From positions 1-64,000 of IMG/VR virus record IMGVR_UViG_3300020463_001984: 64,000 nt of DNA; one strand, written 5' to 3'. A program made the position numbers and the translations under genes. The notes beneath the pieces are model-generated. The model did not search any database, was not told the DNA's origin, and worked only from the letters and a program-made list of their open reading frames with translations. Source of the DNA: a virus. Shown one piece after another: positions 1-64,000 of the stretch; within the stretch, counting starts at the first letter, position 1, and each line of letters opens with the position of its first letter.

Positions 1-723
1 CTAACTAACCAAACATCAAATTTTGATTTACAAGCGGCTGTAAAAGATTACTGCAAGACAATGACACTATTCAAAGATATAGGTGATTATTACACAATTA
101 ATATTAGTTGTCCTAACACACAAGAAGGTGAACCATTTGTTCATAGGGAAAACTTAGATATGTTATTAACGATGGTGAACGAAAAGATACGTCCCATAAC
201 TAAAAAACCTATCTATGTGAAACTTGCGGCTGATATGAGCATTCCTGAAATTGACACAATAGTTGATGCTTGTATTGAACACAAGATGGATGGCCTCGTA
301 TGTACTAATCTTGCGAAACCAGAATTCAACTCAGAACACAGACCAGAAGAGTATCCAACAACAAAAGGATTACTTCCAAAAGGCAAAGGTGCAATGAGTG
401 GATTACCTTTACAACGTATATCAACAGATGTTGTTCGTCATGTGTATAGAAGAACTGAAGGGAAGATGACTATCATAGGTGTTGGTGGAATATTCAATGC
501 CAAAGATGCTTATGAAAAGATTACGTCAGGTGCTAACTTATGCCACATGATCACAACAATGATATTTGATGGTCCACAGAACATCAGTGAGATTAACAGA
601 GGCTTGGTAAAACTTATAAAAGCGGATGGGTTTAAATCAGTTGAAGAAGCAGTTGGGTCACGTAATCCATTGCCAACTAAAGTGGTTAACCTAAATACTA
701 TTGAGTTTAAAAAGTCTGCTTAA
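1..723 (+). CDS. pyrD: Dihydroorotate dehydrogenase, 5'-truncated by window edge (auxiliary metabolic gene)
   Basis: Frame is open from base 1. Motifs INISCPNT, VKLAAD, GAMSGLPL, IIGVGGIFNAKDAYEKITSGA are typical of FMN-dependent DHODH. Confidence 0.9.
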   Translation, partial: LTNQTSNFDLQAAVKDYCKTMTLFKDIGDYYTINISCPNTQEGEPFVHRENLDMLLTMVNEKIRPITKKPIYVKLAADMSIPEIDTIVDACIEHKMDGLVCTNLAKPEFNSEHRPEEYPTTKGLLPKGKGAMSGLPLQRISTDVVRHVYRRTEGKMTIIGVGGIFNAKDAYEKITSGANLCHMITTMIFDGPQNISEINRGLVKLIKADGFKSVEEAVGSRNPLPTKVVNLNTIEFKKSA

Positions 724-765
724 AATAGTAAAATCAATACAATTATTAAAATAAGTTCTTCCATA

Positions 766-942
766 TTAAAAGAAAGGCATCTTTGTCTTTTTAGTTGTTT
801 CTAAATTATCGTTAATTATTTTAGTTAGAATCTCACGATCTTCAGGACCCATTTCGTATGCTTCAGTCAAGGTTACACTTCCTCTCATAAACCAGATTAT
901 TTTTCCGATTGTATGTTTCAGTTCCTTACACTGGCCTTCCAT
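766..942 (-). CDS. Small gp51-like / tail-chaperone extension ORF (58 aa, not in ORF track); probably also made as a -1 frameshift fusion to the upstream gene
   Basis: Manual translation MEGQCKELKHTIGKIIWFMRGSVTLTEAYEMGPEDREILTKIINDNLETTKKTKMPFF*. The frame stays open upstream to the slippery site at 996-1005. GAGG SD upstream of the ATG. Confidence 0.7.
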   Translation of the reverse strand: MEGQCKELKHTIGKIIWFMRGSVTLTEAYEMGPEDREILTKIINDNLETTKKTKMPFF

Positions 943-1005
943 GGACCTTACCTCATCAAGAATTTTCTTGACTGGCCACGTTAAGATCCTTATGCGAAAA
1001 AATTT
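943..1005 (-). promoter_or_regulatory. Putative -1 programmed ribosomal frameshift signal
   Basis: Minus strand gcA AAU UUU UUC gca UAA (XXXYYYZ heptamers), 6-nt spacer, then stem GGAUCUUA/UAAGGUCC with inner hairpin UCAAGA-AAAU-UCUUGA. Confidence 0.65.
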
Positions 1006-1883
1006 GCTTGGTCGAACGATATAGGCACATCAAATTGTTTAGGTGCACCTGCTTTAATTTCTTCGTCAGTGGCATTTACCTGCATAGGTTGTACTTGAAA
1101 TTGTTTTTTATTTTCGTCAATATGTTTCTTGACTCCATTAAAAACTTTTGCATCAGCACTATCAATAAATTCGGCAATGTGTGTAGGATTTGTTACTTCC
1201 TCTTCATTTTGCCATCTAATAGAAACTATTGCATCTTTCATAATTTGTACATTAATGTCGGTTAACACTTGAAAACTTTTGTTAAAACGTTCTAGTTTTT
1301 GACCAGAATCAATGTCTTCGTTATTGACTGTTGATAAAAGTCTTTGTTCTTCAAATGTTTTAATAGCCATCTGTGTAAAGACTCTATAACTAATAGGTTT
1401 AAGTGTTACGGTAAATCCGTCAATGTGCATCACGTCTTGAAATTTTGCATTGATATATCTATCGATTAACATCTTACAATCTACTTCGTAGGCCTTCTGA
1501 ATCTCAGTGTTTGGTATGTTTACATTTACTTCTAGTTTTTCACCAAAGGTAGCCATTCTAATTGCGACAAGTAAACAATCTAAATCCACTGACGGTACGG
1601 CCCAAGCATTTTTAATGTTTGGCGCACAACTTTGAATCACGTCAACAACTGATTGACCATTTAAAAGTGCATCAGGTGTCTTGAACGTGAGTTCATCTTT
1701 TGCCGTCATAGAGTAGATTGGTATTTCTCCGTTCTCAGGCAAATCAATCGCACCATTGGGATACCAACGTCCTTGACTAGGCAACTTCAGATAGATCTTT
1801 GGCTGTCTAAAGTGTTTCTGTAACGGATTTTGTCCCAAGGGTTGAATCGGTATTCCTGCCTGTGGTACATTTTTATTATCCAT
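990..1883 (-). CDS. T4 gp26-like baseplate hub / tail assembly protein (297 aa)
   Basis: NPLQKHFRQPKIYLKLPSQG, MTAKDEL..KTPDALLNG, DLD.LL.AIR.AT.G motifs and FF-containing C-terminus resemble gp26-like proteins. Start moved to MDNKN (AGGAG SD at 1891-1895). Confidence 0.7.
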   Translation of the reverse strand: MDNKNVPQAGIPIQPLGQNPLQKHFRQPKIYLKLPSQGRWYPNGAIDLPENGEIPIYSMTAKDELTFKTPDALLNGQSVVDVIQSCAPNIKNAWAVPSVDLDCLLVAIRMATFGEKLEVNVNIPNTEIQKAYEVDCKMLIDRYINAKFQDVMHIDGFTVTLKPISYRVFTQMAIKTFEEQRLLSTVNNEDIDSGQKLERFNKSFQVLTDINVQIMKDAIVSIRWQNEEEVTNPTHIAEFIDSADAKVFNGVKKHIDENKKQFQVQPMQVNATDEEIKAGAPKQFDVPISFDQANFFA

Positions 1884-1896
1884 CTTTTTTCTCCTG

Positions 1897-1927
1897 CTAA
1901 ATAAGTGTATTAGCATTAGTATTTATA
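1897..1927. promoter_or_regulatory. Pair of T4-type late promoters serving divergent genes
   Basis: CTAAATA (+, 1897-1903) ahead of the 1955 gene, and an exact TATAAATA (-, 1920-1927) ahead of the 1883 gene. Confidence 0.6.
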
Positions 1928-1954
1928 GAGTCTAATTATATGGGTATTTAATTA

Positions 1955-4135
1955 ATGGCAGTACAAGTTGACATTCCGGGAGTTGGTAACGTAATAGCCA
2001 AAAATGCGGCGGAAGACAGTACTTTACAGGAAATCTTAAAAGCACTGAAAGGTCGCGGCGGCACTGGTGGCGGTGGATCCGGCGGTGGTGCTGGTGGTCC
2101 TGGCGGCGGAGCCGGTGGATTAGGCCCAAACATGAAGAAAGCCAACAAAGAAACTGGTGAATTCAGTAAAAGTATTGCAAACACAACAACTTTAGTTGAT
2201 GATTTTGGTGGCGGATTAAGAAAAGCAACCAAAGGATTATTAGGATTTGCCGGCGACTTGCTAGGATCAGCATACGATTTTGGAGAAACATTACTGTTCA
2301 CTGGTAACAGAATGAGTGATCTAGCAAGTGCTATACCGCTTGTAGGAGGACCTCTAGGATCTTTAGTTGGATTAGCAGAAGGATTGGTAGATAATTTTAG
2401 AAACTTATCAGAATCAGGTGCTGGATTTTCCAATAACATATTCAATATTGCTAGAGCGGCCGCTAACGCAGAAATGCCATTAGGAATGTTTGCTGAAACA
2501 GTTGCACAAAATTCACAACAATTATCAAGGCTAGGAGGCAGTGTAACAGAAGGTGCCAAACGTTTTGGTAGGATCAGTAAAAGTTTAAGAACCAGTGAAG
2601 AAAACTTCTTAGGAATGGGTTTTACTATGGAAGGTGTAAACGAAGGACTTATTGCGTACACCGAAGAGATGGCAAGAACAGGTAGACTACGTACAATGAG
2701 TGATGCACAACTTACACAAGGTGCAGGTGTCTACTTAATGGAAATTGATAAGTTAGCAAAAGTAACAGGTATGACACGTAAAGAGGCAGAAGCGGCTAGG
2801 GCCAGCCAGGCTGACGATGCCAGAATGAGAAGAATGATCAGCAAATTAGACACTGAGGGTCAAAACAACTTAAGGAACAGTCTAGCATTCTTGGATGCCA
2901 AAGTTCCTGGCTTATCAGATGCATTTAAGGACTTGTCAGACGGTGCGGCACAAACTGAAGAAGGTATGATGTTAATGGCAATGGGTGGTGATGAGTTTGT
3001 TAAACTTGCACAAGAAATGGCATCAGGTGAACTTGATCCTGCCGAACTTAACAACAGATTAATGGAACTTGCTCCACTTATCGAAAAGAATGTTGGAAAT
3101 ATGAGCGAAGCACAGTTACAAGCATTAGAACAGACTAATCCTGCATTATACAAAATTTTAAGTAGTAACTCAGACCTATTAGCATTGACTAAAAAATCCG
3201 GTGAAAAAATTGAAGAAGAACAAAAAGCATCAGACGGTGTAACAACATCATTAGCACAGGTAGAACAAAACCTTGCAACTATTAGAGGTAATTTATTTTC
3301 AGCATTTTTAGAAAGTGATATATTTAAAATGGCCGCTGATGCACTTGGAAATTTAATGCCTAAGACTGAAGACGTCAGTGCAATGATGGAAAAATTAAAA
3401 CCTCATGTAGAAGAAGTCATAAACAGTTTTACAGCATTTGTAAACGACTTTATGGCAGATCCTAAAGGAACGTTTGATAAGATTGTAAAAAATATAAAAA
3501 CTTATGTAGGCGATTTCTTCTTTGGTATGTTTGACGGATTAGGAACAAAAATTATCGCAGGTATTTTAACAGGACTGTTAGCACTTGCACTTGGAATATT
3601 CACAGGTCCATTCTTGGCAATTGGTGCAGGGTTGGCATTAGTATTTGGAATGGATAAGATTTTAGAATTAGGTAACGAATACATTTGGGAACCAATTAAA
3701 GGTATGTTTAGTTGGATGGGAGAATGGTTTGGAAGTCTTTGGGAATCAATTAAAGGTTTTGGTAGCAAACTTAATCCTTTAAATTGGTTTGGTGGAGATG
3801 ACGACAAACAAGAACAAAAAGTCTCAGAAGCCTATACACCAGATGCTCCAAGTATCAAGAAAACTGCGATGAAAGTGCCAGATAATGCTGAAGAAACAGC
3901 GGCCAAAGTATCAGATGATACTGTAACAGCGGCACTGGAGGCATCCAAAGAAGCAGAGAAAAAATCAAAAGAGCAGGCCAGTAAAGCATCGGCCGATGCA
4001 AGTAAGTCGGTAAATAGTACTGATGGCGGTGCAAGTGGAATGCAAGTAGCACTCTTACAAGAGCAAAATGAATTACTTCGTGCATTGCTGAGAACAACAA
4101 AAAGTAACACGTCGGATATGTATTCGAGTGCATAA
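1955..4135 (+). CDS. Probable tape measure protein (726 aa)
   Basis: Long Ala/Gly/Leu-rich helical protein with a hydrophobic segment (IIAGILTGLLALALGIFTGPFLAIGAGLALVFG) and W/F-periodic region; lies next to the hub/chaperone gene. Confidence 0.6.
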   Translation: MAVQVDIPGVGNVIAKNAAEDSTLQEILKALKGRGGTGGGGSGGGAGGPGGGAGGLGPNMKKANKETGEFSKSIANTTTLVDDFGGGLRKATKGLLGFAGDLLGSAYDFGETLLFTGNRMSDLASAIPLVGGPLGSLVGLAEGLVDNFRNLSESGAGFSNNIFNIARAAANAEMPLGMFAETVAQNSQQLSRLGGSVTEGAKRFGRISKSLRTSEENFLGMGFTMEGVNEGLIAYTEEMARTGRLRTMSDAQLTQGAGVYLMEIDKLAKVTGMTRKEAEAARASQADDARMRRMISKLDTEGQNNLRNSLAFLDAKVPGLSDAFKDLSDGAAQTEEGMMLMAMGGDEFVKLAQEMASGELDPAELNNRLMELAPLIEKNVGNMSEAQLQALEQTNPALYKILSSNSDLLALTKKSGEKIEEEQKASDGVTTSLAQVEQNLATIRGNLFSAFLESDIFKMAADALGNLMPKTEDVSAMMEKLKPHVEEVINSFTAFVNDFMADPKGTFDKIVKNIKTYVGDFFFGMFDGLGTKIIAGILTGLLALALGIFTGPFLAIGAGLALVFGMDKILELGNEYIWEPIKGMFSWMGEWFGSLWESIKGFGSKLNPLNWFGGDDDKQEQKVSEAYTPDAPSIKKTAMKVPDNAEETAAKVSDDTVTAALEASKEAEKKSKEQASKASADASKSVNSTDGGASGMQVALLQEQNELLRALLRTTKSNTSDMYSSA

Positions 4136-4144
4136 GGATTGTAG

Positions 4145-5881
4145 ATGAGTTGGAAAAGATATTTTACACCAGTTGAACAAGGAGACGGTGCAGGAACAAG
4201 TTATAGTCCAATTAATGGACGAGGCCAAGGGCCGGGACCTGCAAGATCAAATTATTCTTCATATCTACCAGATGTATATGTAGGTAGTCCAAACCGCGTT
4301 GAACGTTATGGACAATATAACGTTATGGATAACGACAGTGAAGTAAATGCGGCATTAGACATATTAGCAGAATTTTGTTCACAAGAGAACGATCAAAACA
4401 GAACTTCGTTTAAAATTAATTTTAAACAAAAAGCAACTAATTCAGAAATAACAGTATTACAAAAATACTTACAGCAATGGTGTAAATTAAATAACTTTGG
4501 AACTAAGATGTTCCGTATATTAAGAAACGTATTTAAGTATGGTGATGCTTTCTTTATTAGAGATCCAGAAACTAAAAAATGGTTCCATGTTGATCCAGCA
4601 AAAGTTTCACGTATAATTGTAAACGAATCAGAAGGTAAAAAACCTGAACAATATATAGTAAGAGATGTAAACCTTAATTTTAGAGAACAGGTTGCAACAA
4701 CACCATATACAACTAACGGCAACGTAACTGGAGGTGGCGATGGCTACTTAACAGGTGGTGTTAGAGGTATGGTTGGTAATGCACAATCACAAGCAGGCAG
4801 TAGATTTCAAACAGATCAAAGAGAGATTGCCGTTGATGCAGATCATATTGTACATTTAAGTTTAAGTGAAGGTTTAGATAACAATTACCCATTTGGTAAT
4901 TCATTACTTGAAAGTATTTTTAAAGTTTACAAACAAAAAGAATTATTAGAAGATGCAATTATTATTTACAGAACACAAAGAGCACCAGAACGTAGAGTGT
5001 TTTATATTGATGTAGGTAATATGCCATCACACCTTGCTATGCAGTTCGTTGAACGTGTAAAAACAGAAATACACCAAAGACGTATTCCAAGTGCATCAGG
5101 TGGATCTACAAACGTAATTGATAGTGCATACAATCCGTTATCAACAAACGAAGATTACTTCTTTCCGCAAACAGCAGAAGGACGTGGATCTAAAGTTGAA
5201 ACATTACCAGGTGGTACTAACTTAGGTGAGATTGATGATCTTAAATACTTTACTAATAAACTAATTAGAGGTTTACGTATTCCAAGTTCATACTTACCAA
5301 GTGCCGCACAAGATGAAGGACAAAGTCAATTCAATGATGGTAGAGTAGGTACTGCATATATCCAAGAATTAAGATTCAACAAGTATTGCGAACGTTTACA
5401 AAATCTAGTTACAGAAGAATTTGATCAAGAGTTTAAACGTTACTTGATGGAAAAAGGTGCAAACGTAGACTTTGCTATGTTTGATTTAGAATTTCAAACT
5501 CCTCAAAACTTTGCAAGTTACAGACAAAGTGAATTAGACAATCAACGTATTGGTACATTTACACAGATACAGGCTATTCCATTTGTAAGTAATAGATATG
5601 CAATGAAACGTTTCTTAGGAATGTCAGCAGAAGAGATTGCTGAGAATGAACGTTACTGGAAAGAAGAGAACGATGAAAACTTATCTGCTCCTCCAACTGA
5701 TGCCGCAGGTGAAATGCGTGGCGTTGGTGTAAGTGGTGCAGGCATTACTGCCGACTTAGGTGGTACAGAAGATGTTGACCCAGAAGCAGAGCCAGATCCG
5801 GTAGCAGGCGGTGAAGCGACTCCACCGGATACAGCGACAGGTACACCAGTAGGTGGCGCTGGCACTACTCCACAGCAATAA
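4145..5881 (+). CDS. gp20: Portal protein (T4 gp20 family)
   Basis: LLEDAIIIYRTQRAPERRVFYIDVGNMP, EDYFFP..AEGRGSKVETLPGG.NLGEIDD..YF..KL..GLRIPSS. Confidence 0.95.
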   Translation: MSWKRYFTPVEQGDGAGTSYSPINGRGQGPGPARSNYSSYLPDVYVGSPNRVERYGQYNVMDNDSEVNAALDILAEFCSQENDQNRTSFKINFKQKATNSEITVLQKYLQQWCKLNNFGTKMFRILRNVFKYGDAFFIRDPETKKWFHVDPAKVSRIIVNESEGKKPEQYIVRDVNLNFREQVATTPYTTNGNVTGGGDGYLTGGVRGMVGNAQSQAGSRFQTDQREIAVDADHIVHLSLSEGLDNNYPFGNSLLESIFKVYKQKELLEDAIIIYRTQRAPERRVFYIDVGNMPSHLAMQFVERVKTEIHQRRIPSASGGSTNVIDSAYNPLSTNEDYFFPQTAEGRGSKVETLPGGTNLGEIDDLKYFTNKLIRGLRIPSSYLPSAAQDEGQSQFNDGRVGTAYIQELRFNKYCERLQNLVTEEFDQEFKRYLMEKGANVDFAMFDLEFQTPQNFASYRQSELDNQRIGTFTQIQAIPFVSNRYAMKRFLGMSAEEIAENERYWKEENDENLSAPPTDAAGEMRGVGVSGAGITADLGGTEDVDPEAEPDPVAGGEATPPDTATGTPVGGAGTTPQQ

Positions 5882-5895
5882 GGCTAAATAATTAT

Positions 5896-6138
5896 ATGAT
5901 ACTGAGAGAGTTATTTTATTTTGATAAAGAATCACTGGAGCCAATAGAAGATAAGTCCTATGATGCTTCAATGGACGATAGTATCATGAAGAAAACAGAT
6001 ACACGTAAAACACGCCTTACACTACGCCAAATCAATAAAGCAAGACAGGCATCTGAACTACATAAAGAAGAGCAGGAGAAAGATTTAGATTTCGTAAGAC
6101 AAATGTACGGAATTGCCGCTAATACAGCCGAGGTGTAG
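5896..6138 (+). CDS. Small head-cluster protein (80 aa)
   Basis: ORF after portal; M.LRELF start, DTRK.RLTL.QINK.R motif; late promoter 5 nt upstream of the ATG. Confidence 0.7.
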   Translation: MILRELFYFDKESLEPIEDKSYDASMDDSIMKKTDTRKTRLTLRQINKARQASELHKEEQEKDLDFVRQMYGIAANTAEV

Positions 6139-6141
6139 TAA

Positions 6142-6747
6142 ATGTCAATAGCATTCGTGCTAGGAAACGGAACAAGTCGTAAAGACATCCCATTAGAACC
6201 ATTAAGAAGTCACGGAGCAATCTACGGTTGCAATGCATTGTATAGATCATTCGATAGCGATTACTTAATTGCCGTTGATGCCAAGATGGTGCTTGAAATT
6301 TGTCAAAGCAATTATCAATTGAAACATCAAGTATGGACTAATCCTAATAAATCTTTCAAAGACATAGAAGGTTTACACTTTTTTGATCCTAGCAAGGGTT
6401 GGAGCAGTGGCCCTACTGCATTAGATCTAGCAACATGGCATAAACACGATACAATATATATTTTAGGCTTTGACTTTAGGGGTACTACAGGCACAGGTGG
6501 AAATGAAGATAAAGTAAACAACTTATATGCAGGCACATTAAATTATAAAAGACCCGAGGATAATGCGACATATTTTGGCAACTGGGAACGTCAAACGGGT
6601 ATAATTGCCCAAAGAAATCACAGAACGAGATATATAAGAGTAGTTAAGGATGGGGAGGATTTTTGTCCTAAAAGTCTAAAAAACTTTAGTAACATAACCC
6701 ATATGACTGTTACAGACTTCTGTAAACAGTTCACGAAATCACATTAA
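6142..6747 (+). CDS. Maf/DUF115-like (GT29/GT42-like fold) putative sugar transferase
   Basis: FVLGNGTSR, YGCNALYR, YLIAVD, WSSGPTA, IYILGFD motifs. Confidence 0.6.
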   Translation: MSIAFVLGNGTSRKDIPLEPLRSHGAIYGCNALYRSFDSDYLIAVDAKMVLEICQSNYQLKHQVWTNPNKSFKDIEGLHFFDPSKGWSSGPTALDLATWHKHDTIYILGFDFRGTTGTGGNEDKVNNLYAGTLNYKRPEDNATYFGNWERQTGIIAQRNHRTRYIRVVKDGEDFCPKSLKNFSNITHMTVTDFCKQFTKSH

Positions 6748-6853
6748 GGTTTCAAAATAACGTGTTTTGAGCCTATATTCAGCGTATTTTCTTCATTATA
6801 TGTAAATATTACTGACAGCCTTACCAAAAATTTTACTTATAGGAGGTATTACA

Positions 6854-7840
6854 ATGGCAGACAGAAACAAATTCGAGGAAATGCTCGAAAAATTAGTTTC
6901 CGAAGACCGCAAAGGTGCTGAGGAATTATTCCACGAAATAGTGGTAGAAAAATCAAGAAACATTTACGAAAATTTATTAGCAGACGACGTTAAAGAATTA
7001 GACGTTGATGAAGCGAAAAAAGAAGACGAAGCAGTTGACGAAGCATCAAAAGAAGATGATGACAAAGAAGTTGACGAAGCGTCTAAAGATGATTCAGCAG
7101 ATGAAGATAAAGTAGACGAAGCATCAGAAGATAAAGATGAAGAAACTACTGAAGCAACTGATGAAGATGAAAAAACTGAAGAAGGTATTGAAGAAATTAC
7201 ACCTGAAGCACCTGCAATGGGCGGCGATCCAGCAGATGACATGATGAATGATGTTGAAGATGCAATGGACGACGACAAAGAAGGCGACGAAGATAAAGGT
7301 GAAGACGACGAAGACATTGAAGACAGAGTCGTTGATTTAGAAGATGCACTAGACGATCTTAAGTCTGAATTTGAAAAAATGATGGGCGACAAAGATGAAG
7401 AAGGTGACGAAGAAGATTCTGAAGCACCAATGGATGACATGGGTGACGAAGAAAAGGAAGATGAAGCAGTAATGCCAACTTCCGAACTTGGAGTTGAAGA
7501 AATGCCAGTTGAGTCGAAAGATGAAACTGCAAAATCTAATACAGAACAAATGCGTGAGTATGTAGAAAAAGTTGCTGAGCCAAAAGGCGAAGATAACAAA
7601 GCAAAATCACCAGTAGCGGGTAAAAACGATATGGGTGGAACTGCTTCTAACATCGCAAAAGGTTCTGCAGAAGAAAAAGGCGGATCTGCAATGGCACCAA
7701 AAGAGGACAACATGGGTAACGTGAATGTTCCAGGTGGTAAAGCAAGTAAGTCTATGAAGGCAGACTCCAAAGGTCACGGCGCTGAGAAAAAAGGCAGTGG
7801 CGAAACAGGAACTGATAGTAAAAGTATTATCGGTTCGTAA
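6854..7840 (+). CDS. Highly acidic prohead core/scaffold protein (328 aa)
   Basis: D/E-rich, lies between portal and protease; late promoter GTAAATA at 6802 and AGGAGG SD. Confidence 0.7.
   Translation: MADRNKFEEMLEKLVSEDRKGAEELFHEIVVEKSRNIYENLLADDVKELDVDEAKKEDEAVDEASKEDDDKEVDEASKDDSADEDKVDEASEDKDEETTEATDEDEKTEEGIEEITPEAPAMGGDPADDMMNDVEDAMDDDKEGDEDKGEDDEDIEDRVVDLEDALDDLKSEFEKMMGDKDEEGDEEDSEAPMDDMGDEEKEDEAVMPTSELGVEEMPVESKDETAKSNTEQMREYVEKVAEPKGEDNKAKSPVAGKNDMGGTASNIAKGSAEEKGGSAMAPKEDNMGNVNVPGGKASKSMKADSKGHGAEKKGSGETGTDSKSIIGS
7003..7170 (+). repeat. Degenerate tandem VDEA(S/K)(K/E) coding repeats
   Basis: VDEAKKED, VDEASKED, VDEASKDD, VDEASEDK, TTEATDED; DNA GTTGA(C/T)GAAGC recurs. Confidence 0.7.
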
Positions 7841-7859
7841 TTAGTATAGAGGACTTTTA

Positions 7860-8495
7860 GTGGTGTTAAACTTACGTGAGAACTTGACATTCGACCAAGC
7901 GAAGATGGTCGTTGAAACTACTGAGAACGACAAGGGAGGCAAAGACCTTTATTTAAAAGGAATTTGTATTCAGGGTGGTGTGCGTAATGCAAACCAACGT
8001 GTTTATCCTGTAAGCGAAATTAGTAGGGCTGTCAACACTCTCAATGATCAAATAAGCGGAGGATATTCAGTTCTTGGCGAAGTTGATCATCCAGAAGGAC
8101 TCAATATTAACCTAGACCGTGTAAGCCATATGATCACAGAAATGTGGACAGATGGACCAAATGGTTATGGAAAGATGAAGATATTACCTACACCGATGGG
8201 AATCCTAGTTAAAACAATGCTTGAAAGCGGAGTTAAATTAGGAGTCTCATCAAGAGGTTCAGGGAATGTTAGCGAAGACGGAAGCAATACGGTTTCAGAT
8301 TTTGAAATCATTACTGTTGACTGTGTCGCACAACCAAGTGCTCCAGGGGCGTATCCAACGCCTATTTACGAACACTTATTAAATAGCCGTGGTGGCTATC
8401 AGGCTTTAAACTTGGCAAAAGAAGTCCAAGGCGACTCAAAGGCACAAAAGTACATCAAAGAATCTTTAATCACAGTTATTAAAGGTTTGAAATAA
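7860..8495 (+). CDS. gp21: Prohead protease (T4 gp21 family)
   Basis: N.NQRVYP, LGEVDHP, VSH, TPMG, LGVSSRGSG, D.VAQPSAPGA. Confidence 0.95.
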   Translation: MVLNLRENLTFDQAKMVVETTENDKGGKDLYLKGICIQGGVRNANQRVYPVSEISRAVNTLNDQISGGYSVLGEVDHPEGLNINLDRVSHMITEMWTDGPNGYGKMKILPTPMGILVKTMLESGVKLGVSSRGSGNVSEDGSNTVSDFEIITVDCVAQPSAPGAYPTPIYEHLLNSRGGYQALNLAKEVQGDSKAQKYIKESLITVIKGLK

Positions 8496-8505
8496 GGAGA
8501 ACCAG

Positions 8506-9603
8506 ATGTTAGACGCTTTAAAATCACTTTTTGAAACAAATGCAATTTCAGAAGAGATCAAGAATGACATCGAAGAGGCTTGGAATGCCAAAGTTAAAGA
8601 AAATCAAATGCAGATTACAGCGGAATTACGTGAAGAGTTTGCATCTAAATATGAACACGATAAAGCCAATATGGTAGAAGCCGTGGAAAAAATGTTAGAT
8701 GAAAAATTACAAGCAGAAATTTCAGAATTTGCTGAAGATAGAAATAAACTTGCTGAAGCCAGAGCAAAATACCATGTAGCAATGCGTGAGAACGCAGACC
8801 TACTTAAAGGTTTTGTAATGGAACAGTTAGGCAAAGAAGTTTCTGAACTACATGAAGATCAAAAAGTTATGGCAAGTAAATTTGGCAAACTTGAAGAATT
8901 TGTAGTCGATGCTCTTGCAAAAGAAATTGCTGAGTTCCACGAAGACAAAAAAGATTTGGCAGAAACGAAGGTTAGATTAATTCGTGAAGCCAAAGAACAT
9001 TTAAGTAAAGTAAAAACATCCTTCATCGAAAAAGGTGCTAAAGTTGTAGAGAAAACAGTTGCTAAGACATTAAACAATGAAATTAGTCAATTGAAAGAAG
9101 ACATCGATACAGCACGTAGAAACGACTTTGGTCGTAAGATTTTCGAGACGTTTGCAGAAGAGTACAATCAGTCATACATGAATGAGAAGAGCGAAACTGC
9201 AAAACTACTTAAAGTGGTTGATTTGAAGGATAAACAACTTGCGGAAGCGAAAGCGAATGCTGAGAATAAAGCAAAATTAGTTGAAAGCAAAGATGCTGAA
9301 ATTAAAAATGCTGTTGAAACCGCAAAGAGAAAAGAGACAATTTCTGAACTAGTTGCTCCTTTGAGCAAAGAACAGAAAGAAATTATGCAAGACTTACTAG
9401 AATCAGTAGCAACAGACAAACTAAAAGGTTCGTTTGACAAGTACATAACTGCTGTAATCGATGGCAAGTCAGTAGCAAAGAAGGCAACACTTACCGAGGC
9501 AAAAGAAATAACAGGCGATAAAGAAGAAAATAGTTCGAGTGCAAGTAATTCTGCAAAAGTTGATAATGTTGTAGATATTAGAAGACTTGCAGGATTAAAT
9601 TAA
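8506..9603 (+). CDS. gp22: Prohead core scaffold protein (T4 gp22-like)
   Basis: Coiled-coil E/K-rich protein between protease and major capsid gene. Confidence 0.85.
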   Translation: MLDALKSLFETNAISEEIKNDIEEAWNAKVKENQMQITAELREEFASKYEHDKANMVEAVEKMLDEKLQAEISEFAEDRNKLAEARAKYHVAMRENADLLKGFVMEQLGKEVSELHEDQKVMASKFGKLEEFVVDALAKEIAEFHEDKKDLAETKVRLIREAKEHLSKVKTSFIEKGAKVVEKTVAKTLNNEISQLKEDIDTARRNDFGRKIFETFAEEYNQSYMNEKSETAKLLKVVDLKDKQLAEAKANAENKAKLVESKDAEIKNAVETAKRKETISELVAPLSKEQKEIMQDLLESVATDKLKGSFDKYITAVIDGKSVAKKATLTEAKEITGDKEENSSSASNSAKVDNVVDIRRLAGLN

Positions 9604-9613
9604 GGAGAAAATA

Positions 9614-10777
9614 ATGTCAGAACTTTTAGAAAGTAAATGGCAGGATACAAAAGTTGCGTTGCTCGAAGGCCTAACAGGCAATAAGAAGTCTGTGATGTCC
9701 GCTACTCTAGAAAATACTAGAAAGTATTTGGCAGAGGCGGCTACTGCAGGTGCCTCTAGCGCCGGTAACGTTGCTACTCTTAACAGAGTTATCCTACCAG
9801 TAATTAGACGTGTTATGCCAACGGTTATCGCTAATGAAATCGTAGGTGTACAACCAATGACTGGTCCAGTTGGACAAATCCACACACTAAGAGTAAGATA
9901 TGCAGACTCGTTTGATGACGTAACAGCAGGCGAAGAAGCACTATCACCTTTCCAAATTGGTTTAGGTTACTCAGGTGGCGGATCTACTGATAAAGCAGAT
10001 GCAACAGCAAACTTAGAAGGTATTGCTGGTAAGCGTCTAAGCATTCAGATCTTGAAACAAACAGTTGAAGCGAAAACTCGTAAATTGAGTGCTCGTTGGA
10101 CTTTTGAAGCGGCTCAGGATGCTCAAGCACAGCAAGGTATCGATATCGAAGCAGAAATTATGGCGGCATTAGCCCAAGAAATTACTGCTGAAATCGACCA
10201 AGAAGTTCTTAATTCTTTAAGAACACTTGCTGGTTCGGCTGAATCAGACGTTCAATACGATCAAAACGCAGTATCAGGTACAGCAACATTCGTGGGTGAT
10301 GAACACGCGGCGTTGGCTGTTATGATAAACAGAGCGGCAAACAAAATTGCACAACGTACAAGACGTGGTGCTGGTAACTTTGCAGTGGTATCACCGCATA
10401 CGTTAACAGTTCTTCAGTCTGCAACAACTTCAGCGTTCGCAAGAACAACTGAAGGTACGTTCGAAGCACCAACTAATACTAAATTAGTAGGTACTTTAAA
10501 TGGTGCAATGAAAGTGTACGTTGATGCTTACGCAAGTGACTCAACTGACGTACTTGTAGGTTACAAAGGTACTTCAGAAGCAGATGCGGCGGCGTTCTAC
10601 TGTCCATACATTCCATTAATGTCAAGTGGCGTTGTACTTGACCCATCATCTTTCGAACCAGTTGTGTCTTTCATGACTAGATACGGATATGTTGAGTTAA
10701 ACAACACTGCTTCTTCATTAGGTAATGCGGCAGACTACCTAGCAAGAGTTAGTGTAGCAAACGTAACATTCTCATAA
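9614..10777 (+). CDS. gp23: Major capsid protein (T4 gp23 family)
   Basis: VGVQPMTGPVGQI..LR, VEAKTRKLSARWTFEAAQD, EITAEID, AFYCPYIPL, FMTRYG. Confidence 0.97.
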   Translation: MSELLESKWQDTKVALLEGLTGNKKSVMSATLENTRKYLAEAATAGASSAGNVATLNRVILPVIRRVMPTVIANEIVGVQPMTGPVGQIHTLRVRYADSFDDVTAGEEALSPFQIGLGYSGGGSTDKADATANLEGIAGKRLSIQILKQTVEAKTRKLSARWTFEAAQDAQAQQGIDIEAEIMAALAQEITAEIDQEVLNSLRTLAGSAESDVQYDQNAVSGTATFVGDEHAALAVMINRAANKIAQRTRRGAGNFAVVSPHTLTVLQSATTSAFARTTEGTFEAPTNTKLVGTLNGAMKVYVDAYASDSTDVLVGYKGTSEADAAAFYCPYIPLMSSGVVLDPSSFEPVVSFMTRYGYVELNNTASSLGNAADYLARVSVANVTFS

Positions 10778-10794
10778 GAGTTTGTAAACTTATT

Positions 10795-10823
10795 AAAAGG
10801 GCGGCTTATGTCGCCCTTTTTTT
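10795..10823 (+). terminator. Rho-independent terminator after gp23
   Basis: AAAAGGGCGGC-TTAT-GTCGCCCTTTTTTT. Confidence 0.9.
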
Positions 10824-10872
10824 ATGACTGAATCAAAATATACATTTTGGTAAACCTTTTTCACTTTTCTGG

Positions 10873-10901
10873 TTGCTTTTTATTTCAAACAATGTTATAT
10901 T
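10873..10901 (+). promoter_or_regulatory. Sigma70-type promoter for the downstream ncRNA
   Basis: TTGCTT, 17-nt spacer, TATATT with extended -10 TG. Predicted +1 near 10908 coincides with the 5' end of the closing helix. Confidence 0.65.
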
Positions 10902-10907
10902 AATATT

Positions 10908-11137
10908 AACTTTAACACAAACTAAGAGAGTTATTAACTCTTAGCACTTGTGGCAGAATAAGGCTTCGGCAGGGGCCTAATGCATACTAAAGTCTTTTAC
11001 GCGGCCAAGTGGCTAGGTTTAGGCGGAGGTAGTTGGAAGTAGGTATCATATCTAAACCTTGCAAAATTCAGATGTGATCTGCTTATCGAAAGTTGGAGGT
11101 GAGTTCACAGCAAGGCCTCCCAAGTAGTGTTTAAGTT
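10908..11137 (+). ncRNA. Unidentified ~230-nt structured non-coding RNA
   Basis: GC-enriched, no ORF in the track. Closing helix AACTTTAACAC/GTGTTTAAGTT encloses at least five helices (see findings). Confidence 0.7.
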
Positions 11138-11160
11138 ATTTTCCCCAGATAAATATATGT

Positions 11161-11583
11161 ATGAAAGACGAATACACATCGGCCTTTCACGACATTGTCA
11201 AGGAGGCATCCGAGACTACAGGTTATCAATTACCTTTAGAGGTTGAGTCCTATGTAGTAATGCTCCTTGCTGATAAAATAGACCAACCAAACTTTTTACC
11301 CAAAACAACATTTGCTCAAGAACTATTCGGAATCCAAAATAATCGTTTGAAAGGAAAAGAACTAGGAGATAGTGCTCTATTCCTTACAGGTGTATTCCCC
11401 GAATATTGCGAAAATAAGGTGTCTGTACGTTACTTTGTAGAGATAGGTAGTACAAGTTATACCCAGTGCAGTAAACACCTACACAGCGACCTCTTTGAAG
11501 CATTAAGCGGTAATTTTAACTTCATTCGTAAGTTCATTAATGTAAGTGTCCGCAAGCCTAATCCATTATTACATATTGGATAA
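11161..11583 (+). CDS. Hypothetical protein resembling a conserved bacterial family (140 aa)
   Basis: E.YVV.LL, LGD.ALF.TG.FPE, Y..IG...Y pattern; late promoter 5 nt upstream. Confidence 0.65.
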   Translation: MKDEYTSAFHDIVKEASETTGYQLPLEVESYVVMLLADKIDQPNFLPKTTFAQELFGIQNNRLKGKELGDSALFLTGVFPEYCENKVSVRYFVEIGSTSYTQCSKHLHSDLFEALSGNFNFIRKFINVSVRKPNPLLHIG

Positions 11584-11597
11584 ATACTTTTGTCATG

Positions 11598-11670
11598 AGA
11601 GTGTGCCACATAATTTTGGTGGACTTATGGGGACAAAACCCCGTAGCAGATAGAACCTGCATCGGACTCT
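11598..11670 (+). promoter_or_regulatory. Four-way-junction structured 5' leader
   Basis: AGAGT/ACTCT closes CCAC/GTGG, TATGGGG/CCCCGTA and GCAG/CTGC; lies between late promoter (11580) and SD. Confidence 0.55.
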
Positions 11671-11687
11671 AAAAAAGGAGAAACAAA

Positions 11688-12305
11688 ATGGGAAGACCAA
11701 TTAATAAAAAACATATAGGTGATGGAGCAGGTAAAATCCAAGTAACTGCGGTTAAGTTCGCGGCAGGCAACGAAATTACTACTGAGTCACATATTATAAA
11801 TCAAAGATCAGCAAACAAATTTACAGTTACTGATGGAAGTAAAACAGAAGTTGTTACACTTGTAAACAAATCAATTGGCGGCTTAGGCGCTAGTGAATTT
11901 TGTATTAACGTTACAGACAGTGACGGTGTTACAAAACAAATTACAAAAATGTACAACAGAAAAATGCAACTTGAAGGCGCGACTAGACACAAATGGTCAC
12001 GTAACTCAGCAGGTGCCTCAACTGCGATTGAAAAAACAATCACAGGAGCGACAGCGGCAGATCCAGTTGTAGTTACATCAGCCGGTCATGGTTTTAGTAA
12101 CGGCGACAAGATCTCTATCAGAGGTGTTGTTGGTATGGTTGAATTAAATGTAGAAACTGCATTTACATTAGCCAACGTAGCAACTAATACATTTGAGTTA
12201 TCAGGTGTTGACGGTTCAGGTTACACTGCTTATACATCAGGCGGTGTTGCAACTAAGGCGGCGGCAACTAGTGGAAGTATTGTTGTAGACGCACAGGCGT
12301 CATAA
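11688..12305 (+). CDS. Virion structural protein with E1-FCCH-like beta domain (205 aa)
   Basis: ITGATAADPVVVTSAGHGFSNGDKISIRGVVGMVELN motif; strong SD. Confidence 0.65.
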   Translation: MGRPINKKHIGDGAGKIQVTAVKFAAGNEITTESHIINQRSANKFTVTDGSKTEVVTLVNKSIGGLGASEFCINVTDSDGVTKQITKMYNRKMQLEGATRHKWSRNSAGASTAIEKTITGATAADPVVVTSAGHGFSNGDKISIRGVVGMVELNVETAFTLANVATNTFELSGVDGSGYTAYTSGGVATKAAATSGSIVVDAQAS

Positions 12306-12317
12306 TAAAGTTTATAG

Positions 12318-12339
12318 TGTAGGGGAGCAATCCCCTACA
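12318..12339 (+). terminator. GC-rich GNRA hairpin (weak terminator or mRNA stabiliser)
   Basis: TGTAGGGGA-GCAA-TCCCCTACA, with no clear U tract. Confidence 0.5.
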
Positions 12340-12362
12340 TTGTATAATTAGGAATTTAGAGA

Positions 12363-13328
12363 ATGTCAAAATTTGTAAACGTAGCAAATGGAAATTATAA
12401 AGTTACTGTTCAACCAGGTGGTACCATCACTATGGACACTGGAGTTGCATCAGGACAATTTATTGTTACGGGTGACCTTACAGTACAAGGTGCAACAACT
12501 TTTGTAAGTTCTACAGACATAGACATAAAAGATAATGTCATAACTTTAAACAAAGGCGAAACTGGTGCAGGTGTAGGGTTAGGAACTTCTGGTATAAGAA
12601 TAGACAGAGGTACTTTACCAGATGCAGTATTAGTATTTGATGAAACAATAACATACAATGAACCTGTAACACAAACTATCAAGCAAGGTGCTTTTAAATT
12701 TAAAGATCAAAATAATGATAACGTAGGATTTTTTCTTACACACATTGCAACAGGTGGATCAAATTTAAATTTAATTAATCAAGGTACTGGTGTAATAAAT
12801 GTTTCCGGAACAGCCAACTACGAAAACCAAGTACAATTTGATGATGACATTCCAAACAGAAAATTTGTAGTTGACAGAATTCAAAATGCCTTTTTAGGAT
12901 TTTCAAGTCCTCAAATTACAAGCGGTGATACACAGGTTAAAGTAACTGATATAAGTGAAGACAGTACTATATCACAAGCATTTGTAGATATTAACGGGCA
13001 ACGTACTGCAACATTTTTTGAGGAAAGAACAGAATTATTTGACATAATGATCAAAGGTTCTACAATTAGTTCATATCTAAGTAATAGTGATTTAGTTTTA
13101 GAATCTCCAGGAACTGGAAGTGTAAGAATAGATGATACAATACATATCAACTCAACACCAGGACTAGACGATAATACAATAGATCCAGTGGCACCAACAG
13201 ATGGGGTAAAAATATATGCTAAAGCCGAAGGTAGTGGTAATACTGGTATATATTATGTAAATAGTAATAGTGAACGCGATGAACTTATTAGTAGGAATAG
13301 ATCATTGCTTTACGGAATGTTATTTTAA
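12363..13328 (+). CDS. Virion structural/fibre protein (321 aa)
   Basis: VTGDLTVQG.T, IKDN.I.LNKGETG.GV....SGI.IDRG beta repeats; hydrophobic C-terminus. Confidence 0.65.
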   Translation: MSKFVNVANGNYKVTVQPGGTITMDTGVASGQFIVTGDLTVQGATTFVSSTDIDIKDNVITLNKGETGAGVGLGTSGIRIDRGTLPDAVLVFDETITYNEPVTQTIKQGAFKFKDQNNDNVGFFLTHIATGGSNLNLINQGTGVINVSGTANYENQVQFDDDIPNRKFVVDRIQNAFLGFSSPQITSGDTQVKVTDISEDSTISQAFVDINGQRTATFFEERTELFDIMIKGSTISSYLSNSDLVLESPGTGSVRIDDTIHINSTPGLDDNTIDPVAPTDGVKIYAKAEGSGNTGIYYVNSNSERDELISRNRSLLYGMLF

Positions 13329-13337
13329 GGAGGACAA

Positions 13338-13670
13338 ATGGCACTAGCGAATTCATTAATTGGAGCAACTAACACAAACGTAGTAGTTGTCCCTGCTGGA
13401 AAACAGTATGCTATTTTGACTTTAATGGTATGTAATACTGCGGCAGAAGATCCGACTGGAAGTAATGACAGTAAATTTGATTTACACTTTGTACCTTCAG
13501 GACAAAGTATTGGTGCAGTGAACCAAGTTTGTAAAGAAATAAATGTTACTGGCGCAGAAACATTTACATTTGACACAGAGAAAATGGTCCTAAGTCCAGG
13601 TGATTCCATTGTTGCTGTATCACAAGCACCGTTAAACTTGTCAGCGACAGTTAGTTTTTTAGAGGTATAA
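13338..13670 (+). CDS. Small beta-sandwich adaptor-like structural protein, paralog 1
   Basis: VP.G...CN...EKMVL...S..E pattern shared with 21143 and 35944. Confidence 0.6.
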   Translation: MALANSLIGATNTNVVVVPAGKQYAILTLMVCNTAAEDPTGSNDSKFDLHFVPSGQSIGAVNQVCKEINVTGAETFTFDTEKMVLSPGDSIVAVSQAPLNLSATVSFLEV

Positions 13671-13671
13671 G

Positions 13672-14175
13672 ATGAAATTTTTGAAGGCTCAAACTACTAA
13701 TATACGTGGTATCCAACACGGCAAAGGAATTTATTTCGATGCCGATGAAGGTGTACGTATGGAGTCTACAAACTCATTAAATATACCAAGAGGAAGTAAC
13801 GCACAAAGACCGAACACTGCTCAGGTTGGACAGATAAGATACAACACACAAGAAAACTATGTTGAGTTTTATCAGTCAGGTGTTTGGAAACCAATTAGAT
13901 TACAAGAACCTACAACAATAACACAACAAAGTTTAGGTAATGGCGACGGTACTGAAACAGTATTTGGTCCATTAGCAAGTGGCGATAGTGCTTTTCCTGT
14001 TCCTAATGCGGCACAGAACGTAATTGTTTTAGTTGAGAACGTTTTTCAATTATCAACAACAAACTATACACTTGTACAAAACCCGGCAGGTAAAGCCGCA
14101 GGTTATTATATTAGTTTTACAACAGCAGTACCATTAGGAAAGCCTGTAACGGTCCTACACAACTTTGACAAATAA
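13672..14175 (+). CDS. Structural protein (167 aa)
   Basis: IP.G..AQRP....GQIRYNT...EFY...W module, also present in the 947- and 1237-aa proteins. Confidence 0.6.
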   Translation: MKFLKAQTTNIRGIQHGKGIYFDADEGVRMESTNSLNIPRGSNAQRPNTAQVGQIRYNTQENYVEFYQSGVWKPIRLQEPTTITQQSLGNGDGTETVFGPLASGDSAFPVPNAAQNVIVLVENVFQLSTTNYTLVQNPAGKAAGYYISFTTAVPLGKPVTVLHNFDK

Positions 14176-14387
14176 TGTCCGACAACGGTATATCACACTT
14201 AACATATAAAAGACAGCGTCAAGAAGCAAAATTAAAACTTGCGGCAGAAAAACGTGCGGCAACAGGTAAAAGATCTACACTTAAAAAAGGTTTAGTGCCT
14301 ACACTATACACACCTAGCAATAACGACTCTAGTAAATTAAAAAAAATCACAACAGGTACACTAAAAACTGGTCGTCCTTGGACATAA
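14175..14387 (+). CDS. Small basic hypothetical protein (70 aa)
   Basis: ORF overlaps the previous stop (TAATG); K/R-rich. Confidence 0.55.
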   Translation: MSDNGISHLTYKRQRQEAKLKLAAEKRAATGKRSTLKKGLVPTLYTPSNNDSSKLKKITTGTLKTGRPWT

Positions 14388-14420
14388 GATTCCGATAAAT
14401 ATAGTTAAGGAGTACTAACT

Positions 14421-17264
14421 ATGAGTCTGGGAAGAATATCCGGTCCGCTTTTACAAAGCAACTTACAAAGACAAACTGATCTAGCAATAGAAACTAATCT
14501 ATTGTATATTGGTCATTCTGACGGTAAGATTGGTATTAAGACAGTTACTCGACCAAGAGACTTTACCATTGATGGTACAGCAAAGTTTAGAAATGCAACA
14601 GCAGGACAACCAGATTTATTCATAAACAATTCTGTAGTTTTAGGAAATTTAACATTAAGCACAACAGGTATAGACAGTTTAACAGGTTCTATAAACTTAC
14701 AATCAGGAACAGATATTGTCGTTGGTGGATTAGCAACTAATCAAATTAAAATAGACGGCAATGTAATTTCGACTTACAATACAAATAGTGATATTGATAT
14801 TAGACCAAATGGAATAGGAACTAATGAAATTGTAACAGCAGGAAAAACTGTCACTGTAACAGGTGATACAAAAGCAACTGGTAATATTACATTCGATGGT
14901 AGTGTTATTATTGCTGGTACAGGTGATGAAGATAACTTTACAATTAATGCTGACATAGTTGGTAATTTAGTTCCGGACGTAACAAATACATATGACCTAG
15001 GTGTAACTGGAAAACGTATGAGTTTGTATGCAGAAGAAATAACAACCAACAGTGTTTTTACAGAAAACTTAATTTATCAAGGTATTGATTTAACAAAACG
15101 TGTAGGAAACATTTATGTTGCAACAAATGGATTAGATACAAACGTTGGAGACACAGTACAAGGTGCCGTTAGAACTTTAAAAAAAGCATTAACGATTGCA
15201 ACAGCAGGACAAGTTATTAATATTGAGCCTGGAGAATATGAAGAACAATTTCCTTTACAGATTCCAGTAAATGTAACCATTAAAGGTAGAGATTTAAGAA
15301 ACTGTATAATCAAACCTACGACAGCAACAAATGATAAAGATTGTTTTTTACTAGACGGTGAAACTACTGTAACAGATTTAACTATCAAAGACTTTTATTA
15401 TAACAGTACAGACAATACAGGATACGCATTCCGCTTTAGAAGTGGTGCAAAGGTTACGTCAAGGTCGCCTTATATAATGAATATAACTGTAATAACAAAA
15501 GGAAGTGTTACAAGTGCAAGTGATCCAAGAGGTTTTGCACAAGGAGACGCAGGAAAAGGTGTATATGTTGACGGAGAAGTTTGTGATCATGATACAAATG
15601 AAGCAAGTATGTTATTCCATGCGGCAACATTTATTACTCCTGGTGTTGATGCACTAACAATGACTAACGGTGTAAGAGTTGAGTGGTTAAATTGTTTTAC
15701 ATATTTTGCAAATACAGGAATGTATGCTTTAAATGGTCCAGGAAGATGGAGAAGTGATAGTGTATTAATCAAAGGAGCAGAGGTTAGATCCATTGGAAGT
15801 GCCTGTGTATATGGAAACATAGGAGCAAAGGCAGATGGTGCCAATTGTTTAATGTATTTGATACAACATAATATGGCTTATGTTGGTGCAGGTAAAGAAC
15901 CAACTAATGATAAAACATTAATTAATCAAGCAAATGAAATTATAGAATTAAACAGTGGAAATGTTTACTATCAAACTGTCGATCAAAGCGGAAACTTTAG
16001 AGTAGGCGACGACTTTTTTATTGATTTTGAAAAAGGAACAACAAGTATTGATACAAGTTCTATTGCAGGTGGACTTACTAGTTTAAAAATTACAACAGGT
16101 ACAGCGGAAACCTTCTTAGATGGATCAAAAGTCCAAACTGGTAACATAAGAGTAAAAAGTCCTAATACAGTTTCTAGTATTGATGGAGATATTACTTTTA
16201 ATTCTATAACAGGACAGCATAATTTAAAAACAAATGTAACAGCACCGAGTATTACTACTGGTGGAAATGTAACTTTAGCAGGATCTTTAATTAACTTTGG
16301 TAATGATCCTAGTGATACAATAGACTTTAATACTCCGTTTGCACAAGATATAAAACCTAATCAGCATATGGTTTACAATTTAGGTAGTCCAACTAAACGT
16401 TGGTTGAACAGTAATCTATCACAAACACTTGTAGATGATTTTAGAATATATGATAACGTTATAGAACAAACATCAACAAATGCAAACTTAGAACTTAATC
16501 CTCAAGGAACAGGAAAAGTTGTGTTTGATAACATTACAGCAAGTGGCGATACTCTAGCAAGTACAAATGCAACTGATTTAAGACTTAATGCAAACACATC
16601 ATTTACAATAAGTGCTAATGGATCTATAGAATTGCCTACAGGTAGTACAGTACAACGTAAAAACCAAGTTGCAGATTTAAGATATAATTTAGATATAGGA
16701 GAATTTGAAGGTAACAACGGCGGTACAGTGTATTTTCCAACTATGCGTGATGGAGATAGAGACACATATATTAATTTAAATGATAATCAGTTTAGATTTG
16801 TTACTGCAAACCAACAAAATACACTATTGAATCAACATATTCTACAAACAAACAAGTTTACAAGTGATAATAAGTTTAGTTTAGATGGAAATACTATAAC
16901 ATCAGCAACAGCAGATGCAGATATTAACTTATTTGCCAATGGTACAGGTGGAATTCCATTTGAAGATGTTGAATTTAAAGGACAAACTGTTACTAACAAA
17001 CTAAACACTCCGTTTACATTTGGACTTGCAGATGCTTACAGTTATTTGAAGTTTGACAATGTATATGGACTAGTTGTACCAGCAGGTGATAACTCAAACA
17101 GACCTGGAACACCAGAGCAAGGTACTACACGTTGGAATCAAGACCAAGGATATTTAGAAACTTGGAACGGTACACAATGGGTATTAGCGGCTGGAGGTGG
17201 TGCTTCTGTGACACAGGAATATGCAGAAGATATCAACTTTTTGTGGGCAACTTTACTAGGCTAA
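14421..17264 (+). CDS. Large fibre/appendage protein with beta-helix-like domain (947 aa)
   Basis: M.LGRISGPLL N-terminus; YVATNG.D..G.Y.E.FP..IP domain; paralog of 17425..21138; late promoter at 14395. Confidence 0.7.
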   Translation: MSLGRISGPLLQSNLQRQTDLAIETNLLYIGHSDGKIGIKTVTRPRDFTIDGTAKFRNATAGQPDLFINNSVVLGNLTLSTTGIDSLTGSINLQSGTDIVVGGLATNQIKIDGNVISTYNTNSDIDIRPNGIGTNEIVTAGKTVTVTGDTKATGNITFDGSVIIAGTGDEDNFTINADIVGNLVPDVTNTYDLGVTGKRMSLYAEEITTNSVFTENLIYQGIDLTKRVGNIYVATNGLDTNVGDTVQGAVRTLKKALTIATAGQVINIEPGEYEEQFPLQIPVNVTIKGRDLRNCIIKPTTATNDKDCFLLDGETTVTDLTIKDFYYNSTDNTGYAFRFRSGAKVTSRSPYIMNITVITKGSVTSASDPRGFAQGDAGKGVYVDGEVCDHDTNEASMLFHAATFITPGVDALTMTNGVRVEWLNCFTYFANTGMYALNGPGRWRSDSVLIKGAEVRSIGSACVYGNIGAKADGANCLMYLIQHNMAYVGAGKEPTNDKTLINQANEIIELNSGNVYYQTVDQSGNFRVGDDFFIDFEKGTTSIDTSSIAGGLTSLKITTGTAETFLDGSKVQTGNIRVKSPNTVSSIDGDITFNSITGQHNLKTNVTAPSITTGGNVTLAGSLINFGNDPSDTIDFNTPFAQDIKPNQHMVYNLGSPTKRWLNSNLSQTLVDDFRIYDNVIEQTSTNANLELNPQGTGKVVFDNITASGDTLASTNATDLRLNANTSFTISANGSIELPTGSTVQRKNQVADLRYNLDIGEFEGNNGGTVYFPTMRDGDRDTYINLNDNQFRFVTANQQNTLLNQHILQTNKFTSDNKFSLDGNTITSATADADINLFANGTGGIPFEDVEFKGQTVTNKLNTPFTFGLADAYSYLKFDNVYGLVVPAGDNSNRPGTPEQGTTRWNQDQGYLETWNGTQWVLAAGGGASVTQEYAEDINFLWATLLG

Positions 17265-17314
17265 AAAGAACTGCTTACTTAACTACTTTACCAAAATCAC
17301 ATAAATAATAGTAA

Positions 17315-17412
17315 TGCAACAATGGCCGACCAAGCCGTTGCAGGACAAACCGCGGTTAACCAGCGATTGGGTAGGTCAAGATAGGTTAGTGGGACATTAA
17401 TGATCCCCGTGT
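17315..17412 (+). promoter_or_regulatory. Structured 5' leader RNA
   Basis: TGCAAC/GTTGCA plus GGC/GCC hairpin, TAACC/GGTTA and GGGA/TCCC, between late promoter ATAAATA (17301) and SD AGGAG. Confidence 0.55.
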
Positions 17413-17424
17413 TAGGAGAATAAG

Positions 17425-20400
17425 GTGGCAGTTGGTCGTATTTCGGGTCCACTCTTAAAGTCCAATCTATTGCGTAATGGCGTAGATCTGGCTTTTGAGA
17501 CAGACCTATTATATCTAGATGTAAGTAATAGCCGAGTAGGTATTAAGACTACCACTCCTCAACACCCATTAGACGTCAACGGTTCAGCAAGAATTACAGA
17601 TTTAGATATTTTAACTCCTAATCTACCAATAGGAAATATTACAATCAATGGATCAACAAATACAATTAGCACATCAGCGGCTAGTTTGAACATTGGTACA
17701 CCTAACTCAGTTGTATATCAAAATAAGATTGTAGTAGATAATATTACATTAGACGGTAATATAATCCAAGCAACAAACACTAATGGAAACTTAGAATTTA
17801 GACCACAAGGTACTGGTACTGTTAATTTCTTTGGTGATACAAATATTACAGGTAATTTACACGCAACAGGAAATATAAGTGCTGATGGAAACATTGTAAT
17901 TGGTGATGCAGACACTGATACACTTACAATTAATGCGGATATAGCCGGTGATTTAATACCAGATGTAACAAACACATACGATATAGGTACAACATCTAAA
18001 CGTTGGAAGCATGGTTACATTAATAATCTTACAACAACTACTTTAAATTCAAACAGTATTACACTTTCAGGTATTAATCTTGTAAGCACACCTGGTAATT
18101 TATACTATGTTGGTGCAAATGGTGATGATACAAAAACAGGAACACACCCACAAGATCCATATTTGACAGTTGCGAAAGCATTATCAGTAGCAACTGCTGG
18201 TGATACAGTTTACGTTTACCCAGGAACTTATCAAGAAGTATTTCCTTTAACAATACCAGCCGGCGTTGCAGTAAAAGGAACAGGATTAAGATCAGTAAAA
18301 ATTACTCCAACAGCAGGAACAAATACAAATGATGCAATATACTTAAACGGTGAGTCAACATTAGAAGATTTAACAATAGCAGATTTTTATTATGACTCTT
18401 CAAATGACACAGGTTACGCATTTAAGTTTGCAAATAATATGCTTGTTACTTCTAGATCACCTTATCTTAGAAACTTAACAATATTAACTAAAGGTTCAGT
18501 CACTTCTGCAAGTGATCCTAGAGGATTTGATCAAAATGATGCAGGTCGTGGTGCATTTTTAGATGGATCAGTAGTAAACTCTTCAAGCAGAGAAGCAGGT
18601 TGTTTATTTCATGCAGTAACATTTATTACTCCTAACCAAACTGCTTTACATATTAAGAATGGTACTAGAATAGAATGGTTAAATTCATTTACATATTTCG
18701 CAGACAAAGGTATATTAGCAGAGAATGGAACAACAGGTTTATATGGTGCTGGTAAAACAAAGGTAAAACTTAGAGATGTATCAGGAACTTTTACAGCAGG
18801 ACAAAGTTTTTCTTATTACGAAGGCGGTAATTTAAGAGCAAACGGAAGTATTGCAAGTGTCGATGGTGCGTATGTTTACTTAACAGGTAACATTGCAAAC
18901 TTAATTGAAGCAGGTGCAAGGGTTGGAAAAACTGTAACTGCTAACGGTAACGTGCAAATAGATACAGCAATTAAAAAGTTTGGACAAGGATCAGTATTAT
19001 TCGACGGCACAGATGATTATCTTTCAATAGCATCTAATGATGACTTTGGATTCGGCACAGGTGACTTTGCATTTGAAGGTTGGATTTACTGTACAAACAT
19101 TTCAGGTAACAGAACAATATTTGATTTCAGAGGAGGTTCTGATAGTGATACAGCACCTACTTTAGAAATAAACGGATCAGGTGCATTAAATTATAATGTA
19201 GGCGGAACAACACAAATTACGGGCGGTACTGTGGTAGTGAATACATGGCATCATGTTGCAGTATCAAGATTAAGTGGCGTAACAAGATTATTTTTAGATG
19301 GAAGTAAGTTATCAAGTGACTATACAGATACAAATAATTATGGAACTACAAAACCTATGTACATAGGTGCAAGTCATGATGGTACTGAAGACTTTATCGG
19401 ACACATGGACGACATCAGAGTATCCCGAATAAACAGATACACTGGAAACTTTACACCACCAACAGGTGAAATTGCTAACGATGAATATGTAAGATTAGTT
19501 TTAAGATTTAATGACCAAACAGATGCATCAACAACATTTACTGATGACGGTATATACGAACAGGATATTAGATGTGGTAATGGCGCAACTGCTAAATTTA
19601 TGGACTTGGTTGACTATACAGACTTTGGTGGAGAGATTAGATCCATAGCAAGTGCTTGTATATACGGAAACTACGGAGCATATGGTAGTGGTAACGGTGT
19701 AACAATGTACCTAATTGGTACAAACTTTGCATACATTGGTTTAGGCAAAGAAGTTGACAATGATCCAACACAGGTTATTCAAGCACAAGAAACAACTGAA
19801 CTTAATGGTGCAAGAGTTTATTTTAATTCAGTTGACCATAAAGGTGATTTTAGAGTTGGTGATTTATTCCATGTTGATCAACAGACAGGTACAGTAAACT
19901 TTACAAATGCAAACTTTAATATTGATACTACAACTGGCGTAACTTTTACAGATGGTTCTAGTACAACTACTATTGATGGATCAAAAGTCCAAACTGGAAA
20001 TGTAAAATTAAGTTCAAACATTGTTGAATCACTATCGGGTGATTTAAATATTGATGCATCAGGTAAAATTAATTTTAATGACAATGTGTCTATTACAGGA
20101 AACTTAGATGTATCAGGTGACTTAACTATTGGCGGAAATATTACAATAGGTGATGCGGCATCAGACACAATACAAATAACAGCAGGTATTGAAAGTGATC
20201 TAGTACCAAGCACAGACGGAATTTATAATTTAGGTTCATCAACAAAACAATGGTCAAATTTATACACAGGAAGATTAAACGTTGACAGTATTGCTATTGA
20301 TGACAATTACATTACAACTACTGATTCAAATACAGATTTAGAATTAAGAGCGAACGGCACAGGTGATGTTGTAATTGATAATTTAAGATTTAACACTAAC

Positions 20401-21138
20401 ACAATTAGAAACCTAAGCGGTGACATGGTTTTAGATCCTGCTTCAGAAACTGTACACTTTGATAGTACAGGAAGTATAAGATTACCTGCAGGGACAACTG
20501 CACAAAGACCAGGTACTCCTGTGGTAGGTATGATAAGATATAACACTGATACAAATGTATTTGAAGGATATGATGGAAACTGGATTGCACTAAATGGTTT
20601 ATATGACTTAGACCAAGACACATATATTTCACCTGAAACATCACCAGGATCAGATGATGACACATTAAATTTTTATGCTGGTGGTACTTTGGTTGCATCA
20701 GCAAACGCACAAAGATTTGATATACCAAAATTAAGTGTAGATCAGATTGAAATCAGTGGAGATACTATTACAACTACCGTAACCAACGGAGATTTGAACC
20801 TTGTTGCTAATGGTAGTGGTGGGGTAAATGTAGAAAACTTTAGTTTTAATGCAAATTCGATAACTAATAATGTAGCCGGTGGTGTAACAACTTTGGCTCA
20901 ATCAGGCACAGGATATTTCAAAATTGAAGGCACAGGCGGATTTGTAATACCAACAGGTAACAACTTTAATAGACATCCAACTCCAGTTTTAGGAATGATG
21001 AGATTTAATACCGCTGACGATAGAGTAGAAATATACGATGCAAGTAATAACTGGGTTTCAGTAGCAGGTAGTTCAGGTGCAGTTTCGGCCTTGGACGCAG
21101 AAAATATTGCAATCCAAACTGCGATAATAATGGGATAA
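17425..21138 (+). CDS. Large fibre/appendage protein with inserted LamG/concanavalin-A-like domain (1237 aa)
   Basis: GTG start. FDGTDDYL..DFGFGTGDF.FEGWIY..WHHVAVSR..F.GHMDDIRVS is LamG-like. Confidence 0.75.
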   Translation: MAVGRISGPLLKSNLLRNGVDLAFETDLLYLDVSNSRVGIKTTTPQHPLDVNGSARITDLDILTPNLPIGNITINGSTNTISTSAASLNIGTPNSVVYQNKIVVDNITLDGNIIQATNTNGNLEFRPQGTGTVNFFGDTNITGNLHATGNISADGNIVIGDADTDTLTINADIAGDLIPDVTNTYDIGTTSKRWKHGYINNLTTTTLNSNSITLSGINLVSTPGNLYYVGANGDDTKTGTHPQDPYLTVAKALSVATAGDTVYVYPGTYQEVFPLTIPAGVAVKGTGLRSVKITPTAGTNTNDAIYLNGESTLEDLTIADFYYDSSNDTGYAFKFANNMLVTSRSPYLRNLTILTKGSVTSASDPRGFDQNDAGRGAFLDGSVVNSSSREAGCLFHAVTFITPNQTALHIKNGTRIEWLNSFTYFADKGILAENGTTGLYGAGKTKVKLRDVSGTFTAGQSFSYYEGGNLRANGSIASVDGAYVYLTGNIANLIEAGARVGKTVTANGNVQIDTAIKKFGQGSVLFDGTDDYLSIASNDDFGFGTGDFAFEGWIYCTNISGNRTIFDFRGGSDSDTAPTLEINGSGALNYNVGGTTQITGGTVVVNTWHHVAVSRLSGVTRLFLDGSKLSSDYTDTNNYGTTKPMYIGASHDGTEDFIGHMDDIRVSRINRYTGNFTPPTGEIANDEYVRLVLRFNDQTDASTTFTDDGIYEQDIRCGNGATAKFMDLVDYTDFGGEIRSIASACIYGNYGAYGSGNGVTMYLIGTNFAYIGLGKEVDNDPTQVIQAQETTELNGARVYFNSVDHKGDFRVGDLFHVDQQTGTVNFTNANFNIDTTTGVTFTDGSSTTTIDGSKVQTGNVKLSSNIVESLSGDLNIDASGKINFNDNVSITGNLDVSGDLTIGGNITIGDAASDTIQITAGIESDLVPSTDGIYNLGSSTKQWSNLYTGRLNVDSIAIDDNYITTTDSNTDLELRANGTGDVVIDNLRFNTNTIRNLSGDMVLDPASETVHFDSTGSIRLPAGTTAQRPGTPVVGMIRYNTDTNVFEGYDGNWIALNGLYDLDQDTYISPETSPGSDDDTLNFYAGGTLVASANAQRFDIPKLSVDQIEISGDTITTTVTNGDLNLVANGSGGVNVENFSFNANSITNNVAGGVTTLAQSGTGYFKIEGTGGFVIPTGNNFNRHPTPVLGMMRFNTADDRVEIYDASNNWVSVAGSSGAVSALDAENIAIQTAIIMG

Positions 21139-21142
21139 GTGA

Positions 21143-21472
21143 ATGGCAACGTTTTTTAAAAATAAAGTAATTAAAGATGTAGGAAAACAAGCAGTAGAGA
21201 TTTATACTACAGGTGTTTCTACAAAGACTACGGTAATTGGACTTGCACTTTGTAATTTAACTGCAAGTGTTATTTCAGTAAGTATCTTAATAAGCGATGA
21301 CACTTCTGTCACAGGATATTATCTCAAAGATGTACTTGTTCCACCGAACTCAACTTTGAAAGCATTGAACGGTGGTGAAAAATTAGTATTGCCTGCAACG
21401 AATGTGATATTCGCACAAAGTAACATTGATGCAAGTTTAGATGTCATCATGAGTTACGTGGAGATTGTATAA
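21143..21472 (+). CDS. Small adaptor-like structural protein, paralog 2
   Basis: IYT...CN...GEKLVL...SYVEI. Confidence 0.6.
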   Translation: MATFFKNKVIKDVGKQAVEIYTTGVSTKTTVIGLALCNLTASVISVSILISDDTSVTGYYLKDVLVPPNSTLKALNGGEKLVLPATNVIFAQSNIDASLDVIMSYVEIV

Positions 21473-21933
21473 TGAGTGGATCTTTTTATGTTGGTCCTAA
21501 TCCAAGCGACTTAATCTTTGACGGATTAGGTGAAAGATTCTTTTATGGTTTGAGAAGAACCGATGATGGAGAATTATTTCTTGCTAAGATTGATCAATTA
21601 GGAAGTGACTCATTAATTATTAATAAGTCTGGTGATCCTGTAAAAAATTATCCAGACTTTGAAGAAGGAAATGAATTTTTTGATGGTAGAGATAGCAATC
21701 ATAATTTAGTATATGAAAATTTAAACTACGAACAGTTTAGATGGGACGATGCGAATTTAGTTTACTACATTAACAATGAAGGTGAACTAGTTGTACGTGT
21801 CAACCAAGACGCTGATGCAGGAACGATCACTTATGCAGACACAACCGAAGATGAAGGAAGTGGTGTATCAACTGGTTGGGACGAAACAGGATATACATTT
21901 GATAACAATAGTTTGACATACGACAAAACATAG
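21472..21933 (+). CDS. Hypothetical structural protein (paralog of 23422..23790)
   Basis: FYGLRRTDDG.L...YENLNYEQ.RWDD shared with its paralog. Confidence 0.65.
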   Translation: MSGSFYVGPNPSDLIFDGLGERFFYGLRRTDDGELFLAKIDQLGSDSLIINKSGDPVKNYPDFEEGNEFFDGRDSNHNLVYENLNYEQFRWDDANLVYYINNEGELVVRVNQDADAGTITYADTTEDEGSGVSTGWDETGYTFDNNSLTYDKT

Positions 21934-21946
21934 GAGTAGATGAAAG

Positions 21947-23410
21947 ATGGCAAAACAAGCAGTTAACACAGGTGTACTTCCAAACGATGGACAAGGGGAT
22001 AACCTACGTTCAGGTGCTGTTAAAATTAATAATAACTTCACAGAGTTATATACAGCATTAGGAGATGGAACGAACCTAACAACGGTAACGAATGGAGTAT
22101 TTAATAGTGCACCTGACTTATCGACAGGAAGTAATAAAATTACATTTAAGTATGCCGCTTATGGCGACCTACCTTCAGCAACAACATACGATGGTGCTAT
22201 TGCAAAAGTAACAGCAGATAATTGTGTGTACTATGCTCATAACAATGCATGGGTCAAAATGCTTGACACTAACAAGACTATCGGTGATTTGTCAAACGTC
22301 GCTAATACTACTCCAACTAACGGTGACAGTCTTGTATGGGATCAAAGTTTAGGAACATGGAAACCAGATGCAGTAGCAGGAGGCGGTGGAGGATCGGCTA
22401 CATTCGCTGGCTTATCAGATACACCAGCGGCATTTACATCTAATGCAGGAAAACTTTTAAGAGTGAATGCAGGAGCAACCGCTTTAGAATTTGTAACAGC
22501 AATCACAGCCTCAGAAGTAGCAACTATTTCAATTGATGCATTAAGTGATGTTGATACAACAACATCTGCTCCAAGTACTGGACAAGTTTTAAAATGGGAT
22601 GGGGCAAAATGGGCACCAGCGGCTGACGTAACATCAGGCGGTGGCGGAACTGATGCTGATACACTTGATGGTCAAGATGGTTCTTACTACTTAAATTATA
22701 ATAACTTTACAAACACTCCAACATTGTTTGGTGGTGCTTTCTTAAACTTATCTGACACACCAGGTGCGTTTACAGGAGCGGCAAACAGATTTGTAAAAGT
22801 TAAATCAGACGGAACTGGTTTAGAATTTGTTGCGGATCAATCAACAGACCAAAACTTATTTGCAACTTTCTCAGGTGATAGTGGATCAACAACTGCTAAC
22901 ACATTAACTGATACACTTACTATTGCAGGTGGTTCAAATATCACAACAGCAGTATCAGGTGATACATTAACAGTTAGTTTCAATGGAAGTTTAGGTGCTA
23001 CTACACTTGGTGCTTTGACTGATGTTGATACATCAGGAGCCAGAGCAGGTGATAGCATTTCATATGATGGTTCAAGTTGGGACGTTGTAAACGGTCCAAG
23101 AGTAAGTTGGTATATTGGAGCAAATGGATCTTCAGATTATACTTTCCAAGGACCAGGATTTCCAACAACACAAAATGATCCTTTGTTATACTTGATGAGA
23201 GGGATGACTTATGTGTTTATAAATTCAACAGGTGGTTCACACCCATTTGAAATTAGAACTACAAATGGTGGATCAGCATACACAGACGGCGTATCAGGAA
23301 GTAAAACAGGTACACAATTTTTTACTGTACCAATGAATGCTCCTAATACTTTATATTACCAATGTACGGCACACTCGAACATGGGTAATACTATGAATAT
23401 TGTAACGTAA
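21947..23410 (+). CDS. Fibre protein with gp9/gp10-like N-terminus and C-terminal cupredoxin-like domain (487 aa)
   Basis: MAKQ.VNTG..PNDG.GDNLR.GA.KIN.NFTELY; L..L.D(V/T) repeats; HPF...LYYQCTAHSNMG. Confidence 0.7.
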   Translation: MAKQAVNTGVLPNDGQGDNLRSGAVKINNNFTELYTALGDGTNLTTVTNGVFNSAPDLSTGSNKITFKYAAYGDLPSATTYDGAIAKVTADNCVYYAHNNAWVKMLDTNKTIGDLSNVANTTPTNGDSLVWDQSLGTWKPDAVAGGGGGSATFAGLSDTPAAFTSNAGKLLRVNAGATALEFVTAITASEVATISIDALSDVDTTTSAPSTGQVLKWDGAKWAPAADVTSGGGGTDADTLDGQDGSYYLNYNNFTNTPTLFGGAFLNLSDTPGAFTGAANRFVKVKSDGTGLEFVADQSTDQNLFATFSGDSGSTTANTLTDTLTIAGGSNITTAVSGDTLTVSFNGSLGATTLGALTDVDTSGARAGDSISYDGSSWDVVNGPRVSWYIGANGSSDYTFQGPGFPTTQNDPLLYLMRGMTYVFINSTGGSHPFEIRTTNGGSAYTDGVSGSKTGTQFFTVPMNAPNTLYYQCTAHSNMGNTMNIVT

Positions 23411-23421
23411 GGAGAAAATAA

Positions 23422-23790
23422 GTGAGTTCTTTTACTGTAGGAAATAACATACAAACTGTAAATGCAACCGTAAAGGGTGCAAGATACTTTTATGGTTTGA
23501 GACGAACTGACGATGGAGATTTGTACTTAATTAAAGCAGATGCTTTGAAAACGACTGATGGTGTACAAGTTAACAAGCCAGGTGATCCTACACAAAATTT
23601 ACCAGATTTCCAAAGAGGAATAGAGTTTTATTCTGGTAGAGATGAGGAACATAATAAAACTTACGAGAATCTAAATTATGAACAATACAGATGGGATGAC
23701 AGAAGTTTATTTTATTATGTCGATAGTGAAGGACAACTAACAGTTAGAGTAAATGAACAATATGATTATCCTAACGGAGTAAGTCCATAA
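23422..23790 (+). CDS. Hypothetical structural protein (paralog of 21472..21933)
   Basis: GTG start with AGGAG SD; shares the motifs above. Confidence 0.65.
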   Translation: MSSFTVGNNIQTVNATVKGARYFYGLRRTDDGDLYLIKADALKTTDGVQVNKPGDPTQNLPDFQRGIEFYSGRDEEHNKTYENLNYEQYRWDDRSLFYYVDSEGQLTVRVNEQYDYPNGVSP

Positions 23791-23836
23791 TGTACAACGA
23801 TAAATACATTAAATTAAGTGAAAGAGTTCAAGAGTA

Positions 23837-26800
23837 ATGGCCGAATTTAAACTAGATAGAATACGCTTTAGGTGGAAAGGTGCATGGGCATCGACAACTG
23901 CCTATATCAAAGACGACATTGTTTCATACGGTGGTAAGATTTACGTTTGTATATTCGGACACACATCAGTTGACGACACGGTTGCAGGAACAGACTTTTA
24001 CACAGATGCATTTGATAGTACAAATCCTAAATGGACACAAATGCTTGATGGTGTTTCATGGAAAAACACATGGCAACCAGGTACATATTATAAAGTAAAT
24101 GACATTGTAAAATACGGTGGGCAACTATACCAATGTATCATTGGACATGATTCAAGCACTTACACAGTGCCAAGTTCAGCAACAACTTATACTGTTCTTA
24201 CAAGAAATGATACAGTCAATACTCCAGAAGATAAAGATTATGTTGTAACAGTTGAACAAGGAAGTCCATCACAAACTGATGGTTACTTCTTCTTAGATGA
24301 TGTTCAAGCACCAACTGTAAGTTTTGTAAAAGGAAAAACTTATACATTTGATCAATCACCAGGTAGCAACGAAACTTGGAATACAAAAATTCATCCGTTG
24401 GCTTTTAGTATAACTGCTGACGGAACAAACACAACAGGAACTTATTACGAAACTGGAGTAACATACGAACTAGATGGTACTGCGGTAACAAGAATAAATT
24501 ATGATGCAGGATTTGCCGCGGCAACATCAAGAAAAGTTATTTTCCAAGTACCAGCAAATGCTCCAACTACTTTATATTACTTTTCAAATAGTAGTGCAAA
24601 CAGAGGCGGAACAATTAATGTTTCAGAAGCGGCTGGAAACTTTTATCTAGCAGGAACTGAAAATAGAGTTTTAAGTTTAGTAGAAGGACATCAATACTTA
24701 TTTGATCAAACAGATAGTTCTAATGCAACATTCGGTGGAACAGCACACCCAATGGTATTAAGTACATATTGGGACGGACATCATAATGGTGGTTCAGTTT
24801 ACGGGAATGGCGTAACTTATCTATTAGATGGCAGTGTGGTTACACTTGCAAGTTACCTAAGTGGATTTGCGGCGGCATCAGATAGAAAAGTAAAATTTAT
24901 TGTTCCTAGCAATCCACCAGACAAAATTTATTACTACGATTACAATCAAGCAGACACAGGTAACAAACATAAAAACGAAGGCCAGTATTTCCATTTATAT
25001 GACAATGGAGAAATTGGTGATTCAGATATTGGTAATTGGAAAATTTTAGATGCTTCAGATAATTGGAGATTTGAATGGCAACCTCTTACAAAATATAGAA
25101 TAGGCGACACTATTAAGTATGGTGGCATCCTTTACAGATGTACATCAGCACATACAAGTTCTAACACTGTTACTGGTCTTGAATTAGATATTGCTAAATG
25201 GATTACTGTATTAGAAACAGATACTTGGAAAGGTGATTGGACGCCTGGTAAAAGATATTTCAATCATGACATTGTTAGATATGGTGGAATTACAAAAAGA
25301 TGTGTAACAGGACACGTTGCTCAGGCTGATGATAATTTAGGTATTGAGCCTGATGATGCCAAATGGGAAACTTTAGTTGACGGCATTGAATATATTGGCG
25401 AATGGTTAGCAAGACAAGATTTAAATGTTTCATCATTTTCAGGATCATCTGCAACCTGTGTACACAACTATACAGCAGACGACAACGGAAGTATTTTAAA
25501 ATATACAACCACAGGTACAAAAGATACGTCACTTATTGCTGACAAATTTTATTATTTTAGATATGTAGATGCAACAAATATTAGTTTCCACCTTAACAAA
25601 GATGATGCAATAATAGGTAGAGATCCAGTTACGTTTAGTGGAGATTCAGTTGGATCACAAACACTAGAAGTAAGTAAAAAAATTAAACTTGGTGACCTTG
25701 TACGTTATGGTCCAACATTATTTAGATGTACTACTGCACACGTTCCAGGAACACAGTTTTCTACAGCATTCTTTAGTACTTGGATTCCAGGATTAGGATT
25801 TGAAAACCAATGGCAAGATACTATAACTTACCAACCAGGAGACATTGTAACTTATGGTGGATATAGTTATACAGCATTAACAGTTAATACGTCTTCAGTA
25901 CCAAGTGCTAATTTACTTGCTCAAGACACGGGCGATTGGGAACTTTTAACACAAGGTTACAGAGTTGGTGCATCATATAATTCAGATCAATCAACACAAG
26001 ATACTGCATCAGACTGGGGAAATACAACTGCATATAAAACTGGAGACGTTGTAAGATTAAATGGTCATGTGTTTATTGCTTTAAGAGATAGCACAGGTAG
26101 TGAACCAGATGATTCATTAACAACAACAACTTATGCAGTGACAGTTGGAAATCCAGGTTCAGGAAATAGATATTATATTGATGGTGTAGCAGAAGCAACA
26201 CTTACTTTAATTGAAGGCAATACTTACATCTTTAATCAATCTGCTACAAGTAATAATACGCACCCGATGTATATTAGTACAGTTAGTAACGGACATTGGA
26301 ATGATAGTACTTACAATTATTATCAACCAGGAGTCGTTTATCATTTAGATGGTACAGATTATTTAAACGCACAAGATTACAGTAGTGGATTTAATAGTGC
26401 AACTGTTAGATATGTAAAAATTACAGTACCAAGAGATGCTTACAAACAATTATATCCAGTATGTGATAATCATTCAGGAATGTATGGTACTGGTGTATGG
26501 AACACAGGACAGTCTGGAAATAATTGGCAAACTTTAATTACAGGTGATCATTGGAAAGACTTTTGGATTGAAGCAGATCCTATTAGTTTATCTCCAACAA
26601 ATTATTACTTAGGTGATATTGTAACATACGAAGGTACATTGTATAGATGTGTTAAACGTCATACAGCATCTACATCAGGTTCAAGACCAGACCTTGATAT
26701 GGATTACACTCAAGAAAATTACTGGACTAAAGTTATTCAGGGTGGACTAACAAATGTACTTCAATACAGAGGTGATATTAGATCACATGATGGAACAAGC

Positions 26801-29800
26801 ACTGTAAGAAGAGGAATTGGTAATCCAGGAGATGTATTAAAAGTAATTAATACTATACCGTCATACGAAGATTTAGGTGCAGTTGCAAACGTATTTTATG
26901 TTGCAACTAACGGAATAGATAATACAGATACAGGTAGAGGTTTATCTGACTCGGCTCCTTTTGCAAGTGTTAAGTATGCTTGTGATCACATTTTCCAAGA
27001 TGAAGCAACTAGATCTCCTGCAACAATTTTTGTTAAGACAGGAACATACAAAGAACAATTACCTATCAAGGTACCGGCAGACGTTGCTATCGTAGGTGAC
27101 GAACTACGTTCAACTAGAATTGAACCGGCAACTTCTGCATTTGAAACTTCAGATATGTTTAGAGTGCGTAATGGTTGCGGTATTAGAAACATGACATTGG
27201 CAGGATTAAAAGGTACACTTTCGGCGGAAGATGCTTATCAAACGAAACGTGTAGTTGGCGGAGCCTTTGTTGCTCTTGATCCAGGTGATGGTCCAAACGA
27301 TACAAGTGTACATATTATAAACAAATCAACTTATGTACAAAACGTTTCAACGTTCGGTGAAAAATGTATAGGTTTAAGAATTGATGGCGACTTACACAGT
27401 GCTGGTAACAAATCAGTTGTCGCTAACGACTTTACACAGATTATACAACAAGGTATTGGTTTCTGGTGTAGTGGTGAAGGTAAAGCAGAACTTGTTTCTG
27501 TGTTTACTTACTATTGTCATATAGGTTATCTATGTACGGATGGTGGTAAGGTACGTGCAACTAATGGTAACAATTCATATGGTGACTTTGGTTCTGTAGC
27601 AATTGGATTTGATAATACAGAAACTCCAATCACAGGAAAAATAAACAACTACTCCGGAGAAGCAACAGTCAGTAAAGTGTTTAATGATGAAAATCAATTA
27701 TTTACAGTTGGTTATAGTAATGCAGGTAATCACTATACAAGTGGGACAGTTGCTATTACAGGATCAGGTTTGAATGCGGCGGCTAACTTAAAAGAATTTA
27801 GAGACAACGGTATCATGGAAGTTAGAGTTGTTGACCCAGGTGACTCAAGTATAGCAGGTGGTGCCGGATATACTTTTGTAAACAACAGAGCACAACTTGG
27901 TGATAGCCTTAGTATTAATATTGCAAACTCTGATGTAAACAACGAATTATATTATCTAAACAAACTTTTAACTATCGTTGAAGGTGAAGGTAGAGGACAG
28001 TATGGTTACATAACAAGTTATGATTGGAATACAGGCGGAGTCATTGCAGGAACAGTAACAAGTGCCACTGACGCAGTTAGAGTTGAAGGATCATACACAG
28101 GAAAAACTGGTACAAGTAGTAACGGTCTTGCTACTCCACCAACAGTAACTTTGACAGTTGATGCAACAGGCGATGTAACAGTAACAGTAACAGCAGTTGG
28201 AAAAAATAACCTAGCAGATGATATTATTACTTACACTAATGTTGACTTTGGTGGTCAAGGTGCAAACGTAACATTTAAAATCAGTTCAGTAAGTTTAGGT
28301 AACAAAAGAATGACAATAGCAAGACAGGCAGACGGTGTTGCTGGTTGGGAACACTTATTACCTGGACAACCTATTAAAACAGTTTTAGATGAAACTACTA
28401 GATATCAAATCACTCCAAGAATTGATGTTAGTGAGCCACCTTACAATGCTAACAATTACAATACACCTTCAGGTACTGATGTAAAAGAATTTGCTTATCA
28501 GAAAATAGGCAGTAACAGATTAACAGTTGGTGTTGGAAACAACAGTATGATTTGGACAACTGATGGTACTAGTTGGAACAATGCGGCAAGTTATACTAAC
28601 TTACCTTATGTGTCAGTTGCAGAAGGAAATAACTTTTTTGTAGCAATTGATAGTGCAGGTAACACAAGAAAATCAGGAGACGGTACTAACTGGTCAAGTG
28701 CTGGTAGTTTACCAACAAATACATATAATACAATAAGATATGGTAACGGTTATCATATTGCTATTGCAGATTCACAATCCAATGCTTACGTAAGTTCTAA
28801 CAATGGAGATACGTGGACAACTGTTGCGGCAGGCTTTAGTAATGTTAAATTCCTTGCTTACGGTAATGACAAATGGATAGCAATGAACCAAGCAGGTGAT
28901 ACTTGGGAAAGTATAGATAATGGAAGTTCATGGTCATCAGGACCTGACTTAGGAGCAGTACAATATGATGTTGCAAGTTTATGTTTTGGTAACGGAAGAT
29001 TTGTAGCGGCGGCATATGATTCACCAAACGATATTTCAACTGTAAATAATAAATTTTTCTACAGTCTAACAAATAAAAGTGTTGCGGCAGGAAGCACACA
29101 ATGGTTAATGGGTGAAGATACTCCTGCGGCAGATAACTTTTTTGTTTCATACCAACAAGGTGTGTTTGTGGCAATAAGTGCTAATGGACAAGTTTGTGTA
29201 TCTCCAGATGGAAACTTATGGGACAACAAATCATCATTAGGTGGTTCGTATGTTGGAATAGGTGCAGGTAGTTCACGTACAAGTGGACCACAATTCTTTC
29301 CAATACAAAACGGAACAGTATCACAGATAACAACAATTGAATACGGTGCAAGAGCAAGACTTATTCCTCAATTAGCAAGTAATAGAATAAGTGAATTTAC
29401 TATTATTGAACCAGGTTCAGGATACACAGGATCAGCACCAACTTTAAGTATTGTAGATCCAGACAAACAAACATCAGTGACTTATGAAGTAAGATTAGGT
29501 ACAGGAGTTTGTGGACCAATTGAATTTACTAACAGAGGTACAGGATATTTAAATATTTCAGTAACAGTAACTGGTGATGGTTATAGAGATCAATACCAAC
29601 TAGGTGAAAATATTGTTGTTAAAGATTTATCAAGAGAACCAGGACCTGGAGATAATTTATACATAAATGAAATTAATGATGTTGTTTATAGTGTTCAAGC
29701 AGTAACAAATAAAACTGGTAGTGAACCTAATTTACAAGCAACGTTACAAATTAGTCCAACTATAGATAGGGCAGAATCTCCTAACCATGAAGAAACATTT

Positions 29801-30457
29801 ATTATTAGACAAAAATACAGTCAGGTTAGATTAACAGGACACGACTTCTTAGAAATTGGTAGAGGTGATGAACTTCAATCTAACTATCCGTTGTTAATAC
29901 CTGATATTAACTATGAAAACAAATCATTCAATGAAACTGCACAAGGTAATGGTGGTAGAGTATTTTATACATCAACAGACCAAGCAGGTAACTTTAGAGT
30001 TGGTGAATTATTTGAAGTTGAACAAAGCACAGGTATTGTTACCCTTAATGCAAGTTACTTCAAACTTGATGGATTAACAGAACTTAGATTAGGTGGTGTA
30101 ACACTTGGTGGAACAAACGCACTTATTAAAGAATTCAGTAAAGATGGCACATTTGCCGCAAATAGTAATGAAATTGTACCAACACAAAGAGCAGTAGCGG
30201 CTTATATTGCTTCTAGAATATCAGGTGGTGGTGTAAACGTTAATGTTAACGCATTAATATCAGGAGAAGTCAAAGTCATAGGTAATCAAATTACAACAAC
30301 CAGTGGAAATACCATACAAGTACCGGTAAAAATGAATTTCCAGAAGGGAATTGACGGATCTATGGCGGCAATGACGTATTTTACAGCAGGAGGAATATTT
30401 TCGAATATAGACGAGGGTGATCCTACTACTCCACAGGAGCAAGGCTATGGTTTATAG
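23837..30457 (+). CDS. Giant modular virion protein (2206 aa): CBM5/12-like repeats, cupredoxin-like modules, beta-helix, BNR propeller
   Basis: W...T.Y..(N/G)DIV.YGG..Y.C...H repeats; S.D(N)G..W Asp-boxes; paralog of 30507..35930. Confidence 0.75.
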   Translation: MAEFKLDRIRFRWKGAWASTTAYIKDDIVSYGGKIYVCIFGHTSVDDTVAGTDFYTDAFDSTNPKWTQMLDGVSWKNTWQPGTYYKVNDIVKYGGQLYQCIIGHDSSTYTVPSSATTYTVLTRNDTVNTPEDKDYVVTVEQGSPSQTDGYFFLDDVQAPTVSFVKGKTYTFDQSPGSNETWNTKIHPLAFSITADGTNTTGTYYETGVTYELDGTAVTRINYDAGFAAATSRKVIFQVPANAPTTLYYFSNSSANRGGTINVSEAAGNFYLAGTENRVLSLVEGHQYLFDQTDSSNATFGGTAHPMVLSTYWDGHHNGGSVYGNGVTYLLDGSVVTLASYLSGFAAASDRKVKFIVPSNPPDKIYYYDYNQADTGNKHKNEGQYFHLYDNGEIGDSDIGNWKILDASDNWRFEWQPLTKYRIGDTIKYGGILYRCTSAHTSSNTVTGLELDIAKWITVLETDTWKGDWTPGKRYFNHDIVRYGGITKRCVTGHVAQADDNLGIEPDDAKWETLVDGIEYIGEWLARQDLNVSSFSGSSATCVHNYTADDNGSILKYTTTGTKDTSLIADKFYYFRYVDATNISFHLNKDDAIIGRDPVTFSGDSVGSQTLEVSKKIKLGDLVRYGPTLFRCTTAHVPGTQFSTAFFSTWIPGLGFENQWQDTITYQPGDIVTYGGYSYTALTVNTSSVPSANLLAQDTGDWELLTQGYRVGASYNSDQSTQDTASDWGNTTAYKTGDVVRLNGHVFIALRDSTGSEPDDSLTTTTYAVTVGNPGSGNRYYIDGVAEATLTLIEGNTYIFNQSATSNNTHPMYISTVSNGHWNDSTYNYYQPGVVYHLDGTDYLNAQDYSSGFNSATVRYVKITVPRDAYKQLYPVCDNHSGMYGTGVWNTGQSGNNWQTLITGDHWKDFWIEADPISLSPTNYYLGDIVTYEGTLYRCVKRHTASTSGSRPDLDMDYTQENYWTKVIQGGLTNVLQYRGDIRSHDGTSTVRRGIGNPGDVLKVINTIPSYEDLGAVANVFYVATNGIDNTDTGRGLSDSAPFASVKYACDHIFQDEATRSPATIFVKTGTYKEQLPIKVPADVAIVGDELRSTRIEPATSAFETSDMFRVRNGCGIRNMTLAGLKGTLSAEDAYQTKRVVGGAFVALDPGDGPNDTSVHIINKSTYVQNVSTFGEKCIGLRIDGDLHSAGNKSVVANDFTQIIQQGIGFWCSGEGKAELVSVFTYYCHIGYLCTDGGKVRATNGNNSYGDFGSVAIGFDNTETPITGKINNYSGEATVSKVFNDENQLFTVGYSNAGNHYTSGTVAITGSGLNAAANLKEFRDNGIMEVRVVDPGDSSIAGGAGYTFVNNRAQLGDSLSINIANSDVNNELYYLNKLLTIVEGEGRGQYGYITSYDWNTGGVIAGTVTSATDAVRVEGSYTGKTGTSSNGLATPPTVTLTVDATGDVTVTVTAVGKNNLADDIITYTNVDFGGQGANVTFKISSVSLGNKRMTIARQADGVAGWEHLLPGQPIKTVLDETTRYQITPRIDVSEPPYNANNYNTPSGTDVKEFAYQKIGSNRLTVGVGNNSMIWTTDGTSWNNAASYTNLPYVSVAEGNNFFVAIDSAGNTRKSGDGTNWSSAGSLPTNTYNTIRYGNGYHIAIADSQSNAYVSSNNGDTWTTVAAGFSNVKFLAYGNDKWIAMNQAGDTWESIDNGSSWSSGPDLGAVQYDVASLCFGNGRFVAAAYDSPNDISTVNNKFFYSLTNKSVAAGSTQWLMGEDTPAADNFFVSYQQGVFVAISANGQVCVSPDGNLWDNKSSLGGSYVGIGAGSSRTSGPQFFPIQNGTVSQITTIEYGARARLIPQLASNRISEFTIIEPGSGYTGSAPTLSIVDPDKQTSVTYEVRLGTGVCGPIEFTNRGTGYLNISVTVTGDGYRDQYQLGENIVVKDLSREPGPGDNLYINEINDVVYSVQAVTNKTGSEPNLQATLQISPTIDRAESPNHEETFIIRQKYSQVRLTGHDFLEIGRGDELQSNYPLLIPDINYENKSFNETAQGNGGRVFYTSTDQAGNFRVGELFEVEQSTGIVTLNASYFKLDGLTELRLGGVTLGGTNALIKEFSKDGTFAANSNEIVPTQRAVAAYIASRISGGGVNVNVNALISGEVKVIGNQITTTSGNTIQVPVKMNFQKGIDGSMAAMTYFTAGGIFSNIDEGDPTTPQEQGYGL

Positions 30458-30506
30458 GAATTTAAGATAATGATAAATATATTTAAGAAAGCGATAGGTT
30501 TCAAAA

Positions 30507-33500
30507 ATGGCAGAATTTAAACTAGGTAGAATCAGATTTATATGGAAAGGTGCGTGGGTATCTGCGACACAATACTATAAAGATGACGTAATCAGATATG
30601 GTGGAAGAACTTACATTTGTATTCTTGGACACACTGCTTCTGGCACGTTTGAAACAGACCAAGCAACTAAATGGAACAACCTAGCAGACGGTCAAGAATG
30701 GAAAAGCGACTGGGCATTATCAACAGTTTATAAGCCAAATGATATTGTAAAGTACGGAAGTTTACTTTATATTGCTAACACTGGACACACTTCAGCAAGT
30801 ACTACATCAGACGGATTAGAATTAGATCAATCCAAATGGGATTTATGGTCAGAAGGTTTTGATTGGAAAGGTGCTTGGGGAGTAAGTACAAGATACAAAA
30901 TAAATGACATCATAGCATATGGTGGTGATTTATATCTTTGTACAGAAAAACACACTTCGGCGGCTTCAACTTCCGATGGTTTAGAATTAGATAATGCAAA
31001 GTGGGATACATTTGCAAGAGGTCTTGAGTGGAGAGGCGATTGGGGTGCTACAACAAGATATAGAATTAATGATGTTGTCAAATACGGTGGACAAATTTAT
31101 GTTTGTAACGCAGGACACACTGCCGCGGCAAACGTTGCACTTGGTTTAGAAGCGAATCAATCAAGTTGGGATTACCTACACAAAGGTATTGAATACAAAG
31201 GTAACTGGGCAACTACAACAAGATATAAAATTAATGATTTAGTTAAGTATGGTGGAGACATTTGGATTTGTACTACATTCCATACTTCAACAACTACACT
31301 TGCCGCTGATGAAAGTAACTGGGCAATATTTGTTCCAGGTTTAGAATTTGAAGACAGTTGGCAAAATAACGTAAACTATCAACCAGGTGACGTTGTTACT
31401 TACGGTGGTTATTCTTATATTTCAAAAACAAATAACTATGCCGCAACACCTTACAACAATACATCAAACTGGGATTTATTTACAACAGGATTTAGTTTAA
31501 AAGGTGATTACAATAACACAACAAATTATAAAGTTGGAGATGTTGTAAGAGTAGGTGGCTGGACATACTTGGCGATTGCTGATGGTGTTGGTAACAGACC
31601 ACCGGACAATACAAAATGGGATAAATTAAACCAAGGCTTCTATTGGAAGAATACTTGGACTAATGGAACATACTATGATAAAGGTGATGTTGTTAGAGGT
31701 ATTAACAATATTAACTCTTATGTTTGTGTAGCAGAACACACATCAGATCAAGTAACAGCACAGAATAGACCAGACCAAGATTTAGATGGTAGTGAATGGA
31801 ATCTATTAAGTGGTGGTGTTGAATCAGGTAACTTAACAACACGTGGTGACCTTGTTTACTACGGTGGTTCAGGTCCAACTAGACTTGCTATTGGTTCTCC
31901 AGGACAGGTATTAAAAGTAAATGACGCTGGTACAGACCCAGTGTGGGGTTACTTTGGTCAGATAGAAGCAGTTTATTATGTAGCATCAACAGGATTAGAT
32001 CAAGTCGTTCCCGCTTATGGTGTAACACTTGATAAACCTTTCAAAACTGTACAGTTTGGTTTACAACAAATTGAAAAAGGTGCAAGAAAACCTTATGCAA
32101 CAGAATTATTTAAAAGAAACAAAGCATTTATTGTTGCTGAAACTTTAGCATGGGTTGATAGACAAATTTCAACTAACGCAAGTCCGTTTAGTGCTTCATT
32201 TACATACACAGCGGCTAACTGGTCAAGAGATTTAAGACACTTGTTAGATGGTGTTGAGTTTGATCTATGTCATGGCGGTAATAGAAAATCAAGACAAGTT
32301 GCTTTAAGTTTCTTTAGATCAAATTCATTTAGTTATTATGTAACTAACAGTTCACTTACAACTGAGTGGGCGGCAATGTTAGTTTACATGAAAACTTTAA
32401 TTGATGATATATTAACACAAAACACTCCAAGTACAAATTATCAAACTTTAATGAGTGTATCTCCTGCAACGTTGCAAATTAAAAATGCAACTATTTCAGA
32501 AGAACCAGGAGCACAAACAGTTGTAGATAGTTTAGTAGATATTTCAAGATCAGCATTAGTGGCAAATAGTGCAACAAGCACAACTTACAATGTTACAGCG
32601 GCAACTTATAACGGTGTTACAGGAGACATGGATCTAACTATTGGATCACACACTTTACCAGTAAACACAAAAATTATTTTAAAAACAAATAGTTTAACAT
32701 TTACTTGTGCTAAAGATGATCATGCAACTAACCACACATATCCAAGGACAACTGATCCAGCATACGCAACACCAATTTCAGTTACAAGTACAACAGGAAC
32801 AACAATTAGAGTAAACGTTGGAAAGAATCCTGATGGTAACTATGCTCACTTATTTGTAAGTGCAACAGCAGGTGCAGTTTCGTTAGCAAGTGGCGGAGGT
32901 ATTCCAGCAGAGATAGTTGCAAACGATACATTATTTGTTAAGACAGGAACATTTGCAGAAGTACTTCCAATGGTAATTCCAGAAAGTTGTGCAGTTGTAG
33001 GTGACGAACTACGTTCAACAAAAATTACTCCAGCAGGTCAACTAACAAGTTCAGATGATACTGCATTTAGTTTATATGGTATTCTTCATATGAAATCTAT
33101 CATTGATAATATCATTCTTAATACAAGTATTACAAAACAAACAAACAATCCTTTAACACAGGATACAGCACACCCGGCAGGTGATGCCGCGGCTGTTACA
33201 AAAGCAGAAGCAGTTGTAGATGCTATACACGATTACATTAACTTTAATGTTGTAAGTGATTCAACAGCAGTCAATCCTACAATGAAAGGACAGATGAGTC
33301 CAAATCAAGAGTTAGGTGTAAAAAATGCTGTATTAAGATTAGAAGAAAACAAAGATTTTATTGCAGAAGATGTAACAAATTACATTTTAAATACATTCCC
33401 AGGATACACTGGTTTTGATGCTACTGCTCAAGCGGCTTGTAAGAGAGACGTAAGAAGATATGTAGAAGCAGTACAACATGATATAGTTTATGATGGAACA

Positions 33501-35930
33501 TACATGGCAATTAGAGCAGGACAACTTTATGCAAATAGTGTAAGTGGTTCTACTTTACAAAATATGTTCTTAGTAAGAAACGGTACTGGTTTAAGAAACT
33601 GTACAATAAGCGGATTGAGTGGTACATTAGGAGCGGCAAACTCCTTTGGTACTAAACGTCCAAGTGCAGGAGCATTTGTGTCGTTGGATCCAGGTTGGGG
33701 ACCATCACATGAAGATGTTTGGGTCAAAAACAAATCTTGTTATGTACAAAACGTTACAACATTTGGAACTGGATGTATAGGATTAAAAATTGACGGTGAC
33801 TTACACGCAGGTGGTAATGACTCTGTTGTTGCTAATGACTTTACACAGGTACTATCAGATGGTATTGGTGTATGGGTAACAAACTTAGGTAGATCAGAAC
33901 TTGTTTCCGTGTTCTCATACTACGGACACATTGGATACCTAGCAGAAAACGGCGGTAAGATACGTGCTACAAACGGTAACTCATCATATGGTGATTTTGG
34001 TTGTGTTGCAGAAGGTGTAGACGCAACAGAAATTCCAATCACAGGATTTGTAGATAACAAAGCAGGCCAGGCAACAGTTGCTAACGTAACTACTGATGGC
34101 GAAAGAGTGTTAACACTAGAATACCTAAATGCTGGACGAGATTATGATCTTGGAGGTGGAACTGCAAACATAGCCATAACAGGTGAAGGGTATAACTTAG
34201 GTACAGTTACTCCGGTTTATAGAACAGGCGGAGTAATGGAAGTTAGATTATTAGAAACAGTAGCGGATCCAAGTAACTTGGGTGGTGCTGATTACAAATT
34301 TGTAAGTAACAATGCACAGATAGGTAATGCAACACAGATTACAATTTCAAACACTGATACAAATACATCAGGAGCATTAGTAGGAATGGGAATCTTTATT
34401 AAAGCAGGACTTGGCGCAGGACAATATGCTTACATTGATACATATAACTCAGGTACAAAAGTTGCAACAGTAAGAAAAGTTTCAGATGGTACTGCAGGTT
34501 GGGACCATGTACTAGGCGAATCAATATTATCATTATTAGATAGTACTACTGCATACGAGATTGAGCCAAGAATTACTTTTGCGGCACCAACTGGTGATGG
34601 TTCAAGTACAAGTATTAAAGCACTAGCAAGACCAACAGTGGTTGATGGAAAGATTTCACAGATTAGAATTTGGGAACCAGGACAAGGATATTTAACTGCT
34701 CCTGCAATTACAATTACTGATCCAAACAATACAACAGAAGCACCGACTCAAGTTAGAATAGGTGACGGTGTGTTAGCACAACCTACTTACGCAGGTGGAA
34801 CAAATGCAGGTAGAGGTCAAGCATTTGAAACTGCAAGTGCGTTGGTTACTGCTACATTGACAGAAACAAATGTTACAGGTGTTACTTTAAATAATCCAAT
34901 TAGAGTTACAGCAAGTGGCGGACATACAGTTACAAATGGACAAAAAGTTACGTTTATAGAAATTGTTGGAACTATTCAAATTAATAGTAACACTTACTTT
35001 GCAAAATATATTGATGCAAATAATGTTGACTTGTATAGAGATCCAGCATTAACTGATGGTATTGACGGAACATTAAGTGGTGCGTATGGAACTTACCTAT
35101 CAGGCGGTAAGATGAAGTATGGTGGTGGATTTAGAGATCAGTTCCAATCAGGACAATACGTAACAGTAGTTGGAATGGCAAACAATCCAACAGCAGGATC
35201 AAACGTACAGTTTAGTAACATAAGTGATACAGTGTTTAAACTTGTTAGCATAACTAACTTGTTAGGACAAGGACCTTATAGTGCTACATTACAAGTTTCA
35301 CCAAACGTATCAGTTAGTCAGGCTCCGGCACACTATCAAGATACAACAATAAGAATTAGGTACTCACAAGTAAGATTAACAGGACATGACTTCTTGGATA
35401 TTGGTACAGGTAACTTTACTAATACCAACTATCCAAACATTCCATTACAGAATCCAGTTGCGGCAAACGAAACTAGAGAACGTGATGGTGGTAGAGTGTT
35501 CTTTACTTCAACTGACCAAGATGGTAACTTTAGAGTTGGCGGACTATTTACAGTTGAACAGAGTACTGGAGTTGCGACCCTAAATGCAGATGCATTTAAT
35601 ATTAGCGGTCTACAAGAATTATCACTGGGATCAGTTGCGTTAGGTTCAACAGGTGCTACAATTAATGAGTTTAGCACAGACGGAGCGTTCGCGGCAAATA
35701 GTGATAGTATAGTGCCAACACAAAAAGCAATTAAGACGTATATCACATCACAAATTGGTGGTGGTGCATCTACATTGAACGTGAACCAGATTACTGCTGG
35801 TTTAGTACAAATTTCCGGTCAGGAAATTACTACAACAACAGTTGTTCCGATCAACGTAAACGCGACTATGAATTTCAAGGGTGGAATTGATGGTACGCCG
35901 GTTGCACTAAATATGTTTTTAATGGGATAA
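30507..35930 (+). CDS. Giant modular virion protein (1807 aa): CBM5/12-like repeats, beta-helix, helical CxRD modules
   Basis: MAEFKLGRIRF.WKGAW start; about 8 W..T.Y..ND.V.YGG repeats; C-terminus shared with the 2206-aa protein. Confidence 0.75.
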   Translation: MAEFKLGRIRFIWKGAWVSATQYYKDDVIRYGGRTYICILGHTASGTFETDQATKWNNLADGQEWKSDWALSTVYKPNDIVKYGSLLYIANTGHTSASTTSDGLELDQSKWDLWSEGFDWKGAWGVSTRYKINDIIAYGGDLYLCTEKHTSAASTSDGLELDNAKWDTFARGLEWRGDWGATTRYRINDVVKYGGQIYVCNAGHTAAANVALGLEANQSSWDYLHKGIEYKGNWATTTRYKINDLVKYGGDIWICTTFHTSTTTLAADESNWAIFVPGLEFEDSWQNNVNYQPGDVVTYGGYSYISKTNNYAATPYNNTSNWDLFTTGFSLKGDYNNTTNYKVGDVVRVGGWTYLAIADGVGNRPPDNTKWDKLNQGFYWKNTWTNGTYYDKGDVVRGINNINSYVCVAEHTSDQVTAQNRPDQDLDGSEWNLLSGGVESGNLTTRGDLVYYGGSGPTRLAIGSPGQVLKVNDAGTDPVWGYFGQIEAVYYVASTGLDQVVPAYGVTLDKPFKTVQFGLQQIEKGARKPYATELFKRNKAFIVAETLAWVDRQISTNASPFSASFTYTAANWSRDLRHLLDGVEFDLCHGGNRKSRQVALSFFRSNSFSYYVTNSSLTTEWAAMLVYMKTLIDDILTQNTPSTNYQTLMSVSPATLQIKNATISEEPGAQTVVDSLVDISRSALVANSATSTTYNVTAATYNGVTGDMDLTIGSHTLPVNTKIILKTNSLTFTCAKDDHATNHTYPRTTDPAYATPISVTSTTGTTIRVNVGKNPDGNYAHLFVSATAGAVSLASGGGIPAEIVANDTLFVKTGTFAEVLPMVIPESCAVVGDELRSTKITPAGQLTSSDDTAFSLYGILHMKSIIDNIILNTSITKQTNNPLTQDTAHPAGDAAAVTKAEAVVDAIHDYINFNVVSDSTAVNPTMKGQMSPNQELGVKNAVLRLEENKDFIAEDVTNYILNTFPGYTGFDATAQAACKRDVRRYVEAVQHDIVYDGTYMAIRAGQLYANSVSGSTLQNMFLVRNGTGLRNCTISGLSGTLGAANSFGTKRPSAGAFVSLDPGWGPSHEDVWVKNKSCYVQNVTTFGTGCIGLKIDGDLHAGGNDSVVANDFTQVLSDGIGVWVTNLGRSELVSVFSYYGHIGYLAENGGKIRATNGNSSYGDFGCVAEGVDATEIPITGFVDNKAGQATVANVTTDGERVLTLEYLNAGRDYDLGGGTANIAITGEGYNLGTVTPVYRTGGVMEVRLLETVADPSNLGGADYKFVSNNAQIGNATQITISNTDTNTSGALVGMGIFIKAGLGAGQYAYIDTYNSGTKVATVRKVSDGTAGWDHVLGESILSLLDSTTAYEIEPRITFAAPTGDGSSTSIKALARPTVVDGKISQIRIWEPGQGYLTAPAITITDPNNTTEAPTQVRIGDGVLAQPTYAGGTNAGRGQAFETASALVTATLTETNVTGVTLNNPIRVTASGGHTVTNGQKVTFIEIVGTIQINSNTYFAKYIDANNVDLYRDPALTDGIDGTLSGAYGTYLSGGKMKYGGGFRDQFQSGQYVTVVGMANNPTAGSNVQFSNISDTVFKLVSITNLLGQGPYSATLQVSPNVSVSQAPAHYQDTTIRIRYSQVRLTGHDFLDIGTGNFTNTNYPNIPLQNPVAANETRERDGGRVFFTSTDQDGNFRVGGLFTVEQSTGVATLNADAFNISGLQELSLGSVALGSTGATINEFSTDGAFAANSDSIVPTQKAIKTYITSQIGGGASTLNVNQITAGLVQISGQEITTTTVVPINVNATMNFKGGIDGTPVALNMFLMG

Positions 35931-35943
35931 AGGAGATAGAACT

Positions 35944-36261
35944 ATGGCAACAGGAAGACTAGGCGCCGCAGATTTAGCCGCTGGTACACTAACTACCGTT
36001 TATACCGTTCCCGCATCAACTTATGGGGTTGTTACGTGTTCGTTATGCAATAGAGGTAATAGTGCAATATCAGTCAGAATGGCGGTTGCAGTAAATGATA
36101 CACCAACAAATGGCGAGTACATTGAGTACGATGTAGAAGTATTAGCCAAAGGGGTGTTAGAGAGAAGCGGTATCGTAATGGATGCTGGTAAGAAATTGGT
36201 AGTGTACTCATCTGCCGTTAACGTTAGCGCCGTTGTTTTCGGAATCGAAACAACTGCATAA
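35944..36261 (+). CDS. Small adaptor-like structural protein, paralog 3
   Basis: VYTVPA...LCNRG...V.V...GIE. Confidence 0.6.
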   Translation: MATGRLGAADLAAGTLTTVYTVPASTYGVVTCSLCNRGNSAISVRMAVAVNDTPTNGEYIEYDVEVLAKGVLERSGIVMDAGKKLVVYSSAVNVSAVVFGIETTA

Positions 36262-36295
36262 TGCTAAATACTAATAAGGATAAAGGGATAAAACA

Positions 36296-36622
36296 ATGGG
36301 AAGATACATAACAACCACAGGAACAGCAGGTACAGTTGTTAAAGAGGTCAATGCTACATATCAAGCAGTAGTTAATGACAGAATTCTTTGTACAACTGGC
36401 GGGTTCACTATTACACTTCCTCTTTCTACGTCACTGTTAGTTAACGACACCGTTCAGATTATTGATGTAACTGGTGTTGCTAACAATAGTAACATTACAG
36501 TAGCAAGAAACGGTGCAAAAATACAGAACCTTGCAGAAAATTTAACACTTGATGTCAACAACGTTGCAGTAACACTTGTATATACAGGTGCAACTTACGG
36601 TTGGATCATTAGTGGAACATAA
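36296..36622 (+). CDS. Small tail-fibre-type protein (gp34-like repeat domain)
   Basis: FTITLP..DTVQIID..NITVARNG.KI..LVY....GW; late promoter at 36264. Confidence 0.6.
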   Translation: MGRYITTTGTAGTVVKEVNATYQAVVNDRILCTTGGFTITLPLSTSLLVNDTVQIIDVTGVANNSNITVARNGAKIQNLAENLTLDVNNVAVTLVYTGATYGWIISGT

Positions 36623-36643
36623 GAATTAGGAGAAGGAAGTACG

Positions 36644-37375
36644 ATGTCATCATTAAGAGCATTTTTAAGTGACGTAGCACCCGTTAAAGGTGGTGTGACA
36701 CAACAGTTATGGGTCTATACAAAGAATGACAGTATAGGTAACGGCGGAAGATGTTGCTTATGGACCGTACCTTCAGGAAAAGTTAACGCTACATTTGAAC
36801 TATGGGGCGGCGGCGGAGGCGGCGGTGGCGGATGCTGTTGTCAGTTTCCAAATAGACCAGCCTCAGGTGGAGCATACGCGATAAGAACAGTCTCAACAGC
36901 GGCAGGTTGCACATATACGGTTTGTGCTGGTGGTTCTACTCCTTGTTGTTGTCACGGATGTTTAGGCGGCGATGGCTATCCAAGTTTCGTAACAGGATCA
37001 AGTATTCCAACAACGTGTGCACCGGGTGGTTGCGGTGGAAAACAATGTTGCTTTACTGATGCTTACACTTGTCATCCTAGTTTCGTATATAGTTGCGGAA
37101 CAGGTGATTGGGGTTTACCTAGAGTAACAGGTAGTTCAAAAAGATCTCAGTACTGCCACAATCAAATGTGGAATTGGACTGGTGGTACACCAATATTTGG
37201 TGGACAAAGAAGAAGTAAAGACTGGTGTGCAGGAAACTTTACAAACACAGGATCGTGTTTTAGTTGTCTTGCAGAATTCCCAGGCGGTGGTGGAGGCTCA
37301 GGCGCGGCTTGTGGCGAACCATGCTGTTGGGGAGGCTGGGGACAAGCCGGCGCAGTTAAAATATCGTATAGTTAG
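36644..37375 (+). CDS. Cys/Gly-rich adhesin-like protein 1 (243 aa, 24 Cys)
   Basis: NGGRCCLWTVP, FELWGGG, CCCQ, FPGGGG. Confidence 0.7.
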   Translation: MSSLRAFLSDVAPVKGGVTQQLWVYTKNDSIGNGGRCCLWTVPSGKVNATFELWGGGGGGGGGCCCQFPNRPASGGAYAIRTVSTAAGCTYTVCAGGSTPCCCHGCLGGDGYPSFVTGSSIPTTCAPGGCGGKQCCFTDAYTCHPSFVYSCGTGDWGLPRVTGSSKRSQYCHNQMWNWTGGTPIFGGQRRSKDWCAGNFTNTGSCFSCLAEFPGGGGGSGAACGEPCCWGGWGQAGAVKISYS

Positions 37376-37400
37376 GAAAGGGAAATAGGAGAATCAAATT

Positions 37401-38096
37401 ATGCCAAATACTATAATTGAAAAAGACTTTACCTATAATATCCCTGATGATTATCTGGCACAGACAAGTAATGACAGCAAGACCGCTGAAGCAACGTTTA
37501 AAGGCCCGGATAAGATTTGGATATTCGTAGATAAAGACACGGGCAAATCTACTAGAAGTAGATTATTGCTTACAGACGAGGAGAATGGATCAGAATTTCC
37601 AACTCCAGTAGATCAGTACAAGATCGAAGTTGATTGTGCTACTGATCCAACAATATGTTCTTTATGGGACACAACAGAATGGGAAACAGTAAAAGATCAA
37701 ACTCAACTAGTAGTTAATTTGCCAGATGGAACTACTTACGAGAGACCAAACCCAACTGATGTTGACCATACATACGAATTAGATGATTGTGTTTATAACA
37801 AGGACGGTACATTGTCAGCAGATGGTACAACTTACACAGGTGGTACTTGGACAATGGCTTGGAAACAACCTTGGAGTTCATGGGATGAACTAATTATCGT
37901 TAGAAATAATTTGCTTACGGCTTCAGATGCCAAGATTGCAGAAGATATGCCAGAAGCAACAAAAACAATTTGGAAAACTTACAGACAAGCATTGAGAGAT
38001 TTACCTGCTACATTTAAAAAAGGTACAGCAGATGAGTTTCCAGCACATATGGTAAACTTTCCAGTAGAACCAGGCGCGGATTTAATAGGAGAATAA
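37401..38096 (+). CDS. Tail fibre assembly chaperone-like protein 1
   Basis: C-terminal W....RN.LL..SD....DMP.....W..YRQALRDLP motif. Confidence 0.7.
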   Translation: MPNTIIEKDFTYNIPDDYLAQTSNDSKTAEATFKGPDKIWIFVDKDTGKSTRSRLLLTDEENGSEFPTPVDQYKIEVDCATDPTICSLWDTTEWETVKDQTQLVVNLPDGTTYERPNPTDVDHTYELDDCVYNKDGTLSADGTTYTGGTWTMAWKQPWSSWDELIIVRNNLLTASDAKIAEDMPEATKTIWKTYRQALRDLPATFKKGTADEFPAHMVNFPVEPGADLIGE

Positions 38097-38097
38097 G

Positions 38098-38838
38098 ATG
38101 TCAAGTTTAAGGACCTTATTACAGTACGGTACAAGTTCAGCAGGGTCTGATCCATTAAGAAGTTTGCGAGTATATAAAACAAATATTACTGATGCAAACA
38201 ATGGCGGACAATGTTGTCAGTGGACTGCACCTACAGGCGTTACTTGGGTCGCTTTCGAAATATGGGGAGGCGGTGGACCAGGAGCGGGTGTATGTTGTTG
38301 CCAACAAGGTTGGGCCGGCGGAAGTGGTTCTTACGCAAGACGAATTATTACAGCATCAGCAGGTGATCAATTTACCTTATGTGCGGCAGGTAGTACTTGC
38401 TGTCACTCAAGATGTTATCCATGCAGAGGATTCCCAACTTATGTATGTGGGCCAGGAAGTTTTTGTATGTGTGTATCCGGTGGAGCAGAAACGGCTTCCA
38501 AATGTTTTTGGAGTCAAGGATGTTCTTACTCAGGATGTCAACAGTTTAATTGCGGTTGTGTAAACGGCGGTACATTATCATTCTGTGGTACAACAGGTGG
38601 CGGACATGGTTCTTCACACTGTGCCTCTGATATGCACCAGTTTATACCAAGTGCACCTTTAACTACACCAACTAGAATGTCAAGAAGTGGTTGTTATAGA
38701 TCACATGGACAAGACCAGGGAGACCATGGAGTATTCCCAGGTGGTGGTGGAGCATCAGGTGTAACGCACAACGAAGTATGTTATTGCGGAGCGAAAGGAA
38801 TGGGCGGTTTAGTAACACTTTACTTTGCACACCCATAA
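38098..38838 (+). CDS. Cys/Gly-rich adhesin-like protein 2 (246 aa, 23 Cys)
   Basis: Same conserved blocks as protein 1. Confidence 0.7.
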   Translation: MSSLRTLLQYGTSSAGSDPLRSLRVYKTNITDANNGGQCCQWTAPTGVTWVAFEIWGGGGPGAGVCCCQQGWAGGSGSYARRIITASAGDQFTLCAAGSTCCHSRCYPCRGFPTYVCGPGSFCMCVSGGAETASKCFWSQGCSYSGCQQFNCGCVNGGTLSFCGTTGGGHGSSHCASDMHQFIPSAPLTTPTRMSRSGCYRSHGQDQGDHGVFPGGGGASGVTHNEVCYCGAKGMGGLVTLYFAHP

Positions 38839-38847
38839 GGAGAGAAT

Positions 38848-39570
38848 ATGGCTAGTTTAAGACAATTTTTATTTGGATATGCTGAAGAGACAACTGTTCC
38901 TCAAGAACTTGCAGTATATAACACTTCAACAACCTCTGTAAATAATGGAGGTAGATGTTGTTTATGGACTGTACCTGCAGGTACTAGTTACGCAATATTT
39001 GAATTATGGGGCGGTGGCGCTTCAGGTGACGGCGGATGTTGTTGCCAAATGGGATACCCATCTACATCAGGATCATACGGACAAAAAGCATTAGACGTAG
39101 AGGCTGGACAACAAATGACAATTTGTGCGGCTGGAACTACTTGTTGTAGACAAAAAGGAAACTGTCAACAAGGTTATGACACTTATGTATGTAGATCAGG
39201 TAACTGGTGTGCAAGAGCCTGTGGCGGTAGAGTTATGCGTACAGAATGTTTCATGTATAGAACTTGTTACTCATGTTGTAGAATGGAATACTGTGTACAC
39301 GGATATTCAGGTATGGACTTTGGTTTAGGTGCTACACAGGCATCTTCACAGTTAAGTCAATACTGTCATGATAGAGGTAATATGTATGTAACACAAAACG
39401 TTGCACAAGGATCACCAAGAAACGGACCTAACGGTTGTTGTGCTTGGGGTGGATCACAAGGCTTTGGACTATTTCCAGGTGGTGGCGGAATGTCAGCACA
39501 GGCATATGGTGAAGTTTGTTGTTGTGGATCACCAGGCGGTGGTGGACTAGTGTACGTGGTGTACTATTAA
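38848..39570 (+). CDS. Cys/Gly-rich adhesin-like protein 3 (240 aa, 23 Cys)
   Basis: Same conserved blocks as protein 1. Confidence 0.7.
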   Translation: MASLRQFLFGYAEETTVPQELAVYNTSTTSVNNGGRCCLWTVPAGTSYAIFELWGGGASGDGGCCCQMGYPSTSGSYGQKALDVEAGQQMTICAAGTTCCRQKGNCQQGYDTYVCRSGNWCARACGGRVMRTECFMYRTCYSCCRMEYCVHGYSGMDFGLGATQASSQLSQYCHDRGNMYVTQNVAQGSPRNGPNGCCAWGGSQGFGLFPGGGGMSAQAYGEVCCCGSPGGGGLVYVVYY

Positions 39571-39585
39571 GGATAGGTTAGAAAT

Positions 39586-40533
39586 ATGGCATTTAAAATT
39601 ATAGAATTTAATTACCCTAAACCAGATGAGTATCTTGGACAGTTCGATAACGAGCAGTTAGAAGGTACACACACTTACGATGGTCCAGAAGATATTTGGG
39701 TGTTTATAGATAAAGAAACAAAAAAATTAGCACCTACGGCATATATGGATTACGATGAAGGTTTAGAATTTAATCCTGCTCCACACTTAGAAAAAGTTTA
39801 TGTTGATTGTGAACAAAATCCAATCATATGTTCATTAATGGAATGTGATTTTGAAGATGAAATGTTAGAGCAAGTAGAAGAAACATTACCAAATGGATCT
39901 AAATACTTAACATATAAAAATCCTCCACCAGAACACACTTACGAAAAGTTTGACATTGAATATGACTTTGATGCAAAAACTTGGAAAAAAGTTGCAAGTT
40001 CAATAGAAGGTGGAATAGCACATTATCCATGGAAACAACCTCATGTGAAATGGACACACGTTAGAAAACATAGAAATTCATTACTAGCAGGAACTGATCA
40101 TAAAGTTAAATCAGATATGCCTGCAGATACAAAAGCATCTTGGGAAACATTTAGAACAACTCTAAGAGATTTACCTGTAGAATATGGTGATAGTTTCAAT
40201 GCAGAAATTACAACAGCAGGTACAGGTTATTCTGTAGATGATGAATTAAGTTTTGCAAAAGCAGATTTAGAAAATAATATAACTGCTGATGCAATGAAAG
40301 TTACTGTTAAAACAATTGGTTCAAGTGGTGAAATTACAGGAATAAGTATTTCATCTAATCAAGCAATAAATGATGGTAACGATATTGTTGTAGGTAGAGA
40401 AGCAAAAGAATATGCAGATGCTACATACACAACTTCAAGCGGTGGAACAGGTGCTAAATTTAAAATAAGCAAGTGCCAACGTTATGCGGCTTGGAAAGTC
40501 CTTTATCCAACTTCCCCTTGTGGAACAATTTAA
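39586..40533 (+). CDS. Tail fibre assembly chaperone-like protein 2, with inserted beta module
   Basis: Paralog of 37401 (GP..IW.F.DK.T, DC...P.ICSL, HTYE, WKQP, RN.LL, LRDLP) plus an ITTAGTGYSVDD insertion. Confidence 0.7.
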   Translation: MAFKIIEFNYPKPDEYLGQFDNEQLEGTHTYDGPEDIWVFIDKETKKLAPTAYMDYDEGLEFNPAPHLEKVYVDCEQNPIICSLMECDFEDEMLEQVEETLPNGSKYLTYKNPPPEHTYEKFDIEYDFDAKTWKKVASSIEGGIAHYPWKQPHVKWTHVRKHRNSLLAGTDHKVKSDMPADTKASWETFRTTLRDLPVEYGDSFNAEITTAGTGYSVDDELSFAKADLENNITADAMKVTVKTIGSSGEITGISISSNQAINDGNDIVVGREAKEYADATYTTSSGGTGAKFKISKCQRYAAWKVLYPTSPCGTI

Positions 40534-40551
40534 CTAGAAAACACTAGATTC

Positions 40552-40575
40552 AAAAGGCGCTACGGCGCCTTTTTT
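40552..40575 (+). terminator. Rho-independent terminator
   Basis: AAAAGGCGC-TACG-GCGCCTTTTTT (UNCG loop). Confidence 0.9.
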
Positions 40576-40592
40576 ATTCTGTAAATATCTGT

Positions 40593-41414
40593 ATGCAAAC
40601 AGATGAACAGAATCAAAGACAACCAGTAAGATTTGCAGGTTTACAAATGCCTGTAACACAACAAATAGAAGAAAATAAACAAACTATTTTGGATAGTTTA
40701 GACTGGTGTAAGGATAATAAAGTAAATTGGTTACTAACACCTGAAGGATCTTTAACAGGATATTTTCCCAACTTTGATTTAGTTGCACCACAAGGTGTAA
40801 CAGGCATACAATCTGCGGCTACAGAGATAGTAGCAAAAGCACAAGGATTAGGCATAGGAATTGCATTAGGCACACTTTGGGTAGACGTCGAACATAGAGG
40901 CGCTATAAGAAAAAATCAAATAAGATATTATGATCCAGAAGGATTATTTTTAGGTACAACAAACAAGCAATACATAGTAGGCGGACAAGATAGTCCTAGT
41001 AGCAGTTGGGACCAAGTATTAGCAGACCCGCCTGGAACAATAAAAACACATTATTGTAATGGTGTCAGAACCACAGGAATGATATGTAATGATTTCTGGG
41101 GTAACGGTTTTAGATTTAATGCACCTTCTTTACCTATGTTAGCAAGTTTAAACCAAGTTGAACTTATCTTACACAGTACTAATGGCGATAGAGGTAACGA
41201 TCAAGACGAAATATGGATGGAATGGCATGATATTCATCTACGTATGATGAGTTTACAATATGGAATTCCTATTATTACAGTTGATAGTTGTTGTGATAAG
41301 TTTGGTAATAGACATGATTTACCTACAAGTAGTCCTAGTGGTGTTGTTATTAACGGCAAATGGGAAGTACAAATGCCAAGAACCGGAACTCAGATGTTCT
41401 ACTGGGATTTCTAA
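40593..41414 (+). CDS. Carbon-nitrogen hydrolase (nitrilase superfamily)
   Basis: Catalytic triad contexts TPEGSLTGY (E), NKQY (K), GMICND (C). Confidence 0.85.
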   Translation: MQTDEQNQRQPVRFAGLQMPVTQQIEENKQTILDSLDWCKDNKVNWLLTPEGSLTGYFPNFDLVAPQGVTGIQSAATEIVAKAQGLGIGIALGTLWVDVEHRGAIRKNQIRYYDPEGLFLGTTNKQYIVGGQDSPSSSWDQVLADPPGTIKTHYCNGVRTTGMICNDFWGNGFRFNAPSLPMLASLNQVELILHSTNGDRGNDQDEIWMEWHDIHLRMMSLQYGIPIITVDSCCDKFGNRHDLPTSSPSGVVINGKWEVQMPRTGTQMFYWDF

Positions 41415-41446
41415 ATAAGTATCTATATCAAAGGAAATATTGAAAC

Positions 41447-42412
41447 ATGACAGATAAAAGAAGCAGTGCAATTTTTATTAATGGCGGAGCAGGTAGAGTA
41501 ATTGCAAGTATTCCGGCATTAGAAAAATTTAAAGAAGAAAACCCAGACGACGAGTTTGTGGTTGTTTGCGAAGGAGGAGTTGATTTTTATAAAGGACATC
41601 CAGATCTTTTTAACAGAACATATGATGTTTGGCATAAAAATTTATTCCAAGACAAATTAAAAGATAGAAATTTAATTACACCTGAACCATATAGAGTATG
41701 GGAATATTATAATCAAAAATGTAATTTACATGAAGCATATGATATTGCAATTAATAATAAGGGTATTAGAGAATTATCAAAGCCTACAATAAAATTATCA
41801 ATGCAAGAACGCATGACTGGTAAGAAACTTGTAGATGAAGTTAAAGCAAAAACAGGTAAAGATAAAATTGTTGTGTTCCAATCCTTTGGTAGAGGAACTA
41901 TTAACGACAATGGTATAATTGGTGACCCATCAGGTAGAAGTTTTGAAGCAGAGAATACTGTCAATCTTGTAAAAAAACTTTCTAAACATTTTGGTGTTAT
42001 CTTTATGAGTGAGATTGCTATTGAATTCCAAAAGCACGGAGTAAAAGAACCTATTGCTATTCCACAAAATATAGAATTAAGATTCTGGCTAGGAATAATT
42101 GAAGAAGCAGATTATTTCTTAGGTTGTGATAGTGTAGGTCAACATATGGCTCATGCTTTAGATAAGCCAGCGACTGTCGTAGTTGGTAGTACATTTAAAG
42201 AAAACATTTCTTACCCTAATAACAAAAAATTTGATGTGTTAGATATGGGCGAGGGTGCAAGAGTCTATAGTCCAATTAGAATAACAATGGACGAATTATC
42301 AGACAGAACCAATGAAGGTATTATGTGGATGAATGATAAGATCGAAGAGGTCATTGTTGAAAGTTGTCTGAAAGGGGCTGGACTAAAGAAAGATGACAAA
42401 AAGAAAAAGTAG
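41447..42412 (+). CDS. GT9-like (heptosyltransferase-fold) glycosyltransferase
   Basis: N-terminal GGAGRVI..IP; C-terminal ADYFLGCDSVGQHMAHALDKPATVVVGST matches the GT9 DS..H.A.A...P motif. Confidence 0.7.
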   Translation: MTDKRSSAIFINGGAGRVIASIPALEKFKEENPDDEFVVVCEGGVDFYKGHPDLFNRTYDVWHKNLFQDKLKDRNLITPEPYRVWEYYNQKCNLHEAYDIAINNKGIRELSKPTIKLSMQERMTGKKLVDEVKAKTGKDKIVVFQSFGRGTINDNGIIGDPSGRSFEAENTVNLVKKLSKHFGVIFMSEIAIEFQKHGVKEPIAIPQNIELRFWLGIIEEADYFLGCDSVGQHMAHALDKPATVVVGSTFKENISYPNNKKFDVLDMGEGARVYSPIRITMDELSDRTNEGIMWMNDKIEEVIVESCLKGAGLKKDDKKKK

Positions 42413-43292
42413 ACTTTTCGTTTTTGGTTGTAGTTTTACAATGTATGCGTGGCCAACGTATGCAGACTTCTTAGGATATGAATTTGATCAGTTTGAGAAC
42501 TGGGGATTTCCTGGTTTAGGTAATCGTGCTATTGCTGAACGTGTAGCCGAGTGTCATATAAAAAATAATTTTACAAAAGACGATACAGTTATTGTACAAT
42601 GGAGTACACATATAAGAAATGACTGGCATACTTTTAAAAGAAGTAATTTACAACGTGGTGATGCAATTAGAAATACAGAAGATATAGGTTGGAAAACTAA
42701 AGGAAGTATTTTTAATTATTTAAACAGAGAAAAATGCTATGATGATAGTTGGATTGATACGTTCTGGGACGAACACAGTTACTTCATGCATGGACAAAAT
42801 AATATTATATTAACACAAGGATTATTAGAAAGTACAAACTGCACTTATAGAATGTTAAGCATAGGTGATATGGAAAAACTAGGAACTGATATGCCAGACT
42901 TTCCTGGGTTTGGAGAAAGTACTCAAGAAGAAACAAATGTGTATAAACAAAAACAAGAATTAGAGATTTATAAAAACATAGATAAGACTAACTGGTTAGA
43001 ACCATTAGGACTATTTGCATGGAAACATAAGCACAGTCAATACAAATTTTATGACCCAAAGACTAACAAAGACTGGGTAGAAATGCATCCTAGTCATTGG
43101 CAACATTACAAATATATGAATGAAATTATCCGTCCAAGTTTGGGTCTTAATCACGAAAATAACGATAAACAAGTTAGTACACTGAATACTTTGAATAAAC
43201 TAAAAGATGAAAATAAAGACCTTTTAAGTTTTGAAAAAGCAATTTTAGAAAATGTAATAGATTATAAGCATATAGGATATATAGGATTTTAA
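42393..43292 (+). CDS. SGNH-hydrolase-like protein
   Basis: LFVFGCSFT, N.G..G.GN..I, C-terminal HP...H. Confidence 0.55.
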   Translation: MTKRKSRLFVFGCSFTMYAWPTYADFLGYEFDQFENWGFPGLGNRAIAERVAECHIKNNFTKDDTVIVQWSTHIRNDWHTFKRSNLQRGDAIRNTEDIGWKTKGSIFNYLNREKCYDDSWIDTFWDEHSYFMHGQNNIILTQGLLESTNCTYRMLSIGDMEKLGTDMPDFPGFGESTQEETNVYKQKQELEIYKNIDKTNWLEPLGLFAWKHKHSQYKFYDPKTNKDWVEMHPSHWQHYKYMNEIIRPSLGLNHENNDKQVSTLNTLNKLKDENKDLLSFEKAILENVIDYKHIGYIGF

Positions 43293-43293
43293 T

Positions 43294-45108
43294 ATGAAAA
43301 AACCAAGTCAATGGATAGCCGCAATAGCCAGAGGACACAATGCAGGTGTATGTTTACTTAAAGATGGTAAGGTAGTATTTTCTATAGAAGAAGAAAGATT
43401 AAGTCGTCACAAGTACGATGGTGGTCCGTATGCTTCAATGATGAAAATATTAGACTATACAGATAAATTAGATTATCTTGTTGTTGCACATACACAAAGT
43501 TTAGAAGCAACAGCAGGCAAAGTAGACTTTACAGGCGATGACGTTTATACAGGACTTGCTCGTAAGATGGGATTGATTGATCGTAATCCTAAACTATTAC
43601 CTAATCATCCGCAAGTAGTTGACCTAAGTTATTTCCATCATAAGTTACACGCGGCCTTAAGTTTTTACAATAGTGGATTTGAAGATGCTGTTGCAGTTAT
43701 TGTTGACGGTGCAGGTACTTTTTTTAGTGCAAACATGAATGGTGATCCTAATCAAAATACAACACTATGGGAAACAGAAACAATTTTTGATTGTGAAATG
43801 CCTGTAGGATTTAAAACATTATATAAGCATTTAGGAACAACAGGTCCTCTATTAGGAGCAGAATATCAAAACTTTAGCGGAGAATTTTTTGCTGAAAAAG
43901 ATAATGTGCCAGAAATTGTAATCAGTGAAACAGCAGGAATTGTAAAAACATATGAAGCAGTAACAGACTATTGCGGGTTTAGTTTTATTGAAGCAGGTAA
44001 GACTATGGGATTATTTCCTTACGGTGAACAACCTAAAGAAGTTCCATCACTGTTTACCAAAGGACAAACACATCCATTAAGTGATAGAAATGTAATAGTA
44101 CCAACTTATCCAAATGGTGCTCTTGTAAACAGAAATTATTTTCACTTTTTAAGAGATAAACAAGATCAAGATGAAGACGTAACAAAATTAAAAAACAGAA
44201 GAGATATGGCTTATGCTGTACAAACTCAAACACAAGAACAAGTTGCTAACTTAATTAGAAAAGCAGTTGCAATGAGTGGAAAGAAAAATGTAGTATTAAG
44301 TGGAGGCTATGGATTAAACTGTGTAGCAAATTATTACTACCTAGAAGAATTAAAAAAAGAAGGAATCAACCTATATGTTGAACCAGTAAGTAATGATGCA
44401 GGTACGGCTATGGGTGCGGCACTATTACATTATAGAACTATATCAAGGGACAGAACTATTAATGAACAAGTAGATACGTTATACAACGGTCCAACATATA
44501 CATATGATGATACACAAATAAAAGAACTTGCGGAAAAATACGAAGCAAAAATAGATGAAGAAATAGAAAATGATTCTATTGTAGAATTATTAGCAAATAA
44601 AAATATTGTTGCTATATTTCAAGGAGGAAGTGAAAACGGACCACGTGCATTAGGCAACAGAAGTTTACTATTTGATCCTTCATTTAAAGACGGAAAAGAT
44701 TATGTTAATAAAGTAAAACGTAGAGAATATTTTAGACCATTTGCAGGTAGTATTTTAGAAGAAGATGTACATGAATGGTTTGATTTACGTGGCATGGAAT
44801 CATCACCAACTATGATGTATGCAGTAAATTGCCAAGAAGGAATAGCAGAAAAAATTCCTAGCATTATACACGTTGACGGAACTTGTAGAATACAAACTGT
44901 TAATGAAAAGCAAAACAAAAATTACTACAATTTAATTAAAGAATTTAAGAAAAAAACCGGTACTCCAATAGTATTCAATACTTCCTTTAATTTAGGTGGA
45001 GATCCACTGGTTGAAACATTGGAAGATGCACTACATACCCTAGCAAAAAGCGACATAGAGTACCTATATTTGCCCGAATATAAGGTATTGTTTACAGTTT
45101 CTAACTAG
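43294..45108 (+). CDS. O-carbamoyltransferase (CmcH/NodU/TobZ family)
   Basis: EEERLSR.K, HH..HA, DGAG, GK.MGL..YG, LSGG..LNCVAN, GPRALGNRS, RE.FRPFA, HVDGTCR.QTV, NTSFN. Confidence 0.93.
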   Translation: MKKPSQWIAAIARGHNAGVCLLKDGKVVFSIEEERLSRHKYDGGPYASMMKILDYTDKLDYLVVAHTQSLEATAGKVDFTGDDVYTGLARKMGLIDRNPKLLPNHPQVVDLSYFHHKLHAALSFYNSGFEDAVAVIVDGAGTFFSANMNGDPNQNTTLWETETIFDCEMPVGFKTLYKHLGTTGPLLGAEYQNFSGEFFAEKDNVPEIVISETAGIVKTYEAVTDYCGFSFIEAGKTMGLFPYGEQPKEVPSLFTKGQTHPLSDRNVIVPTYPNGALVNRNYFHFLRDKQDQDEDVTKLKNRRDMAYAVQTQTQEQVANLIRKAVAMSGKKNVVLSGGYGLNCVANYYYLEELKKEGINLYVEPVSNDAGTAMGAALLHYRTISRDRTINEQVDTLYNGPTYTYDDTQIKELAEKYEAKIDEEIENDSIVELLANKNIVAIFQGGSENGPRALGNRSLLFDPSFKDGKDYVNKVKRREYFRPFAGSILEEDVHEWFDLRGMESSPTMMYAVNCQEGIAEKIPSIIHVDGTCRIQTVNEKQNKNYYNLIKEFKKKTGTPIVFNTSFNLGGDPLVETLEDALHTLAKSDIEYLYLPEYKVLFTVSN

Positions 45109-45146
45109 ACAGCCTTTCCGATAAATACATATATAAAGGGGTATAA

Positions 45147-45566
45147 ATGTTTAGTTTAGACAAGTTTTTTGGCAAGGGCACTAAAGGTACAGTTTTACTT
45201 AAAAATGGTACAAATTTTAGTTATCATGGCCCATGGAAAAAAGTTACACAAAACACTGAAGTAGATAGATTCTTAGTTAATGATTTCTGTGCCGCAGAGT
45301 ACACAATAGTCATTGATTTATCGTCAACTGCTAAAGAAATAATTAAGGCACTTGTTGTAGCAGGACCTAATGATGCAAATGTAACTATATATGGTAGATC
45401 AAACCTTAATCAAGACCTACTGACGTTGACTGCAACTGTAAGTGATTCAACAGTAACACTAATTGCTAACGCACATACATCAGCAGATAGTTCAGAACTA
45501 CGTGGATCTAAGATTATATTTTCAGCAAATTACTATCAAAACCAAAATATACCAGTAGCAGGGTGA
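45147..45566 (+). CDS. Small structural-type protein (139 aa)
   Basis: Late promoter at 45121; beta-rich. Confidence 0.55.
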   Translation: MFSLDKFFGKGTKGTVLLKNGTNFSYHGPWKKVTQNTEVDRFLVNDFCAAEYTIVIDLSSTAKEIIKALVVAGPNDANVTIYGRSNLNQDLLTLTATVSDSTVTLIANAHTSADSSELRGSKIIFSANYYQNQNIPVAG

Positions 45567-45607
45567 AACAGATTCAGATAAATATGAATAGTTGGAGATA
45601 AAATAAC

Positions 45608-46648
45608 ATGGCAGTCACATATAATCCATTTGAATCTGATGCAGGCTTTAAAAGTCCTGGATTCTCTGTAGATACTCAAGGTAATGTTACTTTAAGAAGT
45701 GTAACATATACTCTTGCACAAGAAGAAGCGGCAGTAGATAATCAGTTTGTTGTACGCCAATTAGGTGCTGTTCCTTCAGCAGAATTTACCTTTGATGAAC
45801 AATATGTTTCAGGTACACAGATACTACAAAATAATCCAACTATAACATTGACTAGAGGAACTACATATTCATTTAAATTAATGACTTTGCCTCAATTAAC
45901 TTTTTCAATATTTGAAGCAAGTGAAGATAATCCAGTTGTAAACTTAACTGGTATAGGAAACTGTCGTTACTACAATACAGGTTTATCACATTTAACAGCA
46001 GGAACTCCAGGTACAACAACTACTGGAGAACAAGCACAAGGTAAAAACAATGATGTAACAACACTTAATTTAAGTCCAACTGCTCCTGCTACTTTATATT
46101 ATGGAAACGCAGACGGTAGTGTGTTTGGTACAATTACAACAGTTGATCCAACTATAACTGGTGTAGGTAGTTTCAGTAGTTTGCTTGTAACAGGTGATGT
46201 TACAATGCAAGGACAAGATGCAGATTTAGTATTTTCACCACAGGGTGCATATGGTACAGTTACCATAAATCCAGCAGGTGAAGGTACAATGAGCAACATG
46301 AATGTTAACGCATTGACTATGACTGCAAGTGAAAATGTTACATTTAATGGTGCAAATGCAAATTTATCTTTAACTCCAACAGGCACTGGTGCAATTACTT
46401 TAACAAGTGCGGCAGTAGGTACAATAAACAATATGACCATAGGACAAACTACTCCTAAAGACGGATCATTTGTAAACTTAAATGCCAGTTCTGGGTTAAA
46501 TAACACTGTAATTGGAGATGTGACACCTAAGGATGCTACGTTTACATCAGCAGTTTCACAAGCAACTCCAACCACGGATTTGCAAGTAACTAACAAGAAG
46601 TACGTCGACAGTAAAGCAACCGCACTAGCGATTGCACTAGGAGTATAA
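45608..46648 (+). CDS. Fibre-type structural protein (346 aa)
   Basis: NPTITLTRGTTYSF..AP.TLYY module, IG..TP..G.F repeats, NKKYVD, C-terminal ALAIALGV. Confidence 0.65.
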   Translation: MAVTYNPFESDAGFKSPGFSVDTQGNVTLRSVTYTLAQEEAAVDNQFVVRQLGAVPSAEFTFDEQYVSGTQILQNNPTITLTRGTTYSFKLMTLPQLTFSIFEASEDNPVVNLTGIGNCRYYNTGLSHLTAGTPGTTTTGEQAQGKNNDVTTLNLSPTAPATLYYGNADGSVFGTITTVDPTITGVGSFSSLLVTGDVTMQGQDADLVFSPQGAYGTVTINPAGEGTMSNMNVNALTMTASENVTFNGANANLSLTPTGTGAITLTSAAVGTINNMTIGQTTPKDGSFVNLNASSGLNNTVIGDVTPKDATFTSAVSQATPTTDLQVTNKKYVDSKATALAIALGV

Positions 46649-46654
46649 AAGTAA

Positions 46655-49600
46655 ATGGCAAAGCAAAAGCAAAATGAATATGTATTCCAGACTGGTATTC
46701 CTTTCTCTGAAAGTAGACGTCCTAATGCTTATTGGTTAGTACAAAATAATGTAGAATTTATTAAGGACGAAGTTCGTGCTTATATCAATAATAACATTAC
46801 TAGACAAGCAACACAAAGTCAGTTTACTCCAACAAATGCAACATACGATCCAACAACAGGATTGATGGTTGTTACTGTAGGTACACATAACTTATTACCA
46901 GGTGACCAAGTAATTTTTGCAACAGGGGCAATAACATTTACAACTGCTCAAGATGGAGGTGCAACTCAGTATGCGTATCCAAGAGCAACAGGAGCCGGCA
47001 CAACAACAGGCTGGGATCCATGGTATAATAAGCCAGTTGTAATTACAGCAATAAGTTCTGATTCAATAACTTGCAAAGTAGGAAAGACTGTAAACCAAAC
47101 TGCACATACATACGTAAGTGCAACTGCATTGAGTATATCAAACGCATTTAGAAATTACACAAATGATAGTGATGCAAAATGTGAAAGAGATATGGGTTAC
47201 AACCTTATTGGTGGAGATACAAATAATCCTGTACAAGATCAGCCAGGCGGACTTTTATATGATTTAAGATATAATGGTAATGAGCAAGGAAGATATCTTG
47301 CTTCGACATATTGGGATGGAACAATTCCACAGATTGATGGCGATAGAAATCCAGAAAGAGCGGCAAAACAATTTGCTACTTGGTTAATCCAAACTCACAT
47401 TTTTGGTAATACTGCATATACTACAAAACAAAGTCCAGTAGTTACATCACAAACTATTAATGCTGAATACGTTGCTGAAACAGATGCAGGTACAGTAGTA
47501 GAAAATATTTTAGATAACGTTATTGGTGAGGTAATTTATTATGGTTTAGATAATATGCCTGCACTATCTAACGCACAGGTTTCAAGTGTAAGATTTCCAA
47601 CAAAAGTTACATTAGATAATGTATTATTAATTACAAATACATCAACTAACGAAGTTTTGTTTAACTTTAGTGATCCAACAGCAGGAGGTAGCACAGCATA
47701 CGTTACTAAATCTGTTGAGTTTACACCTTCATTTAGTTACTTTAACAAATTTTTAGAAAACACAGATACCATTACAACTGTTTACTTTGACAAGTCTACA
47801 GAAAATAAAACTTATGTACAAAATGCTAGAACATTAATTACTAATAACAAAGAATTTATTAAAGATGAAGCAGTTGCTTGGGTGCTAGATAAAGTTAACA
47901 CAGCAACAGGCGGATCAACATTTGATGGTTACACATATACTGGTGCATTAATTGAAAGAGATACTGCAACAGAAATAGATGGCTTCCTTCATGATATGCA
48001 ATATGGTGGAAATGAAAAAACTAGATTACAAGCAAGTAAGTTTTGGGATGGTCCTACTCCATTAATTACAGGAACTAGGATACCTGAAAAAGAATTAAAA
48101 GAATTTGTAAGAGACTTAATTAATAATTATATCTTAACTAAATCTGCTTACACAACAAAACAAAGTCCTAGTGTTACTACACAAACATTTAATGGTGCAA
48201 ATGCAGAGTTAGGTGCATCAGATAGAATAACAGAACTTACAACAATTATTACAACAGTAATTGCCGGCGGATTGTCGACATTACCTATATTAGATAAACC
48301 TATTATTAATTCCTTAACTGATAAAATACAAATTTTTGTTGATCAAGGTGATTTAAAAACTAGACCATATGACTTTGGTACAGATGCAATTGAGAGACAA
48401 AGAGTTGCTAACTCTTTATCAATGCTTGATGCTGACTTTGAATACGGCCTACAGCCTACGAAGTGGCAAGCCATTGGAACACAAAGAGGTTATCCTAGTA
48501 TTTACGAAGTACCTGGTACTGATACGCAAGTTACATCAGTTGCCACTGATGCTTCAACAGGAACAAGTGGTGTTGGTCAAAGTTTAATTACAGTTACAAC
48601 AGCATCAGCACACGGGTTTGAACCAGGCGTTCCTATTACAATTAAAGCATTGGCAAATAGTATTGCAGGGGCAAGTAGAGCAGAAGGATCATTTATCGTT
48701 AACACAGTTCCTACTAACTTTACATTTACATATTTTGCAAAAGCAAAAGTTGGTACTGTCAACGGACAAATACTTTCAACTTTTTATACACAATTAAGAA
48801 AAGGTGGATTTTACACTGGTGCATCAATTGGCGGACAAAATGTTGCATTTAGTATTATTTCACAGGGTGCAAGTGGATCATTTATTGCAACACTAGGTAT
48901 TCCAAGCGGATCAGATCAAATAGCATACACAGGAACAGCACCAGAGATTGGTGCTCCATTAGTTGCAGTAGGCGGAGGTATTCCTTTAGGTTCTCAGGTT
49001 ACAGGTACAGAAGGTACAGGTGGCATTGTTACAACTCCAGTTACAACTTCGGACGTTTCATCAGGATCAAATACAATTACAGTACAAAATGTTTCAGGTA
49101 TTGTTAATGGTTTAGGTTTGAATAGAGGTGACGGTTATGCAACTTTCGTAACTAACGTTGTTGGTAATACAGTTACTTTATCAGATGCACTTACGGCTGA
49201 TTTTGTTGGTAACACAGTTCAATATACAGGATTAGCAGGAAGTAATGATTCCTCAATTGGTAATGGTGCAACGTTTGATGTTAGTAGATCAGGTGGAACA
49301 TATTCAGTAACACTTAACGCACCAGGACAAGATTATAGACTAGGTGATAACATTGTTATCAGTGGACAATTAGTAGGTGGTTCAGACACAACAAACGATT
49401 TAAGACTTGTAGTTACATCAGTTGACACAGGTGGTGAATTACAAACATTTGATGACACTGGTAGTGCATTTGACGGTAATGGAACATTTTCAAATTTACC
49501 AGGTGAACTACAAGGTTCAATTGGTACAGGCGGTAACTTTGATATTGTATATACAAACAATGTTTACTCAGTATCAATGGCATCTCCAGATACATCAAGC

Positions 49601-52600
49601 GGTTATGTAGAAGGTGATGTAATTAAAGTTGATGGTTTTGACATAGGTGGACAATCAGTAACTAATGATTTATTCATGAAAGTTACAAATACTGGTACTG
49701 GTGGTTCTATTACTTCTGTATCAGCAACTGGTACTGCTCCAGATGCCAGTGTAAACTATGCAAGTGTAACTTACACTACAAATACAGCGGCTGGTGTTGG
49801 TGCAGACTTTAATGTTGAAAGAGTTGGTACAGGTGCAAACGTTTCAGTAGCATCAGGTGGAACAGGATATCTAGCAGGAGAAACATTTACAGTACTAGGT
49901 TCGCAAGTAGGCGGTGTTGACGGAGTAAACAATTTAACGATTACAGTAGCAACCATTGATGTAAACGGAACAATTTTAACTGTTACTGATGCAGGTACAA
50001 TGGTTAACACTAAAACTATTCCAAACTGGACATCAGTTACAAACATTGTTGGTAATGGTGCAAAATTTACAATAAGTTTGGCTTCACAAACTTACACATT
50101 AGACCAAATTGATGTTGCTGGTCAAAGTTATGGCGTAGATCAAACAATTATTATTAGAGGTACAGACTTGGGTGGTGCAACTCCGGCCAATGATTTAACA
50201 CTTACAATTACAGGTGTTGGATCAAGTGGCGAAGTTACAACTGCAAACATAGTAGGTACTGGTGCCGCAGGTACAGGAAGTTACACTGGTGTAAATGGAA
50301 CCAATGATGCTAACAGTGGTTCAAATGCAGTATTTAATATTACACGTTCAGGCGGAACATACAGTATTGTAACTGCAACCGATAATGGTAGTGGATACAA
50401 AAAAGGTGACAGGATTGTAATTCCTGGTAACCAATTAGGTGGAGCGACTCCTACCAATGATTTAACTTTACGTTGTGACATTAATTCAACGGAAGGTGAC
50501 TTTTTAAATATTCAAATAAGTGGAACAGCAGTTCCTGGAAATACTGCGGCTTTATATAGTTCAGTAACAATGTCAGAAGCGGCAACACAAAATATTTCAC
50601 CAACTACAAGCATTACCTACAGTGCATTGGCAACTGTACAATGTGATTTTGAAACTGCACACGGACTTGTTCCAGGTAACACTTTCTTAATTACTGTAGA
50701 ATCAGATGATGCTAGTAATAACCATAATTTGTGTGCAGGTCCATTTAATGCAACAGCAGTTCCAACAACAAAAAGATTACAGTATCAGTGTAGAGCACCA
50801 GGTGCCATTAATACTGGTACTAACAATGATGATCCTATACAAGGATTCATTTATCCAAGACCAGATTCATTCTTTGTACACAGACCATATGATGGGGGTG
50901 TTCAATTAGGAACAGGTGGCCCACAACACGGTGCACAGGCAATACGTCAATCTAAAAAATATATTAGATACCAATCAGGTAAGGGTATTATGTACACAAC
51001 TGGTGCCTTATTTGCTCCAAGTTATGACTTATTACAAGTGACTGCAAATGGAACAAGCATTGGTTCAACAATTACTTGTACTACAGATGATACAGATCAT
51101 GGATTACAAGTTGGTGGTGGTATTAGATTAATAGGAATTAATACTGTTGGTTTCAATGGCGACTATGTTGTATCAGACATTAACAGCGAAAGAGAATTTG
51201 AAGTATTGGCCATAAATGCATTAGGATCAACTACTCCAGAATTAAGTGCAAAAGCACAGGTTTCAGTAAAAACATTCCATGGTGCAACTGTACGTTCAGG
51301 ATGTTTTGATGACCAAAATGGTATTTTCTTTGAATACGATGGTACACAATTTAGTGCTGTTCAAAGAACTGCAACATTACAGTTAGCAGGTGTTGTTGAT
51401 ATTGCTGTTGATACAAACACTGTAACTGGTACAGGTACAAGATTTAGAGAACAATTAAAAGCAGGTGACAGAATTGTTATCAAAGGTATGACACACGTTG
51501 TTAGTGATGTAATTAGTAATACTCAAATGTCAGTTGCTCCTGACTTTAGAGGTGTAACAAATGTTCTTTCAAGTAAATTATGTTTAGTACAAGATAAGAA
51601 AACAGAACAAAAAGACTTTAACCGTGATAGAATGGACGGTACAGGACCAAGTGGATACAACATTGACATCAGTAAGATGCAGATGGTAGGTATCCAGTAC
51701 AGTTGGTATGGTGCTGGATTTATTGATTATATGCTCAGAGGAGCAGATGGTAACTTTGTGTTTGGTCACAGAATGAGAAACTCAAACATTAACACAGAAG
51801 CATTTATGAGAACTGGTAATATGCCGGTTAGATATGAGGTAACCAATGAAGGACCTGTTGGTAAGTTAAGTGCAAACGTAACTGACACAGCAACAACGTT
51901 ACCGTTAGAAGACGCTTCTTTCTTCCCACCAGAAGGCGGAATAGTTTACATCGATAATGAGATGATTCAATTTACAGGTGTTGACGGTAAAAACTTAACA
52001 GGTTGTACACGTGGTGCACAAATGACAAACTTTGCCTCAGGTGCAACAAGAACATATTCGGCAGGTACGGCAGAAACGCATACTAGAAATACAGGAGTAC
52101 CATTAATTAGTAACACAATTAGTCCTATTATATCACACTGGGGATCTGCTTATATTACAGACGGTGGATTTGACTTTGATAGAGGATATTTGTTTAGTTA
52201 CAAAGCGACTGGTACAAGTATTAGTACAACAAGATATACTTCTTTCTTAATAAGACTAGCACCTAGTGTATCAAATGCTATTGTTGGTGACTTAGGTGAA
52301 AGAGAATTGTTAAACAGAGCACAGTTATTACTAGATGGACTAGAGGTTACATCAGAACCAAACGCCTCAGGACAAAAAGGTGGAATTGTTATTGAAGGTG
52401 TGCTTAACCCACAGAACTATCCAGTTAATCCAAATGACATTGGTTGGGAAGGTATATCAGGACTAGCGTCAGGAGGACAACCAAGTTTTGCTCAGATCGC
52501 CGCGGGTGGATCTGTTAACTGGAACGGTGGTGCTACACAGACTACTGCATCAGCAGTAGTACAAGCAGACATAGATAGTGGATTTAACTACACTAGAACA

Positions 52601-53317
52601 TCACAGTATAATGATAGATATAGTCCGATTACAATTGACTATTCACCAATACAAACAATTGGTACTCCGTTAATAGGTGCATACATTGAATCACAAAATC
52701 CAACTAATGCTTTCAACGCCAATCAATATGTGATATCAGGAGTAGGACCATTAGAAGGTAATGGATTTAGATACAGAATATTCTACACAGGACCAAATGG
52801 AACTAACAGAGCAAGTAACTTGTCTACAACATCAACAACTTTAAAATTCATATACAAAACGTACACAGGATTTACAAACAAATTGTTGTTTACTAAAGCA
52901 TCATGGGAGGCTTCGGGAGCAGGACAAGGTACAGAGGTTGCATCAAGTGACTTGAATTGGCCAGCGGGTACGTTTGTACAGTCGGTTAGTTCATTAACAC
53001 ACTGTGGAACAGAATTTTACGAAGTTACATTTAACCAAACATCGGTTGCAACGATAAGTGCAGGTGATAGTGTAACGTTCTTATTTGGTAATCCACCTTA
53101 TGCACAGCCAGGTGAAACTATATTTTCATTTATTGCACAACCAGGTGAAAGAGCAACATTGAATCTTGCAGAGATCAAAGAGTTAACTAATACTACACTA
53201 GGTGGTAGAGGTACTTTTCCAAATGGTCCAGACGTGTTAGCAATTAACGTTTATAAAACAGCGGGAACGGCCGTAGATGCAAATATTATTCTACGTTGGT
53301 CGGAGGCACAGGCTTAA
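46655..53317 (+). CDS. Giant virion structural protein (2220 aa)
   Basis: Thr/Gly-rich; tandem G.GY..GD.I.I.G..(L/V)GG....NDL.L.V repeats; DADFEYGLQPTKW and RYQSGKG motifs. Confidence 0.75.
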   Translation: MAKQKQNEYVFQTGIPFSESRRPNAYWLVQNNVEFIKDEVRAYINNNITRQATQSQFTPTNATYDPTTGLMVVTVGTHNLLPGDQVIFATGAITFTTAQDGGATQYAYPRATGAGTTTGWDPWYNKPVVITAISSDSITCKVGKTVNQTAHTYVSATALSISNAFRNYTNDSDAKCERDMGYNLIGGDTNNPVQDQPGGLLYDLRYNGNEQGRYLASTYWDGTIPQIDGDRNPERAAKQFATWLIQTHIFGNTAYTTKQSPVVTSQTINAEYVAETDAGTVVENILDNVIGEVIYYGLDNMPALSNAQVSSVRFPTKVTLDNVLLITNTSTNEVLFNFSDPTAGGSTAYVTKSVEFTPSFSYFNKFLENTDTITTVYFDKSTENKTYVQNARTLITNNKEFIKDEAVAWVLDKVNTATGGSTFDGYTYTGALIERDTATEIDGFLHDMQYGGNEKTRLQASKFWDGPTPLITGTRIPEKELKEFVRDLINNYILTKSAYTTKQSPSVTTQTFNGANAELGASDRITELTTIITTVIAGGLSTLPILDKPIINSLTDKIQIFVDQGDLKTRPYDFGTDAIERQRVANSLSMLDADFEYGLQPTKWQAIGTQRGYPSIYEVPGTDTQVTSVATDASTGTSGVGQSLITVTTASAHGFEPGVPITIKALANSIAGASRAEGSFIVNTVPTNFTFTYFAKAKVGTVNGQILSTFYTQLRKGGFYTGASIGGQNVAFSIISQGASGSFIATLGIPSGSDQIAYTGTAPEIGAPLVAVGGGIPLGSQVTGTEGTGGIVTTPVTTSDVSSGSNTITVQNVSGIVNGLGLNRGDGYATFVTNVVGNTVTLSDALTADFVGNTVQYTGLAGSNDSSIGNGATFDVSRSGGTYSVTLNAPGQDYRLGDNIVISGQLVGGSDTTNDLRLVVTSVDTGGELQTFDDTGSAFDGNGTFSNLPGELQGSIGTGGNFDIVYTNNVYSVSMASPDTSSGYVEGDVIKVDGFDIGGQSVTNDLFMKVTNTGTGGSITSVSATGTAPDASVNYASVTYTTNTAAGVGADFNVERVGTGANVSVASGGTGYLAGETFTVLGSQVGGVDGVNNLTITVATIDVNGTILTVTDAGTMVNTKTIPNWTSVTNIVGNGAKFTISLASQTYTLDQIDVAGQSYGVDQTIIIRGTDLGGATPANDLTLTITGVGSSGEVTTANIVGTGAAGTGSYTGVNGTNDANSGSNAVFNITRSGGTYSIVTATDNGSGYKKGDRIVIPGNQLGGATPTNDLTLRCDINSTEGDFLNIQISGTAVPGNTAALYSSVTMSEAATQNISPTTSITYSALATVQCDFETAHGLVPGNTFLITVESDDASNNHNLCAGPFNATAVPTTKRLQYQCRAPGAINTGTNNDDPIQGFIYPRPDSFFVHRPYDGGVQLGTGGPQHGAQAIRQSKKYIRYQSGKGIMYTTGALFAPSYDLLQVTANGTSIGSTITCTTDDTDHGLQVGGGIRLIGINTVGFNGDYVVSDINSEREFEVLAINALGSTTPELSAKAQVSVKTFHGATVRSGCFDDQNGIFFEYDGTQFSAVQRTATLQLAGVVDIAVDTNTVTGTGTRFREQLKAGDRIVIKGMTHVVSDVISNTQMSVAPDFRGVTNVLSSKLCLVQDKKTEQKDFNRDRMDGTGPSGYNIDISKMQMVGIQYSWYGAGFIDYMLRGADGNFVFGHRMRNSNINTEAFMRTGNMPVRYEVTNEGPVGKLSANVTDTATTLPLEDASFFPPEGGIVYIDNEMIQFTGVDGKNLTGCTRGAQMTNFASGATRTYSAGTAETHTRNTGVPLISNTISPIISHWGSAYITDGGFDFDRGYLFSYKATGTSISTTRYTSFLIRLAPSVSNAIVGDLGERELLNRAQLLLDGLEVTSEPNASGQKGGIVIEGVLNPQNYPVNPNDIGWEGISGLASGGQPSFAQIAAGGSVNWNGGATQTTASAVVQADIDSGFNYTRTSQYNDRYSPITIDYSPIQTIGTPLIGAYIESQNPTNAFNANQYVISGVGPLEGNGFRYRIFYTGPNGTNRASNLSTTSTTLKFIYKTYTGFTNKLLFTKASWEASGAGQGTEVASSDLNWPAGTFVQSVSSLTHCGTEFYEVTFNQTSVATISAGDSVTFLFGNPPYAQPGETIFSFIAQPGERATLNLAEIKELTNTTLGGRGTFPNGPDVLAINVYKTAGTAVDANIILRWSEAQA

Positions 53318-53693
53318 CTTCATCAGTCTTTTGACTGTCCCCAGGAATAATTCTGTAATTATCTTCAACTGAATCAGCAGTACTAACCTCAGTTACTGAA
53401 CTATTGGGTTCAAGTGCTTCTAATTGGTGTGGCATCAATGGAGGATTATGCCAAGTGTCGCCAGGATTGAGTTCTTTGGTATAAAGTTTTGCTTCTTGGG
53501 TGTCAATATACCTTAATAAAAACTTACCAGCATTAACAAACCAAGTTTCATCTTTCTCTTTATGGAAATGCATGGAAAACTTTGCACCTTGCTTTTCAAA
53601 TACCATAATTTTACCACAATACTTGTCATTGGTTGCCCATATCAATTCATATCCCCAACCCTTAGGCACTTTTCCTTCTAATCTATTACTCAT
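53286..53693 (-). CDS. Cupin (sugar-phosphate isomerase-like)
   Basis: VPKGWGYE, SMHFH..K.ETW.V..G, P...HQL. Confidence 0.8.
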   Translation of the reverse strand: MSNRLEGKVPKGWGYELIWATNDKYCGKIMVFEKQGAKFSMHFHKEKDETWFVNAGKFLLRYIDTQEAKLYTKELNPGDTWHNPPLMPHQLEALEPNSSVTEVSTADSVEDNYRIIPGDSQKTDEVKPVPPTNVE

Positions 53694-54417
53694 TTAGATA
53701 TTTTCCTTTAATTGCATTGTAACTTCCCTTAAATTTGCTTTGAAACTTGAGGTTTGACTTGTAACTATCAATAAATTTTGCATCATCTTCATCTTTTACC
53801 GTATAATTTATTTTATCTAATTTTACAGGCTTGTACATTGCAATTGGCGTACCTTTTTTGAGTAAAAATTTGCCTTTTTTCTTAATTAACAGTTGTTGGT
53901 TTATTTGATGGCTCCATTCAGTGTATGTTAGTCCTGGTAGGCACTCAAAAAACTCATTAAATTCATAAAACATAGGTAATTGCATCATGCCCCAACCCTT
54001 GCTTGTTTTAACTCTCCAAGGACAATCAGTTTTTGCAACTAACTTTACTTCGCTTTGAACATTTTCTGGTGTGTGGTCAAGAAACTGTTCCTTATAATGT
54101 AAAGACATGGTAAAATCTTCATTACTACACTTCCAACCAAAGTCTTTATCAGTAATATTAAAATGAAAGTCTGCCCATAATGGAATCACAAAGGCATCTT
54201 TATAAAAATCTACTATACCTGGACAATTTTTGGCAGTACCTTTATCGAAAGGATTGTCTTCTTCTAACCATCTTGGCATTTTCTTGAACCATTCTGGAAA
54301 AAACTTGTTTGCAGGTTGTACTGGTTCAAGGTCTGTTAGGCCAGGTACAGTACTCCACCACTCTACCTTTGGTTTTTTACTGCCTATCAATCCAGTCAAT
54401 AACGTTTTCAAACTCAT
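53686..54417 (-). CDS. Hypothetical protein (243 aa)
   Basis: TAKNCPGIVD, PW..KT..GW, KKGTPIA pattern; translationally coupled in the operon. Confidence 0.6.
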   Translation of the reverse strand: MSLKTLLTGLIGSKKPKVEWWSTVPGLTDLEPVQPANKFFPEWFKKMPRWLEEDNPFDKGTAKNCPGIVDFYKDAFVIPLWADFHFNITDKDFGWKCSNEDFTMSLHYKEQFLDHTPENVQSEVKLVAKTDCPWRVKTSKGWGMMQLPMFYEFNEFFECLPGLTYTEWSHQINQQLLIKKKGKFLLKKGTPIAMYKPVKLDKINYTVKDEDDAKFIDSYKSNLKFQSKFKGSYNAIKGKYLNE

Positions 54418-55195
54418 AGTTTAAACTCTCTTGTAATTTTGTGTTATCTGCACAGGTATATGCCTGATAATTTTTTGCAATGTCTTTAGGCATGGGTATT
54501 AGATCAACATTTACACCATATTTGTCAGCAACTTTATCTGCAATAGTTTTAAAACTTGTTGCCTCTCCTGTACCTACATTGAATATTCCGCTTTTATCAA
54601 CATCTAGCATTTTTGCATGAACTTTGCAAACATCTTCAACACTAACAAAGTCACGTTTATAATTTTCACTGTTTTCGAATAACTTAATATTTTGATTTGC
54701 TTTTGCCTGTTTAGTAAATTTGCTTACAGGACTCATTTGATCACCTTTGTGATCTTCGCCATTACCAAAAACATTAAAATATCTAAATCCTTGTATATTA
54801 ATTCTAAAGTCTTTACTATAACTTTTAACAAATCTATCTACTAGGTACTTTGACCAAGCATATGGACTCTCTGGATGCAAGTCTGCGTCTTCATTAAAGT
54901 CATTTGTGTTACCATATAGGTTTGCAGTGCTAGAGTATTGCATACTTGTACCCATCATATCACACAATTCAATCAGTTTTAAAGTAAAGTCTGTATTTTG
55001 TTGCATAATCTTTTCAACATCTTTTTCAGTTGTACTACTAATAGCACCACAATGAATTACTCTATCACATTGTGCAGGATCAGGATACTTATTAGGGATA
55101 TATTCCCAACCTTCAACTTGGTGTCCTATGCTTACGAGATATCCAGCAAGTTGTGATCCTATAAAACCATCAGTTCCTGTGACTAGTATTTTCAT
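54377..55195 (-). CDS. hldD: ADP-L-glycero-D-manno-heptose 6-epimerase
   Basis: VTG..GFIGS, H.GAISSTTE, Y..SK, GFRYFNVFG..E.HKG, RDFV.V.D, YQ.YTCAD. Confidence 0.88.
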   Translation of the reverse strand: MKILVTGTDGFIGSQLAGYLVSIGHQVEGWEYIPNKYPDPAQCDRVIHCGAISSTTEKDVEKIMQQNTDFTLKLIELCDMMGTSMQYSSTANLYGNTNDFNEDADLHPESPYAWSKYLVDRFVKSYSKDFRINIQGFRYFNVFGNGEDHKGDQMSPVSKFTKQAKANQNIKLFENSENYKRDFVSVEDVCKVHAKMLDVDKSGIFNVGTGEATSFKTIADKVADKYGVNVDLIPMPKDIAKNYQAYTCADNTKLQESLNYEFENVIDWIDRQ

Positions 55196-56442
55196 TGTTT
55201 AATCTTTTCTATAGTTTCTGTTGTACTATGTCCTTCGATCGTAGGAAAAATTACAACTTTTGCTAATTCATTGCCTACAGTGGTTTCAGTAGTATAGTCA
55301 CCACCCTTAACTATTACGTCTGGACGTATTTTTGTTATTTCATCAATGGGAGTATCTCCATCGAATATAACAACATCATCTATAAATCCTAATTGTTCTA
55401 AAGTTTCTTTCCTTTTGAATTCACTGTTAATGGGTCTTGTTTCGCCTTTTAAACGTTTAACACTTGCATCGCTGTTTATACCTACTATTAACCTTTTGCC
55501 TAGTGTAGCGGCGTATCTAAGCAGTTTTAAATGGCCAGTATGCAGTATATCAAACACTCCATTAGTCCATACAATACCTTTATTTAGGTCGTCTTCTGTA
55601 ACTATTGTTACTCCACGTTTTTCAACTACTCTTGAAGCACCATAACAAGCAACTTCGCATGATTCAGGAACACTTTTTCCTTTATGTAAACCGTGTGTAA
55701 TAATTGCCATGACTGTATCACCTGCACCAGATACATCTGCAACTTCTTGTACGTCTTCTTTACAATGCCAATGTTCTGTTGCGTTAACAATATGAATACC
55801 ATTAGCACCATCAGTTACTACTAACCATTCCCAAGCGTATTCTTTTAAAAAATCTTGTGCGGCCACATAACTGAATTCACCAAACCATTCAGTATATTCT
55901 TTCATGTTTGGTTTTACTAAAAATGCACCTCTATAGTAAGAAGGAGATTGCTTAGGATCAACTAAAACTTTTGCACCTTTGGCTTTTGCCTTTTTTACTG
56001 TCTGTTCAGTTATAGCACCTTTGTTGTAATCACTTATTACCACTAAATCATTATGCTGAATACTATTAATAAATCTTTCTTCTGCTTGAGTACAATCACA
56101 TATTGCGTCTGTATCAAATCTACAAATTTGTTGACCTTGTGTACTTACAATTCTTACCTTGCTTGTTGTTGCTTCCATACAACTTGACAAATAAGAATTA
56201 ACTTTTGTGTCTTTTATTAAATCTAAAAATGCAAAACCTTGTTTGTCATTTCCTAAAGGTCCATATAAATCAACTTCACCGTTTATACTTGCAAGGTTGA
56301 CTGCTAAATTACCTGCACCACCAACGTTTCTTTTATAGCCTGTTTCTACTAAAACTGGAACCGGAGCCTCAGGACTTATTCTATCTACAGAACCTATTCT
56401 CCATTCATCAAGCATTACGTCACCGTAAACTAAAATGGCCAT
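55192..56442 (-). CDS. hldE: Bifunctional heptose-7-phosphate kinase / heptose-1-phosphate adenylyltransferase
   Basis: GDVMLD, RISPEAPVPV, GGAGN, ISDYNKG, DVSGAGDT; TNGVFDILHTGH, NSDASVKRLKG..RP, VKGGDY, GHSTT. Confidence 0.93.
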   Translation of the reverse strand: MAILVYGDVMLDEWRIGSVDRISPEAPVPVLVETGYKRNVGGAGNLAVNLASINGEVDLYGPLGNDKQGFAFLDLIKDTKVNSYLSSCMEATTSKVRIVSTQGQQICRFDTDAICDCTQAEERFINSIQHNDLVVISDYNKGAITEQTVKKAKAKGAKVLVDPKQSPSYYRGAFLVKPNMKEYTEWFGEFSYVAAQDFLKEYAWEWLVVTDGANGIHIVNATEHWHCKEDVQEVADVSGAGDTVMAIITHGLHKGKSVPESCEVACYGASRVVEKRGVTIVTEDDLNKGIVWTNGVFDILHTGHLKLLRYAATLGKRLIVGINSDASVKRLKGETRPINSEFKRKETLEQLGFIDDVVIFDGDTPIDEITKIRPDVIVKGGDYTTETTVGNELAKVVIFPTIEGHSTTETIEKIKQ

Positions 56443-56883
56443 TTACTTCTCCAATAGTTGAATTAAATCAAATACAGTTTCTAATTTTGTTTGATTAGTT
56501 TTATTTTGTAAGGTGTTCTTCAATCCCATGTGCAATGGTTTAGGCCATTTATTAAAACTTGACCAAGCATATCCATCATGCTCTTCATTCAATACAGGAA
56601 TAAATTCTTCATGAACTACAACAAGATATGTATGGAACTTAAATTTTTCGTCTGTGCTTACAAATGTTTCTAAAGGAATTGTTTTAGCAATTTTTGGTAA
56701 TGTACCAATCTCTTCTTTTATTTCTCTTTGTAGACTTTCCCATGGAGTTTCTTTGGAATTGTTAGTACCACCAACTAATCCCCAAACATTGTTCTGTTTG
56801 CTCTGTACTCTATGTAGAAACAAAAAACGTTTAGTTTTTAATGAATAGAATAAGGCTCCACTGCAAATAATATCTTGACTCAT
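56443..56883 (-). CDS. Nudix hydrolase
   Basis: Nudix box GGTNNSKETPWESLQREIKEEIG. Confidence 0.88.
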   Translation of the reverse strand: MSQDIICSGALFYSLKTKRFLFLHRVQSKQNNVWGLVGGTNNSKETPWESLQREIKEEIGTLPKIAKTIPLETFVSTDEKFKFHTYLVVVHEEFIPVLNEEHDGYAWSSFNKWPKPLHMGLKNTLQNKTNQTKLETVFDLIQLLEK

Positions 56884-56895
56884 ACTATTAATTAT

Positions 56896-58317
56896 TTAAA
56901 ATAGTAGGTGCCAAGTGCCGTTTCGGTATTCGCCTTCGAAAGATAGCACCCATTCTGTACCAGTCCATTTATATTGGATGCCTGTATTAAGATTAGTTTG
57001 GTAAATTATATCACTATTAGCACTAGCATCAAATAAGATTGCCCATGCTGTTCCTGTCCATTCTACAATATCATTTTCACTTGCTACAAAGTCAGTGTTA
57101 TCTGCATTTTTCCAAGCATCTGGACCGTCTGTGTTGCCTGCATTACCAATATCCCCTAATAGTAAGAATCTTGTACCTGGTGTTTTTTGTACTGTAGGAT
57201 TAAATGTTGCAGGATCTATAATATAATCAACTTTACTTCTATTGCCAGTTGAACCTGCAATAACTTTGTCTGTTGGAAATGTATCAGTGTCCCAATTAAT
57301 AATTAAGTTTCTTTCATCTGTTGTATCAATTGCCGCTGATCCGTTAATACTTGTTGTTCTACCTGTTCTTGATAATTGTATTTGACTTAATCCTGATCTA
57401 AATTGTTCAGGCATTGCATCTACGTATTGTGTCCAAGTAACACCGCCAATTTTTCCTTTATGGATTAATTTTGCTACATTACCCATTACTAATAAATCTA
57501 AATTATTATAAGTTGTAACACGAACACTTGCAGTGTCTTTACGTTTAGATTTGTTTGCATCTTCAAAGTCAGTAGTTGGACTTTCAGCACCGCCATCACT
57601 ATATGCTTTAAGTTCAGGCATACTTTCGCCTAAGTCTATTGTTCCACGGCTTTCGTCAAATATACTCATTACGATATTTGTAATGACTCCAAGTTTTTTA
57701 ACTTTAGTAGGAGGTGAAATGTAAATTGGTGTTTTAACTGATAGTTGACTAACGTCTATTTCGTTTTCTGTTCCTACAGGAATACTTCTTGAACTAAAAT
57801 TTACTGTTTCTAATTCAACAACACTTAAACTTGTCCAGTCTACATAGTTGTCAGTTGTTTGGATTTCTAAACTAGGATTAAACATCATTAAAATTTGTTC
57901 CATAATTTGTAATTTTTGATCTGTATTAGTAGACCAAATATCAGCAGTCATTTCTAACGTATATGGAGTTGGCATTAAACGTTCAACTGTTACATTTTTA
58001 CCTTGTGTGTTTAAATATTCTTTACCTGTGCTATCATATGAACGTTCTCTAAGATGTACTTTACTAACAAATGTACTATCACTAATTCTATCTCTATCTA
58101 ATTGTAAGCCTGATATGTAGACACTTATTCTTGGAGCACTAGGTATTTTGTTTTCTGAATTATCTCTCATGATGTGTCCAACCTGTCTGGTTATATCTCC
58201 ATACATGACAGGGACTTTTACTAAAGCACCTTTACCGTCCTTATAGGTAAAGTTACTCAAAAGTCTAATCATTTGAGTGACATATCTTCTTATTTGACCA
58301 TCATAAAAATGTTGCAT
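56896..58317 (-). CDS. gp15: Tail completion/terminator protein (T4 gp15-like) with C-terminal extension
   Basis: FYDGQIRRY, VPV.YG, P.PY.L, DQKLQI.EQIL..FNP. Confidence 0.8.
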   Translation of the reverse strand: MQHFYDGQIRRYVTQMIRLLSNFTYKDGKGALVKVPVMYGDITRQVGHIMRDNSENKIPSAPRISVYISGLQLDRDRISDSTFVSKVHLRERSYDSTGKEYLNTQGKNVTVERLMPTPYTLEMTADIWSTNTDQKLQIMEQILMMFNPSLEIQTTDNYVDWTSLSVVELETVNFSSRSIPVGTENEIDVSQLSVKTPIYISPPTKVKKLGVITNIVMSIFDESRGTIDLGESMPELKAYSDGGAESPTTDFEDANKSKRKDTASVRVTTYNNLDLLVMGNVAKLIHKGKIGGVTWTQYVDAMPEQFRSGLSQIQLSRTGRTTSINGSAAIDTTDERNLIINWDTDTFPTDKVIAGSTGNRSKVDYIIDPATFNPTVQKTPGTRFLLLGDIGNAGNTDGPDAWKNADNTDFVASENDIVEWTGTAWAILFDASANSDIIYQTNLNTGIQYKWTGTEWVLSFEGEYRNGTWHLLF

Positions 58318-59480
58318 TAATTATCCGCCTTAGGTTTAAGTGCTTTTGAAAGTGCTTGTCTTTCAGTTACTGTTTCACCACCTATTGTTGATGTAGTTGT
58401 GTTGTTTATAAATGTTCCTTTTTGTGTTCTCTTGTTAGGACTGTTAGTTAAGTTATGTCTTACAGCATCTTCTACTTTAACCCAACGTCTACTATCAAAT
58501 CTAAATAATCTATTTGGCATAAAATCTGTCCTTAGGAAGTAATCTCCTTCTACACTTGCAGTTGGGAAACTAATACCATGTCCAAATACTTCACCATTTG
58601 GTGCTAGTCCATCACCTATTAAGTAACCTTGATAACCACTACGTTCTGGAGTTTGATTTACTCTACTTGCATCTAAGTTTCCACTGTTAACACTTGCATC
58701 TATTGTTGCTTCATCGGCAGTTACAAGTTCTGGATTATTCTCTGCATCTACTTGTAATGTATATAAGTGTGATGTGTCATATCCTGACTTAGGTGCATCT
58801 GCTTCTGCTTGTGATACAACAGCATCATTAATTTGCATCTCTCTTTCATAAGTAGAAAGTACATCTCGCAATGTTTGTGAAGAACCTTCTTCACTTGGTA
58901 AATCTAATATTTCTTTAAATTCTTGTGAATCAACTATTTGCTTCATTTTGATTCTATATATGTGCGGATACCATGTTTGTGAAAAACCTTCACTTGCACG
59001 ATTTACATCTTCAACTACATAAAATCTTTTTAATGCCACACTATAATCATTTAGTGCGTGTTCATCTTTAAGGTGTGGTAATTCTAATACATCACCTGAC
59101 ATTATTTTTCTGCCTAAAGTTTTTACACTATAATTAATAGGCAATGTCATAAACAATGTATCATTCTGTAAAAATAAACCAAATTGGCTCATGTCAAAAT
59201 CTACATCTTGTACATTGTAAATTCCACGCATAACATATACATCAGGATCATACTTTCTATCACGGTTTTCCATGAAAAGCATATCTTGAATATTCGTTTC
59301 TTTGACTGCATTGTACCTTGGTTGGTCAGCAGTAGCATCTGCTTCATCGGGATTCTTAGGTCCTAGATATTTGTGTACAAATACATCAGTGCCACCAACA
59401 GTGAACATCTCCTGTATGGTTTTATCTAGAAATTCGTAATCTTTCCCTTTTTCGGGTTTGTATAAACTCAGTCTTGGCAT
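58317..59480 (-). CDS. gp14: Neck protein (T4 gp14-like)
   Basis: G.DV..HKY, D.LF.EN, SQFGLF, GD..ELPH; position between gp13 and gp15. Confidence 0.75.
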   Translation of the reverse strand: MPRLSLYKPEKGKDYEFLDKTIQEMFTVGGTDVFVHKYLGPKNPDEADATADQPRYNAVKETNIQDMLFMENRDRKYDPDVYVMRGIYNVQDVDFDMSQFGLFLQNDTLFMTLPINYSVKTLGRKIMSGDVLELPHLKDEHALNDYSVALKRFYVVEDVNRASEGFSQTWYPHIYRIKMKQIVDSQEFKEILDLPSEEGSSQTLRDVLSTYEREMQINDAVVSQAEADAPKSGYDTSHLYTLQVDAENNPELVTADEATIDASVNSGNLDASRVNQTPERSGYQGYLIGDGLAPNGEVFGHGISFPTASVEGDYFLRTDFMPNRLFRFDSRRWVKVEDAVRHNLTNSPNKRTQKGTFINNTTTSTIGGETVTERQALSKALKPKADN

Positions 59481-59517
59481 AGTAATAGTATTTATCGTTC
59501 GACTAAATACATATAAG

Positions 59518-60276
59518 ATGAGTGATATTGTAACCCAAAAACAAGAGATATTCGATTACGTGTCCGCAATGCTAGGCGGGGGCATGATCGACGTTGAATT
59601 AGACCCTCAACACTATGAGATCTCACTACGTACAGCATTTGACAAATTCCGTCAACGGTCAGATAATTCTGTTGAAGAAAGTTATGTGTTTTTAGACACT
59701 GTTATTGACCAGAATGATTATACGTTGGCAAATGAGATTGTTGAAGTAAGAAAACTTTTCAGAAGAAGCATTGGTAGTAGAACTGGTGGTGGAGATGGTG
59801 GTACATTATTTGAACCATTCAATCTTGCATATACAAACACCTACTTACTTTCTAGTTCAAACATGGGTGGACTAGCAACTTATAATATGTTTGCAAGTTA
59901 CCAAGAATTAGTAGGTAGAATGTTTGGATCTTTCATTGAATTTAAATGGAATACCACAACTAAAAAACTAACTTTGTTACAAAGACCAAGAGCAGAAGAA
60001 ACTATACTTTTATATGTTTACAATCATAGACCAGATAGTGAACTAATGAATGATTATCTTGCAAAGCAATGGATCAAAGATTATACGTTAGCAAAATGTA
60101 AGTATATGTTAGGCGAAGCAAGAAGTAAGTTTGCCACTATTGCTGGTCCACAGGGTGGATCAACACTTAATGGTGATGCACTCAAACAAGAAGCACAGGC
60201 AGAACTAGATAAATTAGAAGAAGACCTAAAACTGCAGGTTGCAGGCGGACAAGGTTACGGTTTCACAATCGGCTAA
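59518..60276 (+). CDS. gp13: Neck protein (T4 gp13-like), start revised to MSDIV
   Basis: LGGGMIDVEL, WIKDYTLA..K..LG..RSKF...GPQGG..LNG..L..EA..E. Confidence 0.85.
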   Translation: MSDIVTQKQEIFDYVSAMLGGGMIDVELDPQHYEISLRTAFDKFRQRSDNSVEESYVFLDTVIDQNDYTLANEIVEVRKLFRRSIGSRTGGGDGGTLFEPFNLAYTNTYLLSSSNMGGLATYNMFASYQELVGRMFGSFIEFKWNTTTKKLTLLQRPRAEETILLYVYNHRPDSELMNDYLAKQWIKDYTLAKCKYMLGEARSKFATIAGPQGGSTLNGDALKQEAQAELDKLEEDLKLQVAGGQGYGFTIG

Positions 60277-60283
60277 AAAGTTC

Positions 60284-60312
60284 TTGACATCCACTAAATT
60301 TTAGTATATACT
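60284..60312 (+). promoter_or_regulatory. Sigma70 promoter for dNMP kinase
   Basis: TTGACA, 17-nt spacer, TATACT. Confidence 0.8.
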
Positions 60313-60340
60313 AACTAGATAACATTAGGAATATACTCGC

Positions 60341-60952
60341 ATGATAATTGGCATTTGCGGATTAATTGGATCCGGTAAAGACACAGTAGCACAAACATTA
60401 ATAGATAACCATCAATTTGTAAAAACTTCATTTGCGGATAAGTTAAAAGACGCAGTTGCGGCCATGTTTAATTGGGATAGAGAATTGCTAGATGGTAAAA
60501 CAGATAAATCACGTGATTGGCGTGAACAAAAAGATGAATTTTGGACCAAAGAAACTGGTCGTGAAATAACACCAAGATTAGTACTACAAGAATTTGGTAC
60601 AGAGTGTATGCGTAATGGTTTCTTTGATGGTATTTGGGTTAGTTTAACAAAGCAACAACTTATACAAAATCCTGATACAAACTTTGTTATTACAGATGTA
60701 AGATTTCCTAATGAAGCAAAGATGATACTTGAAACAGGTGGACAAGTTTGGCGTGTAAAACGTGGATTAGATCCTATGTGGTTTAGAGTATATCAAGATA
60801 TAGGTGTTGAACCTAAAGATGTCCACCCTAGTGAATGGGCATGGGCAAATACACACTTTGATGTTATCATTGAAAATAACGGTACATTAGAAGAACTTAA
60901 AAGTCAGGTACAAGGTCGCCTTGTTTCCAACGCGAACCCACACGTTGCATAG
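60341..60952 (+). CDS. Deoxynucleoside monophosphate kinase (T4 gp1-like)
   Basis: IIGICGLIGSGKDT, FAD.LK, TPR..LQ..GTE, ITDVRFPNE, H.SE. Confidence 0.92.
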   Translation: MIIGICGLIGSGKDTVAQTLIDNHQFVKTSFADKLKDAVAAMFNWDRELLDGKTDKSRDWREQKDEFWTKETGREITPRLVLQEFGTECMRNGFFDGIWVSLTKQQLIQNPDTNFVITDVRFPNEAKMILETGGQVWRVKRGLDPMWFRVYQDIGVEPKDVHPSEWAWANTHFDVIIENNGTLEELKSQVQGRLVSNANPHVA

Positions 60953-61235
60953 TTCTTTGACAGTTAGCACACACAGTCTTTAAATTACTAAAATGCACAT
61001 CGTTTAAATTACCATTGATATGGTAAACATTGAACTGAACTTCTTCACCTTTAAAGCCACACTTATCGCATTCTGTTTTCATACGGTATCCGGCTTTATA
61101 CCAGTTAGGTACTCCATGGCTTTTGCCATTGTGTAGACACGTTTCACATTGTTTCCTATAATAAGTTTTATTACCTTTCTTATAGTTGACTGCCGCCGGT
61201 CTTTGTTTACAATAGTTACATAAAGGTCTGCTCAT
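60897..61235 (-). CDS. Zinc-finger / HNH-like protein, possibly degenerate
   Basis: Four CxxC pairs; VYHINGNLND..NLKTVCANCQ. Confidence 0.7.
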   Translation of the reverse strand: MSRPLCNYCKQRPAAVNYKKGNKTYYRKQCETCLHNGKSHGVPNWYKAGYRMKTECDKCGFKGEEVQFNVYHINGNLNDVHFSNLKTVCANCQRTMQRVGSRWKQGDLVPDF

Positions 61236-61303
61236 AATAGTATTTACCTCACCTTTTTGCCCCCTTTTTCAGGCAGTATTTACACTAGATTTTGGAAGAG
61301 TTG

Positions 61304-61311
61304 TATAAATA
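61304..61311 (+). promoter_or_regulatory. T4 late promoter for tail sheath
   Basis: Exact TATAAATA upstream of AGGAG SD and ATG. Confidence 0.8.
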
Positions 61312-61344
61312 CTAATAACATAAGATCCAATAGGAGAACAAAAA

Positions 61345-64000
61345 ATGGCAAATTTAGTATCACCAGGTGTACAGGTTAGTGTTATAGACGAATCGTTCTA
61401 TACCCCGGCTGAACCAGGCACTACGCCGATGATTTTTGTTATCACTGCACAGGACAAGAAAAACGGTAGTGGTACAGCAACAGCGGCAGGAACAACAAAA
61501 GCAAAAGCAGGAACACCATACTTAATAACTTCACAAAGAGAGTTAACAGAAACTTTTGGTGACCCAACTTTTTATACAGATTCAAACAACAATCCAATTC
61601 ATGGTGGAGAACTTAATGAATACGGATTACAAGCGGCATACTCATATTTAGGTGTAGCCAATAGAGCATACATTACTAGAGCAGATGTAAACACAACTGA
61701 ACTAGTTGCAACTGCTAACGCACCAGCGGCAAATCCAGCGGCAGGTACATATTGGTTTGACACTGGAAATTCAAGATATGGTATATTTGAATGGAATGGC
61801 TCATCTGCAACAGTAACAGGTGGACAATCTTTTACAAATAAGATTCCGTACATTATTACATCAACTACAGAACAAGTTGGTAACGTAGCATCAGGTGATC
61901 CAAAAACATCTGTAGGAGCAGTTGGTGATTATGCTCTTGTTACAACAACTACTGTAAACAAGTTATACTACAAAAACTCCGATGGTAACTGGGTAAAAGT
62001 TGGAACTAGTGCATGGGTAGGTAGCCATCCTGCTGTGACTGGATCTACAAGCAATCCAACTGTAACAGGCTCAGCAACTATGGTAATTAACTCTACAACA
62101 ATTACAGCAAGTGGTACTGCATTATCAAATGTCGTAAGTGATATTAATGGTGCTGGTATATCTGGTGTAAGTGCAAAAGCAGTTAACGGTAGATTAGCAA
62201 TTTTCTCAACAACAAATAACATTGTTATTGCTGAAGGTACAGGATTACTAGCAGAGGTAGGAATTACAGCAGGTACTTATTACTTGCCTAAATTAAATAT
62301 TGCTCCTCATACAAGTGTTCCAGAATTTAAATCAACAGACACAAATCCAAGACCAACTGGATCTGTTTGGTTTAAAACTTCACAAAGCAACTTAGGTGCA
62401 AATCTTAAAGTTAAAAACTTTAACGGTAACACAAACCTTTGGACAGATATTGGTGCTCCAATTTACGCAACTAACATGGCGGCGTTAAAAGCACTTGATT
62501 CAACAGGTGGTGGATTAAACCTAGCAGTTGGTACTGTATATGTACAGTCAAACACAACTGAAGCGGCGGCTGTTGAGGCAGACTTTAAAATCTTTAGACG
62601 TAAAAACACAGGTTCAACTACTGTAACTTCAAGCATAATTGCGGCACAGGTTTCAGCAGGAACTTATGCATTTACAATTAGTGAATCAACTACAAACTCA
62701 GACGCAATGTCAAGTCCAGTAACAGTAAGTATTACTCCAACTGGGGCGGCAACTGACTCAGAAATACTAGCGGCAGGAATTAATGGTGCTGGTTTAACAA
62801 ATGTTAGTGCAAGTGTTGATTCAAGCAACAGAGTTGTTATTGCTCATAACGATGGCGGTGACATTAGATTAGTTGACACAAACGGCGGTTTAGCATTATA
62901 CGGTTATGCGGCATACGTGAGTGCATCAAGTGGTACAGCAAACTTATACTTTGTACCAGGCACAAACAGTTCAACAAATCCTAAGCAGTTTTTAGCAAGT
63001 AACTGGCAGGTGTTAACTTACACTGCAAGTTCATCGGCTCCAACTGCTTTAACAACTGACAATACTTTATGGTACAATTCAGTTGTTGATGAAGTAGACT
63101 TACTAATCCACAATGGTACAGATTTTGTAGGATATCAAAACTATCAGTCAGGAAGTATTAACTATAATACAACTGATCCATTAGGACCACAAGTAAGTGC
63201 AACAGAACCAACTACACAGTCAGATACTTCTGCACTAGTAGAAGGTGATGTTTGGATTTCAACAGCAGACTTAGAAAACTATCCTAAGATTTATGTTTGG
63301 AATGCAACTACTTTAAAATGGGCATTGAAAGATAACACAGATCAAACTACAGAAGACGGTGTTCTTTTTGCTGACGTAAGATACAATACAAGCGGTGCTA
63401 CAAGTGGTACACAAGGAACTATTGTTTCATTACTAACAAGCAACTACATGGACACTGACGCTCCTGATCCAGCACTATATCCAAAAGGTATGTTGTTATG
63501 GAATACAAGAAGAAGCGGATTCAACGTTAAGAAATTTAGAAGAAACTACGTTGATACTACTGCAAACAACTTACGTGGTAGTGATGCAGGCAACAGTATG
63601 TCAGCATACTACGAACATAGATGGGTAACTGAAAGTGCAAATCAATCAGATGGAGCAGGTTCATTTGGTAGAAAAGCACAAAGAAAAGTAATTGTACAAC
63701 AATTACAATCAATGGTTAATAGCAACCAAGAAATTAGAGATGATGAATCAAGAATCTTTAACTTACTTGCTACACCAGGATATCCAGAACTAATTGGTGA
63801 GATGAAATCATTAAACAGTGATAGAGGCTTAACAGCATTTATCGTTGGTGACTCTCCATTCAGATTAACAAGCGATGCAACAACTTTAAACAATTGGGGT
63901 AAGAATGTTAATTTGGCAACAGAAGATAATGATAACGGACTTGTTACAAGTGATGAATACTTGGGCGTATTTTATCCAAGTTTATTTACTAGCGACAACG
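61345..64000 (+). CDS. gp18: Tail sheath protein (T4 gp18 family), 3'-truncated by window edge
   Basis: MANLVSPGVQVSVIDESFY, TSQREL...FG.P, ELNEYGL.AA; long frame, with ATPGYPEL near the window end. Confidence 0.9.
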   Translation, partial: MANLVSPGVQVSVIDESFYTPAEPGTTPMIFVITAQDKKNGSGTATAAGTTKAKAGTPYLITSQRELTETFGDPTFYTDSNNNPIHGGELNEYGLQAAYSYLGVANRAYITRADVNTTELVATANAPAANPAAGTYWFDTGNSRYGIFEWNGSSATVTGGQSFTNKIPYIITSTTEQVGNVASGDPKTSVGAVGDYALVTTTTVNKLYYKNSDGNWVKVGTSAWVGSHPAVTGSTSNPTVTGSATMVINSTTITASGTALSNVVSDINGAGISGVSAKAVNGRLAIFSTTNNIVIAEGTGLLAEVGITAGTYYLPKLNIAPHTSVPEFKSTDTNPRPTGSVWFKTSQSNLGANLKVKNFNGNTNLWTDIGAPIYATNMAALKALDSTGGGLNLAVGTVYVQSNTTEAAAVEADFKIFRRKNTGSTTVTSSIIAAQVSAGTYAFTISESTTNSDAMSSPVTVSITPTGAATDSEILAAGINGAGLTNVSASVDSSNRVVIAHNDGGDIRLVDTNGGLALYGYAAYVSASSGTANLYFVPGTNSSTNPKQFLASNWQVLTYTASSSAPTALTTDNTLWYNSVVDEVDLLIHNGTDFVGYQNYQSGSINYNTTDPLGPQVSATEPTTQSDTSALVEGDVWISTADLENYPKIYVWNATTLKWALKDNTDQTTEDGVLFADVRYNTSGATSGTQGTIVSLLTSNYMDTDAPDPALYPKGMLLWNTRRSGFNVKKFRRNYVDTTANNLRGSDAGNSMSAYYEHRWVTESANQSDGAGSFGRKAQRKVIVQQLQSMVNSNQEIRDDESRIFNLLATPGYPELIGEMKSLNSDRGLTAFIVGDSPFRLTSDATTLNNWGKNVNLATEDNDNGLVTSDEYLGVFYPSLFTSDN

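What the first reader, a model, noticed from the sequence alone, without database searches (positions are those of the whole stretch)
10873..11137. Unannotated ~230-nt multi-helix ncRNA with its own promoter, directly after the major capsid gene
Seen: after the gp23 terminator lies TTGCTT-17-(TG)TATATT. Its predicted +1 (~10908) is the first base of a closing helix AACTTTAACAC/GTGTTTAAGTT (10908-18/11127-37). Inside are back-to-back helices: CTAAGAG/CTCTTAG (10922-44); CACTTG..GGC/GCCAAGTG (10945-11011), enclosing AGGCTTC-GGCA-GGGGCCT; GCTAGGTTTAGG/TCTAAACCTTGC (11012-62); CAGAT/ATCTG (11069-81); and TTGGAGG/CCTCCCAA (11093-11123). The region is GC-richer than its flanks, uses G:U pairs and has no ORF in the track. 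I cannot match it to tRNA, tmRNA, RNase P, SRP or 6S by eye. Inference: a stand-alone structured phage RNA made by host sigma70 (early), possibly a protein sponge, anti-defence decoy or assembly RNA.
Basis: partly seen in the sequence, partly recalled or inferred. Interest (0 to 1): 0.85.

Follow-up and report, generated by a model that had tools for sequence, protein, structure and literature searches.

The report
Remodelled manA-type phage RNA gene
Behind the capsid gene of an uncultured marine giant phage sits a real, separately promoted gene for a folded RNA of about 225 bases; it is a rebuilt relative of the known 'manA' phage RNA, which forms RNA-only cages in the test tube and has no known job, and the standard RNA catalogue misses it.

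Summary
The flagged stretch (10908-11137, + strand) is a real structured RNA. It is 95% identical between phages whose capsid genes are 82% identical and whose downstream genes are 66% identical. It belongs to a family of at least 74 distinct sequences in marine phage and metagenome contigs, including cultured Pelagibacter phage HTVC008M. Six helices are 91-100% paired, with compensatory changes in five of them.

Most copies carry a sigma70-type promoter at a fixed distance. Small metatranscriptome contigs from three studies lie wholly inside the element.

Rfam gives no hit on the window. Even so, the RNA shares three things with manA RNA (RF01745): the 5' module (hairpin, closing stem, GUGGCAGAAUAA-hairpin-UAAUGCA), the 3' module, and the four-arm layout. 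Related phages hold an Rfam-detectable manA RNA in the same slot behind a near-identical promoter. The P3 and P4 arms are rebuilt.

It is not a leader for the next gene. That gene has its own TAAATA-N5-ATG late-type promoter, and elsewhere the RNA faces convergent genes or is flipped.

The function is unknown. The best guess is a trans-acting stable RNA that may self-associate as manA does.

This scan has already reported the same subfamily on other DNA (e1-5406703, e1-5406709, e1-5524877).

The parts
10796..10826 (+). Intrinsic terminator of the major capsid gene (GC hairpin followed by a T run). It marks the upstream border of the RNA cassette.
   Evidence: Sequence read. The same terminator directly abuts the next gene in relatives that lack the cassette (L097).
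10873..10901 (+). Sigma70-type promoter: -35 TTGCTT (10873-78), 17-nt spacer, extended -10 TG-n-TATATT (10893-901). The predicted start is about 10908.
   Evidence: It matches 8 of 12 consensus positions and so fell below the threshold of the simple scan. 41 of 74 homologues have TTGAC(A/T)-16/17-TATAxx at the same distance from P0. A near-identical promoter region drives a manA-type RNA detected by Rfam below its cut-off in L011 and L019.
10908..11137 (+). The RNA itself (about 225-230 nt), a remodelled manA-type RNA. The conserved block runs from 10908 to about 11131.
   Evidence: It is 95.1% identical to L006, against 81.8% for the capsid gene and 65.7% for the downstream gene. Covariance model R1 scores it at 255.6 bits. 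RNA-library contigs cover 10918-11130, 10918-11124 and 10924-11117.
10914..10918 (+). P0 5' strand AACAC. It pairs with GUGUU 11127-11131 and joins the two ends of the RNA.
   Evidence: Helix 1: 91.9% paired, and 4 of 5 pairs have changes on both sides (AU/UA/CG at the middle pair).
10922..10944 (+). P1 hairpin: CUAAGAG / CUCUUAG with a 9-nt loop, AGUUAUUAA.
   Evidence: Helix 2: 94% paired, 6 of 7 pairs compensated. Loop variants are listed.
10946..10950 (+). Pc 5' strand ACUUG. It pairs with CAAGU 11121-11125 and is the closing stem of the four-arm junction (the outermost stem enclosing the junction in the Rfam manA model).
   Evidence: Helix 3: 94.1% paired, 3 of 5 pairs compensated. In the Rfam manA alignment of relative L171 the same strands are placed in the model's closing stem.
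10950..10984 (+). P2 arm: the conserved GUGGCAGAAUAA, the P2b hairpin (10961-66/10973-78), UAAUGCA, and the short P2a (GC 10953-54 with GC 10982-83).
   Evidence: P2b is 100% paired and 3 of its pairs are compensated. The same module is present in bona fide manA RNAs scoring 106-110 bits.
10987..11022 (+). P3 arm: CUAAA 10987-91 pairs with UUUAG 11018-22 and encloses hairpin P3a (GGCC 11003-06 / GGCU 11011-14).
   Evidence: P3a is 100% paired with 3 pairs compensated. P3 is paired in 60 of 60 sister-subgroup sequences, with CG/UA/GC/AU swaps. In the window's own subgroup it is 15 of 15 paired, with wobble changes only.
11025..11041 (+). Conserved purine-rich junction 17-mer, GGAGGUAGUUGGAAGUA (GGARGUGGUUGKRAGUA across the family). 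It carries the U(G/A)GUU motif that recalls the GUGGUG loop of manA.
   Evidence: Alignments.
11033..11089 (+). P4 arm (provisional in this subgroup): UUGG 11033-36 with UCGA 11086-89, hairpin AGGUA/UAUCU (11041-45/11049-53), and hairpin CAGAU/AUCUG (11069-73/11077-81).
   Evidence: All pairs are compatible in 15 subgroup sequences, with one-sided changes only. The sister subgroup has a nested P4 arm with one compensated pair and a variable apical hairpin.
11095..11120 (+). P5 hairpin: GGAGG 11095-99 with CCUCC 11116-20.
   Evidence: Helix 9: 93.5% paired, 2 pairs compensated. The sister subgroup reads GUGGG/CCCAC, which is the Rfam manA consensus for this hairpin.
11121..11131 (+). The 3' strands of Pc (CAAGU 11121-25) and P0 (GUGUU 11127-31).
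11150..11163 (+). TAAATA-N5-ATG: a late-type promoter motif placed directly before the start codon of the 140-aa ORF (11161-11583). It lies outside the RNA and shows that the next gene has its own start signal.
   Evidence: TAAATA lies within 60 nt upstream of 18 of 48 ORFs, against about 1.3 expected. The same TAAATA-N5-ATG is present in L097, which lacks the RNA cassette.

Best explanation
Positions 10908-11137 (+ strand) encode a free-standing, stable, folded RNA of an uncultured marine giant phage, transcribed from its own sigma70-type promoter. It is a remodelled member of the manA RNA superfamily. A terminal helix (P0) joins its 5' and 3' ends. A hairpin (P1) precedes a closing stem (Pc) that holds four arms (P2-P5). 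P1, Pc, P2 and P5 are homologous to manA, while the P3 and P4 arms are rebuilt.

Shown here: the RNA is under strong purifying selection, has a covariation-supported fold, forms its own transcription unit, and shares this architecture with manA.

Inferred: it acts in trans as an RNA particle rather than as a switch for the neighbouring gene. Like canonical manA RNAs, which form kissing-loop pentamers, decamers and a 60-mer cage in vitro, it may associate with copies of itself. What it does for the phage is unknown.
For: Selection:
- Against L006, the RNA is 95.1% identical, the capsid gene 81.8%, the spacer 79.2% and the downstream gene 65.7%.

Family size:
- A specific pattern found 35 IMG/VR contigs and 111 metagenome contigs.
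- These give 77 unique full-length copies. 79 hits to model R1 fall between 108 and 264 bits.
- Cultured Pelagibacter phage HTVC008M has a copy at 86.7 bits.

Fold:
- On 74 distinct sequences, 85.8% of cells are paired against 71.7% in shuffles, and 27 pairs change on both sides. No shuffle in 500 reached the observed paired share, number of compensated pairs or covariation score (5 of 500 matched the count of further pair types), and slid controls stay at or below 48%.
- The four-arm model on 60 sister-subgroup sequences is 91.9% paired, with 28 of 52 pairs compensated.
- Invariant U-G pairs sit on the + strand only, in P2b and P3a.

Link to manA:
- The same slot in L096, L019 and L011 holds an RNA that Rfam scores as manA at 45-47 bits, E 1e-9 to 1e-11.
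- The promoter region is shared with L011 and L019.
- Family members L171 and L348 give full-length weak manA hits, at 24.4 and 21.9 bits. In the L171 alignment P1, the closing stem, P2 and P5 align and the centre does not; the L348 alignment was not printed.
- Bona fide manA RNAs (106-110 bits) carry the identical GUGGCAGAAYAA...UAAUGCA module.

Own transcription unit:
- Promoters sit at a fixed distance.
- The cassette is an insertion/deletion between L096 and L097.
- Terminators follow the RNA in L096, L019 and L039. Terminator-like hairpins follow 24 sister-subgroup copies, about 20 of them strong.
- The first downstream ORF is convergent in 25 of 63 cases, and the orientation is flipped between L121 and L130.
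- The 140-aa ORF has its own TAAATA-N5-ATG.

Expression (a weak hint only, because these are assembled contigs):
- RNA-library contigs of 196-213 nt from three studies lie wholly inside the element, at 100% identity and with no loose ends.

Self-assembly of manA:
- bioRxiv 10.64898/2026.07.01.735769.
Against: - Rfam's manA model does not hit the window's own RNA even at E<=10 in a 286-nt search.
- The arms that carry the published kissing loops (L5-L7', and the long P4 hairpin) are the very parts that are rebuilt. Self-assembly therefore cannot simply be transferred to this RNA.
- I found no loop-loop covariation that proves contact between molecules. The UGGU/ACCA complementarity is kept in the sister subgroup, but the ACCA partner is missing in the window's subgroup, and the window itself reads UAGU.
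- No intrinsic terminator lies between the RNA and the next gene in the window, so read-through into that gene is possible.
- One oligo-dT library contig crosses the promoter region (10792-942).
- The comparative fold is much less stable by nearest-neighbour energy (-34.7 to -49.6 kcal/mol) than the minimum-free-energy fold (-66.2).
Confidence: 0.6

Rival explanations
1. It is a cis-acting leader (riboswitch or attenuator) that controls the 140-aa ORF at 11161, as manA is catalogued in Rfam ('Cis-reg').
For: The ORF starts 24 nt after the RNA on the same strand, with no terminator between them. 24 of 63 family copies have a co-directional ORF within 60 nt. Weinberg et al. 2010 described manA RNAs as commonly lying in 5' UTRs.
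Against: - The ORF has its own TAAATA-N5-ATG late-type promoter, and keeps it in relatives that lack the RNA.
- The downstream genes are unrelated across copies. Many are convergent or more than 100 nt away, and the orientation flips between related phages.
- Cassettes in relatives end in a free-standing terminator that does not overlap the fold.
- The RNA is far more conserved than the ORF it would control.
Confidence: 0.1
2. It is a monomeric protein-binding RNA: a decoy or sponge for a host or phage protein, for example an RNA-binding regulator, a nuclease or a defence sensor. Self-assembly would play no part.
For: It is a stand-alone, strongly structured RNA under a host-type promoter. It has invariant single-stranded motifs, namely the 17-mer and UAAUGCA. 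The family is widespread in unrelated marine phages.
Against: No partner protein gene travels with it; its neighbours differ between phage groups. Its closest relatives are shown to self-assemble without protein.
Confidence: 0.2
3. It is a virion- or assembly-associated RNA, for example a five-fold ring at capsid vertices or the packaging motor, by analogy with the phi29 packaging RNA.
For: In giant-phage relatives the gene sits immediately behind the major capsid gene. Canonical manA RNAs are built from kissing-loop pentamers. The analogy with phi29 pRNA rests on my own knowledge.
Against: The same RNA family lies in replication modules of other phages, next to the SSB gene in HTVC008M and L241 and near DNA polymerase in L130. 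The promoter is host-type, not the TAAATA late type used by structural genes. Close relatives lack the cassette altogether (L097-L100, L062).
Confidence: 0.05
4. It is not a functional RNA but a conserved DNA element (a protein-binding site or recombination site), or a chance fold.
For: The folding z-score is only -1.86, and is similar on the other strand. P1 is a near-perfect inverted repeat just downstream of a promoter.
Against: Compensatory changes occur in eight helices across 60-74 sequences. Strand-specific G-U pairs are kept. RNA-library contigs are confined to the element.
Confidence: 0.02

Closest known systems
manA RNA motif (Rfam RF01745; Weinberg et al. 2010, PMC2864571; Rfam update PMC7779021; cryo-EM preprint bioRxiv 10.64898/2026.07.01.735769)
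   Same: - Both are ~190-230-nt RNAs of marine phages.
- Both have a P1 hairpin followed by a closing stem around four arms.
- The GUG-C-GAAUAA / hairpin / UAA-GC module is nearly identical.
- P5 (GUGGG/CCCAC in the sister subgroup) is followed by the 3' closing strand.
- Both carry a U(G/A)GUU motif.
- In related giant phages the two types occupy the same genomic slot behind the same promoter.
   Different: - The window RNA fails the Rfam model: no hit, while relatives score 22-24 bits against a cut-off of 55.2.
- The P3 arm has one hairpin where manA has three hairpins with GUGGUG and ACCA loops.
- The long P4 hairpin is replaced.
- An extra terminal helix, P0, is clear.
- Rfam lists manA as cis-regulatory, but here the RNA is a free-standing gene.
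- Self-assembly has been shown only for canonical manA.
ROOL, GOLLD and raiA: large bacterial and phage RNAs reported to form RNA-only multimers (from my own knowledge)
   Same: They are ornate non-coding RNAs, some of them phage-borne, of unknown function and with possible homo-oligomeric quaternary structure.
   Different: They are much larger (roughly 200-800 nt), share no sequence or secondary-structure module with this RNA, and gave no Rfam hit here.
phi29 packaging RNA (pRNA) (from my own knowledge)
   Same: It is a phage-encoded RNA of about 170 nt, made from its own promoter, that forms rings through inter-molecular loop-loop pairing.
   Different: There is no sequence or fold similarity. 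pRNA is tied to a phi29-type packaging motor, whereas this family occurs in T4-like, giant and ~60-kb phages and in replication-gene neighbourhoods.
Orphan riboswitch candidates of marine phages (wcaG, glnA/glutamine riboswitch, freshwater-2)
   Same: They share the same ecological niche and even the same intergenic 'RNA island': glnA, manA and freshwater-2 lie in a row behind the capsid gene in L011 and L039, and freshwater-2 lies at 11606-11690 in the window.
   Different: Those motifs are short (50-100 nt) and directly abut a start codon or expression platform. This RNA is a closed, 225-nt, four-arm fold with its own promoter.

Membership tests
manA RNA (RF01745) | Scores at or above the Rfam gathering cut-off (55.2 bits) with the curated covariance model | tested here: not met
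   There is no manA hit on the window at the gathering threshold or at E<=10. Family members L171 and L348 reach 24.4 and 21.9 bits. RNAs in the same slot of L096, L019 and L011 reach 45-47 bits.
manA RNA (RF01745) | A 5' hairpin (P1) followed by a closing stem that encloses the remaining helices | tested here: met
   P1 is 94% paired and the closing stem Pc 94% paired, both with compensatory changes. Rfam aligns the same strands of L171 to its P1 and closing stem.
manA RNA (RF01745) | Conserved GUGaCUGAAUAA - hairpin - UAAgG module (P2 arm) | tested here: met
   The window reads GUGGCAGAAUAA, then the hairpin 10961-78, then UAAUGC. The identical module occurs in five RNAs that score 106-110 bits as manA.
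manA RNA (RF01745) | P3 arm: a stem closing three hairpins, two of them with GUGGUG and ACCA loops | tested here: not met
   Here P3 closes a single 4-bp hairpin. A U(G/A)GUU motif survives in the junction after P3. ACCA survives only in the P5 loop of the sister subgroup. In the Rfam alignment of L171 these model positions are deleted or unaligned.
manA RNA (RF01745) | Long P4 hairpin (7 + 4 bp) with a conserved UaCUguA loop | tested here: not met
   It is replaced by a different P4 arm. The sister subgroup has a 2-bp and a 4-bp stem plus a variable hairpin. The window's subgroup has UUGG/UCGA with two short hairpins, which is provisional.
manA RNA (RF01745) | 3' hairpin P5 (GugGG...CCcaC) directly followed by the 3' strand of the closing stem | tested here: met
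   The window has GGAGG/CCUCC followed by CAAGU. The sister subgroup has GUGGG/CCCAC.
manA RNA (RF01745) | Forms discrete homo-oligomers (pentamer-based decamers or a 60-mer) through kissing loops in vitro | not testable with these tools
   This is known only for canonical manA. Here there are only candidate self-complementary loops.
Riboswitch / cis-regulatory leader | Consistently placed in the 5' UTR of functionally related genes, with an expression platform that overlaps the aptamer | tested here: not met
   The downstream genes are unrelated, often convergent or distant. Terminators, where present, are separate hairpins 37-111 nt downstream. The next gene has its own promoter.

The most novel reading that the evidence does not exclude
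manA-type RNAs, this remodelled subfamily included, may be phage-made self-assembling RNA particles (rings or cages built from five-fold units) that work in trans during infection. Swapping whole arms (P3 and P4) would re-programme which copies assemble together, and into what. The subfamily-specific self-complementary P1 loops and the covarying pair that cannot nest with P3a would then be contacts between molecules.
Probability: 0.15. Interest if true: 0.85.

Novelty: new variant of a known kind. Interest (0 to 1): 0.45.

Why it matters
manA is one of the oldest orphan 'riboswitch candidates'. A 2026 preprint shows that it builds RNA-only cages, but nobody knows what it does in a cell.

This locus adds three things:
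- A large sister subfamily, absent from Rfam, that keeps the core and replaces two arms. This gives a natural domain-swap series for asking which parts drive folding and which drive assembly.
- Genomic evidence that these RNAs are free-standing genes rather than gene leaders: their own promoter, cassette gain and loss, flipped orientation, and a neighbouring gene with its own promoter.
- A cultured host-phage pair (Pelagibacter phage HTVC008M on HTCC1062) that carries the variant, so the function could be tested at the bench.

Tried and rejected
- Rfam on the element at permissive thresholds gave only noise, such as terminator-like sRNA matches and Giardia U6.
- ARAGORN found no tRNA or tmRNA.
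- blastn of the element against 50,697 phage records found nothing. The own-genome search found only the element itself.
- RNAalifold on a MAFFT alignment recovered only part of the fold and proposed a hairpin (AAA/UUU) that a partial relative (L155) breaks.
- An automatic search for the terminal helix picked chance pairs and was replaced by anchoring by hand.
- My first terminator scan was too strict and missed real terminators. It was redone.
It was corrected.
- An all-against-all covariation scan was dominated by the split between the two subgroups and yielded only one extra credible pair.
- I looked for compensatory change between the UGGU motif and ACCA loops as a sign of kissing contacts. 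I found only invariance, one wobble-compatible change and one unpaired variant.
- Contigs of RNA libraries do not cover the capsid gene or the 140-aa ORF in the four runs laid. Because these are assembled contigs, this says nothing about how strongly those genes are expressed.
- The first read-laying run failed and was repeated.
- A literature search for an HTVC008M infection transcriptome found none.

Full report
WHAT IS THERE

The window is a 64-kb piece of a 76-kb IMG/VR phage contig, estimated 21% complete. Its major capsid protein (9614-10777) is 67-71% identical to those of giant phages such as Vibrio phage 2.275.O, PA5oct and GAP32.

After the capsid terminator (10796-10826) come, in order:
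- TTGCTT (10873-78), a 17-nt spacer, TG (10893-94) and TATATT (10896-901);
- a 225-230-nt stretch without any + strand ORF;
- TAAATA-N5-ATG and a 140-aa ORF of no known family (11161-11583).

The stretch is richer in GC (0.46-0.50) than the 0.25-0.32 just upstream of it. ARAGORN and Rfam find nothing in it, even at E<=10 in a 286-nt search. Folding energy alone is not persuasive: z = -1.86, and -1.80 on the other strand.

IS IT MORE THAN CHANCE?

Yes. Cultured relatives have only 90-120 nt after the capsid gene, but a clade of uncultured relatives carries the element. Against L006:

| Region | Identity to L006 |
|---|---|
| RNA | 95.1% |
| Capsid gene | 81.8% |
| Terminator-promoter spacer | 79.2% |
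| 140-aa ORF | 65.7% |

Pattern scans, followed by a covariance model built here (R1), collected 35 IMG/VR contigs and 111 metagenome contigs. These give 77 unique full-length copies and 79 model hits of 108-264 bits. They fall into two subgroups:
- the window's own subgroup (15 distinct sequences);
- a sister subgroup (59 distinct sequences). It includes GenBank phage 023Pt_psg01 and the cultured Pelagibacter phage HTVC008M, where the RNA (86.7 bits) overlaps an annotated 56-aa 'hypothetical protein' just upstream of the SSB gene.

THE FOLD

On 74 distinct sequences, 85.8% of cells are paired against 71.7% in shuffles, and 27 pairs change on both sides. No shuffle in 500 reached the observed paired share, number of compensated pairs or covariation score, and slid controls stay at or below 48%. 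A refined four-arm model on 60 sister-subgroup sequences is 91.9% paired, with 28 of 52 pairs compensated.

The helices in window coordinates:

| Helix | 5' strand | 3' strand |
|---|---|---|
| P0 | 10914-18 | 11127-31 |
| P1 | 10922-28 | 10938-44 |
| Pc (closing stem) | 10946-50 | 11121-25 |
| P2a | 10953-54 | 10982-83 |
| P2b | 10961-66 | 10973-78 |
| P3 | 10987-91 | 11018-22 |
| P3a (inside P3) | 11003-06 | 11011-14 |
| P4c (provisional) | 11033-36 | 11086-89 |
| P4 hairpin a (provisional) | 11041-45 | 11049-53 |
| P4 hairpin b (provisional) | 11069-73 | 11077-81 |
| P5 | 11095-99 | 11116-20 |

Invariant U-G and G-U pairs in P2b and P3a fix the strand.

- CACTTG/CAAGTG is not conserved and is replaced by Pc.
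- The 12-bp GCTAGGTTTAGG/TCTAAACCTTGC helix exists only in the window's subgroup, and only wobble-compatible changes support it. It competes with P3, whose homologue in the sister subgroup is paired in 60 of 60 sequences with CG/UA/GC/AU swaps. I leave it unresolved.

The comparative fold is less stable by nearest-neighbour energy (-34.7 to -49.6 kcal/mol) than the MFE fold (-66.2). This is usual for junction-rich RNAs but is recorded as a caveat.

WHAT IT IS

In relatives L096, L019 and L011 the same slot (capsid terminator, promoter, RNA, then the homologue of the 140-aa ORF or of the fibre gene) holds an RNA that Rfam scores as manA (RF01745) at 45-47 bits, E 1e-9 to 1e-11. Further links to manA:
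- The promoter region of L011 and L019 is nearly the same as the window's.
- L096 and L097 differ by exactly one cassette of promoter, manA and terminator.
- Family members L171 and L348 give weak full-length manA hits, at 24.4 and 21.9 bits. In the L171 alignment P1, the closing stem, P2 and P5 align and the central positions do not; the L348 alignment was not printed.
- Five RNAs that score 106-110 bits as manA carry the identical GUGGCAGAAYAA-hairpin-UAAUGCA module.
- The four-arm topology derived here (closing stem around P2, P3, P4 and P5) is that of the Rfam model.

So this is a remodelled manA relative. The core is conserved, the P3 arm is reduced from three hairpins to one, and the P4 arm is replaced. 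It fails the curated model and is absent from Rfam 15.

STAND-ALONE GENE OR LEADER?

The evidence favours a stand-alone gene:
- 41 of 74 copies have TTGAC(A/T)-16/17-TATAxx ending 6-13 nt before P0, and the window's subgroup has TTGCTT-17-TGnTATATT.
- The first downstream ORF is co-directional within 60 nt in 24 cases, convergent in 25, further away in 14, and beyond the contig end in 11.
- The neighbours range from capsid genes (giant phages), to SSB/UvsX (L241, HTVC008M), to family-A DNA polymerase and exonuclease modules (L130). The orientation is flipped between L121 and L130.
- About 20 sister-subgroup cassettes, and the manA-type cassettes in L096, L019 and L039, end in strong, separate terminators.
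- In the window there is no terminator. However, the 140-aa ORF has its own TAAATA-N5-ATG, which L097 keeps without the RNA. TAAATA lies upstream of 18 of 48 ORFs against about 1.3 expected, which marks it as the late-type promoter. The lead for this came from an earlier first-reader note, e1-6094726.

EXPRESSION

Sixteen RNA-library runs hold parts of the stretch. I laid four of them. Three of these, from three different studies, each give one small contig (196-213 nt) that lies wholly inside the element (10918-11130, 10918-11124, 10924-11117). The contigs are 100% identical and have no loose ends there. The fourth, an oligo-dT library, also has a 151-nt contig across the promoter. Because these are assembled contigs, this is only a weak hint of a discrete, abundant RNA.

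HOW IT MOST LIKELY WORKS

manA was described as an orphan riboswitch candidate (PMC2864571). A July 2026 preprint shows that canonical manA RNAs form kissing-loop pentamers, decamers and a 60-subunit icosahedral cage in vitro; it gives no biological role.

My best reading is a trans-acting stable RNA particle that may self-associate. Three hints point that way, and all are inference:
- The apical loop of P1 is a self-complementary hexamer in five sequence-distinct forms across subfamilies: UUGCAA, UUAUAA, UAAUUA, UGAUCA and GAUAUC. The window has the one-step intermediate UUAUUA.
- One pair, C11002 with G11009, covaries as CG/GC/UA in 75 of 75 sequences but cannot nest with P3a.
- UGGU/ACCA complementarity is retained in the sister subgroup.

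Against this, the arms that carry the published contacts are the ones replaced, and the window's subgroup lacks ACCA.

VERDICT

- The 'own promoter, stand-alone RNA' reading is supported.
- The 'no known family' reading is not.
- Novelty: a new variant of a known kind.

This scan has already reported the same subfamily on other DNA (e1-5406703, e1-5406709, e1-5524877), and canonical copies behind capsid genes (for example e1-5367335). I reached the manA link independently, before reading those notes.

Noticed in passing
window 11606-11690 (+): A freshwater-2 RNA motif (RF02980, 68.1 bits) ends in the Shine-Dalgarno sequence and start codon of ORF 11688-12305. That ORF has an E1_FCCH domain and resembles a PHROG major tail protein. 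The same motif precedes the homologous gene in L006, L019, L011, L096 and L039.
   Followed up: partly
window 11150-11163 and the whole window: TAAATA lies within 60 nt upstream of 18 of 48 ORFs, against about 1.3 expected. At five sites it sits exactly 5 nt before an ATG (one is the 140-aa ORF; I did not check that every one starts an ORF). This suggests a T4-like late promoter that gives leaderless or near-leaderless mRNAs.
   Followed up: partly
L011:3754-3803 and L039:3736-3782: In these relatives a glutamine riboswitch aptamer (RF01739) follows the capsid gene directly, then a manA-type RNA, then freshwater-2. The gap behind the capsid gene is an 'RNA island', and in PA5oct the same slot holds a homing endonuclease gene.
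   Followed up: no
L192:2180-2336 and 2408-2619; also L211, L157, L190: A further manA-like variant shares the GUGGCAGAAYAA...UAAUGCA module but is not detected by Rfam. In L192 it lies next to tRNA genes and a tmRNA gene (2816-3361), that is, inside a cluster of stable-RNA genes.
   Followed up: no
L193:2430-2760; L124:377-539; L205:6480-6614: More uncatalogued relatives with the same 5' module. L193 is about 330 nt long and also keeps the P3a-like hairpin and the GGUGGUUGGAAGUA junction motif.
   Followed up: no
L351 (Pelagibacter phage HTVC008M, NC_020484.1, about 5021-5226): The annotated 56-aa hypothetical protein gp008 (4993-5163) overlaps a clear member of this RNA family (86.7 bits) just upstream of the SSB gene. 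The ORF call is probably spurious.
   Followed up: partly
window 11002 and 11009 (alignment A5, columns 99 and 106): The nucleotide just 5' of hairpin P3a covaries perfectly (CG/GC/UA) with the third nucleotide of that hairpin's tetraloop. This cannot form together with P3a in one molecule. It points either to an alternative 3-bp hairpin or to a contact between molecules.
   Followed up: partly
Sister-subgroup loci such as L261, L270, L333, L343: Strong intrinsic terminators lie 60-110 nt downstream of the RNA, not directly after it. What the spacer encodes is unknown.
   Followed up: no
L121:6173-6397 (-) versus L130:8115-8335 (-): In phages with the same DNA polymerase / 212-aa gene pair, the RNA gene is co-directional with the polymerase in L121 and opposite to it in L130, L176 and L279. 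This looks like a small inverted block.
   Followed up: partly

Follow-up and report, generated by a model that had tools for sequence, protein, structure and literature searches.

Gene content of the locus

The analysed window, a 64,000-nt stretch of viral DNA, covers ~21% of the genome of a marine jumbo myovirus of ~360 kb. The capsid protein shares 67–71% identity with those of Rak2/PA5oct-type phages; the phage belongs with the Rak2-like jumbo phages. Genes encoding heptose- and carbamoyl-related enzymes are located within its late neck and tail-fibre operons (Table 1). Every gene named in the original prediction was found, which confirms that observation as a whole, and each is under purifying selection (dN/dS of 0.03–0.14 for the cassette genes). 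The genes of the 243-aa, 139-aa and 346-aa proteins had been left out of its gene list. All records used, namely the 76-kb record containing the window and contigs of relatives of up to 223 kb, are fragments.

Table 1. Features of the heptose/carbamoyl locus and its flanks
Feature	Position	Strand	Basis or remark
Terminator-like intrinsic hairpin, then T run	40552–40573	+	Ends preceding Cys/Gly-rich protein and chaperone cassette
TAAATA late-promoter-like motif	40582–40587	+	Start 11 nt 5′ of CN-hydrolase ATG
CN-hydrolase (nitrilase superfamily), 273 aa	40593–41414	+	PF00795, 33 bits, over cut-off
TAAATA late-promoter-like motif	41412–41417	+	35 nt 5′ of GT9-like gene; overlaps CN-hydrolase stop codon
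GT9-fold glycosyltransferase-like protein, 321 aa	41447–42412	+	T4-GC302, phrog_8954, AF2 fold
SGNH/GDSL-fold esterase- or acyltransferase-like protein, 299 aa	42393–43292	+	Fold and conserved residues
NodU/CmcH/TobZ-type O-carbamoyltransferase, 604 aa	43294–45108	+	Carbam_trans_N and _C strong; T4-GC303
139-aa protein	45147–45566	+	Own TAAATA at 45122
346-aa acidic Thr-rich protein	45608–46648	+	24% Ser+Thr, pI 4.2; own TAAATA at 45579
2220-aa virion structural or fibre protein	46655–53317	+	PHROG virion structural phrog_5838, E 1e-242
Cupin, 135 aa	53286–53693	-	T4-GC307, phrog_7851; closes minus-strand operon
243-aa protein	53686–54417	-	phrog_7084
Short HldD-like ADP-glycero-manno-heptose 6-epimerase-like SDR, 272 aa	54377–55195	-	T4-GC308
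HldE-like fused heptose-7-P kinase and heptose-1-P adenylyltransferase, 416 aa	55192–56442	-	
Nudix hydrolase, 146 aa	56443–56883	-	First gene past gp15
gp15-like tail sheath stabiliser	56896–58317	-	PF16724
gp14-like virion structural protein	58317–59480	-	phrog_11591; TAAATA 59494–59489 upstream

On the plus strand, the CN-hydrolase contains the motifs PE51, RK107 and IC165, which are read as the Glu-Lys-Cys triad. Its gene (dN/dS 0.056) is limited to a close subclade. In the SGNH-fold protein the residues S14, G41/G43, N44 and H232 are invariant. Neither a signal peptide nor a transmembrane segment was found in this protein or in any other cassette enzyme. The 139-aa protein, which is probably structural, corresponds to the N-terminal part of 497–568-aa proteins in some relatives, where cupredoxin/Calx-beta-like matches occur. 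The 346-aa protein is probably a fibre component and is a candidate acceptor. In stretches, the 2220-aa protein shows 40% similarity to S-SSM7 and P-SSM2 tail-fibre proteins. Its description as Thr/Ser-rich is correct in that Ser and Thr make up 20.5% of the residues, but this is not distinctive, other large virion proteins here reaching 18–19.5%.

The minus-strand operon is headed by gp15 and the upstream gp14-like gene, and its order is gp14-like, gp15, Nudix, HldE-like, HldD-like, 243-aa and cupin. The hldE, hldD, cupin and Nudix genes had been placed downstream of gp14/gp15; all are present, but the Nudix gene comes first after gp15 and the cupin gene last. The gp14 label derives solely from a PHROG match to "virion structural protein". 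The best family matches of the two sugar genes are HldE and HldD. The HldD-like protein keeps the YxxxK motif, and its NADP-binding segment is ~25 residues shorter than in E. coli HldD. DUF6065 occurs in 12–21% of the members of Atlas clusters related to the 243-aa protein. The genes gmhA (PF13580) and gmhB (TIGR00213), originally stated to be missing from the window, were found by profile search neither in the 76-kb record nor in the relatives' contigs.

Late-type motifs and conservation of the cassette

The T4-type late motif TAAATA is found 5–45 nt upstream of 23 of the 58 genes in the record, where 1.24 would be expected. Fibre, sheath and terminase genes are among the 23; the motif is absent upstream of the dNMP-kinase, gp32-like and 2OG-oxygenase genes. 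Each sugar block opens with a TAAATA, and the genes within the blocks abut or overlap. Both predicted plus-strand promoters are present, though their first bases are 40582 and 41412, each one position past the proposed 40581 and 41411, and the copy expected directly 5′ of the Nudix gene was located at 56898–56893 on the minus strand. Among 82 related loci, TAAATA stands before the GT9-like gene in 44 and before the carbamoyltransferase gene in none, as an operon would predict. The claimed late timing is thus supported at the motif level, the pattern recurring in related loci, and the cassette is predicted to be expressed late. Contigs from RNA libraries span the cassette; timing is not readable from them, and transcription is not certain.

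The motif distribution also bears on the transfer of heptose onto a modified base of phage DNA. Metagenomic phage GT-B enzymes attach heptose to 5hmC (bioRxiv 10.1101/2023.12.21.572611), and a dNMP kinase and a 2OG-Fe(II) oxygenase are encoded in the record. Such hypermodification is nevertheless highly improbable here: the DNA-metabolism genes of the record lack TAAATA, the cassette is tied to fibre genes and late promoters and not to replication genes, and hydroxymethylase, C5-methyltransferase and TET genes are absent beside it. Moreover, the DNA-modifying enzymes published so far are similar to T4 beta-GT and BshA/MshA and not to GT9.

With the GT9-like protein as query, 82 loci were fetched, and in every one the carbamoyltransferase gene follows the GT9-like gene; the same succession is seen in all 10 of the 12 chaperone-anchored loci that reach far enough. 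In some relatives the enzyme genes run straight on from the gp14–gp15 neck operon; the loci L043, L051, L052 and L031 have gp14-like, gp15, Nudix, GT9-like, SGNH, p303 and carbamoyltransferase genes on one strand. The order gp15–Nudix–HldE–HldD is kept in five further clade contigs, two of which also contain the cupin gene and the other three the 243-aa gene. At least six clade genomes keep both HldE and HldD in the region; in four clade genomes neither is present in the sampled 45–60%. The GT9-like protein and the carbamoyltransferase share 60–70% identity among relatives, compared with 37–55% for gp15, and the fibre proteins are also less conserved than the enzymes. In the N4-like Vibrio phage SBP1, a distant homologue (hhalign 99.8%), by its sequence a clear member of the GT9-like family, occurs alone between genes for a "tail fiber protein" and a "tail family protein". 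The proposed positional tie to fibre and neck genes recurs in three phage families.

By homology, this kind of cassette is already known, since it corresponds to the cyanomyovirus "LPS genes" T4-GC302–308 (P-SSM2 PSSM2_307–313, S-SSM7 SSSM7_120–133 and S-CAM1/3). Identity to these is 51–62% for the GT9-like protein, 47–63% for the carbamoyltransferase, 30–37% for HldE, ~41% for the cupin and 37–39% for the epimerase. Both cassettes lie between tail-fibre and gp13–15 neck genes. The present one, however, belongs to a Rak2/PA5oct-like jumbo phage, its HldE is fused and not split, and the GmhA gene of the cyanophages was not found. The SGNH gene and the CN-hydrolase are additions, and the heptose genes lie beyond the 2220-aa fibre gene, on the opposite strand, directly behind gp15.

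The cyanophage genes have been read as serving either to modify the host surface or to make secondary metabolites (PMC3037559, PMC7824862, PMC7029224), the latter having been proposed for S-SSM6a by Iyer et al. A carbamoylated, heptose-containing small molecule (antibiotic, toxin or signal) would fit the solved carbamoyltransferases nearest to the phage enzyme, TobZ, GdmN and NovN, which tailor antibiotics, and NDP-heptose is a source of heptose-containing natural products (PMC9978623). The S-SSM7 region also holds a halogenase and a HemK-like methylase (PMC7824862), and an MTS methyltransferase gene comes next after the carbamoyltransferase gene in L008-type loci. A soluble metabolite is still improbable. 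Scaffold-forming enzymes of the NRPS, PKS or aminocyclitol type are absent from the window, the halogenase is not present, and the conserved part is only the transferase–carbamoyltransferase pair, always among fibre genes. A lytic phage would also gain little, late timing leaving a short span.

Fold and active site of the GT9-like protein

The GT9-like protein has no Pfam match of its own and a weak match to TIGR02201 (E 3e-4). Its AF2 model (pLDDT 95.6) matches GT9 structures with Z scores of 18.8–23.5 and other GT-B folds with at most 12.2. Among the closest solved relatives are WaaC and WaaF (CAZy GT9, Z 19–21), which are of comparable size and share the D...H donor motif, WaaC D261 and H266 being aligned to D228 and H233 of the phage protein. 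Across the family there is little or no variation at D228, S229, H233, G247 and T249. However, R17 sits at the position of the canonical catalytic Asp, and this Arg is nearly invariant in the family, Lys or Ser being found otherwise. The corresponding D13 of WaaC, D13 of WaaF and D110 of TibC are the catalytic base (PMC4358343). The GT9-like label thus holds for the fold and the WaaC-type donor motif but not for the catalytic Asp, so the protein differs from ordinary WaaC- or TibC-type enzymes; it may use unusual chemistry or an unusual acceptor, or may lack catalytic activity.

A non-catalytic protein could be a fibre-assembly or receptor-related factor with a nucleotide-sugar-binding fold, the heptose and carbamoyl genes acting separately. 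The parallel is the non-enzymatic GT9-like chloroplast NDH subunit, whose chains 7wff_a and 9grx_1 match the model with Z 18–19, and the family-wide replacement of the Asp and the solitary SBP1 gene point the same way. This is distinctly improbable in view of the conserved donor site, the carbamoyltransferase partner that is always present in myoviruses, and the co-retention of HldE and HldD.

A further possibility is that carbamoyl-heptose is put on the host LPS core or another surface glycan, by which superinfection would be blocked or progeny kept from adsorbing to cell debris. Such remodelling of the host envelope is rather unlikely, although the cyanophage genes are usually read in this way. 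The relationship to WaaC and WaaF speaks for it, as do the JGI annotation of family members as ADP-heptose:LPS heptosyltransferase and a GT8–GT9-like fusion protein, which suggests oligosaccharide building. Soluble enzymes are compatible with it because the core is assembled on the cytoplasmic side of the membrane. LPS heptosyltransferases are, however, basic, membrane-binding proteins, whereas the phage protein is near-neutral (pI 6.4), lacks their catalytic Asp and is encoded in a late structural operon. The late-type promoters and the location within neck and fibre operons argue against host remodelling, as do the family member among the tail-fibre genes of a lytic N4-like podovirus and a module without lipid-carrier transferase, flippase, polymerase or ligase. 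Cyanophages carry the cassette although heptose and Kdo are reportedly absent from cyanobacterial LPS (PMC4515613). A point in favour of host remodelling is that in Pseudomonas WaaC/WaaF and WapO (PA5005) likewise pair GT9 with a NodU-family carbamoyltransferase, a likeness at the family level, and the core oligosaccharide contains 7-O-carbamoyl heptose, the function of WapO itself being putative (PMC8005017). In contrast to the phage cassette, the Pseudomonas genes are chromosomal, serve LPS core synthesis and include heptose kinases.

Proposed pathway and acceptor

We propose, with a probability of about 0.42, that the locus encodes a late soluble heptoside pathway acting on the phage's own fibre or neck proteins. 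This cytoplasmic pathway would be transcribed together with the late neck and fibre genes. The first step would be the phosphorylation and adenylylation of heptose phosphate by HldE. In the second, ADP-heptose would be epimerised by the short HldD. The third would be the transfer of heptose to the acceptor by the GT9-fold enzyme. Tailoring of the sugar would follow, by the O-carbamoyltransferase and the SGNH-fold enzyme, joined in this subclade by the CN-hydrolase. The product, formed late in infection, is probably an O-carbamoyl heptoside, possibly O-acylated. The likeliest acceptor would be at least one fibre or neck protein of the phage itself, synthesised simultaneously, which would make the cassette a virion glycosylation system. 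Virion fibres as the acceptor are suggested tentatively.

The data show what the genes and folds are, that selection is purifying, that gene order is conserved, and that late-type motifs are enriched and where they lie; an ADP-heptose donor, carbamoylation of the transferred sugar, late expression and a virion acceptor are inferred. The original interpretation is partly supported, by the biochemistry, the late-type motifs and the fibre/neck position. Its heptose biochemistry agrees with the HldE/HldD matches, the GT9 and SGNH folds and the O-carbamoyltransferase. Against a virion acceptor, the majority of characterised GT9 enzymes use LPS, and cargo genes are often parked between structural genes in T4-like phages. 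The precedent for carbamoyl-heptose likewise comes from an LPS core, that of Pseudomonas (PMC8005017). Also counting against the proposal are the Arg at the catalytic position, the lack of HldE and HldD in the sampled parts of four clade genomes, and the searches for gmhA and gmhB, which found neither.

The virion reading draws on a functional analogy with protein heptosylation by TibC and AAH. These cytoplasmic, ADP-heptose-using GT9 enzymes O-heptosylate Ser residues of beta-helical fibrous adhesins and provide a precedent for protein acceptors (PMC4358343). The phage protein resembles their GT9 catalytic domain (Z 19.7–19.9) but is shorter (321 versus ~400 aa), without the N-terminal extension (~90 residues in TibC), the conserved Cys4 iron finger, the beta-hairpin thumb and an equivalent of Asp110. 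According to citing accounts of Freeman et al. 2023 (in PMC12619734 and PMC12801897), mycobacteriophages decorate their own capsid and tail proteins with phage-encoded enzymes. Their hosts are Gram-positive-type actinobacteria, and nucleotide-sugar synthesis genes and carbamoylation are not known there.

New here are the GT9-like/carbamoyltransferase pairing across loci, the TAAATA enrichment, the continuation of the gp14–gp15 operon into the enzyme genes in relatives, the distant homologue among the tail-fibre genes of an N4-like Vibrio phage, and the Arg in place of the GT9 catalytic Asp. The target of the cassette may be the phage's own fibres.

Two gene blocks and their late-type promoter motifs

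The putative heptose-synthesis genes and the transferase–carbamoyltransferase genes are located in two convergent blocks that flank the gene of a 2220-aa protein. The original prediction had named all of its genes correctly; their order had to be revised, its promoter motifs were displaced by one base, and three genes had gone unmentioned. It had also singled out the 2220-aa protein as Thr/Ser-rich, and this richness was rejected as a special signal. Neighbouring genes in both blocks adjoin or share a few bases, and no convincing terminator was predicted within either block, the few hairpin matches of the scan being no commoner than in shuffled sequence. The 3′ ends of the 2220-aa gene on the plus strand and the cupin gene on the minus strand share 32 nt (53286–53317), and no terminator was predicted in this region of convergence.

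Features of the two blocks and TAAATA motifs spaced 11 nt from the start codon
Feature	Position	Strand	Remark
Terminator-like hairpin	40552–40573	+	
TAAATA	40582	+	before the CN-hydrolase gene; 11-nt spacing
CN-hydrolase	40593–41414	+	
TAAATA	41412	+	before the 321-aa GT9-like gene
GT9-like protein	41447–42412	+	321 aa
SGNH-fold protein	42393–43292	+	299 aa
Carbamoyltransferase	43294–45108	+	604 aa
TAAATA	45122	+	before the 139-aa protein gene
p139	45147–45566	+	139 aa
TAAATA	45579	+	followed by the 346-aa protein gene, then the 2220-aa gene
TAAATA	56898	-	followed by Nudix hydrolase, fused HldE, short HldD, 243-aa protein and cupin genes
TAAATA	59494	-	followed by the gp14-like virion protein gene, then gp15
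TAAATA	5885		11-nt spacing
TAAATA	11150		11-nt spacing
TAAATA	61246	-	11-nt spacing
TAAATA, locus L003	5354		11-nt spacing
TAAATA, locus L003	9718		11-nt spacing
TAAATA, locus L003	11320		11-nt spacing

The motif TAAATA, which resembles T4-type late promoters, was found 5–45 nt upstream of 23 of 58 genes of the record, against 1.24 expected, showing that the association observed earlier is real and beyond chance. Fibre, sheath and terminase genes carry the motif; the dNMP kinase, gp32-like and 2OG-oxygenase genes do not. In the set of 82 related IMG/VR loci recovered through the GT9-like protein, TAAATA lies ahead of the GT9-like gene in 44 and ahead of the carbamoyltransferase gene in none, at a background of 0.025 per 50 nt across the loci. 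This is what an operon with a late-type promoter at its head should show. The motif also precedes the gene of the downstream protein p139 in 49 of 51 loci and that of the 346-aa protein (p346) in 36 of 36. In seven genes of the 76-kb record (positions given for the window and for L003), including the CN-hydrolase and terminase genes, it starts exactly 11 nt before the ATG, which suggests that some late mRNAs have almost no leader.

Parts of the genes for the CN-hydrolase, the GT9-like and SGNH proteins, the carbamoyltransferase and p346, and of the fibre genes, are represented at an identity of at least 99% in contigs from RNA libraries of four studies; these contigs are mute on level, strand and timing of expression, DNA carry-over is possible, and the runs were picked with the CN-hydrolase-to-fibre stretch. 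HldE and HldD were not covered by these contigs, which carries no weight.

Gene order in jumbo phages and cyanophages

The record is a 76-kb IMG/VR fragment with an estimated completeness of 21% (CheckV). Its major capsid protein and terminase are 67–71% and 44–51% identical, respectively, to those of Rak2/GAP32/PA5oct/Phosso-type jumbo myoviruses. The related contigs of 165–223 kb behind the loci L017, L034, L045, L046 and L063 are 45–60% complete and share 81–85% capsid identity with the window. The record and the related contigs form a coherent clade of aquatic or marine jumbo phages of about 360 kb. The aquatic jumbo lineage of ‘moraphages’ lies outside the T4 group (PMC12619734) and was rejected as a relative. 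When the two blocks were compared by megablast with 50,697 phage records, no match was obtained; the relatives are recognizable at the protein level only. The phage is widespread: the 6.1-kb query stretch (40581–46700) is nearly complete in metagenomes of at least nine sequencing studies.

The carbamoyltransferase gene follows the GT9-like gene on the same strand in all 82 loci, with the SGNH gene between them in 46. When the fibre-chaperone gene upstream served as the anchor, the CN-hydrolase and GT9-like genes came next in 12 of 12 loci, followed by the SGNH (11 loci) and carbamoyltransferase (10 loci) genes wherever the contig extends far enough. In the loci L043, L051, L052 and L031 the genes lie on one strand with abutting codons, in the order gp14-like, gp15, Nudix, GT9-like, SGNH, p303 and carbamoyltransferase. 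The gp15–Nudix–HldE–HldD unit recurs in five further clade contigs at 49–96% identity; two of these also have the cupin gene, and the remaining three have the 243-aa gene. In four other clade contigs, the half that was sampled has no HldE. Across the clade, the GT9-like protein and the carbamoyltransferase are 60–70% identical, whereas gp15 is 37–55% identical and the fibre proteins are also less conserved. All cassette genes are under purifying selection (dN/dS of 0.03–0.14 against the nearest relative, at a dS of 0.5–0.9). Judged from these comparisons, the predicted transferase–carbamoyltransferase pair is a conserved and selected component inside fibre/neck gene arrays and is tied to late-type promoters. 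Upstream of the cassette (36644–40533), most loci carry genes for Cys- and Gly-rich proteins of about 240 aa (PF21722) and for tail-fibre chaperone-like proteins (PF16778).

Homologues of the GT9-like protein (T4-GC302) and the carbamoyltransferase (T4-GC303) are encoded in the cyanomyoviruses P-SSM2, S-SSM7/S-SSM6a, S-CAM1/3 and Sf-FS3. The genes that come next there encode a split HldE (GC304/305), GmhA (GC306), a cupin (GC307) and an epimerase (GC308), and the cassette is located between the tail-fibre genes and gp13–15. In marine T4-like phages, heptose and carbamoyltransferase genes have been listed as ‘LPS genes’ since 2005, and the cassette of the window is of this already known kind, carried by a jumbo-phage lineage. 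A tblastn search of isolates found the Cys-rich protein in S-SSM7, S-SSM6a and Sf-FS3 and in no others; each of these three has the GT9-like gene. A cyanobacterial host was considered from the shared cassette and set aside, because psbA was not found in the five clade contigs of 165–223 kb (45–60% complete) and capsid and terminase are Rak2/PA5oct-like.

The cyanophage cassette has been described as ‘LPS genes’ whose functionality is not known and which might be ‘stuffer DNA’ (PMC3037559), as O-chain modification genes in a host-recognition cluster (PMC7029224), and as genes for capsule decoration or for a halogenated sugar-derived secondary metabolite (PMC7824862). That the jumbo-phage cassette makes a soluble metabolite appears unlikely to us. 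Within a limited search, no proposal of virion glycosylation by the cyanophage ‘LPS genes’ was found in the literature.

The N4-like Vibrio phage vB_VspP_SBP1 encodes a further clear member of the GT9-like family (hhalign 99.8%, E 8e-29), with its GGxGR, PEPY and CD(T/S)...H motifs intact. Its gene sits between those of a ‘tail fiber protein’ and a ‘tail family protein’, with no carbamoyltransferase or heptose genes nearby. Found among fibre/neck genes in jumbo phages, cyanomyoviruses and SBP1, this GT9 branch is thus linked to tail-fibre genes in three phage families.

Predicted enzymes and the GT9-like branch

The biochemical reading proposed earlier, namely heptose synthesis, a GT9-fold transferase and a carbamoyltransferase, is supported by domain, profile and fold matches. 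The HldE-like protein combines a PfkB kinase domain (PF00294) with a cytidylyltransferase-like domain (PF01467). Its best NCBIfam match is HldE (NF008454), with 349.8 bits, which is below the equivalog cut-off of 521; the domain scores are 247 against a cut-off of 345 and 155 against 181.5, and the closest solved structures are the HldA kinase 4e84 and HldC 5x9q. The HldD-like SDR matches HldD best (TIGR02197, 226.8 bits against a cut-off of 274.6), with 1eq2 as the best solved structure, and its Y-A-W-S-K (YxxxK) motif is aligned with Y140...K144. It is devoid of about 25 residues of the NADP-binding segment, located between E. coli positions 18 and 68, and the cyanophage HldD homologues are of equal length with the same shortening. 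The absence of gmhA and gmhB from the window was confirmed, and a wider search found neither GmhA (PF13580) nor GmhB (TIGR00213) in the 76-kb record or in the relatives' contigs of 92–223 kb, all of which are fragments (21–60% complete).

The carbamoyltransferase has a Kae1-like N domain (PF16861, 197.8 bits) and a YrdC-like C domain (PF02543, 81.5 bits), both above the Pfam cut-offs, and its solved relatives are 7xb6, NovN, GdmN and TobZ. By sequence it is clearly a predicted enzyme of the NodU/CmcH/TobZ family. The best Foldseek matches of the 299-aa protein, which has a flavodoxin-like fold and no Pfam match, are all GDSL/SGNH esterases (probability 1.0, E 3e-4). Its residues S14, G41/G43, N44 and H232 are invariant in 24 sequences, with FGCS rather than GDS as block I. 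The CN-hydrolase matches PF00795 with 33.3 bits (cut-off 23.2), and its putative Glu-Lys-Cys triad is PE51, RK107 and IC165, assigned by motif resemblance in the sequence and not by structure alignment. Neither a transmembrane segment nor a signal peptide was found in any cassette enzyme.

In jumbo-phage loci of the L008 type, an MTS/HemK-like methyltransferase gene follows the carbamoyltransferase gene (L008, 13586–14221; L001, 18764–19468), which may represent another tailoring or protein-modifying step; the S-SSM7 cassette also contains a PF05175 gene. The protein p139 corresponds to the N-terminal part of proteins of 497–568 aa (for example L008, 14318–16024), which show weak cupredoxin/plastocyanin-like and Calx-beta matches.

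The model of the GT9-like protein (pLDDT 95.6) matches GT9 structures with Z scores of 18.8–23.5, in contrast to at most 12.2 for other GT-B families; the matches include 3tov (23.5), WaaF (21.2), TibC (19.9) and WaaC (19.6). The same model (m9eadb5e388f4) matches a non-enzymatic GT9-like chloroplast NDH-PSI subunit (7wff_a, 9grx_1, 7f9o_6) with a Z of 18–19, a match as good as that to WaaC. The window protein itself has no Pfam match at E ≤ 0.01 and scores 19.9 bits with the curated GT9 model TIGR02201, below its cut-off of 170. Of the 57 family members, 25 match PF01075 at E ≤ 0.01, the best with an E of 5.6e-8 and 32.9 bits (cut-off 22), and WaaC and WaaF are the only PDB matches of the profile of 57 relatives. 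On the donor side D228, S229, H233, G247 and T249 are conserved; D228 and H233, which are invariant, align to WaaC (D261...H266) and to WaaF. In the metagenomic protein P0258 (558 aa), a GT8 domain is naturally fused to a GT9-like domain of the family, a hint that some members may assemble di- or oligosaccharides.

The sequence of the loop that follows strand β1 is G-G-A-G-R, which places Arg17 opposite Asp13 of WaaC and Asp13 of WaaF. This assignment was made with a HMMER profile and MAFFT, anchored on the shared Gly and the P-A-L motif common with WaaC, and is a sequence alignment and not a structural superposition; when the family was aligned by hhalign to WaaC or WaaF as a single sequence, only the C-terminal domain was covered. 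In WaaC itself, Asp13 acts as the catalytic base. The equivalent residue in TibC is the catalytic base Asp110 (PMC4358343). Arg occupies the position in at least 90% of the family members and Lys or Ser in a few. TibC/AAH (BAHT) enzymes are distinguished by an N-terminal extension, a Cys4 iron finger, a β-hairpin thumb and a dodecameric assembly. The model of the phage protein aligns to TibC residues 90–391 only, leaving no TibC-type extension, and no conserved Cys occurs among the invariant or nearly invariant columns of the family alignment. Arg17 and the lack of extension and iron finger set the family apart, on alignment and model, as a distinct, mainly phage-borne GT9 branch that is neither WaaC nor TibC. 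The Arg-for-Asp change is a clean fit with none of the five functional readings. One of these, that the GT9-like protein is a non-catalytic fibre factor, we regard as quite improbable. The co-located HldE and HldD genes point to ADP-heptose as the probable donor.

Proposed pathway and its acceptor

We propose that HldE and HldD would raise or provide a pool of ADP-heptose, the isomerase and phosphatase steps being supplied by the host or by the cupin and the 243-aa protein. The GT9-fold enzyme would then transfer the heptose, which could be tailored by the carbamoyltransferase and the SGNH enzyme. Such a carbamoyl-heptose would not be without parallel, as one occurs in the Pseudomonas LPS core (PMC8005017). 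The acceptor may be the phage's own late proteins, as in the original prediction of virion glycosylation. This reading is favoured because of the late-type promoters and the membership in neck/fibre operons, the core-like conservation together with the lack of a membrane or lipid-carrier step, and the recurrence among fibre genes in unrelated phages. It is also favoured by precedents, namely TibC/AAH and virion glycosylation in mycobacteriophages. Virion glycosylation is thus a plausible and now better grounded reading, to which we assign a probability of roughly 0.4.

A serious rival, which we judge unlikely though well worth considering, is that the enzymes remodel glycans of the host envelope. 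The LPS ancestry of GT9 enzymes speaks for it, as does a precedent for carbamoyl-heptose: in the LPS core of Pseudomonas, GT9 enzymes occur alongside the NodU-type WapO (PMC8005017). With host glycans as the target, the cassette would enable lytic phages to mask receptors late in infection. Heptosylation of DNA is given very little weight as the function of the cassette.

In its most specific form, the virion reading states that a widespread phage-specific GT9 branch, with Arg for the catalytic Asp, O-heptosylates tail-fibre or neck proteins, and that the heptose is O-carbamoylated in marine jumbo phages and cyanomyoviruses; we put this forward tentatively. If true, no virion glycosylation system would have been described before in phages of Gram-negative bacteria, and the cyanophage ‘LPS genes’, a puzzle for 20 years, would have an explanation. 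Through the analysis, this loose annotation becomes a concrete question that is open to experiment, since cultured carriers exist. Glycosylated virions would call for a new look at host recognition and particle stability in abundant ocean viruses, and at their grazing or immune recognition.
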